Of a stretch of 64,000 bases of DNA, positions 1-64,000 are shown piece after piece; within the stretch, counting starts at the first letter, position 1; the number at the start of each line of letters is the position of its first letter. Where the stretch lies: the NCBI GenBank assembly GCA_017400305.1, contig JAFPTK010000003.1:2724-66723 (forward strand), in the 5' to 3' direction. The notes beneath the pieces were generated by a model. The model did no database searches. It was given only the letters and a program-made list of their open reading frames with translations, and was not told where the DNA came from. The translations under genes were made by a program, and so were the position numbers. The stretch comes from Lachnospiraceae bacterium. GTDB lineage: Bacteria; Bacillota; Clostridia; Lachnospirales; Lachnospiraceae.

Positions 1-2223
1 CCAGAGCATCTCCCGGGTATCGGGATCGGGCTTCTGGAATTCGACGATATACTTCATCCGTCGGAAGAAGGCCGGATCGATATTGTGCTTGTAGTTGGTG
101 GCCAGGACCGATACGCCGTCATAGCCCTCCACCTCCTGCAGGAGCAGCGCGGTCTTGTTGTTGTTGGAGGCCTGGTTGGAGCCGCCGTCGTCCGCGCGCT
201 TGGCAAAGAGCGTGTCGCACTCGTCAAAGAACAGGACGACGTTGCACTTCTTGGCCTCCCGGAAGATCATCGAGATCGACTTCTCCGTCTCACCGACGTA
301 TTTATCGATGACCTTGGACAGATCCACGCGGTAGAGCTCCAGATTGAGCTCATGGGCGATGACCTGCGCGCACATGGATTTTCCGGTACCGGGCGCGCCG
401 AAGAGCAGCACCGAGAGGCCGCGCCCGTAGGGGTATTTCTTGGTGTAGTGCCATCCCTCGTAGACGTCCTTGCGATAAGTCATCTGATCGATCGCCCGCT
501 CGATGGCCGTGCGCTGGTCCACGCTCATGACGATATCCTCAAAGCCGAAGTTGGCCTTGATCTTGGTCGCCTTTTGGGTGAGCTCCGAGCTCATCTGATC
601 GTAGCAGCCCTTGAAGAGCTTCTCTCGGGTGACGACCTCCTCCTTGTCCATGATCGCGAGCTTCTTGGCCTGCGCCAGGGCCGCCTTGATCTTGCCCGGG
701 GTGAAGAGGAACTTCGTGGCCATCTCCAGCAGATCCACCTCCTCCGTGAGATCGTAGCCCTGTGAGAAATGATGCCAGCAGATCTCACGGGAGCCGTTGT
801 CCGGCGTCAGGATCTCCAGATCCGTGAAGTCCTCTCTTGTGATGTCGCGCATCGCGAGCTGAAGCTTGCTGAGGGCGAAGACCGTCACCTTTTTCTGGGT
901 GAGCTTCCCGAAGGCGAGATCCATATAACCGTAGAATTTTTCCTTCTCATCCTCACGGAATTCCAGTTCCTCCAGCACGCAGCAGGCGTTGGTCAGCAGG
1001 CACTCCCTCGTCACGGCCCAGAGGGCTTTTTCTACAAACTGGAAATCGTAGACAAAGAGCTTCTTGCAGTTTAAGGAGATCGCCTGCTGCCCGCGCTCCC
1101 TGCAGAAGAGCTTGATGAAAAACTTCCGTCCGCTGCCCTCGTCGCCCCAGAGGGCAAAGATCCGCGAGCCCTCGCGGTAGGAGATCTTCATCGCTTCCAG
1201 CTGTCCTTCGTTCGCAAGGATCGGATCGAGCTCCGCGTTGTCCGTGAGCATCTTGATGAAGCGGCTGTAATTCTCGTCCAGTTTCTCCGGATGTCTGCCG
1301 AAGAGGAAATCGATGATCCGCTTGTCCGGGGACACCGCGGTGGAGAAGGGCATGCTCGGCGACACGTGCAGATCCAGGACCGGCAGGAGCTGCTCTAAAC
1401 ACGTGGACATATCGCCGTAGGCGCCGGTGATGGAATAGTCCTCTCCGAAGTAGAGCTTCGCGGCGGATTCGATGGTCGGCGACGAGAGGGATCCGTTCTC
1501 GTTGACGATCTGGAAGATCCCCGCGTAATCGGTCTGCGTGGAGGACAGGATGCCGCAGGCGAAGCAGAATAAGGTAAAGGGCTCAAACTCCATGCGCCTC
1601 GCAAGATCATGGAAGGGCATGCGGGTCCCGGCCTGCATCGCCGCCTCCGCGCGGGCCTCGATGGACAGGATCCTCTCGGGGAGACTCCCCGATCCGGCAC
1701 CCGTCCGGCCTTCCTCCGGAAGCGCCTCCTCACCGCCAAGGAAATCCGACATCGCATCCATGAGCTCGCTGTCCCGCTCGTCCTGCGTCTCCGGTTCCTC
1801 CTCCCCGTCGTCGTCCGGCACGGCGAACGCGCCGAAGAGGTCGAGGAGTTCGGATTCGTCAAAGGCGTCCTCCTCTTCTCCTTCGCTCTCTGCCCCGGCA
1901 GCCTGAGGCGTCCCGCCCCCCTGCTGTCTCACATGCTCGCGATAGCGCGCGATCTGCTCTCTGGCAGCGTCGCTCGCAATCCCCAGATCGGGGTAGAGCA
2001 CGTTCTTGTAACCGCCCTGCCCGTTGTCATACACGCTCTTCATGTGCTCTAAATACTGATCCAGAGAGCGGTTTACGCAGTCGAAGATCTCGCGCATGTA
2101 GTCGTCGTAGGTGGCAAAGGGCACGATATCCGGTTCCGGCGTCTTCGGTTCCGCAGCCGCGGACTCCGCAACCACGGGCTCCGGGATCGTCTGTTCTGTC
2201 TGGTCCTTTTTCTTTCTGGGCAT
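1..2223 (-). CDS. CIS AAA+ ATPase (Afp15/Pvc15-like), 3' end runs off the left edge of the window
   Basis: Not in the ORF track because it has no stop in the window. Segments translated by hand from ATG 2223 (RBS AAGGAG) are all in one frame: Walker A GAPGTGKS (~373-396), LELYRVDLSKVIDKYVGETEK, Walker B VLFFDECD, acidic N-terminal linker. Last visible gene of the CIS operon. Confidence 0.92.
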   Translation of the reverse strand, partial: MPRKKKDQTEQTIPEPVVAESAAAEPKTPEPDIVPFATYDDYMREIFDCVNRSLDQYLEHMKSVYDNGQGGYKNVLYPDLGIASDAAREQIARYREHVRQQGGGTPQAAGAESEGEEEDAFDESELLDLFGAFAVPDDDGEEEPETQDERDSELMDAMSDFLGGEEALPEEGRTGAGSGSLPERILSIEARAEAAMQAGTRMPFHDLARRMEFEPFTLFCFACGILSSTQTDYAGIFQIVNENGSLSSPTIESAAKLYFGEDYSITGAYGDMSTCLEQLLPVLDLHVSPSMPFSTAVSPDKRIIDFLFGRHPEKLDENYSRFIKMLTDNAELDPILANEGQLEAMKISYREGSRIFALWGDEGSGRKFFIKLFCRERGQQAISLNCKKLFVYDFQFVEKALWAVTRECLLTNACCVLEELEFREDEKEKFYGYMDLAFGKLTQKKVTVFALSKLQLAMRDITREDFTDLEILTPDNGSREICWHHFSQGYDLTEEVDLLEMATKFLFTPGKIKAALAQAKKLAIMDKEEVVTREKLFKGCYDQMSSELTQKATKIKANFGFEDIVMSVDQRTAIERAIDQMTYRKDVYEGWHYTKKYPYGRGLSVLLFGAPGTGKSMCAQVIAHELNLELYRVDLSKVIDKYVGETEKSISMIFREAKKCNVVLFFDECDTLFAKRADDGGSNQASNNNKTALLLQEVEGYDGVSVLATNYKHNIDPAFFRRMKYIVEFQKPDPDTREMLW

Positions 2224-2234
2224 CGTATCTCTCC

Positions 2235-3707
2235 TTACGGGCGAAGCGGCGGACTGGTCAGATGATCGTTGCGCCGTTGATAGTCATTCATGGAATTGCC
2301 GGAGATATCCTCGTAGAGGATCTTCGTCGTATTGCCGGAGACATCGTATCCGGTCAGATCACCGACCTGCGCATCGGGGTCCTTTACGATCTCGATGGAA
2401 TTGCCGGAGATATCGTTCTTGAACCGGAACCTGCCGCGGATATCCTCGGTGCTGTAGGCAGCCTGCACGTAGACACCCGTATTCTCCTTATTGTCATCCT
2501 GTTCGCCGTTTAAGAATCCGCGGAGCTTCTGGATCTTGGCTGCGATCTGATCGGTCATCCGCTGGATCATGGACCTGGAAGGTGCCTCTCCGGGTTCCGT
2601 CGTAACCGCCGGCTGTACGTTCTGCACGGTATTCCCCGGGGTCGCTTCCGCCGCGGTGTAGGCCTTTGCCACGGTTCTGGATTCCGTCTGCACGCCCTGT
2701 GCCGCACTCTCCTGCGATCCGGCCGAGGTCCTCGTCCCGGTGCTCCTGCCGGTCACGGCGGCCGCTGTGGTCCTCGTCCCGATGCTGCTTCCGGTCGCGG
2801 CGGCCACTGTGGTCCTCGTCCCGGTGCTGCCTCCGGCCGCGGCGGCGCTCTTCTGATCCTGCATGCTGCTCTGCGCCGCTCCCTGCGCCGCAGGAGCCTG
2901 GCTGCTGCCCGTGGCGGCGGATCCCGTCGTCACGCTGCTCCCGGTACCGGCCGTGGCGGCAGATCCCGCGGCGGCGCTGTCATCGGTGCTTCCCGTCCCG
3001 GATCCGTCGGCGTCGTCGGATACGGTATCCTGAGAAGCCGCCTCCGCAGAGTTTCCGGACACATCATTGGCTGAGACGTCCTCGATCCGCTGTCCGTTCT
3101 CATCAAAGCCCTCCGGCATCTCGGTGCCCTCTTCCACCAGCTCCGGCACCTCGATCTTCAGATAGTCCACGGGGACCTCCTCCGGCGGGATCTCCTCAAA
3201 GGCCAGATATCCGTTGAAGGCGTAGCCGATCTTCACACCGTCCTTCGTCTCCGCCGCGATATAGGACCAGTTCTTCCCGCGATAGACCACATACCCCGGC
3301 GTCCCCGGCGGCATCTTGTACAGGATCGTCGCTAAGAGGTTCGGGGCCTCTCTGAGCCGCAGGATGGTGATCCTGTTGGTCGTCTGCAGCAGGTAGAAAT
3401 GCCGGTCCGTGACATCGACCCCCTCGATGATCACCCGTTCCGGTTCCGCCGTCTCCGTCTCTGTCACCGCCTCTGCTGCGGTCTCCGCGGTCTCCTGATC
3501 CGCAAGTTCTCCGAGATCGCTGTAGATCAGGTCGCCCTCTGCTGCCACACCCGTCACCAGATCGATCTGATAATCCGTCTCCTGTTCGATGGGATCGGGT
3601 CTGCTCTCCCGGGAAGAGAGGCGCGTATTCAATTCCATTCCCGCCAACAGCCCTGCCGCCAGATAAAAGGCAGCAACGGCGGGTAGTATGATCTGATACT
3701 TCTTCAT
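2235..3707 (-). CDS. Exported or membrane-anchored SH3b-domain protein with a low-complexity Ala/Gly/Ser/Thr linker
   Basis: Hydrophobic N-terminus; SH3b-like LRLREAPN...WSYI...IGYAFNGYL; repeat-rich stalk; four D(V/I)SGN motifs. Confidence 0.75.
   Translation of the reverse strand: MKKYQIILPAVAAFYLAAGLLAGMELNTRLSSRESRPDPIEQETDYQIDLVTGVAAEGDLIYSDLGELADQETAETAAEAVTETETAEPERVIIEGVDVTDRHFYLLQTTNRITILRLREAPNLLATILYKMPPGTPGYVVYRGKNWSYIAAETKDGVKIGYAFNGYLAFEEIPPEEVPVDYLKIEVPELVEEGTEMPEGFDENGQRIEDVSANDVSGNSAEAASQDTVSDDADGSGTGSTDDSAAAGSAATAGTGSSVTTGSAATGSSQAPAAQGAAQSSMQDQKSAAAAGGSTGTRTTVAAATGSSIGTRTTAAAVTGRSTGTRTSAGSQESAAQGVQTESRTVAKAYTAAEATPGNTVQNVQPAVTTEPGEAPSRSMIQRMTDQIAAKIQKLRGFLNGEQDDNKENTGVYVQAAYSTEDIRGRFRFKNDISGNSIEIVKDPDAQVGDLTGYDVSGNTTKILYEDISGNSMNDYQRRNDHLTSPPLRP
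2727..2848. repeat. 42-bp coding tandem repeat, about 3 imperfect copies (14-aa STGTRTTxAAxTG unit)
   Basis: GGTCCTCGTCCC recurs at 2727, 2769 and 2811. Confidence 0.85.
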
Positions 3708-3729
3708 GCTGATCCCTCTTCGGTACGCC

Positions 3730-4614
3730 TTAAGTCGTCGGCATCTGGATGTAGATGCCCATTCCGTTCCCCGGCATGGACTTGGCGTAGATCGTACCGC
3801 CGTAGTACTCCACGATCGCTCTCGCCTGTGCCAGTCCCAGTCCGTTGCCGCTGATCCGGTTGCTGCCCTGATAGTTCAGTTCGAAGATGTGGCTGGTCTC
3901 ATCCGGCGGCAGTCCCTCTCCGTTGTCCTTGCAGACGACGAACAGATCGTCCTCGATATGGGAGATCGTGACCACCAGGGAGCCGTGCCGTTTCATATAC
4001 TTGATCGAGTTGTCGTAGATGTTTAGGAACAGCGTGCGCAGCATCGCCGGATCGGCCTTGACGAGGAAGGCGTCCTCGCTCGAGGAGACCCGGATCACGA
4101 CCCCCGCCTCCGTGGCGGCTTCCTTGAGCTGCTTTGCCACCTCATTCGCGATCCCGATGATATTGACCGTCCGCTTCTTCTCCCTCTCGTCGGGATGGAT
4201 CGGCAGGATCGCCGTCTTCTCCGAGAAGGTCTTGCTCTGTTCCTCCTGCTCGGCGACGATCCGTTTTAAGGAGGCGATCTCTCCCTCCAGCATGTTGTTC
4301 TCCTGCAGGGTGATGAGCTTCTCCTTCTCCACGGCTTCCAGTGCCCGCTTCGTGGTCGAGAGCTCCTCATTCACCGCATCCACCGCCTGCTTCTTGTCCG
4401 TCTCCGCGAACTTCAAGTCCTCCTCCAGACGCTCGATCTCGGCGAGGGGCTCCTCCTGGGCCTTCAGGCACACGAAGCACCCGGCGATCGCCAGGATACT
4501 GTGCAGGATGAAGAAGAACAGCCAGGCCGCCAGATCCAGCCGGATGAAGAATAACAGCGTCAGCGCATAGCAGACTGCCGCGGATAACAGCAATCCGATC
4601 TGTAGTTTTCTCAT
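3730..4614 (-). CDS. Membrane protein with coiled coil and histidine-kinase-type HATPase_c domain, no recognisable H-box
   Basis: 2 N-terminal TM helices; N-box NIYDNSIKY, G1 DNGEG, G2 GNGLGLA; no HExRTPL-like motif. Confidence 0.8.
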   Translation of the reverse strand: MRKLQIGLLLSAAVCYALTLLFFIRLDLAAWLFFFILHSILAIAGCFVCLKAQEEPLAEIERLEEDLKFAETDKKQAVDAVNEELSTTKRALEAVEKEKLITLQENNMLEGEIASLKRIVAEQEEQSKTFSEKTAILPIHPDEREKKRTVNIIGIANEVAKQLKEAATEAGVVIRVSSSEDAFLVKADPAMLRTLFLNIYDNSIKYMKRHGSLVVTISHIEDDLFVVCKDNGEGLPPDETSHIFELNYQGSNRISGNGLGLAQARAIVEYYGGTIYAKSMPGNGMGIYIQMPTT

Positions 4615-4633
4615 GTTCCGTATCTCCCCGTGC

Positions 4634-4933
4634 TCAGATGAAGGTCAGGATCCCGGAAAATCCTGTCATGGACAGCACCTGCATGATCGGGGCCTGCACA
4701 TTCATCATCTTCATCGTCCCGTTCTTGCTCATGGCGGTCTTCTGCCCCAGCATCAGCGCGCGAAGCCCCGCGCTGGACAGATAGTTCACACCGCCGAAGT
4801 CCAGTATGACATGTTTGGCCTGCTGGAAGCAGGACAGGATCTTCGCCTGCAGCTCCGGCGCCGTATTGATGTCTACCGAGCCCTCCACTGCCAGTTGGAT
4901 CGTATCACCGTTTACTGTTTCCTGGATCGTCAT
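4634..4933 (-). CDS. STAS-domain anti-sigma factor antagonist (SpoIIAA/RsbV-like), 99 aa
   Basis: ATG 4933 with AAGGAGG RBS (track start 5059 is too long); motif DFGGVNYLSSAGLRAL with the phosphorylatable Ser. Confidence 0.92.
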   Translation of the reverse strand: MTIQETVNGDTIQLAVEGSVDINTAPELQAKILSCFQQAKHVILDFGGVNYLSSAGLRALMLGQKTAMSKNGTMKMMNVQAPIMQVLSMTGFSGILTFI

Positions 4934-4964
4934 GTTGTCCTCCTTTTTATGAATCGATATCCGA

Positions 4965-5228
4965 TCATCCCAATACCACACCGCCGTCGTATGACTGTCT
5001 CGCATCCAGTTCCCCCGGAGTCGGCTCCGCCACCTGAGCGTTGATATCCAGATAGACATTGCCGTCCAGCGTATCGCCCTCCGACAGCTGCAGCAGATGG
5101 ATCCGGCTGCGTGCCGGGCGGAACTGATCGATGAGGTGCATGAGCTGCGAGCGGTCCGTCTCCGTGAGGGGCTTCCGCACCAGGATATTCACGTCATAGA
5201 TGCTCTCCCCGATCAGTTTCATCCCCAT
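4965..5228 (-). CDS. C-terminal part of baseplate wedge/phage tail protein I-like gene (frameshift-separated from 5219-6067)
   Basis: Continues the upstream ORF in the -1 frame; LIDQFRPARS resembles the xxPAH end of tail protein I/P2_I-type domains. Confidence 0.6.
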   Translation of the reverse strand: MGMKLIGESIYDVNILVRKPLTETDRSQLMHLIDQFRPARSRIHLLQLSEGDTLDGNVYLDINAQVAEPTPGELDARQSYDGGVVLG

Positions 5229-6067
5229 GGTCTCCCCCGCTCCTCATAGGACCGGATGGTGTTCTGCTCGATGATGAGCGGCTTCTCGTTCAATACGATG
5301 GACAAAAGCCGCTCGATGCAGGCGCGGGTTCCCTTGATGCGGTTTAACTGATAGGCCTCCCGGACCAGCATCCGCTCCGTCTCCTCCGCGAGGTATCCGC
5401 CGCTTAAGTCGATCCCCATCCAGGAGGCGTAGACCGGCAGGAGCGATGCCGGGCAGGTGTCGATGTCGAGCAGCTCCGGCAGCACATCGATCTGCTCCTC
5501 CATGTCATTGTAGATGGAATTGTAGATCGCGAGAAACCGGTGAAAGAAATCGCCGCTCCTCCGATAGACATCGGGGAACGCGTCCTCCCAGGTATCGGCC
5601 TTGCGATACAGCTTCAGCCGGGACAGCATCCCCTCCCCCGTTCCGGTCACGTCGATGGAGAGATACAGGATCCGTCCCTTCAGTCCGTGCAGCAGCAGGT
5701 CGGAGCGCCCGACAAAGCGCTTTCCGTGATACCGCTCACAGAGCTCCTTCTTCCGCTCGTCCGGCACGGTCTCATCCACGAGGAATTCGTCGATGGATAC
5801 GGGCGTCGGGTCATCCGCCGGGACGAACACCGGTTCATTGACGGCGAAGGCGTAGACGTAGAGCACCATCTCCTCCGGAATAGCGGACTGAAAGCAGAAC
5901 CGTCCCCAGTCCGCATCGTCCTCCGCGCTGTCGATCCCGCGGAGATAGATCCGGTGGATCCCCGTGTCCGCGGCGAGACGGATCCGCTCGTTATCATCCA
6001 GCTCCCCGCCGATGATCAATGCCTGCCGCAGTCGGTTTTTCTTGATGGTATAGGTGATACCGGGCAT
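5219..6067 (-). CDS. Baseplate wedge/phage tail protein I-like (P2 gpI-type), N-terminal part
   Basis: FPDVYRR...FFHRFLAIY...LDIDTCPASLLPVYASWMG...RIKGTRACIERLL; follows the baseplate J genes. Confidence 0.8.
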   Translation of the reverse strand: MPGITYTIKKNRLRQALIIGGELDDNERIRLAADTGIHRIYLRGIDSAEDDADWGRFCFQSAIPEEMVLYVYAFAVNEPVFVPADDPTPVSIDEFLVDETVPDERKKELCERYHGKRFVGRSDLLLHGLKGRILYLSIDVTGTGEGMLSRLKLYRKADTWEDAFPDVYRRSGDFFHRFLAIYNSIYNDMEEQIDVLPELLDIDTCPASLLPVYASWMGIDLSGGYLAEETERMLVREAYQLNRIKGTRACIERLLSIVLNEKPLIIEQNTIRSYEERGRPWG

Positions 6068-6076
6068 GTCTTCTCC

Positions 6077-8218
6077 TTATCTCTGCTCGTATGCGATCTC
6101 TTCGATCACGATCTCCCCCGGGTAGAGGAGGCAGTTTTTGTCCGGGAGGATATCCGCGTCCTGCATCCTCACAAAGGTCGCCGTCTGCGGCCTGAGGGAC
6201 AGTTCGTAGACGAATTCCACACAGGGGAGCATCTCCACGGCATGGAAGATATCGTCGAATTTAAGCAGCTCCCCGAAGCCCTTATCCGACCGGAGATAAT
6301 CCGTCTTTTCCCGGATCAGGGCTTCGATCTGGGCGCGGGCGTTCTCGTAGTGCGGCTTCACGTAGATCCTGGCGGTCACGTTGACGGAGGCATACATCGG
6401 CTGTAAGATCTCCACCCGCGTCGACAGAAGCCTGCGCCTCTCCAACTCCTTAAGGATCGTCTTCTCATAGATGGGCGACAGCTTCGGAAACCGCTCGTCC
6501 GTGGCGGGCTTTACCGCAATCTGTATGAGATTGCGCTCCGCGTCCATGGAGGCGCCGACCTTGTGGATGCAGAGTCCGGGCGTTCGCTGCACGATCCGCT
6601 GGTAATCCGCTTCCGTCACCGCCGTGTACGGGGTCTCGATATCCTTAAGGAACCGCTGCCGCACGGATTCCAGGCGCTCGCGGTAGGCTCCTCCCATGCC
6701 GGCTCCCGGCGCGTAGTACCGGATGCCGCTCCGGTCATGATCCGAGACGAGGGTATTGCCGGCGCGGATGTTGCCCTCCGAGCCGCGCATCGTACTGCAG
6801 GCCGCCAGGAACAGCTGGGCACCGATGAAGGCACCGGCGTCCTCGATGACGATGGTCCCGTCATTTTCCAGCAGATGATAGGTCAGGGCTTCGTCCTCAT
6901 ACCGGTCCGGACGGACGAAGTCATAGATCGCTTCCCCGTTCGCCGCCGTCCGCTTCGCCAGGATGCAGAAGCTCTCATTCACCAGATGCTTATAGGGCAG
7001 CTCGATCACCTGATCGTCATAGCCCAGGACCTTCCCCAGGGCGTATCGTCTGGCCACATCCTCCGTGTAGACGAGGACCTCCACACAGCCGCGGCCGGAG
7101 AGCGGCGCGAACCCGTAGCGCGACCGGTCGAAGCGGATGCTGTGCCGGCCGTTTCCCAGATCCTTCCGCTCGTAATACCTGCCCTGCTTCTCGCCCCCCT
7201 CGGTGATCTCGTAGCGGCGGTAGCTTCCGCCCTTCTCCTCCCGCACAAAGACATCGATGTAGGCCTCGCGGGAGATCTCGCTCTCCAGCTCCACCTCCTG
7301 CGCCTTGTGAAAGGTGTGCACCTCGGAGAGGGTGTCCTTCTGCCAGACCTCGAAGAGGAAGCCCCAGATCGCCGTCACGCGCGGCCGCACATCGTAATCG
7401 GCGCGGGTGAGCACTGCGCGGATACAGTATCCCTCCGGGATCCCGGCCGCGTCCTTATCCTGCCACAGGGCGGCACTCTCCTCCGGGAGTCTGAGCCGCA
7501 CCTCCCCGCTGGTGAGGAAGGCATTGGTGCAGTCCCGCACCTTGAGCGGCACGAATCCCTGATCGGTGTACAGCTCCCAGCTGATGGCCGCAAAGGTATT
7601 TTCTACATGCTCCGGCAGCGGGTTTCTCCCGCCCCGCTCCCGCAGACTGAAATAAAAGATCACCTCCCGGCGAGACTCCGGCAGCCGGTTCAGGATCAGA
7701 TACAGCGCGTCCTGCGCCTGCGGCTGCTCCCCGAAGATCTCCACGGGCACCGCGGTCTCGTGGTCTAAGAGCGGCGCGCAGTCGCGGATGATCACCTTCT
7801 TTTCATGGGTCTTGCGGTCCTCGGTCTCCCGTCTGCTGTACGCCGCCGTCACCCGGCTGTCATCCACCGCGATCCGGCGGTTGGTCTCAAAGGTCAGGGG
7901 ACCCAGCCGGAACTTGTGATTCTGCGGCAGCATCACGGGGGCCTTCACGCCCTCGGCGCACAGGAGGAGTCTGGCAGGTCTTCCCTTGCGGATCTCGAAT
8001 CCCACTAACTTCATCAGATTCTGACGTACCCGGAAGGGGATCTGCAGAAGTCTCTCCTGCTGCAGCGTCTCGAAGCCGATCATGTTCTCCAGGATGGTGA
8101 TGCCCGGATCCGCCGCGTTGAAATTGGTCCAGTCCTTCGTGTAGAGCGGGATCTGTGTCAGGGCTTCCTGATAGCGCTCCTCATAGGATTTACTTTCGGT
8201 TTCCGTGTATTCCAGCAT
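6077..8218 (-). CDS. CIS baseplate J-like wedge protein (Afp11/12-type)
   Basis: WTNFNAADPGITILE N-terminus; GxEGNI...AVTEADY baseplate J core. Confidence 0.9.
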   Translation of the reverse strand: MLEYTETESKSYEERYQEALTQIPLYTKDWTNFNAADPGITILENMIGFETLQQERLLQIPFRVRQNLMKLVGFEIRKGRPARLLLCAEGVKAPVMLPQNHKFRLGPLTFETNRRIAVDDSRVTAAYSRRETEDRKTHEKKVIIRDCAPLLDHETAVPVEIFGEQPQAQDALYLILNRLPESRREVIFYFSLRERGGRNPLPEHVENTFAAISWELYTDQGFVPLKVRDCTNAFLTSGEVRLRLPEESAALWQDKDAAGIPEGYCIRAVLTRADYDVRPRVTAIWGFLFEVWQKDTLSEVHTFHKAQEVELESEISREAYIDVFVREEKGGSYRRYEITEGGEKQGRYYERKDLGNGRHSIRFDRSRYGFAPLSGRGCVEVLVYTEDVARRYALGKVLGYDDQVIELPYKHLVNESFCILAKRTAANGEAIYDFVRPDRYEDEALTYHLLENDGTIVIEDAGAFIGAQLFLAACSTMRGSEGNIRAGNTLVSDHDRSGIRYYAPGAGMGGAYRERLESVRQRFLKDIETPYTAVTEADYQRIVQRTPGLCIHKVGASMDAERNLIQIAVKPATDERFPKLSPIYEKTILKELERRRLLSTRVEILQPMYASVNVTARIYVKPHYENARAQIEALIREKTDYLRSDKGFGELLKFDDIFHAVEMLPCVEFVYELSLRPQTATFVRMQDADILPDKNCLLYPGEIVIEEIAYEQR

Positions 8219-8230
8219 TTCGTCACTCCG

Positions 8231-11200
8231 TCACATCTGATCCATCACCGTCACGGTGTACTCCCCGCCCCTGCAGAGCATGCAGGGCGTCACTCTGACA
8301 TCGTCCAGATCCATCTCATGGGTCCCGGTATCGTCCGTATAGCGGGCGATCATCACCGAACGCCTAACGATCGCCTTGGATTTGAGGGAGGAGAGGCGCA
8401 TGAGCAGCTGCGTCCTGCCGGGCAGTACGCCGATCCGCCAGCCTCTCCCGGTGCCGTATCCCAGGGGGTTCAAATAATCATCCAGGCAGGCGCGCATCTC
8501 GTCCCGGATCTCAAAGCTGTGATCGATATCCAGCACCTTGACCCAGACGCTGACCGAGATCTCCACGAAGATCGGCTCCACGATCTTAAGACGCTCCGGA
8601 AGGATCGTGAGCTCGCACTGCTTTAACAGGTACTGCCGGAGTCCTCCCACGATCCGGTGGAAGGCGTAGGAGCCGTCCGCGTAATCCTTCATCAGGAGGA
8701 CAAAGGTCACCTCGTCCTCCGCGTTCCCCGTGGCGGTCCCCTCCACGAGGCCTGCCACCTGGTCGATCGTATCGGAATAGGCCATCACGGCGCGGCAGTA
8801 ATCTCTGATCGTCACCAGTCTCCCCCGGCTGGACAGGATGCTGGCACCCCGCTCCAGTGCGGAATCGACCGATTCGATGTTGCTGCCGCCGTATGCCTTG
8901 ACCGGATTGGAGACCCGGTCGATATACAGGAAATTCCCGGTCAGCGAATTGATCGTCTCCGCCGGCACATTTCCCGCTTCCCCGTTGCAGCAGCGGACCA
9001 TAATGGTGAAGGCGGTGTCGTCCAGCACCCGCGGGAGCCAGGTCTTCACGCCGTCGCCGAAGACGATCTGTCCCGTCATCCGATCCAGCCGATAGCTGCG
9101 GGGATCCTCCGCGGTCTCCAGCCGGGATACCTCATGCCAGCGGACGTAGAAGGCCGAGATCGCGCCAGTGATATCATACTCCGCCCGGGTGTCATCCGGC
9201 CGGTCTGCCAGCATGGCCTTCATCTGTTCTCTCGGCCAGCGCCCCATCTCGTTCACCCAGACATCCGCATCGAGGATATTGAAGACGCCGATGGCAAACC
9301 GCATCCCCGGCCGGATCTCCTCCACGTAGAAGGACTGCGTCGGCCGGGTGTCGATATTGGACACCTGCACCGCGTTCAGGTCGATCCCCATGATCCGGGG
9401 CAATCCCTTGTCCGCATCGGCGCGCGGGCTTCCCGGGGCACGCCTGACACGGATCCAGCAGAGTCTCTTCCCCTCCTGCACCGTACGGGCCATATCCGAG
9501 GGCGGCAGGAACATCACCACGCCGGAGCGGGTGAAATCCCTGGTGTGATCCAGCACCTTGAGAGGCTCAAAGCCCTCGCGGCTCGCGTACTCGAATACAC
9601 ACGGCACCTCCGCGGACCGCGCGCCGTCTTCGATCCGGAACAGGATGCTGATGGGTCCCGCGGTCATCCGGTCGGAAAAGCCCAGATAGAGGGCGTCCTC
9701 CTGGTAAGCCCCGGGCTCAAACAGGGAAAAGCCCTTTCCCGCCTTCATGAGGGTGGTCAGATCCCGGCGGTTCGTGCCGAAGACGCCCTCCATCCGGAGC
9801 GGATCCACGTAGCTCTCCTCGTAGCTGTAGGAGATGCTCAGCCCGTCGATCACCGGATAGTGGTGGATCGCGGGACGATAGTAGCAGTTGTCGGCCCGGA
9901 GGATCTGGAGCCTGAGGCACCTTCCCTCATACGCCCCCGCGGCGATCTGTTCCCAGTCATCCGGGCAACGGAAGCGGATCTCCAGTTCCCTCACTTCCGG
10001 CCTGGCAAAGAGCATGGTCTCCCCGGAGAATTCGGGGATGCGCTTCCAGCCCGTCCCGTTGTAATACTCGATCATGACCTCATCGGCGCAGCACTCCGCC
10101 GGAGAGTCCGTCTTTTCCGCCCGGGGTTTGCGCTTGATCACCTTTAAGCTGTTGTCGATGGTCTCCTGCGAGACGCCGATGGGATGCTCCCCGTAGGAGA
10201 TCCGGAAGCGCAGCGTGATCTCCGATCCCGCCATCCGGAAATAGTCGTCGTGCCCGATGAAGCACTCCTGGAACAGGGAAAGGGTGTCCCCAAAGGGCTG
10301 GAAGTGACCGACCTCGCAGTCTCTGCGGCCGTCGCTCACATGCTGCGCCGGGGTGGCATCGCCGTGGGAAGCGAACCGCACGCTCTCCACCGGAACGGTC
10401 TGATGCACCGGCTCCGTCGCCGTCAGGAGCAGGGCACGGCAGCTCTTCTCACCGATCCGGTATCGCGCCGCCTCCCCGGGGATCGTGATGGACAGGATGC
10501 GGATCTCCGGATCCCCGTCCTCCGTGATCTCCTCACAGGATGACACCGGGATCAGCGCATCGTCCCGATCGCAGATTTCGAACCGATATCTGCCGGCCAG
10601 GATGTCATCGGCGAGCCTCCCGCCGCCCGCGATCCGCACATGGACGCTCTCTCCCGCGCCGTCGAAGACCGCATCGTGGTAAAAGACCACCGCGTACTGC
10701 TCGATCCCCTCCTTCTCACCGAAGAGTCTGAACGGCCGGATCTGCGGCGTCTCTTCCTCCTCTGAGATCGCTTCCTCCGGGATCACCGTTTCGATGATCT
10801 CCTCCTCCGATTCCTCCCTGGGATACGCCACCGGCGGCACCTTGACGAAATCGCCCAGGATGGGTGCGATCACGCCGGTCTCCCCGTCGGTCATGTAGGC
10901 AGCCGACAGCTCCACCCCCGTCACGTAGATCGAGTGATCCGCCTCAAAGACGATGGGCTCTGTGTCCGTCTCGGCGAGCAGACGGGTCCCCTTGGGGATA
11001 TCCGTCCCGGGCACCCCGACGTCCGCGAGGTTGAACACCACGATGCTGCTCGCCGGTCTGGCGGGCAGGAGCGAGATGTCGAGCATGTTGACAAATTCCG
11101 TATGATAGCGGTCAACGACATCCCCCATCCGGTCAATATTCTCCTTCATCAGACCGGAGAAGATCCGCGCCAGGGCATATCCGATATCGGGATTCTCCTC

Positions 11201-11311
11201 ATCCATCTGCCATCCGGTCCCGTAGGAATCCGACAGCTCCCGGATGCGTTCCTCGATATCCGCCTGTGTCCGTTCGTCAATCGTCAGTTTCTTCCAGTGA
11301 TTCCGGTTCAA
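8231..11311 (-). CDS. CIS baseplate J-like wedge protein (large, 1026 aa)
   Basis: TTG start with GGAGG RBS; PDIGYALARIF...PARPA; IVFGDG, GEAGNV, GGSNIES, RLVTIRDY motifs. Confidence 0.9.
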   Translation of the reverse strand: MNRNHWKKLTIDERTQADIEERIRELSDSYGTGWQMDEENPDIGYALARIFSGLMKENIDRMGDVVDRYHTEFVNMLDISLLPARPASSIVVFNLADVGVPGTDIPKGTRLLAETDTEPIVFEADHSIYVTGVELSAAYMTDGETGVIAPILGDFVKVPPVAYPREESEEEIIETVIPEEAISEEEETPQIRPFRLFGEKEGIEQYAVVFYHDAVFDGAGESVHVRIAGGGRLADDILAGRYRFEICDRDDALIPVSSCEEITEDGDPEIRILSITIPGEAARYRIGEKSCRALLLTATEPVHQTVPVESVRFASHGDATPAQHVSDGRRDCEVGHFQPFGDTLSLFQECFIGHDDYFRMAGSEITLRFRISYGEHPIGVSQETIDNSLKVIKRKPRAEKTDSPAECCADEVMIEYYNGTGWKRIPEFSGETMLFARPEVRELEIRFRCPDDWEQIAAGAYEGRCLRLQILRADNCYYRPAIHHYPVIDGLSISYSYEESYVDPLRMEGVFGTNRRDLTTLMKAGKGFSLFEPGAYQEDALYLGFSDRMTAGPISILFRIEDGARSAEVPCVFEYASREGFEPLKVLDHTRDFTRSGVVMFLPPSDMARTVQEGKRLCWIRVRRAPGSPRADADKGLPRIMGIDLNAVQVSNIDTRPTQSFYVEEIRPGMRFAIGVFNILDADVWVNEMGRWPREQMKAMLADRPDDTRAEYDITGAISAFYVRWHEVSRLETAEDPRSYRLDRMTGQIVFGDGVKTWLPRVLDDTAFTIMVRCCNGEAGNVPAETINSLTGNFLYIDRVSNPVKAYGGSNIESVDSALERGASILSSRGRLVTIRDYCRAVMAYSDTIDQVAGLVEGTATGNAEDEVTFVLLMKDYADGSYAFHRIVGGLRQYLLKQCELTILPERLKIVEPIFVEISVSVWVKVLDIDHSFEIRDEMRACLDDYLNPLGYGTGRGWRIGVLPGRTQLLMRLSSLKSKAIVRRSVMIARYTDDTGTHEMDLDDVRVTPCMLCRGGEYTVTVMDQM

Positions 11312-11744
11312 AAACTTCCTCCTCCGTTTCGGTGTTTTCCGGTTCTCCCTGCAGATAGAACGGGAAGACGAAATTATCCCGCACGTTGCTGTTCCTCACG
11401 GTGTAATCGATGCGGAACAGGAGCATGCCGCTGCCGCCCTCCTCCGCGGAGATCTCCACGGAACCCACGCGCGGCTCCTGCATCAGGATCTGTTCCTTCA
11501 GTGTGCGGATCGCCATATTGAGCACCGTGTGATTCATCTCCATAAAGGTGAACCCCATCAGATTGGTCCCGAATTCCGGCCGCATGGGACGCTCGGTCAG
11601 CTGTGTCATGAGGATCAGCCATACCGCCTGTCTCACACTCTCCCTTCCGGAGACAGTCTGCAGCCGCCCCGTCGCACGGTCGATGGCGGGAGGGAACTGC
11701 ATCCCCGTTCCGAGGAATTCCAGTTCGTTGTCTGTCTCCTGCAT
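11277..11744 (-). CDS. gp25/GPW-like sheath initiator (Afp9/Pvc9-type)
   Basis: FLGTGMQFPP...ILMTQLTERPMRPEFG...EPRV...NFVFPFYL. Confidence 0.93.
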   Translation of the reverse strand: MQETDNELEFLGTGMQFPPAIDRATGRLQTVSGRESVRQAVWLILMTQLTERPMRPEFGTNLMGFTFMEMNHTVLNMAIRTLKEQILMQEPRVGSVEISAEEGGSGMLLFRIDYTVRNSNVRDNFVFPFYLQGEPENTETEEEVFEPESLEETDD

Positions 11745-11796
11745 CCTGCGCCTCTCCTTTCGTCTGTCCTGTCTCTCCGGTTCCCGATGCCCGGCA

Positions 11797-12609
11797 TCAG
11801 CCGAGCATGACGGGCTTGCCCTTCACCATCACGGATCCTGCGGCTGTCACATCGATCTTGCCGCTGCCGTTTACGGTGACCGCGGAGCCCTCCAGCCTGG
11901 CATTGCCCTCGGCCTTCATGTTGATCGCCCCCTCGGTCTGCAGGGAGAGCTGTTTCGCGTTGATCGTGATCTTGCCGTCGTTCATCGCCACCGAGATGTC
12001 ATCTCCCACATTGATCAGGAGCTTTTTCTCCGCCTTGACCGAGATCACGCCCTTGTCGGATTTCATCTCCACCAGGCACTTGCCCTCGGCGTCCGAGAGG
12101 GTGATGGTCTTCTTCTTGTTATCCAGCCGGATGTAATGCGACTTGTCTTCGCCCGCGGTCCTCAGCTCCATGGAGTCCTGCGCGCCCTCTCCCTCCTTCT
12201 CGTCCAGGATCGAGATCATGTTGCCATTTCGCGTGATGATCCTCTTATTCCGGTTGTTCTCGTCCTTGGACTTCTTTAAGAAGCTGTCGCCCGCCTTGGG
12301 GATACAGCCGATCACAAAGGGCTTCTCGATGTTGCCCTCCTCAAAGATCACCAACACCTCATCCCCGACCTCCGGCAGGAAGTAGAAGCCGTATTCCGTT
12401 CCCAGATAGGGCATGGCCACTCTGGCCCACCGGATGATATTGGACTCCTCGTCGCGCGTGTGGATCATCACGCAGATCCGTCCGCCCATTTCGGAGGAGT
12501 AATTCTGCGTCACCTGTCCCACGAGTACGCCGAAGATCCGGTTGTCCCCGGTGTCGGTCTTGGTGACCTGTCTGTTCGCTATGTCATCGATGATATCGTA
12601 AAAGCCCAT
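11797..12609 (-). CDS. Spike protein, gp5/baseplate assembly V OB-fold plus beta-helix (VgrG C-terminal half)
   Basis: WARVAMPYLG..YGFYFLPEVGDEVLVIFEEGNIEKPFVIG followed by beta-strand repeats. Confidence 0.93.
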   Translation of the reverse strand: MGFYDIIDDIANRQVTKTDTGDNRIFGVLVGQVTQNYSSEMGGRICVMIHTRDEESNIIRWARVAMPYLGTEYGFYFLPEVGDEVLVIFEEGNIEKPFVIGCIPKAGDSFLKKSKDENNRNKRIITRNGNMISILDEKEGEGAQDSMELRTAGEDKSHYIRLDNKKKTITLSDAEGKCLVEMKSDKGVISVKAEKKLLINVGDDISVAMNDGKITINAKQLSLQTEGAINMKAEGNARLEGSAVTVNGSGKIDVTAAGSVMVKGKPVMLG

Positions 12610-12626
12610 CTCTTCCTCCGAGGCGC

Positions 12627-13772
12627 TTATTCCAGCTTGGCCGCACGGCCGGTGATCTGGGTCCGGAAGCCTCTGTCGTCGGTCATCAGATGCCGTACGC
12701 CCACCAGATACCAGGTGTTGGATACGGCGGTGCCAAAGCCGGTCAGGGTGATGAATTTCCCGGGGATCAGCTCCGGCAGTCCCGTGATCTCCGCCCGCAG
12801 GGTGCCGTACCGGTAGCTGATGTCATCCATGTGGAACGACGCGCGGCACTCCGCCTCCTGCTTGGAGTGCACCGTGGGATCGACCACCACCTTTTCCGAC
12901 CCCTCCAACAGATCCTTCGTCCGGGACGCGGTGGAGATCTTGTTGGAGACCCTCTTGCGTGCGTAGATCATCCGTCCGGTCTCGATATCCGTGGCGCGGA
13001 CCTCCACCGAGTTGGCCAGTCCCGTGATGTCATATTCCACATCGAGGGACAGGAACAGATCCGCCGGTGTGAATTCAAAGAGCTTGCTCACGTCGCTCCT
13101 GGCCGCGCGGAAGATCACCTGTCCGCCGATGACGTAGAACTCATAATTAAATTTCTTGGCCGCCCGCACCACAAATTCATAGTCGCTCTCCGAGATCATC
13201 TCGATGGTGACGTCGGCGTTGTCCGCCTCGGAGCCGATGAACTCCTCGTCGGGGGTCTTGCTGACGGACAGCTCCCGGATGATCTCCCCGCTCTGCATAT
13301 TCTGATAGACGCTGCGGTCAAAGATCTCCCGGACGGCCTTTCCCCAGGTATTCGCCTTGAGCTGCCTGTTGGAGCGGTTGGCCATCATCATCCCCTTCAC
13401 ATCATAGGCCGTCACCCGGATCCCGGGCATCTCTCCCGGCCGGTAGAGGAAGTTCACCCGGGCGATGAAGCCCCGGAACACCTCTCTGGCTTTGGTCCCG
13501 TAGCCGAGATAGACCCGGACGGCCGACCCCAGCAGGATGTATTGGGACACCTTATCAAAGAGGAATTCGGACCGGATCTCGTCATACACATTGTAGAAGA
13601 CCCAGGTCGCCATGGAGGCCTCAAAGCCGCTGGTCAGATCGATCTCCAGGTCGGAGAGGGTGATGCCGTCCTTATTCTCCGAGAGCTTCTTGTCCCCGAC
13701 GATGATCTCGGCCAGGGCATACTTGAAGTTCCCGTAGTATTCCTTTTGTTCCGCGTAGCTGTAGGTCGCCAT
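12627..13772 (-). CDS. Baseplate hub, gp27/phage late control D-like (VgrG N-terminal half)
   Basis: ESDYEFVVRAAKKFNYEFY; GLPELIPGKFITLTGFG...WYLVGVRH...GFRTQI. Confidence 0.9.
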   Translation of the reverse strand: MATYSYAEQKEYYGNFKYALAEIIVGDKKLSENKDGITLSDLEIDLTSGFEASMATWVFYNVYDEIRSEFLFDKVSQYILLGSAVRVYLGYGTKAREVFRGFIARVNFLYRPGEMPGIRVTAYDVKGMMMANRSNRQLKANTWGKAVREIFDRSVYQNMQSGEIIRELSVSKTPDEEFIGSEADNADVTIEMISESDYEFVVRAAKKFNYEFYVIGGQVIFRAARSDVSKLFEFTPADLFLSLDVEYDITGLANSVEVRATDIETGRMIYARKRVSNKISTASRTKDLLEGSEKVVVDPTVHSKQEAECRASFHMDDISYRYGTLRAEITGLPELIPGKFITLTGFGTAVSNTWYLVGVRHLMTDDRGFRTQITGRAAKLE

Positions 13773-13776
13773 CGCA

Positions 13777-14679
13777 TCAGACTCCCATATTGAGGAGACC
13801 GGTCACGCCCTGTCCGACCCGCGTGGTATCCAACAGCCGGCTGCCTCCGAAGGCGCGCTCATACGCCTCCTCCCAGTAGCCCATATCGGTGGCCGTGACG
13901 CTCTCATCGCGGAGGTAGATCTGCAGATCCACCGTCGCCCGGACGGGACGTCCGTAGAGATCGAACATCGTATAATTCGCCACCACCTGTCGGAGGACCC
14001 CGGCGTACTCCATCGGGCCCCAGCAGAACTTCACCCCGCGGGTGTGGGGGTCCCTGAGCGCCGCGGTGAAGCCCTCCACCTCGGTCTGGAGCGGCACCCG
14101 GCTGCCGACGGCGATCTTCTTGTAGGCCTTCTTCAGGGCCGCTTTGGTCGCAACATCCAGATGGGTCATTGTGGTGTACCGGCTTCCCACGAAGGAATCC
14201 GTCGCACTCATCTGATCGAACAGGAGCTGCACACCCATCTCGACATGGAGCGGCACCGCTCCCTTGGTGATCTGATTCCTCCCGCCGGAGTAGTTGATCT
14301 TGGCGATGTTGGCGCCTCCCTCGTAGCTGTTGATCTTAAGCGAGGAGGGATTGAACTGCACCGTAAAGCTCTTGTCGTAAATGGGGCTCGACTGCGAAGC
14401 TGCCATGGCGGCCTCAAGCTTCTTCTTGTACTCCTCATATTCGGCGCCGCCGCCCTTTCTCGCCATCTCCTCGAGCTGCTTCTGCTGACCGGTGCGCGCG
14501 GCGAGGTCGGTGAGCTGGGAGAGCTTCCCGCTCTCTCCCTTCAGGATCTGATTGGCGCTCTTCGCGCTCACGGCGTCCTCGAGATTGAGGGACTCCTGAT
14601 AGGTACGGTCGTCGGCGATCAGGATCTTCGCCTTGGCCACCGTCCCCATTGCCTGTTTTAAACTGTCACTCAGTGCCAT
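13777..14679 (-). CDS. CIS tube initiator-like protein (Afp7/Pvc7 N-domain), copy 2
   Basis: VQFNPSSL...LLFD...VKFCWG...YTMFDLYGRPVRATVDL; no LysM seen. Confidence 0.82.
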   Translation of the reverse strand: MALSDSLKQAMGTVAKAKILIADDRTYQESLNLEDAVSAKSANQILKGESGKLSQLTDLAARTGQQKQLEEMARKGGGAEYEEYKKKLEAAMAASQSSPIYDKSFTVQFNPSSLKINSYEGGANIAKINYSGGRNQITKGAVPLHVEMGVQLLFDQMSATDSFVGSRYTTMTHLDVATKAALKKAYKKIAVGSRVPLQTEVEGFTAALRDPHTRGVKFCWGPMEYAGVLRQVVANYTMFDLYGRPVRATVDLQIYLRDESVTATDMGYWEEAYERAFGGSRLLDTTRVGQGVTGLLNMGV

Positions 14680-14703
14680 ACGTTTCTCCCCTTACTGTCC
14701 GCC

Positions 14704-15600
14704 TCAGCCGAACAGGTTTCCGAATTTCTCGGAGATCACATTGACGATATCCTCGGAAGCGTCGGTGTCTACGGAGAAGCCCGCCTCGCCGAAGGCCTCG
14801 TTGAAGGCGCTGTCCCAGTACTCCCGGTCGGAGAGATACTCCAGCGCGGAATCCGACTGCAGGATCTCCAGATTCACCTGCGCCCGGATGGGATTGCCCT
14901 TTTTGTTGAACATGGTGTAGTTCACATCCACCATGGAGAGCTCGCCGTGGAAGTACATGCTGCTCCAGTAGAAGACGACCTGCTTCGTCTCCTTGTAGAG
15001 TAAGAGCGACACTAACGCCTCCACCGGCTCCCGGACCGAGTAGTCTCCTCCCAGCAGATCCGCGGCTCCCGCCACCGCGTTACCCACCCCGAGGTCCAAG
15101 TTGGAGGAGATGAAGGCATCATACACATTGGTCTGGTCAAAGAGGAGCTGCACCTGCAGCACCGTCTCCGGCGCCCGCTCGATGGTGATCTGCTGCTGGA
15201 TGCTCTCGTCTCCGAGTCCCTGTCTCTGGTTAAAGGAGCCCGCGGAGGTGCGGAAGCGGAGCGACGACGGATTGTACTGCACCTTCATCGCGCGGAATTT
15301 CTGTGCCGCGAAGGCGTTGCGGATCTCATCCCCGGAGGCCTTTTTCTGCATGGCTGTCGTCGCGTCGGCGTTCATCACCTGTCCGACGGGCACGTCCTTG
15401 AGTGCTGCCGCGATGCCCTTGTTGGAGCTTCTCTGGGTGAGCTCCCGGAGTGCCTTGACGCTGGTGTTGACCTCATTCCTCGCCGCGTCGTCATAGTCCG
15501 CCTGCGTGTTCCGCTCTCTGACAAAGAGCAGCGCCTTGGGCACATTGCCGGCCATCGTATCCGCTTCGTCATATAATTGTTTCAGGGTATCCTCTATCAT
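14704..15600 (-). CDS. CIS tube initiator-like protein (Afp7/Pvc7 N-domain), copy 1
   Basis: VQYNPSSL...LLFD...VVFYWS...YTMFNKKGNPIRAQVNL; paralogous to 13777-14679. Confidence 0.82.
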   Translation of the reverse strand: MIEDTLKQLYDEADTMAGNVPKALLFVRERNTQADYDDAARNEVNTSVKALRELTQRSSNKGIAAALKDVPVGQVMNADATTAMQKKASGDEIRNAFAAQKFRAMKVQYNPSSLRFRTSAGSFNQRQGLGDESIQQQITIERAPETVLQVQLLFDQTNVYDAFISSNLDLGVGNAVAGAADLLGGDYSVREPVEALVSLLLYKETKQVVFYWSSMYFHGELSMVDVNYTMFNKKGNPIRAQVNLEILQSDSALEYLSDREYWDSAFNEAFGEAGFSVDTDASEDIVNVISEKFGNLFG

Positions 15601-15639
15601 CTGCCGATCCTCCGCCGTACCGCAAGCTGCCGCTTACTC

Positions 15640-17715
15640 TCACCAGCCTCTGCGCTTCCTCTCGTCCGAGAGCCTCCGCTCCAGACGGTTCATCACCTGA
15701 TCCGAGATCCGGTCAATGCTCTGATCGATCTCTCTGCCGATCCGGGCCTCCAGGTCCGGGACCGGTGTGCTGTGCTCCTCCTGTACCTTAAGCTGTCTGT
15801 TATCCACCTGCGTCACATGCCGTTCATTGTGCACGACGCGGGTTTCCACCTGCCGGTTGGTCTCCTCCAGGAGCCGGCGCTGCTCATTTAACTCCTCCAG
15901 CACCTCCTCGGTCACGAGGTTGCGGATCTCGCGATGGATCATGGAGAGCCTCTGCTCCGAACGCGTCTCCTGCCCGGGAGCGGCCGCGGCCTCTCTCTCC
16001 TTTAACAGCTCCTCCACCCGTTCGGTCACGCGCTCGGTCACGCGCTCGGTGTCCCGCCGCACTTCCTCTCTGGTGTGGATGATCCGCTCATTCTCCTCGA
16101 TCTCGCGGTTGAACTGCTCCACATCGGTCGCCTGGACCATCGGACTCTCCGCGAAGTGCTCCGGGGAACGGAGATATTCTCTGAGCAGTTCCTTGCCCTG
16201 TCCCCCGTCTGCGGGGATCATCTCGTCGATCACCCTGCGGAGCTCGACGGTGCGCGCTTCCTCCTCTTTCTTATCCCGCCGGACCTGATCCGCGTAAGCC
16301 GCGGGATGCAGCATGGCCTCCATGCTCTCCCGGTAGATCTGCTCTCTGTCCCTGACGGTCTCCACACGCGTGGGCCGGGCGATCACCTCGCGGATCCGGT
16401 CACGGAACCGCTCCTGCCGCAAGACATTCCTGCGGCTGATCTCACGCAGCTCCTCGCGGAAGGCTTCCTGTCTCTCTCTTAACCGCTCCTCCTCCCGCTC
16501 CCGGATGATCTGCTCCTGCTGCCAGGTCGTCTGCTCCGTCACGCGATCGCCCTCGTGCACGATCGTCTGATCCCCTTCGCGGGGATAGGTGCTTACCTGT
16601 GTCAGGTCCGTCCTCTGTGTCATCCCGGTGTTGTCGACGAGGATCCTGTCCCCCGCCCGGTCGACCCGCAGGAGATTCTGCACGGTGTCGCCGGCCCGGT
16701 AGACCGCTCCGGCAAGCTCCGTGGTATGGCCTGCGATACGGTCTCCCTCGCGGATGTTCGTCAGGTTCTCCTCCATGCGAAGGAGCGTCGTCTCGGCGCT
16801 TCGGTAGAGCGCCTGCTCAGTGTGCAGCCACGTATTCGCGACGTGATCATGGATCTCCTCCGCGCGCGATTCGTAGAGATCGCCGGCGATATTGAGGAGC
16901 ACGGCCGAGCTTAAGAGATTGGTGATGCTCTCCTGGGTGGTCTCGGTCTCCTCGCTGATATTCTCCTCGTAGGTATTCTCCCTCCGGTAGATCAACGGCA
17001 TGGATCGGGAGAGCAGCGTGTTCTCCGTCCGGTTTAAGAGGATCTGCGTCCCCAGGCGCTCCGACGGGGCAAGGGTAAGCTCCGCCGATTCCACGCGCTG
17101 TGCCGGTCCCTTCCCGGGAAGGAAGCGCTCTACGATCCGCGTGAGCTCGGCGGTCTGAAGGCGCTCTAAGATCCGCTCGTGGAGGCGCAACTCCCTCTCC
17201 TCCTCCCGGACGGTCTGCGTCCGGATCTCCCGCTCCCGCTCGGTCTGCCTCTCCTCACGGATCGACGCGATCTCCGACCGGTTCCTCTCATAGAACCGTA
17301 ACAGCTCCCTCGTGTCATGCGTCTGCTTCGTCAGCCGCCGGATCTCGCGCATGAAGCTCTTCTCATCCCGGATCCCCAGCTGGTGCAGCACCGTGGTGAT
17401 GAACGCGCGATCCTGATAGGTGTAGTGCGCATCGGCGGACACGGTCAGGCGGTTGATCAGGTTGTTGATGATCTCCATCCGCCGGCGGCTGTTGTAGGTG
17501 ATATTCCGCTCCTCCACCAGGTTGGTCACATTGCCCTCCACCAGATAGAGCTCCGGCGGGGTGGTGACCAGATGCAGCAGCTCCCCGGGGCGGATCCCGC
17601 TCCCGGTCACGTTGTAATTGCCGCGGATGCGTTCACCGAATCCCTCCCCGGCCGCGGTGAGCGAGATATTCGCCGTCACACGGATCGGCCCTTTGACCTT
17701 TAACAGTTCCCTCAC
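15640..17715 (-). CDS. Long E/R-rich helical protein, putative tape measure
   Basis: GTG start coupled to the upstream stop (TAGTG); coiled-coil composition; C-terminal IDRISDQVMNRLERRLSDERKRRG of the type seen in CIS loci; sits after the chaperone and tube genes. Confidence 0.6.
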   Translation of the reverse strand: MRELLKVKGPIRVTANISLTAAGEGFGERIRGNYNVTGSGIRPGELLHLVTTPPELYLVEGNVTNLVEERNITYNSRRRMEIINNLINRLTVSADAHYTYQDRAFITTVLHQLGIRDEKSFMREIRRLTKQTHDTRELLRFYERNRSEIASIREERQTEREREIRTQTVREEERELRLHERILERLQTAELTRIVERFLPGKGPAQRVESAELTLAPSERLGTQILLNRTENTLLSRSMPLIYRRENTYEENISEETETTQESITNLLSSAVLLNIAGDLYESRAEEIHDHVANTWLHTEQALYRSAETTLLRMEENLTNIREGDRIAGHTTELAGAVYRAGDTVQNLLRVDRAGDRILVDNTGMTQRTDLTQVSTYPREGDQTIVHEGDRVTEQTTWQQEQIIREREEERLRERQEAFREELREISRRNVLRQERFRDRIREVIARPTRVETVRDREQIYRESMEAMLHPAAYADQVRRDKKEEEARTVELRRVIDEMIPADGGQGKELLREYLRSPEHFAESPMVQATDVEQFNREIEENERIIHTREEVRRDTERVTERVTERVEELLKEREAAAAPGQETRSEQRLSMIHREIRNLVTEEVLEELNEQRRLLEETNRQVETRVVHNERHVTQVDNRQLKVQEEHSTPVPDLEARIGREIDQSIDRISDQVMNRLERRLSDERKRRGW

Positions 17716-18260
17716 TACTTACCAGCCTCCGAAGAGGAGATATTCGCGGAGCCATGGCTGAACATATGACGGTAGGCGATGGTGGTCGTCTCCGTCAACA
17801 GGCCGCTGCGCTCCGCGTCCAGCTCACCGAAATCCTTGGCGATGACCGTACAGCCCGTGAACAGGTACTGCCTGACGGCCCGGAAGGTGTGATTGGTCGT
17901 GCTGTAGGTCCCCACCGCAAGGTAGAGCGGCAGGAGCAGATCGATCCCGAGGCTCAGCGGATTCGTTCCCCCCGTCCCCACATAGGTCTCCACCTGGAGG
18001 GTGAAGGGCTTGCTGATGGGCTTGCGCAGCATGTGCACGTAATCGTTGACGCCGCCCTCCTGCAGATAGTCGTACTCGTTCTCCTTGCGGAAGGCCCGTA
18101 TCTTGCGGCACGGCACATCAAAGACCGCCTCCACGGTCAGCAGATAGCTGAAGCTCTCCACCGGATCGGCGCGGCTTAACTGCAGCAGATCCTGCGCGTC
18201 CTCAACGATCCCGTTGACGATATTCTTCCCCTCATCCTGTAAATCCGTCAGATTGGCCAT
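17715..18260 (-). CDS. Second tail tube-like protein (gp19 family, Afp5-type)
   Basis: DPVESFSY...YLQEGGVNDYVHML...GELDAERSGLLTETTTIAY. Confidence 0.82.
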   Translation of the reverse strand: MANLTDLQDEGKNIVNGIVEDAQDLLQLSRADPVESFSYLLTVEAVFDVPCRKIRAFRKENEYDYLQEGGVNDYVHMLRKPISKPFTLQVETYVGTGGTNPLSLGIDLLLPLYLAVGTYSTTNHTFRAVRQYLFTGCTVIAKDFGELDAERSGLLTETTTIAYRHMFSHGSANISSSEAGK

Positions 18261-18292
18261 CCCGTCTCTCCTGTACCGTCAGTGCAGCGGCT

Positions 18293-18517
18293 TTACGGCC
18301 GCATCCTGACGGGCTTCATATCCAGAATACTCTTTTCCCGCCTGTCTTCCGAGGGATTCAAGCTCTCATTGATCCGCGAGATCTCCCCGCACCAGCGTCT
18401 CCTCTCGTGATGCTCCATCTTGAGCACCTCCGATTCGCTCCAGTGGAAATAGTAGGAGACGAACGCCATCTCACGGTAGAGCTCCTGCTGCGGATAAAGC
18501 TCTATCCCTCTTCGGTA
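18293..18517 (-). CDS. DUF6760-like tail assembly chaperone extension (probable -1 frameshift partner; in-frame ATG at 18469 would give 58 aa)
   Basis: Missed by the ORF track. Frame reads YRRGIELYPQQELYREMAFVSYYFHWSESEVLKMEHHERRRWCGEISRIN..., stop TAA at 18295-18293. Confidence 0.8.
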   Translation of the reverse strand, partial: YRRGIELYPQQELYREMAFVSYYFHWSESEVLKMEHHERRRWCGEISRINESLNPSEDRREKSILDMKPVRMRP

Positions 18518-18523
18518 AAATTT
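18475..18523 (-). other. Putative -1 programmed ribosomal frameshift signal: slippery heptamer A_AAU_UUU plus downstream stem or pseudoknot
   Basis: AAATTTT at 18523-18517 is in X_XXY_YYZ register with the chaperone frame; 9 nt downstream lie GGATA/TATCC and TAGAGCT/AGCTCTA complementary segments. Confidence 0.72.
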
Positions 18524-18864
18524 ACCGGCACCTCAAAGCTCTTCCCGCAGTCCGGGCAGACGCAGTGCATGACCGGCGGCTCGATATCGTTGATCCGCTG
18601 GTACATCTCCTGCAGGAACGCCAGATCGGCGGTGAAGAGCCGCTCGATGTGCGACGGGGTGATGATCTCCAGCCCCTCGATCTCCGTCACCACCTTGGAG
18701 AGGATGACGATGGTCAGGTAGGAGGGATTCTGCAGTACCTTGGGGTCCCTCGTGGCGGAGATCTCATCCATCGCCGTGGCTAAGCGCATCTTCCCCCTGC
18801 GGTGGATCTCCCCGCTCAGATCGACATAGCCCTTTGGCAGTGTGAATTCATAAACCGTTTCCAT
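18502..18864 (-). CDS. Tail assembly chaperone
   Basis: FTLPKGYVD...GKMRLATAMDEI...LFTADLAFLQEMYQRIN...CPDC; directly follows the tube gene. Confidence 0.88.
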   Translation of the reverse strand: METVYEFTLPKGYVDLSGEIHRRGKMRLATAMDEISATRDPKVLQNPSYLTIVILSKVVTEIEGLEIITPSHIERLFTADLAFLQEMYQRINDIEPPVMHCVCPDCGKSFEVPVNFTEEG

Positions 18865-18996
18865 TGCTTTTTCCTCCTGTCCTGATCAGGGCGCTTCCCG
18901 GCGTCCGTATCTGTTCCCGGCGGCGCGTGCCTGCGCATGCCTCATACTACCATGCCCCGGCCGGGCTGTGACACCCGGCGGGAGCCCCGACCGATA

Positions 18997-19521
18997 TCAG
19001 ATCGTCGGGATCGTGAGTTCCTCGTAAGCGATCTCCACCGACTCAATGGCGATATCGCTTGTCTTTGCGTCGAACTCCGGTGCCGTGTACTTGGTCACCC
19101 ATGCATTGGTGAGCACCCACACGCGCGTGCCGATCGTCCAGTCCAGAGCCTGGGGAACCGTGGTGTTCGTGTCGATCAGCTCGATCGATACGGTGTGGCG
19201 CGGGAGCTGTCCCCGGGTCTCGGAGACGCATTCGATCGCCCACTGTTTGAAATTGTTGTCCGGCGTATAGCCGAAGCGCAGGGTCACGTTGCCGTGCTTC
19301 ACCAGGCCCGGCACCTTGACAGGCGCCAGCGAATTGGCGTTGCCCTGACGGAACTCGATGACATCCACCGTGGCATCGATCCCCGTGACCTGGCTGAAGG
19401 CCGCGTGGGCGTCGATGTCCTTGACCTCCACGCGGAAATTCATTTTGGTTAAGGGATAAGCGAGGCCTTTATTTTCGTTATAGTAAATGCCGTCGCCCAC
19501 ACCTTCTGTTGTATTAGCCAT
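18997..19521 (-). CDS. Major tail tube protein (T4 gp19-like, Afp1/Pvc1-type)
   Basis: YPLTKMNFRVE...FSQVTG...VIEFRQG...KVPGLVKHGNVTLRFG...NAWVTKYTAPEFDA...IAIESVEIAYE. Confidence 0.95.
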   Translation of the reverse strand: MANTTEGVGDGIYYNENKGLAYPLTKMNFRVEVKDIDAHAAFSQVTGIDATVDVIEFRQGNANSLAPVKVPGLVKHGNVTLRFGYTPDNNFKQWAIECVSETRGQLPRHTVSIELIDTNTTVPQALDWTIGTRVWVLTNAWVTKYTAPEFDAKTSDIAIESVEIAYEELTIPTI

Positions 19522-19588
19522 AGATCCTCTCCTTTACTCAGATGCTGTCCCGGATCATCGGGACGTTTCTACGTCATCCGTTCCCGTC

Positions 19589-21310
19589 TCAGCCCTCGCT
19601 GCCAGCCTCCTCGGTGGTCGCATTGGCCGCTTCCGCGGTGTGCTGCGTGACACGGAAGATCACGAACTCTGCGGGTCTCGACGGTGCGATACCGACGTTG
19701 CAGATGAGACGTCCGTTCATGATGTCCTCTCTCGTCATGGTCTGTGCTCCGATCTCGACGAAGTAGGCCTCCTGCGGAGTCGATCCGGCCAACATCCCGG
19801 TGCGCCACATACTGTCGAGGAAGGCGCTGATCGTCATGCTGACACGCTGCCACAGGCGCATGTCGTTGGGCTCGAAGACGACCCAGTTCGTATTGGCCTT
19901 GATGCTCTCCTCCACGAAGATGAACAGACGGCGGACGTTGACATACTTGAAGGCCGAGTTGCTGGATGCCGTGCGGGCACCCCAGACGCGGATCCCCTGT
20001 CCGGGCAGCGAGCGGATCAGATTGACACCCTCGGGATTGAGGATGTCCTGCTCCTCCTTGCTGTAGTTGACCTTGAGCCCTGAGCAGAAGACCACCTCAT
20101 TGGCGGGTGCCTTGTGTACGCCGCGGTTGATGTCCGTCCGAGAATACACACCGAGGACAGCACCGGACGGCGGGACGAAGCCCACCTTGTTGGCGCCGCG
20201 GTCAAAGACCTGGATCCACGGATGATACATCGCCGCATAGGTCGAATCGATCATCCCGCGGTAGGCGATCAGCTCTTCGGTCTTGTACATCTCCTCCGGC
20301 ATATCGATGACGGCGAAGCGGCTGCGCATGTTCTCGCAGTGTCCGACCAGGGCTGCCACGACCTCAGGGATCGTGATGCCCGGGACCGCCATCATGCTGA
20401 CCAGATCGTTCTCCACAAAGGACTGGATCCCGGTGCGGCGCTCCGGTCCCTCATCGCTGCCGATGAAGGTTCCGGCGTTCACCTTGCCGATGTTGCCGTC
20501 GCTCCCGCCCTCCAGGGTCAGCATGCCGCTCTCCTGGTCGTCGCCCAGGATCGCCGCGACGGGGTTGCCGATCTCCACCTCCTGCGCCAGCGTGAGCTTC
20601 ACGATGTTGCTGCCCGCTGCCTTGGCGGAGAGGTAATTCGGAGAGGTCGGATTGAGGGTCAGCCCCTGATAGTTCTCGACCTCGTCATTGTGTCTGACCT
20701 GCATGTCAAAAGCAGCCAGTGTGACCACTTTCTTCGGGATGACCGACTCGTCCACCACATCGCCCTTGAACTCCTCCTCAAAGGTGACCGTCTCGTCATA
20801 GATGACGGAGATGCGGTTGTACTCGCCGTCAAAGCAGACCATGTCTCCCTCGCGGAAACCGTCGACGCTCTTGGCCACATAGGTGGCCTCGCCGCTCTTC
20901 GCGATGAGCTGCATCTTGCGCTTGTTCACCGTGTTGAAGGAGAGCTGGATCCGATTGCCCCACTTCCCTTCGTTGGCGGCCTTCGCTGTCAGGATGCCGC
21001 TCTTTTTCTGTGCGCAGGCTGCGCCGGGAGCGACCACACGCATGACATAGCAGCGTGTCCCGCCGTTGGCGAAGAACTGCTCGACACTGTGCGCGAGGAA
21101 ACGATACTCGCCATAGGTGTACTCCGGCAGGAAACCGCCGAACTGTCTTGTGAAACTTCTGAAATTGGTAACCAGAACCGGGGCTCCTGAGCTCCTGCCC
21201 TTCTCGGCAAAGCCGACAAATCCGGCAGTGCTGGTGCCGACGCCCTCGATACTGCGCGGCGAATTGTCATATTCCTCCACGTAGACGCCTGGTGATAAAT
21301 ACTCTGCCAT
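19589..21310 (-). CDS. Contractile tail sheath protein
   Basis: YLSPGVYVEE; FFANGG; YAAMYHPW; RGVHKAPANE; WGART; YVNVRRLF; WVVFEPND; PAEFVIFR. Confidence 0.97.
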   Translation of the reverse strand: MAEYLSPGVYVEEYDNSPRSIEGVGTSTAGFVGFAEKGRSSGAPVLVTNFRSFTRQFGGFLPEYTYGEYRFLAHSVEQFFANGGTRCYVMRVVAPGAACAQKKSGILTAKAANEGKWGNRIQLSFNTVNKRKMQLIAKSGEATYVAKSVDGFREGDMVCFDGEYNRISVIYDETVTFEEEFKGDVVDESVIPKKVVTLAAFDMQVRHNDEVENYQGLTLNPTSPNYLSAKAAGSNIVKLTLAQEVEIGNPVAAILGDDQESGMLTLEGGSDGNIGKVNAGTFIGSDEGPERRTGIQSFVENDLVSMMAVPGITIPEVVAALVGHCENMRSRFAVIDMPEEMYKTEELIAYRGMIDSTYAAMYHPWIQVFDRGANKVGFVPPSGAVLGVYSRTDINRGVHKAPANEVVFCSGLKVNYSKEEQDILNPEGVNLIRSLPGQGIRVWGARTASSNSAFKYVNVRRLFIFVEESIKANTNWVVFEPNDMRLWQRVSMTISAFLDSMWRTGMLAGSTPQEAYFVEIGAQTMTREDIMNGRLICNVGIAPSRPAEFVIFRVTQHTAEAANATTEEAGSEG

Positions 21311-21338
21311 TAACCTTCTCCTTTCTGAATGAATCCGA

Positions 21339-21725
21339 TTACTCTGTCATGACGCTCACCTGATTCGGTGAGACTACGGAGATGGTGCCCAGATAAGCAC
21401 ACTGCAGTTTACAGTCCTGTGTCAGGCACGGCAGGCCTCCTGCAGTCACTCCCACCTGTGACGGGATCCAGGCAGCCGTTGCGGGTACGCAGGGCTGCGG
21501 TGTCAGCACTCCCAGAGCCGCCGCCGTGGCTGACGCCACCGCCGGATTGGCCAGGGAACTGCACATGCCGAAGCCCGCCACATTGGTGAGCGGTGCTCCG
21601 TCCTGGATCGTCGCTACGGGCTGACCGTTCACCTGCGTCATCATCTGGCTCGTTACCACCAGATTGGACGGCAGGGTACCGAAGGAACAGGCAAGCGACG
21701 CTCCTGTTGTCACAAGCATGGACAT
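21339..21725 (-). CDS. PAAR-like spike tip protein (DUF4280)
   Basis: GASLACSFG; FGMCSSLANPAVASATAAALGVLTPQPCVP; CKLQCAYLGTI. Confidence 0.92.
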   Translation of the reverse strand: MSMLVTTGASLACSFGTLPSNLVVTSQMMTQVNGQPVATIQDGAPLTNVAGFGMCSSLANPAVASATAAALGVLTPQPCVPATAAWIPSQVGVTAGGLPCLTQDCKLQCAYLGTISVVSPNQVSVMTE

Positions 21726-21737
21726 ACTCCAACCTCC

Positions 21738-22523
21738 TTACTGTGTCCGCAGCGCGATCCCGTCGGGATCATGCATGTCCGCGGATACAAAATGATCGAT
21801 CCCCCTCACCCGGTAATGGATGAGGTACTCTGCCTGGGGTTCCTCACGGACCCGCAGCAGATAGTTTCCCCTGTCATCGACCCGGCCGCGGATCACACGG
21901 CAGATCGGCGCGTGTGCGTCCACTGGGCCTTCCAGGGGGCTCGCAAGGCTGACGACCGTCTGGGAGATGATATCCTGTACGACAAAGGTCCGGAAGGTCT
22001 CCTGCTCCTCTGTCCGGCACAGGGCCGCATAGTACACACTCTCCATGGACAGACGTCTGTTCGGAAGAACGAGCGAAAGCTCCTGCTTCCTCTCCCGATA
22101 CTCCCCCACACCGCAGAGCGGTTTGGCGGGATTGACCGCCTCGATCAGCTCAAGGCCGGTCAGTTGACCGGAAAACGTCAGTACCGAATACCCGTGTCGT
22201 CTGCTGTTCTCTGACTGTATCAGGAACACATCGATCATCGGGAGCCTCTCGTCCAGTTCCGCGTAGACAACGGGCTGCTCCACCGGATCGAAGCCATCGG
22301 CTTCGATGCGCATGAGAAAATCTTCCCTGCCCCGGTTGATGAGGAGATAATACCCGTCTGCCCTTGCGGTCATCGGCAGAAGCTTGCCCTCCCGGATAAA
22401 TCGGACATCCCTTGCAGTTACTACCGCTCCCGAGACCGTATCCAACAGTCGGATGCAAAGATCCAGTCGGGCGCGGATGGTAGCTCCGTTCAACAGATTT
22501 CTTTCCCTCCTTTCTTCATTCAT
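21738..22523 (-). CDS. CIS-associated hypothetical protein with a prealbumin/carboxypeptidase-regulatory-like beta domain
   Basis: Overlaps the Pvc16 stop; beta-rich sequence (IEADGFDPV); fold call is weak. Confidence 0.55.
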   Translation of the reverse strand: MNEERRERNLLNGATIRARLDLCIRLLDTVSGAVVTARDVRFIREGKLLPMTARADGYYLLINRGREDFLMRIEADGFDPVEQPVVYAELDERLPMIDVFLIQSENSRRHGYSVLTFSGQLTGLELIEAVNPAKPLCGVGEYRERKQELSLVLPNRRLSMESVYYAALCRTEEQETFRTFVVQDIISQTVVSLASPLEGPVDAHAPICRVIRGRVDDRGNYLLRVREEPQAEYLIHYRVRGIDHFVSADMHDPDGIALRTQ

Positions 22524-23103
22524 CTTCGCCTGCGATATGCAGACCGATCTCGGCCTCGACGACGCGGTGGGCGTCTACGACCACCTCGCTCGACAGGAAC
22601 ACGGGTGCCGCCTTGTAGAAGAGCGAGATCTGATAGGGCTTGTTGATCGCGCTCCACACCCTCACCTTTTCTTCCAGGCTTATCTTCGCCTGAGACAGCC
22701 TGATCGGTGGTTCCTGTGTCTCCAGCCAGTTCTGAAGATCGCTCGGCAGGACGGAGTTGTTGTCGTTGACGATCTGCGCCACCCGACCGACGATCTTCTG
22801 GAAATCCGCATCCTTTAAACCTGCCTGACCGGATGCGTTGATAAAAACCATATAGTAGAGGCTATACGGTTTTGGCGGCAACTGCAGCTGCACACGGCCG
22901 CGCGGTAAGGTCGGCGGCGGTGCGACATTCTCATCCTCCTTGATATCGTAGAGATAGAGTCCCAGGATGTAGTCCACATCCTGCGACGCGGGGGAGGAGA
23001 TCTCGATGTTATTCGGAGACGGAATCGGCTCCGGACACATCTTCTTGCGAAGGATCCTTAAGATATAATTGCTGACATCCGCGATGATGGTATAATCTGC
23101 CAT
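22516..23103 (-). CDS. Tail terminator/cap protein Pvc16/Afp16 (DUF4255)
   Basis: IADVSNYILRIL...LGLYLYDIKE...VWSAINKPYQISLFYKAAPV...RVVE. Confidence 0.88.
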   Translation of the reverse strand: MADYTIIADVSNYILRILRKKMCPEPIPSPNNIEISSPASQDVDYILGLYLYDIKEDENVAPPPTLPRGRVQLQLPPKPYSLYYMVFINASGQAGLKDADFQKIVGRVAQIVNDNNSVLPSDLQNWLETQEPPIRLSQAKISLEEKVRVWSAINKPYQISLFYKAAPVFLSSEVVVDAHRVVEAEIGLHIAGEDE

Positions 23104-23116
23104 TTCCGTTCTCCTG

Positions 23117-26100
23117 TCATCTCATCCCGGCGACTGCGTCCGAGAGTTTCTTCCTCTCGTTCTGCATGGCGTCCGTGATCAATATGGCGACATCGGTCCC
23201 CGGCACGTAGACGCAGGAGCATCCGATCAGCCCCTCCGCGTCGATCCTGGGGATGTAGAGATATTTCCGCACACTGCCGGGGGTAATGAGCGGATCCGCC
23301 TGCGAGACCGCAGGGAGTGTGAGTTTTTTCTTAGAGCCGTTCACCCGGATGTACTCCTTCTCTCCCACGGTAAACACGAGACTCCCGGAGGAATTGATCT
23401 TCGAGAGGGTCTCGCCGTTGCGCGTCACGTAGCGATATCCGGCCTCGTCACGGTTCCGGTCCACCGCCCCCGCGGAGACATATTCCTGCTCTCTGTCCTC
23501 CAGATACTGGGTGTACAGATAGCCGTTGCCGTCCTTTAACAGCTTGTCAAGCAGCCGGCGGATCTGATCGCGCTGCCTGCTGTCCGGATCCTCCAGATCC
23601 GTGAGCGCAGCGAGCAATGCAGCTTCATCGGCTGCGGAGAGATCATTTAAGCCCTTGCCGAGGGCGTCCGACACCGCATCATTCAGTGCGTCGTCGCCGC
23701 TTCCCGGCCATGCGGCACCGCTGTCTCCCTGATCTCCTCCCAGGTCGCGGTTTCCTCCCGATCCGTCATCCGTCTGCTCATTGACGTCCGTATTGCTCGT
23801 CGTGCGGTCGCCGCCCCTCTCGCGCTCCTCGTCCCGGCCGTCGTCACCTGCGCCGTCCCCGCCATCGGAATCGCGACTGTCGCCGATATTATCCTCCCCG
23901 TTGCTGCCCTCGCCGTCCTGACCGCGGCGGCTCGATCCGTCCCTTCCCAGCTCATCCAGCGCATCCTGTACGCGGGTGATGAGACCGGGATTCGCGCCGT
24001 GCAGCTCAAGAGCCTCCTTGATCTTGCGCAGTTCATCCTCGCCGTCCAGATACTTAAGCGCTTCGATATCCCGCGGGATATTCTCGAATTTGTCATCTCC
24101 GATATCCAGGAGCGCGTCGCGCCCGATGTCGTCCGCGAGCTTCTTCTCCGCATCGGTGCCGAGGGCCAGCGCCTGATCTCCGGCATCGCCGTCGCCTGCC
24201 GCATCTCCGAGCTCGTTCCCTCTCCCGTTGATCTGATCCTTGAGGTCATCGATGTCCTTCTTCTGTTTATCGGCGCCGTCCAGATCCCCCTCATCCAGAA
24301 GATCCATATAATCGGCCTCCATATCGGCCAGCTTCGCGTTCAGATCATCCAGGGTGTCGTCCCCGGTGCTTCCTGCCAGAGTGTCGTCCAGAAGCTTCTT
24401 AAGCCAGGTGATATGGCTCTCCAGCGCCTCATCCGCATACCCCTCGAAATCGCTGTGTCCGATGGTCGCGCGCTGCGCTTCCGCCCAGGAGATCCGCTGC
24501 TTGATAAAGTCAATGCCGTCGTTCTTAGGCAATCGGATCACCTTTGCCTTGGTCAGTAACTGCAGGGTGGAGAACTCCGCGTTCAATTCCCCCTTCTGTG
24601 CGGTCAGGGCCTCCTTTAAGAGCTTCTCTGCCGCGCCCTCTCCCTGTAATCTCGCATACTCCTCCGAGGGCTGCGCCGTGAGACCGCTCTGGACCCGCAG
24701 ATCCTCCTCCCCGATCAGCTGATCGATGAGCTTTAACTCACGCTCCACATTCACCGGCATCGTCCCCATGATGTTGTCCAGATCGGTCAGGTTGGCGCAC
24801 AGAAGCCGCGAACTGTCCGAGAGCGCATCCTCCGCTTCCACGAGCGACCGGCTCCATTCGTAACGCATCTCCGACAGGAGCGTGGTGCCCTCGCTCAGGG
24901 TGCGCTGCTTATATTTCAGATAGGAGCTCTGGCAGTTCACGATGGCCTCATTGATCGCATCGGTATAGGAGCTGTCCGGCACAAAGGTATTGCCGCCGGC
25001 ATTGTCGAAATACCCCTTGCCGTCCATGATCATCGAGAGGAGCGTACTCAGTCTGGGGACATTCCCCGCTCTGTCGGTGGGTTTCTTGCCGTCGGTTCCC
25101 TCCACGGCCAGCCACTGATACTCTCTGGCGCGGCGGTCCGCATCCACCGCCTCCATCAGACTGAGCAGGACCGACGCCTCGTCGGTCATCGCATTGGCTG
25201 CCGCTTCGGAATACAGGATGAAGAGGTGATCCAGCTGTCTGTCCAGACGGTCGGTCTCCTCATCCTGACCGGTCCTGCGGCGTAAGTAGTAGTATCCCTC
25301 GTTGAACCCGCCGCTCTCCACATCGCGCTCATAAGTACCGTAGGCCCCTCCCCCGATCCCGAAGGAACCGGTCTCCGAAGCCGGGCCAAAGAGTACCGCA
25401 TCCGTCAGAGCGCGGTGTTCGTTGCGGATATCGTTACACTTCAAGGATTCAAACTCCATCAGGTGGCTGCGGTCCAGCACGATGTCCGATGCGTCCAGCC
25501 GGTAATCATTCCCGTTTTCCTCATACCGCAGATCGTCCTCCAGGATTTCCCGCAGTTCCTCTCTGTCGCCGCTGGAATACGCGATCCAGAGATCCTTCAC
25601 GTCATCCTCGTCGGTATAGCGGTCCGGATTGTCCATGACATACATGACCAGCGCATATTCCACCATCTTTTCCACATATTTCTGCGCATCGGTGGCATTG
25701 CCGTTCTCATCGACGCCGTCCTCGGTGATGGTGATCTCCTGGCGGACGGAATTGAGGTAATCCAGCCGGTCCATATCCTCGTTGTACCAGTCGATATACT
25801 GGTCATGCAGCTCCGTCATGGTCCTTAACTCCGGCAGATTGGAGGGATCGTAGGGATCCAGGATATCAAAGGGATTGATGGGCAGTCCGTTCACCGGGTT
25901 GACCACCAGTCCGCCGCGGTCGACCACACAGGTGATCCAGAGATCCTTCATCTCGTCCTCATCCACCGGAAGTCCCTTGGTGGTGATGGACTGCAGGGAA
26001 CCGGCTCCGCTGATATCGCGCCAGGCGCCCTTCTCATCCGCCAGCTCCGAATTGTAGTACATGACCGGCTGATCGTAATTGCTCATGGAATCCCTCGCCA

Positions 26101-26407
26101 TCTCGTAGGACGCATCGGTAAAACCGTCAAAATCGATGAGCCAGGTCCCGATGAGGAGCGTCCTCGGCGAGATGGTGTTTCTCTTCTGGTAGCGCCCGAA
26201 GGTGGTGATCCCCCAGGTCTTCTCATACGCGAGCAGCGTCTCCTCCGAGAGCTGTCCCTCCCGGTTCTGCTTCCAGAATTTGGGCGCCGCGTGCACGACG
26301 GTCGGCGCCTTCCTCGCGTGCAGGAAGGCCGTGCAGACCACCACGGCGAGGGTGACCGCAAGCAGCAGGACCGCCAGTATTCTCTTTTTCGCCCGCGCTG
26401 CTCTCAT
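23117..26407 (-). CDS. Large exported protein, paralogue A (helical core, Gly/Asp-rich linker, C-terminal copper-amine-oxidase-N/stalk-like domain)
   Basis: Basic plus hydrophobic N-terminus; shares motifs along its length with 26412-29153. Confidence 0.7.
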   Translation of the reverse strand: MRAARAKKRILAVLLLAVTLAVVVCTAFLHARKAPTVVHAAPKFWKQNREGQLSEETLLAYEKTWGITTFGRYQKRNTISPRTLLIGTWLIDFDGFTDASYEMARDSMSNYDQPVMYYNSELADEKGAWRDISGAGSLQSITTKGLPVDEDEMKDLWITCVVDRGGLVVNPVNGLPINPFDILDPYDPSNLPELRTMTELHDQYIDWYNEDMDRLDYLNSVRQEITITEDGVDENGNATDAQKYVEKMVEYALVMYVMDNPDRYTDEDDVKDLWIAYSSGDREELREILEDDLRYEENGNDYRLDASDIVLDRSHLMEFESLKCNDIRNEHRALTDAVLFGPASETGSFGIGGGAYGTYERDVESGGFNEGYYYLRRRTGQDEETDRLDRQLDHLFILYSEAAANAMTDEASVLLSLMEAVDADRRAREYQWLAVEGTDGKKPTDRAGNVPRLSTLLSMIMDGKGYFDNAGGNTFVPDSSYTDAINEAIVNCQSSYLKYKQRTLSEGTTLLSEMRYEWSRSLVEAEDALSDSSRLLCANLTDLDNIMGTMPVNVERELKLIDQLIGEEDLRVQSGLTAQPSEEYARLQGEGAAEKLLKEALTAQKGELNAEFSTLQLLTKAKVIRLPKNDGIDFIKQRISWAEAQRATIGHSDFEGYADEALESHITWLKKLLDDTLAGSTGDDTLDDLNAKLADMEADYMDLLDEGDLDGADKQKKDIDDLKDQINGRGNELGDAAGDGDAGDQALALGTDAEKKLADDIGRDALLDIGDDKFENIPRDIEALKYLDGEDELRKIKEALELHGANPGLITRVQDALDELGRDGSSRRGQDGEGSNGEDNIGDSRDSDGGDGAGDDGRDEERERGGDRTTSNTDVNEQTDDGSGGNRDLGGDQGDSGAAWPGSGDDALNDAVSDALGKGLNDLSAADEAALLAALTDLEDPDSRQRDQIRRLLDKLLKDGNGYLYTQYLEDREQEYVSAGAVDRNRDEAGYRYVTRNGETLSKINSSGSLVFTVGEKEYIRVNGSKKKLTLPAVSQADPLITPGSVRKYLYIPRIDAEGLIGCSCVYVPGTDVAILITDAMQNERKKLSDAVAGMR

Positions 26408-26411
26408 CCTT

Positions 26412-29153
26412 CTACTCCGTCCGATAACCCGCCGCGATCTCCAGTGCCCGAACGATCCGCGCGATCACGGGTTCCATCGGTGCCGTCACGAGGACCGCGT
26501 CCCGGACATCCGCGATGTATTCCGCCCGCACGCTGATCAGTCTCCTGGCATCCGTCTCACACAGGTAGGGATACCAGATCCCCTTCTGATCGATATACTC
26601 ATCCCGCTGCAGCTGAACCGCCCGCGAGAGACTCTGCTGTCTGTTGTCCGCTCCGAGCGCCTTGTCGGAATCCGCCCGGAACCGGTAGCTGACGGAACCC
26701 GACAGTGCCGAGACCGTCTCATACCCCCCGCGGTAGACGTAGCGGTATCCCGCCTGATCCCTCACGCGGTCCAGCGCGCCCAGGGATACATACTCCGCCG
26801 TCCCGTCCGCCAGAAGCTGTGTGTAGATAAAAGGATTGGAGCGGAGCTTTAGCTTCGTCAGGAGTTGCCTCGCATAGTCCAGCGCACCGAAATCCCCGTG
26901 GGCGACACCGAACTGGTTGAGGGCTGCTAAGAGGGCCGCGGCGAGATCGCCGTCGAGTCCCGTCACATCCGTCGTCCCCAGCGCTGCGAGGAGCGCCTGA
27001 TCGAGCATCGCCTGCGTGAGCGGCTGTCCGTTCGCCCCGGCCGCAGAGCCATCCTCCGTGGCCTTTATGATGCCCGCCGCCTGCGACATATCGGAGAGTC
27101 CCGTTCCGCTGCCCGCGGCTTTGGCCGCCTGATCCAGCTGATCCGAGAGCCCTCCCTTCCCGGGGTCGGAAAAGCTGTTCCCGATCTTTTTAAGGTCCTC
27201 TCCGTCTCCGAGCTTTTTGTAGAGATCGATGCTGTTGCGCAGATCCGTGACCTTGCCTCCCTTATTGCGGTCGATGATCGAGCCGGTGAGGCCGTCCTTC
27301 CACTCGCCGGCCGTGCGGTTCAGATTCCCGCCCTTTCGGCTGCCCGCGCTGCCGCTCCCGCTTTTCCCCGATTCCACGGTATTCTCGCCGTTCTCTCCCT
27401 TTTCTCCCTTCCGGCCGTCGATCAGACCGTTTTCGCCGTCCTCGTAGCTGCGGTTGATCCCCTGCTCCTTATCGAGATTCAGCTTCCCGGGTGCGGAGGA
27501 ACCGGCCTCCTGCTTCTTTTTGATCTGCGCGTCCCGTTTCCTGGCTTCCCGCAGGTCATCATCGGCGAGCGCCTGTCTGCGCTTCTTCTCCAGATCATCC
27601 TCCTCCGGAGAGGTCACGTCGGCGGTGGTGCCGTTCAGATCCGAGATCAGGGCATTCAGCCAGGTCACATGCGCATCCAGAGAGGCCTTCGCCATGGTCA
27701 GGAATCCGTCATTCTGAAGGAGCGGATAATGCAGCATCGCCCACGGGATCCGGATCTCCTCCACCCATGCCGCCGCGTCCTCCGCAAGGGACCGGTCCGT
27801 ATCTCCGCGGATCAGAAACTGCAGCATAGTTCTCGCTGCCTCCATCTCGGCTTCCCGGTCGCTTAACAGCTTCTTTAAGGCCTCCTCCGTGGATCCCGAC
27901 GCGGCCGCCTTCTGCCAGTCCTCTCCGGTCCCGCCCGAGAGATAATCACTGTAGGCCTCTCCGGCGGGCCCCAGCAGGTCCTGTTCGATGATCGCCAGCT
28001 CCTTCTCCGCGTGGACGATCCTTCCCGCCTGGATATTGCGCAGATGCAGGAGAGGATCGATCACCTCCCGGAAGGCATCCCGCTCTTCGGGCGCGTCCGC
28101 CGCCAGGGTCTTCGCTTCCACCGACCAGGCGTAGCGCTTCTTCGTCAGGATCGTCTGTCCCGGCCGCAGCACCATGGCGCCGTAGCGCACCGAAGCGGCC
28201 CGGCAGTTCGCGATACTCTCATCGATGGCATCCAGATAGGTCCCCACCGGCCGGAAGCTGTCAAAGAGCGCTTCATCCACCGCCTCGCCGGTGGTGATGT
28301 AATTCCGGAGCATCTTTAACCGGCTCTCGGTGTCGGAGGCCGCAAGGAAATCATAGATCATCACGCGGCGCTCGGCGTCCGTCTGCTCCATGAGCGAGAG
28401 CACCTCCTCCGCCTCCTCTGTCTGTTTCTCACTGCGGTATGCTTCGTAGTGGTCGTACTGCATCGTCTGCAGCGCCCGGTCACACCGGTCCGTCTCCTCG
28501 TTCCGTCCCATGGTGGGCATCGCCTCAAGATATTTCCCCGTGGGCTCGATCAGGCACATCGAGGTCAGGAACACATGCTGCTCCTCGGCCGGTGTCCTGC
28601 CGGCCTTGGCGAGCAGGGTGTCATAAGCGGTCTTTAAGGGCTTCAGTTCCTCCAGGTTCATCAGGTCATACGGGTCCGGGAAGAGGTCCGCCGACTTCCC
28701 GTCCGGCTTAAGGATCTTCCCCTCCGGGGTGACCACGTATTCCACGAGATAATCCGCAAGCTGTGAATCCGCCACCGCCGGACCGGACGGCATCAGATCC
28801 GCGATCTTCTCGACGAGACTCAAGTTCCGCCAGCTGCCGCCTGCCAGCTCCGAATAGTAATAGCTGATGGGCTGTTCATGGCGGACCTGGGACTGTCTCG
28901 CCAGGGTGTAGAGCTCCGGCGTCACCGCGGCTAACGGCATCAGGTACGTCCCGACAAAGAGGGTCGTCGGAGCGATCGTGTTCTTAGCCGCGTAGTCGGC
29001 ATAGCGCATCATTCCCTCCGGGACGGTCTTAACGTTGACCGTTGTCTGCTCCGCCGCCCGTACCGTCGGTCCCGCGGGCAGGAGGAGGATCGCCGCCAGC
29101 AGAGCTGCCAGAATCCTGCTTCCGATTCTGTTTTTCCGATCCCGTCTGCTCAT
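26412..29153 (-). CDS. Large exported protein, paralogue B
   Basis: Start moved to ATG 29153 (MSRRDRKNRIGSRILAALLAAILLLPAGPTVRA signal peptide), 4 nt after the upstream stop. Confidence 0.7.
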   Translation of the reverse strand: MSRRDRKNRIGSRILAALLAAILLLPAGPTVRAAEQTTVNVKTVPEGMMRYADYAAKNTIAPTTLFVGTYLMPLAAVTPELYTLARQSQVRHEQPISYYYSELAGGSWRNLSLVEKIADLMPSGPAVADSQLADYLVEYVVTPEGKILKPDGKSADLFPDPYDLMNLEELKPLKTAYDTLLAKAGRTPAEEQHVFLTSMCLIEPTGKYLEAMPTMGRNEETDRCDRALQTMQYDHYEAYRSEKQTEEAEEVLSLMEQTDAERRVMIYDFLAASDTESRLKMLRNYITTGEAVDEALFDSFRPVGTYLDAIDESIANCRAASVRYGAMVLRPGQTILTKKRYAWSVEAKTLAADAPEERDAFREVIDPLLHLRNIQAGRIVHAEKELAIIEQDLLGPAGEAYSDYLSGGTGEDWQKAAASGSTEEALKKLLSDREAEMEAARTMLQFLIRGDTDRSLAEDAAAWVEEIRIPWAMLHYPLLQNDGFLTMAKASLDAHVTWLNALISDLNGTTADVTSPEEDDLEKKRRQALADDDLREARKRDAQIKKKQEAGSSAPGKLNLDKEQGINRSYEDGENGLIDGRKGEKGENGENTVESGKSGSGSAGSRKGGNLNRTAGEWKDGLTGSIIDRNKGGKVTDLRNSIDLYKKLGDGEDLKKIGNSFSDPGKGGLSDQLDQAAKAAGSGTGLSDMSQAAGIIKATEDGSAAGANGQPLTQAMLDQALLAALGTTDVTGLDGDLAAALLAALNQFGVAHGDFGALDYARQLLTKLKLRSNPFIYTQLLADGTAEYVSLGALDRVRDQAGYRYVYRGGYETVSALSGSVSYRFRADSDKALGADNRQQSLSRAVQLQRDEYIDQKGIWYPYLCETDARRLISVRAEYIADVRDAVLVTAPMEPVIARIVRALEIAAGYRTE

Positions 29154-29157
29154 CGAT

Positions 29158-32100
29158 TCAATATCCCGCCTCATCCAACAGCCAGGTCCAGGAAGCATCA
29201 TCAAAATAGTCCCTCTGGTAATTTTTCAGTACGGAGAATCTCGAATCCGTCATACCGGAGCGCGCTCCGCTCCAGAAGCGCTTTGCGACATCCGCCTGTA
29301 CCTCGGCGAGCAGAGGCTCCGGCAACAGTTCCCGCATGCCTTCCCAATCCGACATCAGATCGGGCGGATACTCCCTGTCGATGGCGTCTCTTAAATGCCT
29401 CTCCACCATTGCCATGGTGATCTGTTCCTCGGCATAACCGGGTTCCTCCCCCATATAGATCCTCTTTCCCAGCTCCGTGTATTTCTGAGAGAGTTCCTGA
29501 TCCTCCAGCAGATACGCAGCGATCCGCTCCGCGGCCGTATCGCAGAAATTCCCCGGTTTATTCATGTCGGTCTCCTGCGCCATCACTTCATTGAGCAGAT
29601 CCCCGATCTGCTGCCGGAGGATCGACTCAAAGGTCTGGACATCGCGGTCCACCTGCTCCTTTCTCTTGCGCTCCTGACTCTCGTCATAGCTGTCGCCGAT
29701 CCAGGGAAGGTAGCTTAAGAAGCCTCTGCCCTCCTCCTTCTTTTTCTCAAGTGATTCCTCGTCCCGCTTCTCCCGGAACGCATCCACCGCGGGTTTCGCC
29801 AGTTGGGCCGAGAGTTCATCGACGTCGTAGGTCCTTAAGAAGACGTCACGCAGTACCTCCGGTCTCACCACGCGGTTTTTCACATCGGAAGTGACGAAGG
29901 CCCGGATCCGGTGCTCGATCAGCGACGTCATGACACGCTCCACGTGCTCGATGGAGCCTGCCCGCACTTCGATGGCGGCGGCCAGCCGCTCCTGTGTCGC
30001 CTTGCGCTGGCGCTCCGCTTCCGCCGCGGCCGCCTGGTTCTCCGACTCCCTGATCGCTGCCGCCTCTTCTGCCGCGCGTCTGGCTGCTTCCTCCTCGGCG
30101 AGGCGCTTTCTCTCCGCGATCTCTCCCCTTCGCTTCTCCACCTCGTCCTTTAAGGCATAGAGCCTGTCATTGCCGGCATCGATCCTGGCCGGGAACAGCT
30201 CGTTGCCGTCCGCGTCCAGACACCGCACCTCGATCTCTTCGATATCGCTCTGGATCGCGGCGAGATAGGAGAACGGTTGATTTGCCGCCACCGCCTCCTC
30301 CGAGACAAGCGGCGTCCCTCCGTCGACGGTCACCAGCCGGTAGGCATCGATCTCCAGATCCGCCAGGAAATTCATGGTGAGTTCGATCTGGCCCGTCGCC
30401 GGTTTCTGCGTGATCCTGATACTTCCGATCTCCTCCGTCTCCATCTCCTCCTCTTCCTCGTACTGCGTGAGGATCTGGAGAGGGCCGAAGGAAAGGGTCT
30501 CATCGATCACGATATCATCGAGTGCCTCCTCCCCCGCGAAGAGGCGGATCTTTACCTCCTCCACTCCGCTGATGGCGAGCTTTAAGTGCTTGAGTCCCTC
30601 CGTCACGGGGGTTTTGTTGCCGATGCGCTCCCCGTCACACCAGAGCTCGAAATCCGTGACCTCCACCTCTCTGTCCTCAATCGGGAAGCGGAAGCCCTCC
30701 GGGATATGGACATACAGGATGAACTGGTTGTCCGACACCACATCCCGAATGGTGTAGGTCGCGCCGGAGGCGAAGACCGGTTTCAGGGACGCGGCCGCCA
30801 CATTCCCGGCGGAGGCCGTCACATCGGTGAGCTCGGTGGCGAAATACTCCGCCGCGCCGCCGCAGGTCGTCCGGTCCAGTGCGTACTCCGCCTGGCTGTA
30901 CTGGGCGAGGGAGGTGATCAGCTCCTGCTGCATGCTGTCATACTCCTCGCTCTCCGTCACATACTCGTCCTCGGTCATGAGCCCCAGCAGGAACTTCACC
31001 TCGTCCTCCGCGAGGGTGATCTGGGCGGCCCGCACCTGCTCCTTGAGGGTGAGATAGCTCTTGCGGGTCGCGGCGAAGTTGTCAAAGGCATCCGCCACCG
31101 CGTCCTCCACATCCCTGCCGGCGTTTTCCAGATCCTGTCTGGCGCTCTGGTAATCCAGTGCCGCCGTGTAGAGCACCTCCGGATCATCCTCGACAAAGCG
31201 GACGCCGTCGATGGCCCCCTTGATATACTCCCGGGAGAAGCTCAACAGCCACACATGGAAATCGCCCTTCCAGTAACTGTCGATGTCCTTAAGGAACAGC
31301 TCATAATCCTGGGAGAAGGCCGTCTGATCGATCTGGGTCCCCTCCTCCGCCTGTACCAGGTACTGCTCGATCCGCTTCATATCGCCGCCGTACTGCTGCG
31401 TGAAGAGCTGGCGGTTCACCTGCAGGGCGATCAGAGCCATCTCCGCTGCGGTCTGCGCGTCATAGTAGGTCTTATCGTGCTCCTTGGTGTAGTTGATCAG
31501 GGAGGGGATCATATCCCGCTCCATCGCAGAGTGCACGAAGGGATCCATCAGCTCATAGTCCTCGGGATTGAGTCCCACTAACCGCTGCAGCTTCTGCGCG
31601 TTGGTCTTCTCCTGGGTCCTGGCCGTCGTGGCTGCCTGCTTGAGCTTCGTCACCGTCTTTTTCGCCGCCGTGACCTGCGCCTGGGTGGCCGCCCCCACCG
31701 CCTGCTTGGCGGTCAGCTTCTCCAGTGCCTCCTGCGCCGCATCGACTCTTGACTGATCAAACTCGGCGATCATGCGGAACTTGTACATCTCCACATAGGC
31801 CGTGCTCACCTTGTTCCTCTCCGAGAGCTCCTGATCGATGATCTTGTGCTCGATCTCCTCGATGCCGTAGTTCAACTGGATCGGCTTGAACTGAAAGGTG
31901 TACGCCTCCGCCTCGTCCGGCTTGGAGGGGAGCTTGAAGCTCACGATCGGCGACCAGCGGATCGTCGACATGTTGGACTGCTTCTCCTTGAGGGATTTCA
32001 CGGCGGATTCCCGGTTCTTGATCTTGGCGCTCTTCTGCATCTTGAGGGACTTGATCTTGGAGCTGGAGGCCGTCGCGAGGGACTGTGCCATCTCAAGCGA

Positions 32101-32289
32101 CAGATACCTGGTCTCCGCGTGCACCGTCGGTCCGGCCATACCGGTCGCAGGGAAGGAGACGCGGGAGAGCGCGGTGCCCGACAGCAGGAGACACAGCGCG
32201 AGAACAGACAGCCCGAGACGCTTCGCCCCGGTCCTCATCCCGCCTCTGTTCAAGTGGCAGCCTGTCCCTCTCATCCCTGTGTCCGTCAT
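29158..32289 (-). CDS. TolC/outer-membrane-efflux-like exported protein with a long C-terminal extension (alternative start 32238)
   Basis: Signal peptide; LSLEMAQSLA start; two helical repeats ending AKQAVGAATQAQV and VKFLLGLMTEDEY, as in OEP repeats; then beta domains and a coiled coil. Confidence 0.65.
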   Translation of the reverse strand: MTDTGMRGTGCHLNRGGMRTGAKRLGLSVLALCLLLSGTALSRVSFPATGMAGPTVHAETRYLSLEMAQSLATASSSKIKSLKMQKSAKIKNRESAVKSLKEKQSNMSTIRWSPIVSFKLPSKPDEAEAYTFQFKPIQLNYGIEEIEHKIIDQELSERNKVSTAYVEMYKFRMIAEFDQSRVDAAQEALEKLTAKQAVGAATQAQVTAAKKTVTKLKQAATTARTQEKTNAQKLQRLVGLNPEDYELMDPFVHSAMERDMIPSLINYTKEHDKTYYDAQTAAEMALIALQVNRQLFTQQYGGDMKRIEQYLVQAEEGTQIDQTAFSQDYELFLKDIDSYWKGDFHVWLLSFSREYIKGAIDGVRFVEDDPEVLYTAALDYQSARQDLENAGRDVEDAVADAFDNFAATRKSYLTLKEQVRAAQITLAEDEVKFLLGLMTEDEYVTESEEYDSMQQELITSLAQYSQAEYALDRTTCGGAAEYFATELTDVTASAGNVAAASLKPVFASGATYTIRDVVSDNQFILYVHIPEGFRFPIEDREVEVTDFELWCDGERIGNKTPVTEGLKHLKLAISGVEEVKIRLFAGEEALDDIVIDETLSFGPLQILTQYEEEEEMETEEIGSIRITQKPATGQIELTMNFLADLEIDAYRLVTVDGGTPLVSEEAVAANQPFSYLAAIQSDIEEIEVRCLDADGNELFPARIDAGNDRLYALKDEVEKRRGEIAERKRLAEEEAARRAAEEAAAIRESENQAAAAEAERQRKATQERLAAAIEVRAGSIEHVERVMTSLIEHRIRAFVTSDVKNRVVRPEVLRDVFLRTYDVDELSAQLAKPAVDAFREKRDEESLEKKKEEGRGFLSYLPWIGDSYDESQERKRKEQVDRDVQTFESILRQQIGDLLNEVMAQETDMNKPGNFCDTAAERIAAYLLEDQELSQKYTELGKRIYMGEEPGYAEEQITMAMVERHLRDAIDREYPPDLMSDWEGMRELLPEPLLAEVQADVAKRFWSGARSGMTDSRFSVLKNYQRDYFDDASWTWLLDEAGY

Positions 32290-32305
32290 CCCTTCCGGAT
32301 CTTCC

Positions 32306-33547
32306 TCATCGGATCAGATCACTCATGTCCTCACGCACGAGGTAGTAAAAAGCAAAGTTCGCGGATCCCGGCTTCCCGACGAAGGTGTAGATCAGTCCGT
32401 CCCTGCTGTAGGTATGGAGCATCACCTCGTAGTCCTGATCGTAGGAAAGCACTCTGCTGTACTCCGTATAGACCTCCTCGGTCGAAACCTCCGCCTCCTC
32501 AAGCTCCCCCTGGCTGTCCAGATCGCACAGACGCCGGATGGAGAGAGCCTCCGGGAGCGTGATACGGGAGATTCCCTGATAGATCGGATCCCCGAAGACC
32601 TCCGTCAGCTCGGCGATCTCGTCGCAGTCTCCCGTATGGGTGCGGTAGTGGTTGCGCAGGACATAGACACCGGCGACCTTGTAGATACTCTCCTCCACCG
32701 AATCGCTGTCCGCCGTCTCCAGGGTCATCACGCCGATCTCGCGCAGATCCCGCACGTGAACCGAGTCCCCGTCATAGATGACCACCTCGCCCCCGTAGGC
32801 TTCGTTTAACTCCGTCGCCGTCCTGCCGAGGAGCGTCGCGTAACGGATCTCATCCAGCGTAAAGGAGCCCTCATACAGGCGTTTCTGTGCGGTATCGTAC
32901 AGGGTTCCCTCCCCCTCCTTCATGCCGGCCTCAAACTCCCCGTCATACTCCAGACTCCCGTTCTCCCGGTAGAGCCTGCCGGTCCCCTGAAAGAGATTCT
33001 CGTGGAAATCCCCGGTATACCAGACCGTTCCGTCCTGATAGTAACGGGTCCCCTGGTCCTCATACATGCTGCGGGTGAAATTCCCTCGGTAGACGACCCC
33101 GCCGTTCACATCATAGAGCACGCCTTCCCCGTTGCAGGAGCCGCCCCGGACGGCACCCTCAAAGGCCAGATAACCGGATCTTCCGCGGATCCTCACCTTG
33201 CCCTTGGCGAATTTCAACAGGATCGAATCGTAATCGTAGGTCCGGATATCCTCTCCGCGTGTCCTGGTCCAGCCGCGGATATAAGCGGTATAGATATAGG
33301 CGAAGCTCAGTACGCCGATCATCACGACGATCAGAAAGGCCAGCTTCCGGCTGATCTGCCATCGAAAGATCGTATAGTAATCGCTCCGGTTCCTGGGCCG
33401 TACGTCAAAGAGCCGGGAGAAGAACCGTGTGACCCTGCTGATGACGCGCGTGCGGATATAGCCGGGTGTAAAGAGGTACCTGAGCCGCCCGAAGAGACGG
33501 ATAAACCGGGAGCGTATCGCATTGATGAGTACGCGGAGCAGATCCAT
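32306..33547 (-). CDS. Single-pass membrane protein with MORN repeats
   Basis: Basic N-terminus, one TM helix, repeats YxGxFxxxxxxGxGxLY. Confidence 0.85.
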   Translation of the reverse strand: MDLLRVLINAIRSRFIRLFGRLRYLFTPGYIRTRVISRVTRFFSRLFDVRPRNRSDYYTIFRWQISRKLAFLIVVMIGVLSFAYIYTAYIRGWTRTRGEDIRTYDYDSILLKFAKGKVRIRGRSGYLAFEGAVRGGSCNGEGVLYDVNGGVVYRGNFTRSMYEDQGTRYYQDGTVWYTGDFHENLFQGTGRLYRENGSLEYDGEFEAGMKEGEGTLYDTAQKRLYEGSFTLDEIRYATLLGRTATELNEAYGGEVVIYDGDSVHVRDLREIGVMTLETADSDSVEESIYKVAGVYVLRNHYRTHTGDCDEIAELTEVFGDPIYQGISRITLPEALSIRRLCDLDSQGELEEAEVSTEEVYTEYSRVLSYDQDYEVMLHTYSRDGLIYTFVGKPGSANFAFYYLVREDMSDLIR

Positions 33548-33548
33548 C

Positions 33549-36101
33549 CTATACGCCTCCCGACTCGATCACGCTGCCATCCGTGCGAAGCGCACCGGTG
33601 AATTCCCCGGGGCCGGCCTCGTTGAGGAAATAGGAGCATTCAAACAGATACCATTTGACCAGATCATCCTGCGGGATCTGACGCAGCACCTCCGTGAAGG
33701 TCTTGCGCGCCAGATAGAAATCCTGCCGGTAGAACAGATCCAGCGCCTCTCTAAACTGATCGAGGGTATCCATCTTGGCCTTCCTGAGCGATGCCTCATA
33801 GGCATCCAGGACCTCATAGAGCTCGATCTTCTCCCCCTCGTCCGTGAGCACAAACCCGATATCCCGAAGCGGCGAGGAAGGTTCCTCCCGATCCCTGACG
33901 CTCTGCGTGATGACCAGTCCGATGTGCAGCGTGCGGAACCATCCCACATAGCGCTCCAGATGCTCCGTCTCCGGGGAGGACAGAAACGCCGTGCTCTGCT
34001 TCTTCGTGCCGGCGATCCCGTAGACGATGGGTGCGTAATGCAGCAGTACGGTGGTGTTGGGGAACGTCTCGCCGTTCCACCCCCGCAGCTCATGCAACAG
34101 CTCGGTGCCGAAGGAGATGGCCCCCTTGCAGTGCTCCAGGAACAAGAGCTTCATCAGAGACAGGTCGCAGTCGCCCGCCACATAGATCCCTTCCTCCGCC
34201 TCCTGCTGGCGCTCCATGATCTCCATCAGCAGGTTCATGCGGCCGATCTCACGGATGTCGTCGCTCTTCTGTCCCGCGGTGGCGAGTAAGGCCATGGTGC
34301 CCTTGAGATTCGTGACATCCCCGCCGTGTACCTCCAGGATGGAAGTCTTGTTGAGGATCGTCTCGATATTCTTGGGAGCGAACCGGTAGTAGGCTTCAAA
34401 GGTGAGATACTTGGAGCGGTTGATCGCGCGGATATTCTTGTCGATCTCATAGATGCTGTTCCACATGGCGTTCATATCCGTGCCGATCACCCTGGGCTTG
34501 TCATAGGGGATCCGCATATCCAGCGCCAGATCCACCAATGCCGCCCGCAAAAGCTGCAGATCCCTGGACTGCAGCCACAGACAGATCAGGATAAAGGCGG
34601 AGCCCACCACGAACATCATGAGCAGGAAGCGCAGGAGCGCCGCGTTGTTCTTCATGAAATTCCCGGCGGACTGATCGTAATCCGCTATCCCGATGATGGA
34701 ATAATCCATGAGGCCGGTCCGGTTGATGGGGAGGCCGATCACATGGTAATCGCGTCCCTGCAGTCTGACGGTCTCGGAGACCGGGTGATAATCCTCCTGC
34801 ACGGCCCGGATCAGATCGGCGCATCCGTCCCCGTACACATCGGTGAAGGGCTGCCGGTTCCGTCCGCTGGCACTGGCCACGATCACCCCGTCGCTCTCCC
34901 GCACCAGGCACAGATCATACAGGCCGGTTCCCTCTTCGGAGAGCAGGACCTGATCTGCCAGCTGTACCTGCGCCTCATGATAGGAGGTGCTGCCGTAGTA
35001 ATCCTCTTCGGATGCCGGGATCGATCTGGGAAGCTCGGATGCGGAGCGGCGCAGCGCATATTCCGTATAATTGTGAAAGGTCTGCTGCCGGATGCGGTCG
35101 CGATATGCCGTGAGGATCAGGAAATTGCCCACCAGGAGGACGACGAGCAGCAGTTCCATCGCCACGGCGATGTAGGCGAACCGGCGTCTCCGGAAGATGA
35201 TCGCGGTCACCAACAGGATCAGGGCATTGCCGATCAGGATCACGAGGAAGGGAAGCCAGATCGAGTAGCCCGCAATGGCGAAACGCTGTCTGACCGTGAG
35301 ATGCAGCTTCGTGAGCATGGAGCGGAGCTCATTCTCCCGGGCGGCGGTCTCCTCCTCCGGCGCGTCCGCATCCGTCCGCAGGACCAAGGTCCCCTCCCGG
35401 TAGGCCGCCTCCGTGAAAAACCGTCCCGGCTCGCTCTTAGCCTGCGCAACGGTCGCGGGCTCCAGGATCTCCCCCTCTCCGCTTTCGATGGTCACATCGC
35501 CGCGGTCCACCGAGACGACCAGCTCGCTGCTGAAGTTGACCCCGAATCCCGGCAGTACGCCTCCCTCCACCTGCACCGAGTGCAGCTCCGAGGGATCGAT
35601 CCGCCAGGCAAAGGCTTCCTGGCCGTTCTGTGTGAGCGTGGTGTAATAGATCCCCCGCTCATCGACCGAGAAATCCGACAGCTTCTGTCCGTCCGGCAGG
35701 ACAAAGAATCCGGTGCCGTCCGTGATCTCCAGGGCTTCATTCAGCCGCATCACGGTGTAGAAGACCGTCTGGGATTCCCCGTAGGTGCCCGTCTTGCCCA
35801 GAAGGGCATAGCGATAATCCTTAAGATCCACCTGATAGACACTGTATCCGCGCAGATCCCGGATCCCTGCCGTGGAGCAGATCAGACAGCGGCCGGTGGG
35901 ATCCAGTTCCATCACCAGTCCCGTCCGCGCGTTGTTGTCGCTGTACAGGACGGTGGTTCCCTCCTCATCCGTCGCGATATCGTTGAAGGAAGAGAAGCCC
36001 TGCAGTCTGCCCTCGCGATAGACCGCAGCCGCAAAGACCGCCAGACAGGCCGCGGTCCAAATCAGACACAGGAAGATGCGATATCTGAGCTTCACGATCA
36101 A
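33549..36101 (-). CDS. Multi-pass membrane sensor with a degenerate class III nucleotide cyclase-like domain and C-terminal TPR
   Basis: Several TM segments with extracytoplasmic domains; YYRFAPKNIETILNKTSILEV..GD, YGIAG, IELYEVLD, FREALDLFYRQDF..AR; catalytic motifs altered. Confidence 0.72.
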   Translation of the reverse strand: MIVKLRYRIFLCLIWTAACLAVFAAAVYREGRLQGFSSFNDIATDEEGTTVLYSDNNARTGLVMELDPTGRCLICSTAGIRDLRGYSVYQVDLKDYRYALLGKTGTYGESQTVFYTVMRLNEALEITDGTGFFVLPDGQKLSDFSVDERGIYYTTLTQNGQEAFAWRIDPSELHSVQVEGGVLPGFGVNFSSELVVSVDRGDVTIESGEGEILEPATVAQAKSEPGRFFTEAAYREGTLVLRTDADAPEEETAARENELRSMLTKLHLTVRQRFAIAGYSIWLPFLVILIGNALILLVTAIIFRRRRFAYIAVAMELLLVVLLVGNFLILTAYRDRIRQQTFHNYTEYALRRSASELPRSIPASEEDYYGSTSYHEAQVQLADQVLLSEEGTGLYDLCLVRESDGVIVASASGRNRQPFTDVYGDGCADLIRAVQEDYHPVSETVRLQGRDYHVIGLPINRTGLMDYSIIGIADYDQSAGNFMKNNAALLRFLLMMFVVGSAFILICLWLQSRDLQLLRAALVDLALDMRIPYDKPRVIGTDMNAMWNSIYEIDKNIRAINRSKYLTFEAYYRFAPKNIETILNKTSILEVHGGDVTNLKGTMALLATAGQKSDDIREIGRMNLLMEIMERQQEAEEGIYVAGDCDLSLMKLLFLEHCKGAISFGTELLHELRGWNGETFPNTTVLLHYAPIVYGIAGTKKQSTAFLSSPETEHLERYVGWFRTLHIGLVITQSVRDREEPSSPLRDIGFVLTDEGEKIELYEVLDAYEASLRKAKMDTLDQFREALDLFYRQDFYLARKTFTEVLRQIPQDDLVKWYLFECSYFLNEAGPGEFTGALRTDGSVIESGGV

Positions 36102-36115
36102 TCAACCTCCGAAAC

Positions 36116-44986: not shown

Positions 44987-47601
44987 CAGAACATCTTGAT
45001 CAGACGCACGACGTTCTCATTGCCGATATAGTCGTAGGTCACCTGATCCATCATACGCATCACCATAAAGATCCCCAGTCCGCCTTCCGTCCGCTCTTCG
45101 ATGGGCGCGTCGATGTCAGGCCGCTCCTGCTTGGTCGGATCGAACGGTGTCCCGCGGTCCGCGATGGTCAGGATGGCTCTCCGGTTCTCCGTGCACTCCA
45201 CCGCGATCCGGACATCTCCCTTTTCTCTTCGATACGCGAACTTGACCACATTGACAAACAGCTCCTCCGTCGCCAGGATAATCTGCGTCAGGATCAGTTC
45301 CGGGACGTTGTGGCGCTCCAGGAACGGTGTCATCCACACGCGGATCTCCTCGAAGGTCGCCGACTGCGCGGGGAAGAGCCGCTCCACCTTGCGATCATCA
45401 CGGGAGACATAGTATTCACGGAATTCCACCTCCAGCATCGTGATATCGTCAAACTGGTCCGCCTCTCCCCGGAAGGCCGCGATCTCCTCGCCGATCTTCT
45501 CGACGCGCTCCCTGACCTCCAGGTTTCCGCACTGCTTCATCCACGCAAGGAGCCTGTCCTCGCCGACAAATTCCTCCTGTTCATTCTTGGCTTCCGTCAC
45601 GCCGTCCGTGTAGAGATAGAGGCGGTCTCCCAGAGAGATCCGGACCTCTTCCTCGCGGTAGAACAGATCGTCCATCCATCCCATGACCAGCTGGGGTTCG
45701 CTCTCCGACAGGTATTCCGGATCGCCACCCCTCCGGGTGAGGACCGGGGGATTATGTCCCGCATTGACGTAGATCAGCTGGCCGGTCTCCGTATCCAGCA
45801 TGCCGAGCCAGACGGTGACGAAGAGGTTCACCTCGTTGTTGTCGCACAGAGACCGGTTGGCGTTGGTCATGGCTTTGCCCGGGGAGCGTGTGATCGTCAG
45901 CTGCTCCTGGATCAGTGTCTTGGAAATGACCATGAACAGTGCCGCCGGCACCCCTTTCCCGGACACGTCACCGATCACGAAGGCGATGTGACTGTCATCC
46001 ACCAGGAAGAAGTCGTAGAAATCTCCTCCCACCTCCTTGGCCGGATGCATCGTCGCATAGAGCTCCACATCCTTCCGGTCGGGGAACAGATTGAAGATCG
46101 AGGGCAGCATCCCCTCCTGGATCTGCGTCGCCACCGAGAGCTCGGCGCCGATCTTCTCCTTTTCCACCGTCATATTCTGGATCTCGCTCATGGAGTCTGC
46201 GATGTTGATCTCCATGTCGCGCATGGTATTCCACAGACCCTCGATCTCATCGCCGGTCTTGATCTTCAGATCGCCGAAGAAGGTCTGATTCTGATCCAGT
46301 CGGGTCTCTTCGCGCTCGATGAATCGCACACCAGCCTGCTGCAGCTTCTTGATCGGCCGTACGATCTGATTCGCCGTGATCAGAGACAGGGCGACCGCAA
46401 GGAGGATCAGGACCACGGTGACGATCAGCGTCACCTGGTACATCGTCTGTGCCCCCCTCATCGACCGGTCAACGGAGTGCGCATAGACTTCATCCGCCTG
46501 CCGGATCATCTCATCCGCCGGCGCATCCTGGACGCTCTTCGCCACACCGATGAACTCAGTCCATCCGACGGTCTTAAGGGGTGCATAGGCCAGGTAGATC
46601 GGTTCGTCATCGACCATGATCTCCGTAAACCCGCTTTCGCCCTTCAGGGCGTCCTCCACCACCATGACCAGATCCATGTTGGTGCTCTCCATCAGGTTGT
46701 TGACGACGTCCTCGCCCACACTGAGCTCGCCGCTCTCCTTCTGGGAGAAGATGACGTAACCGTTCTGGTTGACCAGACAGGTGAAGCCCTCATTTCCGAA
46801 GGAGGCATTGTCGATGATGCTTTCGATATTGTCCAGACTGATCGAGCCGCCGCAGACAGCCAGCAGCTCATCATTCACATAGACCGGGATCCCGATCATC
46901 ATCTGACTCTTCTTCGTGTAATAGTCCCGGTTGACGGGGGAGAAGTACACATCGCCGGTAGCCACGGCACCGGCATACCAGGGCCGCCGCAGGGCATCAA
47001 AGGTCATGACGTTTCCGTCCTTATCAAATTTCTCGGCGGCGATCCGGTCCGCGACGATGCTCATTCCCTCCGGCAGGGCGATGATGCAGTCCTGCAGGAT
47101 CCCGCTTCCGTCCACGATCTCCCTCATGATCGGGCCGACATTTCCCAACTTCCCGATCTTTTCCATGGTTTCCGTATCATCTTCTCTGGCGTATCGCGAA
47201 TACAGAAGATGCACGGTCGTGGTGGAACCGGCGTACTTGTTGGGCGGATATACCTTCACGGCGGTGAAACGCTCCGGATTCTCCAGTACCTCTCCCACCT
47301 CCCGGGAGAGCAGCTCCATGTCATGCATCATGGTCCAGAATTCCCTGTCCGCCAGGGACGCGGACGAATCCGCCATCTTCTGGAAGCTCTCCTTGAGCGT
47401 CTGACGGGTCATGTCCGGCATCGTCTCCTTGATCAACTGCTCCTGCTCATCCATGGTATCGTCCATGAGACGGACGAAATTGGAGAACTCCGCATTCCCG
47501 ATGAGAGCAAATACGACGATGGACGAGATCACCAGGAACGCGCTGATGGCGAAAAGCTTCAGTCGCAGGCCTCCGGTTCGGTTTACACTTGTTTTTTTCA
47601 T
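44986..47601 (-). CDS. Membrane sensor: Cache, HAMP, PP2C/SpoIIE phosphatase and anti-sigma-type HATPase domains
   Basis: RPWYAGA (Cache); EVGGDFYDFF, IGDVSGKG, NAGHNPP, LYTDGVTEA, DDITML; EELFVNVVKFAY, DRGTPFDP, GGLGIFMV. Confidence 0.93.
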   Translation of the reverse strand: MKKTSVNRTGGLRLKLFAISAFLVISSIVVFALIGNAEFSNFVRLMDDTMDEQEQLIKETMPDMTRQTLKESFQKMADSSASLADREFWTMMHDMELLSREVGEVLENPERFTAVKVYPPNKYAGSTTTVHLLYSRYAREDDTETMEKIGKLGNVGPIMREIVDGSGILQDCIIALPEGMSIVADRIAAEKFDKDGNVMTFDALRRPWYAGAVATGDVYFSPVNRDYYTKKSQMMIGIPVYVNDELLAVCGGSISLDNIESIIDNASFGNEGFTCLVNQNGYVIFSQKESGELSVGEDVVNNLMESTNMDLVMVVEDALKGESGFTEIMVDDEPIYLAYAPLKTVGWTEFIGVAKSVQDAPADEMIRQADEVYAHSVDRSMRGAQTMYQVTLIVTVVLILLAVALSLITANQIVRPIKKLQQAGVRFIEREETRLDQNQTFFGDLKIKTGDEIEGLWNTMRDMEINIADSMSEIQNMTVEKEKIGAELSVATQIQEGMLPSIFNLFPDRKDVELYATMHPAKEVGGDFYDFFLVDDSHIAFVIGDVSGKGVPAALFMVISKTLIQEQLTITRSPGKAMTNANRSLCDNNEVNLFVTVWLGMLDTETGQLIYVNAGHNPPVLTRRGGDPEYLSESEPQLVMGWMDDLFYREEEVRISLGDRLYLYTDGVTEAKNEQEEFVGEDRLLAWMKQCGNLEVRERVEKIGEEIAAFRGEADQFDDITMLEVEFREYYVSRDDRKVERLFPAQSATFEEIRVWMTPFLERHNVPELILTQIILATEELFVNVVKFAYRREKGDVRIAVECTENRRAILTIADRGTPFDPTKQERPDIDAPIEERTEGGLGIFMVMRMMDQVTYDYIGNENVVRLIKMF

Positions 47602-47623
47602 GCTTTCTGCCTTTCGGGCGAGG

Positions 47624-49327
47624 TCATTTTAATACGACATCCTTGTAGATGATACTGTGCCAGCCGGCCCAATACGGGGTGAAGGACGAGACCCGCTCTC
47701 CGATCACATAATCGTGGTAGCAGGAATACAACGGTACCCAGACCGCCTCGTCCTGAAACAGTTTCTTTTCGATCGCCGCGTACTCGGCGAGGCGTTTCTC
47801 CTCCTGCACGATGGAACGGGCATCCACCACGCGCTGAAACAGGCTCTCGTCTCCGTAATTGACGGAACGGTAGACGGAATTCTCCCTGGATCCGAAAAAG
47901 GTGTAGAGGAAATTATCCGGATCATTGTCATCCGCGACCCATCGGGCGAGATAACACATGATCAGCCCGCGCTTCCTGAGATAGTTTCTGGGTGATTCAT
48001 CATAGTTGACGATCGATACACGGATCCCGATCTCTTCCAGATCCTGGCTGATCATGTGCAGCACGGTCTTATCTGCCACGCTCTCCTCCACGTTGGCTGC
48101 GACCTCCAGGCTGAAGCCGTCCGCGTATCCGGCGTCTGCCAGTAACTTCTTCGCCTGTTCCGGATCGTACTGAAGCCACCCCTGGTTGTCCTTCGTGTAG
48201 CCGATCAGTCCCTTGGGGAATATCCCGTCCATGATCGTCCCGCCCCCGCCATAGACGGTCTTTAAGATCTTCTCCCGATCGATCGCCATCTGGATGGCTT
48301 TGCGCACCTTGACATTATCGAGCGGTTCAAATTCGTTGTTGAGGATCAGGCAGCGCAGCTCCACGTTGCTCTTTCTCACGATGCGGTTCCGGTATCTGCC
48401 GCGGGCGTAATCCTTTTCCAGGAGCTTCCGATTGATGAGCTGCCCGTCCAGGATGTCCAGCTCTCTGTTCTGAAATGCGCGATGCATCATGACAGGGGGG
48501 ATGACCCGCGCCTCCACCTCTTTGGCTGAGGGGGCCTCGCCCCAGTAATAGGGATTTGCGACAAACCGCATGAAATCCGGTCTCCATTCCGTCACGATGT
48601 ACGGGCCGGAGCCGATCGAATACGCCGGGTCGGTGCCGAAGGCATCTCCCCCCTCGCGTACGCTCTTCTCACATAAGATACTGCAGGACGGGGTCGCCAA
48701 CTGCGGCAGATATCCCGCAAACGGGGCTTTTAACGTGATCTCGATCTGTGTGTCATTGATGACCCGGATGCCCTCCGGTGTCTCAACCTCCCCGCTCATG
48801 ACGGCTTCCGCACCCAGGATCGCATCGGCGAAGTCCGTCTGACTGCTCTCCGGCTGCAGCATCCTGCTGAAGGAAAAGGCCACATCCCGGGCGGTCAGCT
48901 TCGAGCCGTCCGAGAACAGCACATCATCCCGCAGTGTAAAATGATAGGTCCTGCCATCCTCCGACAGGGAATATTCCTTCACCAGACTGGGGATCAACTC
49001 CGTGGAGCCGTCCAGATTCTGCTGCACCTCAAAGAGGCGGTCATAGACATTGAGCGGGACCGCATAATCGCCGCTGGTCCGATCGATATCCATGGTCTCC
49101 TGCTCCTCGTCCACAGCGATCCGCAACAGTCCCTCGGCCGGAGCCGACGTGTCCTGTTTCTCCGCCGGGACTTCCGTTTGGGATCCGATCTCCCCGGCCT
49201 CTGCCCCTGCGGCTCCGGTGTCACCGGCACCACCTGCTCCCATCGGCTGTCCCGCGCCGCAGCCGGTCAGCATCACGGCGACGCCCAGCGCCGCCAGCCG
49301 CATCAGGCGCTTGCTTAACTGTCTCAT
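47624..49327 (-). CDS. ABC peptide/nickel-type solute-binding lipoprotein (family 5), orphan
   Basis: Lipobox LTGC; YHFTLRDDVLFSDG, IGSGPY, VRKAIQMAIDRE; no permease or ATPase genes adjacent. Confidence 0.92.
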   Translation of the reverse strand: MRQLSKRLMRLAALGVAVMLTGCGAGQPMGAGGAGDTGAAGAEAGEIGSQTEVPAEKQDTSAPAEGLLRIAVDEEQETMDIDRTSGDYAVPLNVYDRLFEVQQNLDGSTELIPSLVKEYSLSEDGRTYHFTLRDDVLFSDGSKLTARDVAFSFSRMLQPESSQTDFADAILGAEAVMSGEVETPEGIRVINDTQIEITLKAPFAGYLPQLATPSCSILCEKSVREGGDAFGTDPAYSIGSGPYIVTEWRPDFMRFVANPYYWGEAPSAKEVEARVIPPVMMHRAFQNRELDILDGQLINRKLLEKDYARGRYRNRIVRKSNVELRCLILNNEFEPLDNVKVRKAIQMAIDREKILKTVYGGGGTIMDGIFPKGLIGYTKDNQGWLQYDPEQAKKLLADAGYADGFSLEVAANVEESVADKTVLHMISQDLEEIGIRVSIVNYDESPRNYLRKRGLIMCYLARWVADDNDPDNFLYTFFGSRENSVYRSVNYGDESLFQRVVDARSIVQEEKRLAEYAAIEKKLFQDEAVWVPLYSCYHDYVIGERVSSFTPYWAGWHSIIYKDVVLK

Positions 49328-49362
49328 CCATGTACCTCCGATCGATACACTGCACCATGATC

Positions 49363-49396
49363 ATTTTAGGGGTTGGATAGTGACATTAGCATGACA
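49363..49396 (-). promoter_or_regulatory. Promoter of the SBP-PP2C-calpain-regulator operon: box TGTCATGCTAATGTCA plus -10 TAAAAT
   Basis: TGTCA at 49396-49392 and 49385-49381, 12 nt to the -10 at 49368-49363. Confidence 0.75.
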
Positions 49397-49423
49397 GAAA
49401 ACCCGCCGGAAGTCAATGATGAG

Positions 49424-49675
49424 TCAAACTGAACCGTCCCCTTTGACTCCCCGGAACAGTTCCCGAAACTCCTTCCTGCCCGGGACCCACGCCTTCTCGT
49501 AGATATGGGTGAAATGATTCTTCACCGTCTGCTCAGAGATCCCCAGCATATACGCGATCCTGCGGTTGGAGAAGCCGGACACCTTGAGGAATCCCAGCTC
49601 CAGCTCCCGCTTCGTGAGACCCAGCCCACGCGCCACCGCGAGATACCGTTCCTTCTTGATCCCGTCCTCATTCAT
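49424..49675 (-). CDS. Stand-alone LuxR/GerE-type HTH regulator
   Basis: LTKRELE...GFSNRRIAYMLGISEQTVKNHFTHIYEK; ATG 49675 overlaps the upstream stop region. Confidence 0.9.
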   Translation of the reverse strand: MNEDGIKKERYLAVARGLGLTKRELELGFLKVSGFSNRRIAYMLGISEQTVKNHFTHIYEKAWVPGRKEFRELFRGVKGDGSV

Positions 49676-50147
49676 CTTCGAGATCCATCTCCTCATTCAT
49701 CCTGCGCTCGGCATTGAGGCGAAGCGGCATCAGGAAGAATTCCAGGATCACCGCGTAGAATCCGGACAGGAAGCACACCGCCAGGCTGGGCCCCAGTACA
49801 GAGAGATCATCCAGCCGCCCCAGGATCAGGACTCCCGAGGTGATGATCGCAAACAGCGCCGCAAATACGGTCAGCTTCTGCGCGGCGCTCACCGCACCGA
49901 TGATGTTCTTAAGCTCCAGCAGCCGGTACTCTTTTATCCCGACGGAGAAAGCCTTCAGGAAATCCTTCCACTCCCCCATGATGATGAGTCCCGGGATCAG
50001 GATCAGCAGGATCAGCAGCAGCGAGGGCAGATCGAGGAACCAGAGGATCGCGGAGAATCCCCAGCTTCCCAGCAGGATGTTAAACAGGAAGATCGCAACA
50101 AAGAGTAACAGCTCCCCCAGCAATACCAGTCTGATGTTCTTTTTCAT
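49668..50147 (-). CDS. Four-TM membrane protein, distantly MotA/ExbB-like (alternative start 50201)
   Basis: AAGGAGG RBS; FLDLPSLLLIL and LGPSLAVCFLSGFYA resemble MotA TM motifs. Confidence 0.6.
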   Translation of the reverse strand: MKKNIRLVLLGELLLFVAIFLFNILLGSWGFSAILWFLDLPSLLLILLILIPGLIIMGEWKDFLKAFSVGIKEYRLLELKNIIGAVSAAQKLTVFAALFAIITSGVLILGRLDDLSVLGPSLAVCFLSGFYAVILEFFLMPLRLNAERRMNEEMDLEDE

Positions 50148-50248
50148 GACAGCCTCCTTTCCGATGTCACGGTGAAACTTATCCTGTCTCCACCATACCA
50201 TCCTGTCCTCCCTGTGAATATAGTACCTTTTTTTCTACCCGTCTGGGA

Positions 50249-50257
50249 TGCTATAAT
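50249..50257 (+). promoter_or_regulatory. Extended -10 promoter element
   Basis: TGcTATAAT 80 nt upstream of ATG 50337. Confidence 0.55.
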
Positions 50258-50336
50258 AGGAACGATCGTCACGGGGATGCGGTGAAGTACCGTACCCGGG
50301 CGAGGTTTCGTCAGATCGGATCAGGAGGAGCATACC

Positions 50337-51983
50337 ATGATCAGTTGTCCGAATTGCGGCGGCAATCCGCGATTTGATATCGCGAGCCAGAAGTTATTGT
50401 GTCAGCACTGCGGCGCATCCTTTGATGTGGAGACCTTCCCGGAGGAGGAGACCGGTGCGAAGGCGCAGGAGGTCACGGGCGAATTCGTGGGAGACCCGGA
50501 CAAGATGCAGGTGACGATCTACACCTGCTCTCAATGCGGCGGCGAGCTGATGAGCACGGATTCCGACGCCACGGCTTTCTGCAGCTACTGCGGCTCCCAT
50601 CAGATCCTCGAGGAGCGGCTGTCGGTCCAGGAGCGGCCCAGGCGGATCATCCCCTTCAAGATCACGAAGGAAGACTGCAAAAAGGCCTACGCCGGGAAGC
50701 TCAAGAGAAACCTCTTTGCGCCGAAGGAATTAAAGGACCCCGCCCATATCGATGAATTCCGCGGGATCTACATGCCCTACTGGTCCTATGACTTCCGCCA
50801 ACAGGGGACCCTCACCCTGAACGGCTCCACCGAGCATCGGGAGGGCAACTACCGGATCATCGACAGCTATCATCTCACCGTGGATGCGGACAACACCTTC
50901 CGCGGGATCACCCACGATGCCTCCACCTCCTTTGACGACAAGATGTCAGAGAGTCTCGCTCCCTACGACACGCGGGCGACGGTGCCCTTCCGGACCCCCT
51001 ATCTCTCCGGTTTCTACGCGGATATCCCGGATGTGGATAAGACGACCTATGAACAGGAGGCCGCCCTGATGGCCGCCAGGGATACTCTCGAAAAGGCAAA
51101 GGATATCCCGGACTTCCGGCAATACGAGATGAAGGACTACGGCGATGCGGAGCTCGTCAACAGGACCAATACCAGTCTGGAATCGGTCGAGTCCGCCATG
51201 CTCCCCGTCTGGTTCCTGTCCTACCGCAACGGCGACCGGGTGGCCTATGCCGCCATCAACGGGCAGACGGGCAAGATGACCGCGGATATTCCGATCGCCC
51301 GGGTCCGCTATCTGGCGGGGGTTGCGATCGTGGCCGCCCTCCTCTGGATCGTCCTGCAGACCTTTAACATCTCTTCTCTCCGGGGGACCGTGCTGGCGAC
51401 GGTCTTTGGCGCGATGGCCGGCGGTCTGGTCTACGGCATGATCGTGCATAAGCTCGATGAGAATGAACAGAACCGTCTCTGGGAGGAGCGGATGCGCGAG
51501 CGAATGCGCGAGAGGAACGCCAAGGCCTCCGGGCAGGCTCCCGATCCGGAGGACAAGGAAAAGAAATCAAAGAAGAAGAAAAATCAGCTGCCCGTCCAGA
51601 AGGCCTCCGGTGCGGTGGGCGTCCTCGGAACCCTGGTCATCTGGCTGATCCTCATCGCCGCAGCCGGGATCCTGACCTTCCTGGACTTCCGGTGGGCGGT
51701 CCTGATCGAACCGTTACTGGTCGCAGGCTACGTGCAGCTTGGCTTTACCGAGGAAAATAAAAAGAAGGGACAGATCAGCAACTGGGCCCTCTGCGCGACC
51801 ACCCTGCTGGGCGTGCTGATCTGGCTCATCAACCCCTATGTCGACTCGGTCTATTACGGATCCTGCGTCCTGATGATGGTCTGCGTCGTCTGGTGCTTCT
51901 TCGACGCGCTGTACTATTACAATCAGCTCATGACCAGGCCGCTGCCTCAGTTCAACAAGAAGGGAGGTGATGACCGTGCATGA
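50337..51983 (+). CDS. Zinc-ribbon-containing membrane protein
   Basis: Four CxxC pairs; RGIYMPYW, MLPVWF, INGQTGK; C-terminal TM helices. Confidence 0.85.
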   Translation: MISCPNCGGNPRFDIASQKLLCQHCGASFDVETFPEEETGAKAQEVTGEFVGDPDKMQVTIYTCSQCGGELMSTDSDATAFCSYCGSHQILEERLSVQERPRRIIPFKITKEDCKKAYAGKLKRNLFAPKELKDPAHIDEFRGIYMPYWSYDFRQQGTLTLNGSTEHREGNYRIIDSYHLTVDADNTFRGITHDASTSFDDKMSESLAPYDTRATVPFRTPYLSGFYADIPDVDKTTYEQEAALMAARDTLEKAKDIPDFRQYEMKDYGDAELVNRTNTSLESVESAMLPVWFLSYRNGDRVAYAAINGQTGKMTADIPIARVRYLAGVAIVAALLWIVLQTFNISSLRGTVLATVFGAMAGGLVYGMIVHKLDENEQNRLWEERMRERMRERNAKASGQAPDPEDKEKKSKKKKNQLPVQKASGAVGVLGTLVIWLILIAAAGILTFLDFRWAVLIEPLLVAGYVQLGFTEENKKKGQISNWALCATTLLGVLIWLINPYVDSVYYGSCVLMMVCVVWCFFDALYYYNQLMTRPLPQFNKKGGDDRA

Positions 51984-52776
51984 TCACAGAATAAGGATCG
52001 GCGCCTTCCTGACCGCCGTGCTGTCCCTCGGCATGACGCTCCTCCTTCCCGTATCCGCGCTGGCGGTGCACGCCGAGGAGGAGGAACCGATTGCATCCGA
52101 TTATCAGATCTATCTGGGAGACTATGCCGATCTCCTGACGGATGAGGAGGAGAACGAGCTGTTTGAGGTCATGGCGGAAGGCACCCAGGACGGCAACATG
52201 GTCTTTATGACCATCGAGGACGCCCAGGGGTATGAGACCAAGGACTACATCGAGATGATCTATCAGACATCGGAGGAGCTCAAGGGGACGGACGCCGTCA
52301 TCTACATGATCGACATGGATAACCGTCTCCTGTGGATCACCGGCTATGGGGCGCCCCGCAAGCTGATCACACCGGATTACGGCAACCTGATCACGGACAA
52401 TGTCTATCGTTACGCCAAATCCGGTGATTATGCCACCTGTGCGATCAACGGATACCGGCAGATCATCCGGCGCCTGTCCGGCAGCCGCGTGTCCGGTGCC
52501 CTGCGGGGTGTCGGGAATCTCTGCATCGCCGTCATCATCGCGGAGATCCTGTGCTTTGTCATCGCCTATGCCACCTCCGCCGCCAAAAAGACCGGCGACG
52601 ATGAGATCCTTGACAACATCGAACGGATGGAGAATCTGCTGAATCCGAACGTCAAGAAGACCGGCAGACACAAGATCTATGATCCGCCCAAGAGCAGCAG
52701 CTCCGGCGGCGGCCGCAGCGGCGGTGGCGGCGGTGGCGGCGGATTCCACGGCGGCGGTGGCGGCCACGGATTCTAA
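51976..52776 (+). CDS. TPM-domain membrane protein with Gly-rich tail
   Basis: Signal peptide, DYADLLTDEEE, IDMDNR, TM helix, ends GGFHGGGGGHGF; GTG 51976 is best spaced from GGAGG. Confidence 0.88.
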   Translation: MHDHRIRIGAFLTAVLSLGMTLLLPVSALAVHAEEEEPIASDYQIYLGDYADLLTDEEENELFEVMAEGTQDGNMVFMTIEDAQGYETKDYIEMIYQTSEELKGTDAVIYMIDMDNRLLWITGYGAPRKLITPDYGNLITDNVYRYAKSGDYATCAINGYRQIIRRLSGSRVSGALRGVGNLCIAVIIAEILCFVIAYATSAAKKTGDDEILDNIERMENLLNPNVKKTGRHKIYDPPKSSSSGGGRSGGGGGGGGFHGGGGGHGF

Positions 52777-52825
52777 CCTCCTGTCCCGCTTCCACACCGA
52801 TCGATCAGACAGATACCGCATAAAC

Positions 52826-52856
52826 GCAGAAAAGACCGCAAAGCGGTCTTTTCTGC
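52826..52856. terminator. Bidirectional intrinsic terminator
   Basis: Perfect 14-bp inverted repeat GCAGAAAAGACCGC-AAA-GCGGTCTTTTCTGC between convergent genes. Confidence 0.85.
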
Positions 52857-52880
52857 CTTATGTCGTACCGAAAACCCGAA

Positions 52881-54191
52881 TTACTGCAGCACGTCCCGTA
52901 TGTTATTTAAGATCTCCTCCTCCTTAAACGGTTTGTTGATGAAGCGCTTCGCTCCTTCCTTCAGGGCTTTGATCAGTTTGTCCTGCTGCCCGGCGGCGGT
53001 GATCATGATGACCCTGGCTTCCGCGTCGAAGGCGAGGATCTTCGTGAGCGCCTCCAGACCGTCCATCTTAGGCATGGTGATATCGAGGGTGACCAGATCA
53101 GGCCGGATCTTTTGATAGGTCTCCACCGCCTCTTCTCCGTTGGCGGCTTCCCCGATGACGGAGTACCCGGCCTTCTCCAGGATGTTGCGGAGGATGCTGC
53201 GGGACATGCGGGAATCGTCCACCACCAGCACCTTCCCCAGGCTCTCCTGATCCGCCCCGGCCGAAACGGCGGTGGCGGTCACCGCGGCTGTCTGTTCCGG
53301 CGTCTCTCCCGGCACGAATTCCTCGTTGACGGAGAGGATCACATCCATCCGATGCCCCTCCAGAAATACGGGAAGGACGTAGAAATCACCTCTGGCGGTC
53401 TGCTTCCGGAAGCTCACCGGCGGCTCCATGTCGAGGTTCACCTTCTTCTTACTGAGTTCTGTCGCAAACAGGCCGTTCGTCACATTGATGAACTCGCCCA
53501 CCGCGTCGTAGGCGGATGCCCCGATCTGCGGGATCTCCTCGTGGGAGAAGGCGGAAGCGACCTTTAAAAACGCGCCGGGATCCTCTCCGGCCGAGATCCC
53601 GATGAAGACGGAATCATCTCCGGAAAGCTCCTGACAGGTCAGATGCGCATAGGCACATTCCTTCACGTGCTGCGCCTTGCCGATGTAATAGTCCGAGGAA
53701 ATGAAGCGGGTCAAGTTTCTCGCCGTCAGCGCGGCGATCTCACGGACATGCGGCTTCGTGGAGAGCACGAACAGCGGGATCAGCTGGTCGATATCATCCG
53801 ACTTGAGCGCCTCCATCTCGGCATCGGTGTAGCCGGAGTCCTTCTGATAGGCTTTCATCAGCTGATCCGCGTCGGACGCGGTCAGTCCCGTCAGCTCCGT
53901 CATGAGCTGGACAAACTGGAGATAGGCGTTGCCCTGCTTGGAGAGCAGCTCATCCATCTGCTCCTTAGTCAGCCACCCCTTTTCGATGGCGATATCGCCG
54001 AACCGTTTATCCAGCTGACGCTGGAGCCGGTTGATCTCCTCCGCCTGCTCTTCGCTCAAGAACCCCTCCGCCACGGCGATGGTACCGAGTCTCACCCGGA
54101 CCGCCTTCTGCTTCTCAAGGATCTCCCGATAGATCTCCTCCTTAATGATCGATTTTTCCGTCAGATACTTTCCAAACAGCTGTGCAAACAT
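52881..54191 (-). CDS. CheX/CheC-like phosphatase domain fused to a CheY-like receiver
   Basis: N-terminal RLGTIAV/RFGDIAI repeats; DAVGEFINVTNG (ExxN); VVDDS...TLDITMPKMDG...FINKPF. Confidence 0.85.
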   Translation of the reverse strand: MFAQLFGKYLTEKSIIKEEIYREILEKQKAVRVRLGTIAVAEGFLSEEQAEEINRLQRQLDKRFGDIAIEKGWLTKEQMDELLSKQGNAYLQFVQLMTELTGLTASDADQLMKAYQKDSGYTDAEMEALKSDDIDQLIPLFVLSTKPHVREIAALTARNLTRFISSDYYIGKAQHVKECAYAHLTCQELSGDDSVFIGISAGEDPGAFLKVASAFSHEEIPQIGASAYDAVGEFINVTNGLFATELSKKKVNLDMEPPVSFRKQTARGDFYVLPVFLEGHRMDVILSVNEEFVPGETPEQTAAVTATAVSAGADQESLGKVLVVDDSRMSRSILRNILEKAGYSVIGEAANGEEAVETYQKIRPDLVTLDITMPKMDGLEALTKILAFDAEARVIMITAAGQQDKLIKALKEGAKRFINKPFKEEEILNNIRDVLQ

Positions 54192-54229
54192 GAAATACCT
54201 CCGTTCTGTAAATGCCGTTCTGACACAAG

Positions 54230-54238
54230 ATTATATCA
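54230..54238 (-). promoter_or_regulatory. Extended -10 element for the CheX-REC gene
   Basis: TGaTATAAT on the minus strand. Confidence 0.5.
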
Positions 54239-54319
54239 TGACCGGCCGGAGCTGTGAATAGCAACCGGGAAGTCGGGGGAAGCTCCTGCTTTTCCCGTCA
54301 CCTACTTTTCTTCCGCCTG

Positions 54320-54328
54320 TGGTATAAT
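54320..54328 (+). promoter_or_regulatory. Extended -10 element for the aldo/keto reductase gene
   Basis: TGgTATAAT 60 nt upstream of ATG 54389. Confidence 0.55.
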
Positions 54329-54388
54329 GAGAGATGTGGCGCTGTGCCATACCGCTCATGTAACTGTTCCTGCAGAAAGGGGAAAAGT

Positions 54389-55531
54389 ATGGGAGATTTG
54401 TTTGAGAACAGCAGAAAACTCGGTTTCGGTCTGATGCGTCTGCCGGAGACAGCACAGAGCGGGCCCTTCGGTCACATCGACATGGACACCACCAGAGAGC
54501 TGGTGGATTATTTTCTCGATCAGGGCTTTACCTATTTTGACACCGCCTGGATGTACTGCGGCTTCAAGAGCGAGGATGCCGCAGGGGAAGCTCTGGTCAG
54601 CAGACATCCGCGCGATTCCTTCACCCTGACGACCAAGCTCCACGGCGGTTTCTTTAACAATGAGGAGCAGATGGAGGAGATCTTCCGGACGCAGCTTCAA
54701 AAGACCCGGGTGGACTATTTCGATTACTACCTGCTCCACGATCTGGGCGAGGATCACTATAAGAAGTATTCCCGGCTGGGCTGCTTTGAATGGCTGTCCG
54801 ACAAGAAAAAGGCCGGTCTGGTCCGGCATATGGGCTTCTCCTATCACGACCGGGCGGATCTCTTAGACCGCATCCTCACCGAGCATCCGGAGGTGGAATT
54901 CGTCCAGTTGCAGCTCAATTATCTGGATTGGGACAGCGAAGCGATCCAGTCCAGGAAGTGCTATGAAGTGTGTGTGAAGCACGGGAAGCCGGTCATCGTC
55001 ATGGAACCGGTCAAGGGCGGCACCCTGGCCAATGTCGTGCCGGAAGTAGAAAAACTCTTCAAAGACTATGCACCGGAGATGTCGGTGGCCTCCTGGGCGA
55101 TCCGTTTCGCCGCCAGCCAGCCCAATGTCAAAATGGTCCTCTCCGGTATGGGCAATATGGAGATGATGCGGGACAACACCAGCTACATGAAGGATTTCAC
55201 TCCGCTTAACGAGGAGGAGCTGGGGATCGTCAAAAAGGCCACGGACCTCATCAATGCCAGCATCGCCATCCCCTGCACGGCCTGCTCCTACTGCGTGGAC
55301 GGATGTCCCAAAAACATCCCGATCCCGAAGTATTTCTCCCTCTACAATGCCGAGAAGCAGGAGTACGCCGGCAAGGGCTTCACCCCGCAGGGCGGCTACT
55401 ACTCCCGGCTCACGCAGGTGTACGGCAAGGCCAGCGACTGCATCCGGTGCGGGAAGTGCGAGCAGATCTGCCCGCAGCATCTGCCGATCCGTGAGAACTT
55501 AAAGCTCGTGGCAGCACAGTTCGGATCCTGA
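54389..55531 (+). CDS. Aldo/keto reductase with C-terminal 4Fe-4S domain
   Basis: [24 protein letters not shown]; CTACSYC..CP and [12 protein letters not shown]; ATG 54389 after AAAGGGG. Confidence 0.93.
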
Positions 55532-55553
55532 CACGGGATCCGGGCTGCGCCCC

Positions 55554-57317
55554 TTAAGAAGCGCGGAACACGACGCGATTCCTGCCGCCCTCCTTGGCCT
55601 CGTACAGAGCCTGATCCACCCGGTTGGCGGCAGCGTCGGCGCTTTCGTCCGGAAGGACCTTCGTGACCCCGAGGCTCGCCGTCACATGGCCGGGCCCCTC
55701 CAGTTCCAGGCCGGCTACCGCATTGCGGATGGCATCTGCCAGTTCCACCGCCGCAGCATCATCGGCTGCGGGCGTGATCACCATGAATTCCTCTCCGCCC
55801 CAGCGGCCGGCGTCGCCGTCCTCCGGCAGGATCTCATAAGCCGGCTTTAAGACGGAGGACGCCGCGATGAGCACCTCATCCCCCGTATTATGTCCGTACC
55901 GGTCATTGACCTGCTTGAAATGATCCAGATCCATCATGATCAGATAGAGGTCATCCTGTTTCCGGTATTCGATCTTCTCCGAGATCCGTCTCTGGATCTC
56001 CCGGCGGTTGTACAGACCGGTGAGTCCGTCGATCAGTGCCATCTGACTGAGCTGCCCGTTCAACTCCTCGAGCTCCTCCGTCGTCGCCTTGATAAAGGTG
56101 GCCATGCGGTTGATGATGGACACTCTCCCGCGGAACCCCTTGTGAGGCTTGCCGATGGTCTTTCGCTCGACGAGCTTCGGATTCCCCTCACGCATGGCCG
56201 CTATGACCTGCGTGACATTGTGCTGGTTTAAGTATTTCCCGGTCCGCAGGAACTCACCGGAGGTGTAGAAACCGGAGGTGGGAGCCACCGCCTGATAGGC
56301 TAACGTCTCCTTGCCGGCCTCATTGTCTCCCCAGAAGGTCCGTCTGCCGGCGCAGGAAAAGATAAAGATGCACTCCGGCACAAGGGGAAGGAGCCTGCTG
56401 GCCTCATCCTGCGTCGCATCCAGAATGGTCCAGGGATCTCCGTAGGCGATCCTGGCCTCCACTCCGGAATTCATATCGGAGGTCATGACGAGGGAGCCGT
56501 CGGGATTGCAGGTCACCGGGGCCCGCATGATATCGATGTCATGGTAGTGATAGAAGAACGGGAACTCCAGCGTATTTAAGAAGAAATCCTCGTTATTCTC
56601 GATGTGCAGGTATTTGTAGTAGGTCTCGTAGGCAGGCTTGTGATTGAGTTCCTTTAACACGCTGCCCTCGGCGGAGGTCACATGGAGATTGGCGCCCAGC
56701 GGCTTCCAGCCCGTGATGAAGGAGACCTCCAGATGCAGATCCTCACCGCCTAAGAGGACAAACACCACCCCGTGTCCGGAATAGCCGCCCACGTGGGAAA
56801 AGACACAGGTCTCCTGCCCGTTGATATCATCGCAGAGCGCGCCGCCGCCGAAGATCCTGACATCCTCGCGCATCTCGGAGAGACCGTCGCACAGCGTCGT
56901 CATGGACATCCCACGGATCGTCGTGAGCATCTCGACCCCGGCGACCCACTCCCGCTCGGCCACCGCGTGTACCAGGCTCTCGGCAACCTCCTGCTGGTTC
57001 TCCTGATTCAGCGGGTATTGCAGGACCTCAACCCGGGTCGTCGCATACTCAAAAAAGGTGCAGCTGATGGTGACCGGCGCATTGATAAAATCCCCCTGAT
57101 GAATGCTGCCGAACACGGAACAGCCGACAAACATGGCCTCCGGAAGTGCCGACCGGATCCTGCCGCAGATATGATCGATCAGCTCACGATCGTTTTTCGA
57201 CGTGAACACATGGAACAGCATGGTGGAATACAGATGGCTGTCCTGCCATTGCCGGATCCTTCTGAGATCCTCATCCAGCGAGTCCTCATTTCGGAAGATA
57301 AACTGAATCTGTCTCAT
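55554..57317 (-). CDS. FIST-domain diguanylate cyclase
   Basis: GWKPLG, FSCAGRR, GFYTSGE, HNVT (FIST); DGLTGLYNRR, DLDHFKQVNDRYGH, RWGGEEF. Confidence 0.93.
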   Translation of the reverse strand: MRQIQFIFRNEDSLDEDLRRIRQWQDSHLYSTMLFHVFTSKNDRELIDHICGRIRSALPEAMFVGCSVFGSIHQGDFINAPVTISCTFFEYATTRVEVLQYPLNQENQQEVAESLVHAVAEREWVAGVEMLTTIRGMSMTTLCDGLSEMREDVRIFGGGALCDDINGQETCVFSHVGGYSGHGVVFVLLGGEDLHLEVSFITGWKPLGANLHVTSAEGSVLKELNHKPAYETYYKYLHIENNEDFFLNTLEFPFFYHYHDIDIMRAPVTCNPDGSLVMTSDMNSGVEARIAYGDPWTILDATQDEASRLLPLVPECIFIFSCAGRRTFWGDNEAGKETLAYQAVAPTSGFYTSGEFLRTGKYLNQHNVTQVIAAMREGNPKLVERKTIGKPHKGFRGRVSIINRMATFIKATTEELEELNGQLSQMALIDGLTGLYNRREIQRRISEKIEYRKQDDLYLIMMDLDHFKQVNDRYGHNTGDEVLIAASSVLKPAYEILPEDGDAGRWGGEEFMVITPAADDAAAVELADAIRNAVAGLELEGPGHVTASLGVTKVLPDESADAAANRVDQALYEAKEGGRNRVVFRAS

Positions 57318-57454
57318 GAACGTCCCCCTTTCCTGCTCCGATACTTCCCTTCCATCTTATCGCAGGCGCGCTCTCGGTGCAAGCATCTTCAGCAGTTCCG
57401 GCGCGGCGCTCTGTGACGAAATGCTCTCATTGATGCTCACCGTCTTGTCCACCA

Positions 57455-57523
57455 TAGTCAAGTACCTGATACAGTTACGGCAGAGTAAACAAGCCCATTA
57501 CCTTTAGGTGATGGGTGGTTGAC
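57455..57523 (+). mobile_element. Orphan IS200/IS605-family right end (TnpB omegaRNA-like), non-autonomous; 5' limit uncertain
   Basis: CAAGCCCATTACC-TTTA-GGTGATGGGT-GGTTGAC subterminal hairpin and terminus; upstream GTCAA (57457-57461) is complementary to terminal TTGAC; no tnpA or tnpB ORF adjacent. Confidence 0.62.
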
Positions 57524-57572
57524 AATCGATCACTGGGATATAATAGGGATGGCGAACAGATAAGGAGGCTTT

Positions 57573-58703
57573 ATGAGAAATGTATTTGCAGAGATCGGGA
57601 TCCCGCAGAGTGAGATCGATGCCCGGCTGAATGAGGTCGTGCAGGATTTCTTCTATGACGAGGTGGATCGGATCTACCACGAGACCGGAAGTGATCTGGC
57701 CTACCTCACCGACACGGGGAATGACGACGCCCGGACTGAGGGGATGTCCTATGGGATGATGATGTGTGTCCAGCTGGATAAGAAGGGCGAGTTTGACCGG
57801 ATCTGGCGATGGGCCAAGAAATATATGTGGATGGAGGACGGGGAGAACGAGGGCTATTTCGCCTGGTCCTGCCGGACGGACGGGACGAAAAACGCCAACG
57901 GGCCGGCGCCGGACGGGGAGGAATATTTCGCCATGGCGCTCTTTTTCGCCTCCCACCGATGGGGGGACGGCGAGGGGATCCTCTGCTATTCCGCCGAGGC
58001 GCGTGCGATCCTCAGGTCCTGTCTTCACAAGGGTGAGAACGGCCGTCCCGGCGCCCCCATGTGGAACAGAGAAAATGCGCAGATCCTCTTTGTCCCGGGC
58101 TGTCCTTTCACCGATCCCTCCTATCATCTGCCGCATTTCTATGAACTGTTCGCCCGGTGGGCCGACGAGGAGGACCGTCCGTTCTGGGAGAGCGCCGCAG
58201 CGGCGAGCCGCAGGTATCTGGCGGCGGCCTGTCATCCGCTGACCGGGCTCTGTGCGGAGTACGCGGAATTTGACGGCACCCCGATCCTCAAGGAATTTCC
58301 CTGGGGCAGCCACGGTCATTTCTACAGTGACGCTTACCGCACAGCGGCCAACATCGGTCTGGATTCGCTCTGGTTCCATCGCGACGAGGGGCAGCTCTCG
58401 GTTCCGCTCAGGATGATGAAGTTCTTCGGGACGGATCTGGAGGCGGTGCGTTGTGTCTATGAGATCGACGGAACGCCGTTGGAGCAGCCGGTGCTGCACC
58501 CGTACGGGCTCCTCGCCACGATGGCGCAGGGGGCGCTCACGATCCCGTATGACGAATCTCCGGACAGTGACTTTGCCATCGCCCGCAAATGGGTGGCCTG
58601 GTTCTGGAGCAAGCCCCTGCGAAAGGGGGTGCGCCGGTATTACGACAATTGTCTGGCGATCTTTGCCTATCTGGCGCTCTCGGGGAATTACCGGATCTAC
58701 TGA
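57573..58703 (+). CDS. Glycoside hydrolase family 8, reducing-end xylose-releasing exo-oligoxylanase-like
   Basis: DARTEGMSYGM, GYFAWS, GPAPDGEEYFAMAL, TDPSYHLPHFY, YSDAYR, RYYDNCL; no signal peptide. Confidence 0.92.
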   Translation: MRNVFAEIGIPQSEIDARLNEVVQDFFYDEVDRIYHETGSDLAYLTDTGNDDARTEGMSYGMMMCVQLDKKGEFDRIWRWAKKYMWMEDGENEGYFAWSCRTDGTKNANGPAPDGEEYFAMALFFASHRWGDGEGILCYSAEARAILRSCLHKGENGRPGAPMWNRENAQILFVPGCPFTDPSYHLPHFYELFARWADEEDRPFWESAAAASRRYLAAACHPLTGLCAEYAEFDGTPILKEFPWGSHGHFYSDAYRTAANIGLDSLWFHRDEGQLSVPLRMMKFFGTDLEAVRCVYEIDGTPLEQPVLHPYGLLATMAQGALTIPYDESPDSDFAIARKWVAWFWSKPLRKGVRRYYDNCLAIFAYLALSGNYRIY

Positions 58704-58739
58704 GGGCCTGCGGGGATCGCTCTTGAGGATGGAATCATT

Positions 58740-60176
58740 TTGAAAGCAAAAATGCACAGCAAAAGCCCCTTTGATATGCGCGATTTCATCGCACGGATCG
58801 CCGTGATCGCCGTTCCGGTCGCGCTGCAGAATCTCCTGACCACCACCGGATCCATGGTGGACACCATGATGATCGCCTCTCTCGGCCAGATCCAGATCGG
58901 CGCCGTGGGGTTGTGCGCGCAGTTTTCCTCCCTGATGTTCAGCGCCTACTGGGGCTTTGTGGGCGGCGGCATGCTGTTTATCTCGCAGTATTGGGGCGCC
59001 GGAGATGACGACGGCATCAACCGCTCCTACGGTCTTACCCTGAGCTGCATGATGAGCGTGGCGTTCCTCTTCTGCGCCCTGGCGGTCCTTTTCCCGGAGA
59101 CCGTCATGCGCCTGTACACCGACAAAGAATCCATCCGGCAGGTGGGCGTGGAATACCTCCGGATCGCCGGCTTTTCTTATCCGCTCATGGTGTTCTCCAT
59201 GGCGATGGCGGCCCTGCTGCGCTGTACGGAGCGCGTGCGTATCCCGTTGTATGGCTCCATCGCGGCGGTCGCCACCAACATCTTCTTAAACTATGTCCTG
59301 ATCTTCGGTCATTTCGGCGCTCCCGCCATGGGCGTGCGGGGCGCGGCACTCGCCACGGTGATCGCCCAGGCTGTCAGCATCCTGGTGATCATCCTGCTGG
59401 CGAAGCGGGCGGGACATCCCTATCTGCTCGCCGTAAGCCGCCATTTCCGCTGGAATAAGGAGCTTTTGGGCACCTATTTTAAAAAGTGCTACCCCATCAT
59501 CTTAAACGAGGTCCTGATTGGCTTCGGCAACATGACGATGAATATCGTGCTGGGCAGACAGCCGGAGGAAGCGATCGCCGCGCTGGCGGTCTTTCGCACG
59601 CTGGAGGGAATGATCATCGGCTTCTTTGCAGGCTTTTCCAACGCCTCCTCCATCCTGGTGGGAAAGGAGGTCGGGGCAGGTCATCCCGAGGTGGCCTATG
59701 CGCGCGCCTGGCGCCTGGTCTATCTCTGCCAGGGCTTCATCGGTCTGATCGGGCTCCTGCTGATCCTGCTCCACACGCCGATCCTGACCGTCATGGGTAT
59801 GCACGGCGAAAGCTTCCGCATCGCCTTCGGCCTGGTGACGATCTATGTCATCGCGGCCTTCATCCGCATGGGAAACTGGACGCAGAACGACACATTCCGC
59901 GCCGCGGGAGATCCGATCTACGGCACCGTGCTGGAGATCACGTTCATGTGGCTCTTAGTCATCCCTGCGGTCTGGCTGACCGGGATGGTTTGGCATCTTC
60001 CGACGCTGGTGGTCTTTGCCTGCTGCTACTGCGACGAACTGATCCGCTACGTCCTGATGCAGGTGCATCTGTTTAACGGCAGATGGATCCGGCCGGTCAC
60101 CCGCATCGGGCAGGAAGCGCTGGTCCGGTGGAAGGACAGCCGACAGTTTCCGGCATCAAAGCGGACGAAAGCATAA
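58740..60176 (+). CDS. MATE family efflux transporter
   Basis: About 12 TM helices; VDTMMIA, NIFLNYVLIFG.FG.PAMGVRGAALAT. Confidence 0.93.
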   Translation: MKAKMHSKSPFDMRDFIARIAVIAVPVALQNLLTTTGSMVDTMMIASLGQIQIGAVGLCAQFSSLMFSAYWGFVGGGMLFISQYWGAGDDDGINRSYGLTLSCMMSVAFLFCALAVLFPETVMRLYTDKESIRQVGVEYLRIAGFSYPLMVFSMAMAALLRCTERVRIPLYGSIAAVATNIFLNYVLIFGHFGAPAMGVRGAALATVIAQAVSILVIILLAKRAGHPYLLAVSRHFRWNKELLGTYFKKCYPIILNEVLIGFGNMTMNIVLGRQPEEAIAALAVFRTLEGMIIGFFAGFSNASSILVGKEVGAGHPEVAYARAWRLVYLCQGFIGLIGLLLILLHTPILTVMGMHGESFRIAFGLVTIYVIAAFIRMGNWTQNDTFRAAGDPIYGTVLEITFMWLLVIPAVWLTGMVWHLPTLVVFACCYCDELIRYVLMQVHLFNGRWIRPVTRIGQEALVRWKDSRQFPASKRTKA

Positions 60177-60285
60177 GGTCGCGATACCGGAAGATACCGT
60201 CGTCCCGCGCATCGCTCCGTTTGCATCGGATGCCCTGTTTGCGGTAAGATATCAGGTGACAACCCTGCACAAGGAGGGATGACCC

Positions 60286-61767
60286 ATGATGAATCTGGTA
60301 GAAGAAGCGATCGTATACGCGACCATCATGCACCAGGGAAAGGTGCGGAAGCTTAAGAACATTCCCTACATCCTGCACCCGCTGGAGGTGGCCCAGATCC
60401 TGGCGACCATGACGAATGACCAGGAGATCATCGTGGCGGGCATCCTCCATGATATCGTGGAGGACACGGACGGAACGCTGGAAGAGATCCGGAAGCGCTT
60501 CGGAGAGCGGGTGGCCGCCCTGGTGGATTCCGAGACAGAGAACGCCTTTTTGGGGGAGAGCCGGGAGAACAGCTGGCAGAAGCGCAAGGAAACCTCCCTG
60601 CAGAAGCTTAAGGACAGCAGAGATATCGGGGTGAAGATGCTGTGGCTGGCGGACAAGCTGGCCAACATCCGCTCCCTCGCACAGGATTACAGCGAGAGCG
60701 GTGAAAAGATCTGGACCCGCTTTCACCAGAAGGATCCCGCCATGCAGCGCTGGTATTACCGCACCGTGGCAGAGTATGTAGAACTGGACCTCAACAAGAC
60801 GGGGGCCTATAAGGAATTTATCAAGCACATCAATTCCGTCTGGCCCGGAACCTTTAGCTCCGAGAAGGCTAAATACCGCAAGTACCGGGAGGTCTCGGTG
60901 AGCGGCTGCAAGCTCTTAGGCAGCGGTCACAAAGGCGATGTCTACCGGTATGACAATGAGCTGATCCTCAAGGTCTACAATCACAAGAATACTTACGCCG
61001 ATGTGGAGCGCGAGATCATGCTCAGCCGCAAGGCCTTTGTCCTGGGGGTTCCCACCGCGATCTCCTTCGGCATCGTGTCGGTGGGAGACTGTTACGGCGC
61101 TATGTATGAGCTGGTGGATTCCGACAATCTGACTGCCTGCATCGTCAGGAATCCGTCCGGCGTGATGTTCTACGCCGATGTCATGGCGCAGCTGGCGATC
61201 ATCATTCACGGGATCGAAGCCGACCAGGATGACACCTTCCCCGATGTGAAGGATCGCTACCGCCGATATATCGACAGGGGACTCGAACCGGTCGATAAAA
61301 AAACCGCCGAACGATGTCAGCAGCTCCTCAATGCGATCCCCCGAACCCGTCACCTGATCCATGGGGATTTCCATACGAGCAATGCATTCATCCAGGGCGC
61401 AGATGCCCTGATCATCGACATGGACCGGATGTCCGTGGGAGATCCGATCTTTGAACTGGGAGATGTGTACCTGTACTACTATCTTCCGGGCAAACGTGAC
61501 CCGGAGGGCCTGGATCCCTATCTCGGGACTCCCGGCCGGGTCAACTGCCGCTTCTTCGAATACTTCCTCAAGTACTACCTGCAGACCGAGGATGAGGAGC
61601 GCCTGCGCAGAGTGACGGAGCGGGCGGCGCTTCTGGCCGATCTGAGGCTCATTCAGCGATACGAAGAGCAGGAGACGATCTCTCCCGAAACGCAAAAAGA
61701 ACTGGGCGCTCTCTTTGCAGAGACCGCCGAGCTGTCCCAGCGCATCGAAGAGCTGTCGATCGCCTGA
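60286..61767 (+). CDS. HD (RelA/SpoT hydrolase, Mesh1-like) domain fused to an APH-like phosphotransferase
   Basis: PYILHPLEVA, ILHDIVEDT, ADKLANIRS; LGSGHKGDVY, IHGDFHTSN, IIDMD. Confidence 0.85.
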   Translation: MMNLVEEAIVYATIMHQGKVRKLKNIPYILHPLEVAQILATMTNDQEIIVAGILHDIVEDTDGTLEEIRKRFGERVAALVDSETENAFLGESRENSWQKRKETSLQKLKDSRDIGVKMLWLADKLANIRSLAQDYSESGEKIWTRFHQKDPAMQRWYYRTVAEYVELDLNKTGAYKEFIKHINSVWPGTFSSEKAKYRKYREVSVSGCKLLGSGHKGDVYRYDNELILKVYNHKNTYADVEREIMLSRKAFVLGVPTAISFGIVSVGDCYGAMYELVDSDNLTACIVRNPSGVMFYADVMAQLAIIIHGIEADQDDTFPDVKDRYRRYIDRGLEPVDKKTAERCQQLLNAIPRTRHLIHGDFHTSNAFIQGADALIIDMDRMSVGDPIFELGDVYLYYYLPGKRDPEGLDPYLGTPGRVNCRFFEYFLKYYLQTEDEERLRRVTERAALLADLRLIQRYEEQETISPETQKELGALFAETAELSQRIEELSIA

Positions 61768-61776
61768 CGACCGATC

Positions 61777-61974
61777 TTACGCTTCGATCAGGCAACCGCA
61801 GCTGCCTTTTGCGCGAGTGCCGGAAAGGTAGGTAAAGGTTACTGCCTTTGCGTGGCAGAGCGGGCAATCCTGCACGAATGTCCTTGATGATCCGCTATTG
61901 GCAGCCTTCGCTCCGCCCGTCAGCTTCGCGAGTTCCTCATCGGAGATCGGTTCCTTATTCTGTTCCTGTGCCAT
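61777..61974 (-). CDS. 65-aa double-glycine-leader Cys-rich peptide
   Basis: AAGGAGG RBS; leader ISDEELAKLTGG; core with CPLC and CGC. Confidence 0.75.
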   Translation of the reverse strand: MAQEQNKEPISDEELAKLTGGAKAANSGSSRTFVQDCPLCHAKAVTFTYLSGTRAKGSCGCLIEA

Positions 61975-62065
61975 AGTGTTATCCTCCTTTTCTCTTATTC
62001 TATCGGGCTTGCGCGTCTCAGGCAAGCCCTTTTCCGCTTTTGCCTCTCTTCTCACCGATGTCCAT

Positions 62066-62194
62066 GCACCGGCCGGTACGCCGGCAGCCGCATGGCCGCA
62101 ATCCCGACGATCCACGAGGACACATCCCGGATTGATCAGCGATCCGGATGCTCCGAAGGCACCGACCGGTATGCCGGCAACCGCATGGCCGCAA
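62066..62194. repeat. 36-bp imperfect direct repeat duplicating the 3' end of the MFS gene
   Basis: 62066-62101 versus 62159-62194, 3 mismatches. Confidence 0.8.
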
Positions 62195-63362
62195 ACGCGA
62201 TGATCACGCCGACGGCGCAGACGACACTTCCGACCGTCAACGCGGCTCTGACGCCGAGCTGATCGATGATCCTGCCGCTTACGAAGTTGGAAAAGACCCC
62301 GCCGATCGTGATGGAGGTCGTGATGAAGGCCTGTCCCTTCACCTGATCCAGCTCCTCCATCGTGTCGCTGACATAGATCGCCGTCGCTGGTATGAAGACG
62401 GCGTACGCCAGCATCTGGAAGGACTGACTCACATACAGCCAGCCCAGATTCTCCGCGAAGACCAGCAGCGCGGTCTTGATCAGAAAGGCCGTCCCCGAGA
62501 TCAGCAACAGCGTCCTGGCCGATACTTTCCTGATCACGATCCCGATCAGGATCATGGCGGGAAGCTCCAGGATCCCCTGCAGGAAATTGGAAAACCCAAG
62601 CTCCTTCTCCGCTCCGCCCAGCTCTCTGACGATCTGGATCATGAAGTCATTGATCATATTGTGGGCAAAGAAGAAACAGGTGGAACTGATGATGAACAGG
62701 GAAAAGGCCGGGTAGATCCGGATGAACTCGCCGATGTTGTTATGCGCCTTCCTGCCGTCCGCGGCGGGATCGGCTTCCGTCCCGGTCTCCGTCACGACGG
62801 CCGGTTTACGGAAGGATAAGATCACCAGGATCGAAGCGATCATCACCAGGATCGTCACGATGGGCAGGACGGACACCCCTCTCCGCTCCACCACGCCTCC
62901 GATCCAGACGGAGGTAAAGGCAAAGCCGGCCGAGCCGAGGCCTCGGGCCAGTCCGTAGAAGATGTCGCAGCCGACCTTGTTGTATTCAAAGCACAGCGCC
63001 GTCATCACCGGCATATAGGCGAACTGGACCATGTAGATCGAGGCAAAGATGACAAAGATCGCCGGTTTGTTGTCCTGAATAAACAGAAGCAGCACAGCTC
63101 CCAGGAGGATAAAGATGAGGGATGCCAGGATGTAGATCCGGTTGGTCAGGGGATTCGGCTTGTCGATCAGCCCCGCCGCCACCGGCTGTACCAGAGAGGA
63201 CGTGATATTGGCGACCGCCAGCAGGATGCCGACCTCCGTATTGGTAAAGCCATGCGCCAGCAGATACACGGCAGCATAGGCGTGGACCGTGCAAAACGCC
63301 GCGAAATACGTGATATTTAACAGTGCATACTTAAACGTCCAAACGGACCCCTTCCCACGCAC
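62136..63362 (-). CDS. MFS transporter
   Basis: About 12 TM helices; YGLARGLGSAGFA; GTG start after AGAGAGG. Confidence 0.9.
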   Translation of the reverse strand: MRGKGSVWTFKYALLNITYFAAFCTVHAYAAVYLLAHGFTNTEVGILLAVANITSSLVQPVAAGLIDKPNPLTNRIYILASLIFILLGAVLLLFIQDNKPAIFVIFASIYMVQFAYMPVMTALCFEYNKVGCDIFYGLARGLGSAGFAFTSVWIGGVVERRGVSVLPIVTILVMIASILVILSFRKPAVVTETGTEADPAADGRKAHNNIGEFIRIYPAFSLFIISSTCFFFAHNMINDFMIQIVRELGGAEKELGFSNFLQGILELPAMILIGIVIRKVSARTLLLISGTAFLIKTALLVFAENLGWLYVSQSFQMLAYAVFIPATAIYVSDTMEELDQVKGQAFITTSITIGGVFSNFVSGRIIDQLGVRAALTVGSVVCAVGVIIAFAAMRLPAYRSVPSEHPDR

Positions 63363-63415
63363 CTTCTTACCTCTCTCCGGCTTCTGCCCGTCTTACCGGT
63401 CGTAAAGGAGTCCGG

Positions 63416-63493
63416 CTCACTTCACAGCGATCCGCTCGTACGTCCGAGAGCCGGTCTCACTTCATCGTGATCAGCTCGTACGTCCGGGAGCCG
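63416..63493. repeat. About 38-bp imperfect tandem repeat duplicating the 3' end of the DUF362 gene
   Basis: CTCACTTCA...GCTCGTACGTCCG..AGCCG at 63416 and 63456 (40-nt period). Confidence 0.8.
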
Positions 63494-64000
63494 ACCCCGA
63501 TCTTCTCCGCATGCTCCAGGGTCTCCTCCCAGGAGGTATTGGGGTTGCTGTTGTGCCACACGTCTCCGTGATCATGGAAATGCGCATCCGCCATGTGATC
63601 TCCCAGCTGGCTGTTCCGAATGGGCTCCGCCTTCTGGCAGAGATCCACGCAGGCCTGATCCAGCGCCACCGGATCAAAGGAAGCCAGCATCCCGATATCC
63701 GGCAGGATGGGCGCATCATTCTCCCCGTGGCAGTCACAGTTCGGCGAGACATCGGTGATCAGACTGATGTGGAAGCAGGGTCTGCCGTGCACCACGGCAG
63801 CCGTGTATTCGGCCATCCGCCTGCCGAGCATCTGCGGGGCGTCCCAGTTGTCATTCTCAATGGCGTCAAAGGCACAGGCACCGATGCAGCGGCCGCAGCC
63901 CTTGCACAGTGCGGGATCGATATAGGCTTTGTTCCCTTCGTAACGGATGGCGTCGGAGCCGCACTCCCTGGCACACCGGCGGCATCCCCGGCAAAGCTCG
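63457..64000 (-). CDS. DUF362-family Fe-S protein, 5' part beyond the right edge of the window
   Basis: CRGCRRCAREC and CKGCGRCIGAC; VSPNCDCH, DIGMLASFDPVALDQAC. Confidence 0.9.
   Translation of the reverse strand, partial: ELCRGCRRCARECGSDAIRYEGNKAYIDPALCKGCGRCIGACAFDAIENDNWDAPQMLGRRMAEYTAAVVHGRPCFHISLITDVSPNCDCHGENDAPILPDIGMLASFDPVALDQACVDLCQKAEPIRNSQLGDHMADAHFHDHGDVWHNSNPNTSWEETLEHAEKIGVGSRTYELITMK

Follow-up and report, generated by a model that had tools for sequence, protein, structure and literature searches.

A complete contractile injection system with membrane and cell-wall proteins encoded in its operon in a single-membrane Lachnospiraceae gut bacterium

How would a phage-tail-like contractile injection system (CIS) act in a bacterium with a single membrane, and why would its operon also encode membrane and cell-wall proteins? 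This question is raised by a complete CIS locus of a Lachnospiraceae gut bacterium. We describe its gene content, folds, synteny and co-occurrence in a window of 64,000 nt, which is the whole stretch of DNA analysed (GCA_017400305.1, JAFPTK010000003.1:2,724-66,723) and belongs to a metagenome-assembled genome (MAG) that is 79% complete.

The CIS core and its host

An earlier sequence-only reading had claimed a run of about 49 kb of tightly spaced minus-strand genes that includes the full structural set of an extracellular CIS (eCIS). The strand and the dense packing hold, but the genes form two units, running from 38865 to 1 and from 49327 to 38931; every structural call was reproduced with Pfam. 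Intergenic gaps in the first unit are at most 67 nt, save those of 132 and 241 nt flanking the chaperone gene. All features described below lie on the minus strand, and the full CIS core occupies positions 1-23103.

In the direction of transcription, the core starts with a Pvc16_N cap (22516-23103; Pfam, 1e-27), a 261-aa protein placed between cap and tip (within 21339..23103), a DUF4280 PAAR-like tip (21339-21725; Pfam, 2e-26), the contractile sheath (19589-21310; Pfam) and a gp19-type inner tube (18997-19521; Pfam, 3e-32). These are followed by a tail assembly chaperone of 120 aa (18502-18864, within an element at 18263..18864; PHROG 508, E 6e-8), whose -1 frame is open for 77 codons further, and by two proteins that are conserved in relatives (15640..18260), namely a 691-aa protein that, judging from its position, is probably the tape measure and a 181-aa tube-like protein with a weak PHROG tail tube match. 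Next come two CIS_tube proteins of about 300 aa and of the tube initiator/adaptor type (13777-14679 and 14704-15600; Pfam, 4e-13 and 4e-18), a gpD hub (12627-13772; Phage_GPD, 9e-8), a VgrG-type OB spike (11797-12609; Phage_base_V, 2e-18), a gp25 sheath initiator (11277-11744; GPW_gp25, 3e-17), two Cis11-like Baseplate_J proteins of 1026 aa (8231-11311) and 713 aa (6077-8218), both called with Pfam, and a Tail_P2_I baseplate wedge protein, a Cis12/TssG-like adaptor (5219..6067; Pfam, E 4e-11). A small ORF of 87 aa (4965..5228) is conserved in 6 relatives (33-54% identity) and gave no match in family searches including PHROGs. A membrane-anchored protein with a bacterial SH3 domain (2235..3707; TM 6-24; SH3_3, E 7e-5, below the Pfam cut-off) is weakly conserved among relatives, had no match in PDB and PHROG searches, and is a possible wall binder.

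The last gene of the core encodes a Cis15/Pvc15-like AAA+ ATPase (1..2223; Pfam AAA, E 9e-28), which ends 273 nt left of the window, comprises 831 aa in full (ORF L153:2451-4946) and is 59-66% identical in five relatives and 55% identical over a partial stretch in a sixth. The locus extends 2.7 kb left of the window, where the end of the ATPase gene is followed by an 806-aa ORF running off the contig. The ORFs adjoining the ATPase gene are giant, lack a signal peptide and differ among relatives, including close ones, as would be expected of exchangeable cargo aimed at other organisms.

As the sequence-only reading had stated, the scanned ORFs of the window gave no capsid, terminase, integrase, holin, endolysin or TssJ/L/M/A match. 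Head, packaging and lysis genes are absent from the 2.7 kb left of the window, the flank on which that reading had hinged, and were not found beyond the ATPase gene in relatives either. Likewise, Pfam revealed no TssJ/L/M, TssA, ClpV or Fha homologue in the locus, where we also saw no CisA homologue and recognised no toxin-immunity pair. Omp85 is absent from the MAG and from five relatives that are at least 99% complete, and therefore the host is monoderm. This agrees with the earlier assignment to a monoderm Firmicute, as Omp85 is lacking in the relatives that carry this locus, most of which bear the label Lachnospiraceae.

Among solved structures, the sheath sequence is nearest to that of a membrane-anchored haloarchaeal CIS (9ezm, E 3e-103), followed by those of cytoplasmic Streptomyces CIS (8bky/8bl4, 1e-93 to 1e-95), and not to those of Afp/PVC, since Pvc2/Afp2 reach 1e-46 to 1e-50 only. 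The 1026-aa Baseplate_J protein matches the Streptomyces CIS baseplate (9gtp_1K, E 2e-11).

Envelope genes within the CIS operon

Upstream of the core, in the same transcription unit, lie seven genes, from a fibre protein to two exported giants. Six envelope genes had been claimed; the block is indeed present in the operon, but it counts seven genes here because the exported giant is duplicated. The fibre and cap genes flank the envelope genes, and adjacent genes are spaced by -47 to +16 nt.

The fibre/RBP-like baseplate protein (36955..38832; 636 aa) is composed, in its AF2 model, of an eBAP3/TssK-like shoulder, a string of beta-sandwiches and a C-terminal Big_2 Ig domain. VIA matched residues 40-351 to the RBP of phage 1358 (Z 10.4) and residues 519-608 to Big_2 (Z 11.3). 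The eBAP3 class is related to TssK, and Tail_P2_I to TssG (PMC12923769). In distant loci the fibre homologue is located after Tail_P2_I; here the gene has moved to the head of the operon. Its distal C-terminal domains (69%) are conserved like the baseplate end (67-78%), the middle reaching 42%, a pattern suggesting that the fibre meets a conserved partner and not a variety of foreign receptors.

The next gene, the start of which has a 4-nt overlap with the fibre stop, encodes a tail-anchored pseudokinase (36116..36958; AF2 pLDDT 85) with a Hanks kinase fold (residues 1-213) and a TM helix (about 229-257), after which only about 25 residues remain. In Foldseek, the top 50 matches of the model were all kinases or kinase-homology domains (probability 1.00), with 500 matches at E<=0.001; VIA gave Z values of up to 13.8. 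No invariant catalytic Asp or Lys was found among 28 pseudokinase sequences. EssB/YukC of the T7SSb, a Firmicute secretion machine, is a membrane pseudokinase that acts as a hub for interactions within this machine. The protein described here may be likened to it by architecture only, in that a cytoplasmic pseudokinase domain is followed by one TM helix; EssB, however, has a sizeable extracellular domain beyond the helix.

The third gene encodes a four-helix membrane HAMP receptor (33549..36101; predicted TM helices; Atlas) with two variable outside regions (20-24% identity) and a conserved cytoplasmic HAMP/cyclase-like C-terminus (29-47%). It resembles Guanylate_cyc clusters (Atlas features 0.96-0.98; structure TM 0.75), and Pfam gave no match to PF00211. 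It is followed by a MORN-repeat protein (32306..33547; Pfam MORN), basic at its N-terminus and with a single TM helix (69-87), whose gene also adjoins more distant CIS loci, and by a secreted TolC-like (OEP) protein of 1043 aa (29158..32289) with a core of about 680 aa and a C-terminal extension. The latter scores 34.7 bits against the Pfam OEP cut-off of 22, in two stretches, has profile matches to TolC chains in two repeat regions, and falls into 'TolC family' clusters of Bacillota in the Atlas. The lumen of a TolC trimer measures about 3.5 nm, which is narrower than a CIS tube, so that the protein could serve as an actual conduit only in a different oligomeric state. The last two genes encode paralogous exported giants of 1096 and 930 aa with an N-terminal signal/anchor (23117..29204), which gave no match in Pfam, NCBIfam or the Atlas and have a single counterpart of about 910 aa in relatives.

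All seven close relatives, drawn from two families, share the gene order fibre, pseudokinase, receptor, MORN, TolC-like, exported giant, Pvc16, and so do about 60-77 of 80 species-level loci, most of which carry a Lachnospiraceae label; this count is bounded by the flank length of each locus. The exported giant is present in 60 of the 62 loci with enough flank, and the TolC-like and MORN proteins in 64/64 each. In each of 12 genomes checked, two of them from other classes, the gene immediately after that of the fibre is the pseudokinase gene, and distant metagenomic members retain the series from fibre to MORN. The expectation that the envelope genes co-occur with the CIS core in relatives was thus confirmed: they are conserved and co-oriented in the CIS operons of many species. 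Within the order, 33 of 401 genomes are sheath-positive, and the pseudokinase family occurs in 10 of these 33 versus 0 of the 368 sheath-negative genomes; two thirds of the sheath-positive genomes do without it, and hence the full module is not obligatory for their CIS. The literature searched held no description of the envelope module.

Working mode and competing explanations

We tentatively favour, at somewhat less than even chances, a lineage-II CIS of monoderm Clostridia that is positioned at the cytoplasmic membrane and works from the cell interior. As the nearest solved sheaths belong to membrane-anchored or cell-internal systems, a cell-anchored, signal-triggered mode is plausible, though unproven, and the same applies to the view that the conserved membrane and wall proteins dock and trigger the CIS at the cell envelope. 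Such a mode is not known from experiments in Gram-positive bacteria. The CIS would be assembled in the cytoplasm, as the gene content suggests, and the RBP/TssK-like fibre on its baseplate would bind the cell's own envelope module and not a foreign cell. The pseudokinase, the receptor and the MORN protein would form the membrane part of this module, and the TolC-like protein and the exported proteins of about 900 aa its wall-zone part. The module may hold the baseplate at the membrane and bridge or loosen the thin wall of the Gram-positive cell; an external cue, either contact or envelope damage, would be relayed inward by it and lead to sheath contraction. The ATPase would load spike and tube with the variable giant cargo proteins, to be driven outward into a neighbouring cell in a T6SS-like manner. 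In this strain, a STAS/GHKL kinase/PP2C partner switch may add post-translational control, and transcriptional control may come from an OmpR-type regulator through the promoter box that the two units share. The physical contacts, the firing direction and the trigger in this scheme are all what we infer.

In the T6SS, baseplate and membrane are linked by TssK-TssG with TssJ-TssL-TssM, and the H1-T6SS of P. aeruginosa has a threonine-phosphorylation switch made up of PpkA/PppA/Fha1 and TagQRST. The present locus is similar in pairing an RBP-shoulder protein with a TssG-like Tail_P2_I protein, in encoding envelope proteins alongside the machine, and in having a membrane protein with a Hanks kinase fold and a PP2C phosphatase. 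It differs in lacking the Tss, ClpV and Fha homologues named above, in that its kinase fold is catalytically dead and its phospho-switch is of the STAS/GHKL type, and in its host having no outer membrane.

In favour of a membrane-docked CIS we count the complete core devoid of head, packaging and lysis genes; the envelope genes inside the operon in fixed order, with the pseudokinase limited to sheath-positive genomes; the RBP shoulder fold of the fibre, whose gene has left the Tail_P2_I place and overlaps the pseudokinase start; the receptor being variable outside and conserved inside; and the conserved distal end of the fibre, the monoderm envelope and the variable signal-less giants beside the ATPase. 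Moreover, each of the two systems nearest by sheath has a dedicated membrane protein on which it depends or with which it correlates (PMC11566945, PMC12237407). The T6SS-like CIS of Halogeometricum borinquense (PDB 9EZM) shares with the present locus an eCIS-type core, a Cis11/12/13-type baseplate, an AAA ATPase and a single-membrane host, and in the haloarchaeal cluster a conserved membrane protein gene, encoding the putative anchor Hbor_38620, correlates with the anchored mode (PMC11566945). That candidate is, however, one six-helix protein, as opposed to six protein families here, some of them secreted; the host of the present locus has a peptidoglycan wall in place of just an S-layer, and for this locus anchoring is a proposal. 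Fibre-type proteins are also repurposed for membrane attachment in the thylakoid-anchored tCIS of Anabaena (PMC8894136; PDB 7B5H), the Cis13 of which has a TM helix, and weak similarity (E 0.009) links the tCIS crown protein Cis19 (7b5h_AA) to the N-terminus of the 636-aa fibre protein. In the tCIS, however, the anchor helix lies within the fibre and the target is the thylakoid, whereas here the TM helix is encoded by the adjacent pseudokinase gene.

Several observations speak against docking. The Big_2 Ig domain that closes the fibre has a fold typically seen in adhesins of phages and cell surfaces, which attach to foreign cells; no TssJ/L/M, TssA or ClpV homologue and no toxin-immunity pair were recognised; the TolC lumen is too narrow; and in a catalogue of 2026 Butyrivibrio loci are classed among the extracellular CIS that bear tail fibres (PMC12923769). 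In addition, the pseudokinase and the HAMP receptor resemble signalling proteins, so that a pure control function would suit them as well as an anchoring one. One alternative is a classical eCIS, which we consider unlikely but worth serious attention: cytoplasmic particles with eBAP3-type fibres would be freed by lysis of some cells, and the Big_2-tipped fibre would bind their targets. The envelope module, in that case, would time production or release through sensing and wall opening, or protect the producer, with no anchoring of the baseplate. The Afp/PVC-type gene set with its Pvc16 cap, loader ATPase and adjoining cargo-like ORFs fits this alternative, as does the sensor-like look of most module proteins. 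As the sequence-only reading had anticipated, similar loci are catalogued: those of Butyrivibrio (in the supplement), Hungatella and Eisenbergiella appear as eCIS with eBAP3 fibres, the Bacillota and Actinobacteriota members of which share with the present locus a Tail_P2_I-based baseplate, a shoulder-type fibre N-terminus and C3b/Big-like domains (PMC12923769). In that catalogue, the main text of which does not contain the word 'transmembrane', the fibre is the receptor binder of released particles and follows Tail_P2_I in about 90% of loci; here, by contrast, its gene heads the operon and is coupled to a membrane protein gene. A GerE/LuxR-type regulator (49424..49696; Pfam GerE, 2e-11) adjoins the locus, as GerE domains do in about a quarter of catalogued eCIS loci (PMC8213781). 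Release by lysis is, however, difficult to reconcile with the absence of holin, endolysin and other lysis genes in and beside the locus, here and in relatives, and the distal end of the fibre is conserved across genera instead of hypervariable. The sheath is far nearer to the two cell-internal systems than to Afp/PVC, and known eCIS offer no role for the extracytoplasmic, structural-looking TolC-like protein and exported giants.

Rather improbable, in our view, is an intracellular CIS for regulated cell death as in Streptomyces, with free cytoplasmic particles triggered by envelope stress or a phage signal; the module, as a functional analogue of CisA, would recruit them to the membrane, where firing into the cell's own envelope would kill it. 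The CIS-Sc of S. coelicolor (PDB 8BKY/9GTP) also has a Gram-positive host and provides the second-nearest sheath and the baseplate J match. Its firing, known for self-inflicted cell death, needs CisA, a bitopic protein of the membrane whose outer domain is sensor-like and whose gene lies beside the baseplate genes, at the usual place of the fibre (PMC12237407). The variable outside domains of the receptor, the partner-switch stress module and the patchy distribution of the CIS in the order would be consistent with this. However, CisA is a single protein unrelated to any module protein here and no homologue of it was seen, CIS-Sc has no fibre, the variation of the giant cargo candidates among close relatives fits antagonism better than suicide, and inward firing would seem not to require the TolC-like protein and the exported giants. 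That the envelope genes are unrelated neighbours, for instance a separate signalling or export system, is very improbable. TolC-like, MORN and HAMP folds are widespread outside CIS loci and a CIS function is unproven for every one of these genes, but their fixed operon order in dozens of species and the strict confinement of the pseudokinase to sheath-positive genomes bring this idea close to refutation.

Conserved and strain-specific regulation

Within the CIS operon, a STAS anti-anti-sigma-type protein with the serine motif DFGGVNYLSSAGL (4634..4933; STAS, E 1e-13) is kept at the same place in 5/7 relatives. Its presumed kinase is a membrane GHKL (HATPase_c) protein (3730..4614; TM 32-50; HATPase_c, E 3e-20) in which Pfam found no HisKA domain; it was matched in 7/7 close relatives at varying positions, and in full length only in G179/G163/G354.

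The second unit (38931..49327; Pfam) encodes an SBP_bac_5 lipoprotein-like protein, a dCache-SpoIIE(PP2C)-HATPase_c_2 sensor, a GNAT-like protein of 281 aa, a protein of 251 aa, a 1186-aa calpain-domain giant that is a candidate cargo, and the OmpR-type response regulator. The sequence-only reading had regarded this unit as a dedicated regulatory operon and the calpain-like protein as a candidate effector. As general features of the CIS, neither survived: both are missing in the seven closest relatives, and among the 80 loci such genes are sporadic (response regulator 17, SpoIIE 9, calpain-like 4). The two units of this genome share a box of 16 nt, for which 0 occurrences are expected by chance. 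One copy, TGTCATGCTTCTGTCA, lies before the CIS operon (38897..38912), 13-15 nt upstream of a -10-like TATATT, and the second, TGTCATGCTAATGTCA, before the sensor/cargo/regulator unit (49381..49396). The pattern TGTCA-N6-TGTCA occurs only 4 times in the MAG, and the shared box, found in 0/74 relatives, is specific to this genome.

The CIS core and its conserved envelope module

The CIS core of the Lachnospiraceae metagenome-assembled genome (MAG) is of an ordinary, already catalogued kind. What we found to be new is a conserved envelope module in monoderm hosts: it is undescribed in the literature that we searched on contractile injection in Lachnospiraceae, Clostridia or monoderms. Every structural gene named in the sequence-only reading was recovered by Pfam, with the sheath, a gp19-type tube, gp25, two Baseplate_J proteins, a VgrG OB-fold spike and a gpD hub all above cut-off. 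There were further matches to a DUF4280 PAAR-like tip, two CIS_tube proteins and Tail_P2_I, as well as to a Pvc16/Afp16-type cap (Pvc16_N, 1e-27) and a Pvc15/Afp15-type ATPase (C-terminal AAA, 9e-28), and a tail assembly chaperone was found via PHROGs. In agreement with that reading, neither the 36 minus-strand ORFs nor the flanking genes scanned matched a capsid, terminase, integrase, holin or endolysin. The locus also differs from a canonical T6SS in that no counterpart of TssJ, TssL, TssM, TssA or ClpV was matched among the scanned window ORFs by Pfam or NCBIfam. The long minus-strand run is indeed tightly spaced, but it consists of two transcription units (38865 to 1 and 49327 to 38931) instead of one. 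All genes of the CIS operon, from 38865 to 1, lie on the minus strand without exception, and the intergenic gaps range from -47 to +67 nt, except for those of 132 and 241 nt flanking the tail chaperone gene. The -1 frame after this gene (18263-18526, minus strand) is open for 77 codons, contains LYPQQELYREMAFVSYYFHWSESEVLKMEHHERRRW and covers most of the 241-nt gap, features that would fit a programmed frameshift of the G/GT type.

The envelope module lies upstream of the Pvc16 cap gene in the order fibre, pseudokinase, receptor, MORN protein, TolC-like protein and two exported giants; the block of exported and membrane proteins recognized from the sequence is real, but has seven rather than six genes, the exported giant being duplicated. 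Sheath relatives are present in 33 of the 401 genomes of the order, and the seven closest (two families; sheath identity 65-75%) all contain the entire block in identical order beside Pvc16. Of the 33 sheath-positive genomes, 10 were matched by the pseudokinase profile, versus 0 of the 368 that are sheath-negative. Searching with a profile of the fibre (636 aa), we detected at least 568 loci in species-representative genomes. In the 80 best, which we examined and in which gene counts are limited only by the available flank, the pseudokinase is present in 77, the receptor in 68 and Pvc16 within 10 kb in 43, while in loci with sufficient flank the MORN and TolC-like genes were each found in 64/64 and the exported giant in 60/62. 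The expectation that the envelope genes co-occur with the CIS core in relatives has thus been borne out, with 60 to 77 of the 80 loci (flank-limited) for the module genes. The pseudokinase gene directly follows a fibre-like gene in 12/12 genomes checked, two of which belong to other classes of the phylum; its family comprises 342 clusters at 50% identity, and distant metagenomic members retain the order fibre, pseudokinase, HAMP receptor and MORN. Where CIS loci of the order are more distant, with about 50% sheath identity, MORN and receptor homologues are often nearby, and the pseudokinase, TolC-like and giant genes are absent.

The 80 best fibre loci carry mostly Lachnospiraceae-type labels and come largely from rumen and gut MAGs. 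The labels include Lachnospiraceae, Butyrivibrio (sp. Su6, AE3009), XBB2008, AD3010, Acetatifactor, Hungatella and Eubacterium, besides a few given only as "bacterium" or "Clostridiales", one Oscillospiraceae and one Moraxellaceae. Omp85/BamA was not found in the MAG (2.53 Mb, 79% complete, 57% G+C) or in five locus-carrying relatives that are at least 99% complete, and control genomes were positive; together with the labels, this supports the monoderm Firmicute host assumed before. Spo0A_C gave no match in this incomplete (79%) assembly. Among sequencing runs, those of bovine-gut and other gut metagenomes from several studies contain near-identical DNA, and no RNA run was listed. It should be noted that the G+C content of the MAG and of the contig containing the window (59.5%) does not match that of the locus of Butyrivibrio sp. 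Su6 (about 39-41%), although the two are assigned to one genus; this would mean either a very broad genus or an uncertain assignment of the MAG. Loci of Butyrivibrio and other Lachnospiraceae are listed in the 2026 fibre catalogue (PMC12923769), as the sequence-only reading had anticipated for eCIS catalogues; Geller et al. (2021) counted 0 eCIS in 64 Butyrivibrio genomes.

The fibre and the membrane and exported proteins

The fibre (36955-38832) begins with a helix, continues with a phage-RBP shoulder fold and beta-sandwich domains, and ends in a Big_2 Ig domain. Residues 40-351 resemble the RBP of lactococcal phage 1358 (VIA Z 10.4), the Big_2 domain reached a VIA Z of 11.3, and the N-terminus is weakly similar (E 0.009) to Cis19, a crown protein of the Anabaena tCIS. 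This domain-level reading rests on VIA; from Foldseek with the model of all 636 aa, there were only multi-domain matches of low TM score. A shoulder-like N-terminal anchor of ~200 aa and the presence of Tail_P2_I (5219-6067) in the locus place the protein with the eBAP3 fibres, an assignment made by fold likeness and locus content. According to the catalogue, eBAP3 fibres belong to Bacillota and Actinobacteriota, eBAP3 is likened to TssK and Tail_P2_I to TssG, and eBAP3 genes adjoin the Tail_P2_I/baseplate genes downstream in about 90% of the loci (PMC12923769); the word "transmembrane" does not occur in its main text. Since TssK was not among the 50 matches listed for the fibre, the link between fibre and TssK rests on this literature. 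Here, the fibre gene is not found just downstream of the Tail_P2_I/baseplate genes: it is located 31 kb upstream of them at the head of the operon, shifted next to the pseudokinase gene, which it overlaps, and in distant loci of the order it still occupies the usual site after Tail_P2_I. The distal domains of the fibre are conserved to the same degree as its baseplate end. Prediction of a complex of fibre and pseudokinase gave scores (median 0.02; runs 0.02, 0.37 and 0.00) that speak neither for nor against their contact. In one relative (genome G380), the fibre-like ORF (L046:14756-16723) has three in-frame stop codons and the remaining locus looks intact; a pseudogene or a misassembly could explain this.

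The pseudokinase (280 aa; 36116-36958) has a Hanks-kinase fold followed by one C-terminal transmembrane helix. The model (pLDDT 85) is a bilobal kinase fold, and Foldseek (prob 1.00) listed kinases or kinase-homology domains throughout the best 50 matches, with VIA Z scores of 11.8-13.8 over about 200 residues; the PDB profile search gave only a weak kinase match (E 0.007). Regarding the catalytic Lys, HRD Asp and DFG Asp, 28 homologues have no invariant Lys and no invariant Asp before residue 204, which identifies the protein as a pseudokinase and, in view of its terminal helix, as a tail-anchored one. The four-helix receptor (33549-36101) has two variable outside regions, with 20-24% identity, and a conserved cytoplasmic C-terminus with 29-47% identity that is predicted, at the fold level only (ESM Atlas), to be HAMP/cyclase-like. 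As to a class III adenylate/guanylate cyclase, PF00211 did not match the receptor at E<=10 but gave 82 bits for a true cyclase encoded by this MAG; hhalign of the receptor against this cyclase and a PDB profile search gave no match either. The MORN-repeat protein (32306-33547) contains one transmembrane helix; MORN was reported to be enriched at eCIS loci and interpreted as a eukaryote-like toxin domain (Geller et al. 2021). The secreted TolC-like protein (29158-32289) has two OEP helical repeats, with Pfam OEP at 34.7 bits over two stretches (cut-off 22) and profile matches to TolC chains in two regions. It does not qualify as an outer membrane factor residing in an outer membrane, as Omp85 was not found in the host or its relatives, and no ABC, RND or MFP pump or adaptor gene adjoins its gene. 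The two paralogous exported giants (23117-29204) are without a recognized domain, and for the 930-aa one neither ESM Atlas nor a homologous-protein search provided a usable relative or domain. None of the module proteins carries an LPxTG signal.

Possible modes of action

How a CIS acts through a Gram-positive envelope is an open question in the field. To our knowledge, the sole studied Gram-positive CIS, that of Streptomyces, is lethal to the cell that makes it, and injection on contact has been described for diderm bacteria and haloarchaea only. We tentatively favour, with less than even confidence, a cell-associated machine that is docked by its fibre to a membrane complex and fires outward on an outside signal, its contacts, direction and trigger being what we infer. 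In this reading, pseudokinase, receptor and MORN protein would form a complex in the membrane to which the RBP/TssK-like fibre would attach the baseplate. The wall zone would be the site of action of the TolC-like protein and the exported giants, and an outside signal would lead to outward firing of cargo-loaded tubes. The more specific proposal is possible, if rather unlikely: a true functional equivalent of the T6SS in monoderm Clostridia, held at the cytoplasmic membrane by the TssK-like fibre and its partner complex, in which the TolC-like protein and the giants would provide a passage or weak spot in the peptidoglycan wall, and polymorphic giant effectors would be fired on contact into neighbouring gut or rumen microbes.

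Alternatively, the particles could be lysis-released eCIS and the module might control only their production or release, which we consider unlikely. The locus does have the gene set of the Afp/PVC type (eCIS superfamily), that is, structural set, cap and ATPase without head or packaging genes. Its sheath matches those of Afp, PVC, tCIS and AlgoCIS at 1e-44 to 1e-51 only. Head, packaging and lysis genes, which the earlier reading had named as refuting if present just beyond the left edge, were seen neither there nor beyond the ATPase in relatives, and capsid and terminase were without match in the window and the left flank. The nearest sheath is that of the haloarchaeal T6SS-like CIS (9ezm, E 3e-103), followed by the Streptomyces CIS (8bky/8bl4, about 1e-95); both of these systems act from inside the cell. 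Both depend on, or correlate with, a dedicated membrane protein, namely Hbor_38620 (PMC11566945) and CisA (PMC12237407). A suicide device like that of Streptomyces is quite improbable. That envelope genes and CIS are neighbours by chance is extremely improbable, given the exclusivity of the pseudokinase for sheath-positive genomes.

New in the present analysis are this exclusivity, the strict adjacency of fibre and pseudokinase genes and the two-ended conservation of the fibre, together with a confident kinase-fold call, the eBAP3/TssK-like placement of the fibre and a genome-specific promoter box at three sites. If the anchored reading is true, gut Firmicute ecology would gain a new weapon, and a thick wall would be crossed by an architecture that is new as well; otherwise, the module would still represent a new way of controlling CIS. 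The module is widespread, with abundant Lachnospiraceae of gut and rumen among its carriers. A fibre-gene locus is present in at least four cultured strains, the full module being checked in Butyrivibrio sp. Su6 only, and the mode of action is therefore directly testable.

Regulation, candidate cargo and flanking genes

The unit upstream of the CIS operon (38931-49327, minus strand) encodes an SBP lipoprotein-like protein, a dCache-SpoIIE-HATPase_c_2 sensor, a GNAT-like protein, a 251-aa protein, a 1186-aa calpain-domain giant and an OmpR-type response regulator. The seven close relatives do not have this unit, and its genes are rare among the 80 species loci, so that the dedicated regulatory operon of the sequence-only reading cannot be upheld as a general feature. 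In this genome the unit is wired to the CIS operon by a shared 16-nt box, TGTCATGCTNNTGTCA, located before both at 13-15 nt upstream of a -10-like hexamer, and no copies are expected by chance. Conservation of the box across relatives was rejected, as TGTCA-N6-TGTCA was present in 0/74 upstream regions. A third copy (C238:20580, on another contig of the MAG) heads a minus-strand cluster of AAA, SpoIIE, STAS, GNAT and giant-ORF genes (L152:1-20000), comprising a 996-aa ORF without assignment, two GNAT-like genes, a 567-aa ORF, an AAA ATPase 37% identical to the C-terminus of the CIS ATPase, a 704-aa ORF, a 7TM-SpoIIE phosphatase, STAS, a 250-aa ORF and a HisKA histidine kinase. This cluster was rejected as a second CIS locus, having no structural genes; it has the look of a second member of this regulon, perhaps supplying another cargo/loader set as well as the kinase that the response regulator lacks.

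Components of an RsbV/RsbW/RsbU-type partner switch are present, namely STAS (1e-13) with an LSSAG motif, HATPase_c without HisKA, and SpoIIE (4e-48). The STAS protein, which has the LSSAG serine, and the membrane GHKL kinase, which is His-less, are encoded amid the structural genes and are both conserved in most close relatives; the window has no sigma factor gene as output. Contigs C9, C35, C83, C88, C117, C137, C238 and C243 of the MAG carry at least eight more PP2C paralogues of the SpoIIE type, as well as several STAS genes, which makes partner-switching modules unusually numerous in it.

The window covers positions 2724-66723 of its contig (C149), and the locus extends 2.7 kb further left, where the end of the ATPase gene is directly followed by an 806-aa ORF (L151:3-2420, minus strand) that runs off the contig. 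Its product is a candidate cargo with a polar N-terminus; it has no Pfam or PHROGs family, no PDB sequence match and no homologue in any fetched relative. A PDB sequence search with the SH3 membrane protein was also without match, and a search for further contigs that encode the full ATPase gave none. In relatives, the 3' side of the ATPase gene holds giant ORFs of 1677 and 2487 aa without family, a second AAA ATPase and GNAT-like genes, and in Butyrivibrio sp. Su6 a GNAT-like gene, a transposase and enolase. Judging from gene position, the variable giants adjoining the loader ATPase are best read as putative exchangeable cargo. GNAT-like genes of ~280-295 aa stand beside giant ORFs and AAA ATPases at the CIS loci of several genomes (window 44141-44986; L154:2530-3390; L156:6555-7442), and those of contig C238 (L152:14250-16957) encode 349 and 553 aa; the products may be cargo partners, modifiers or immunity proteins. 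The rest of the window (50337-64000) contains ordinary, unrelated genes for a zinc-ribbon protein, CheX/CheC-REC, an aldo-keto reductase with Fe-S domains, a FIST-GGDEF cyclase, a MatE transporter, an HD/APH protein and an MFS transporter.
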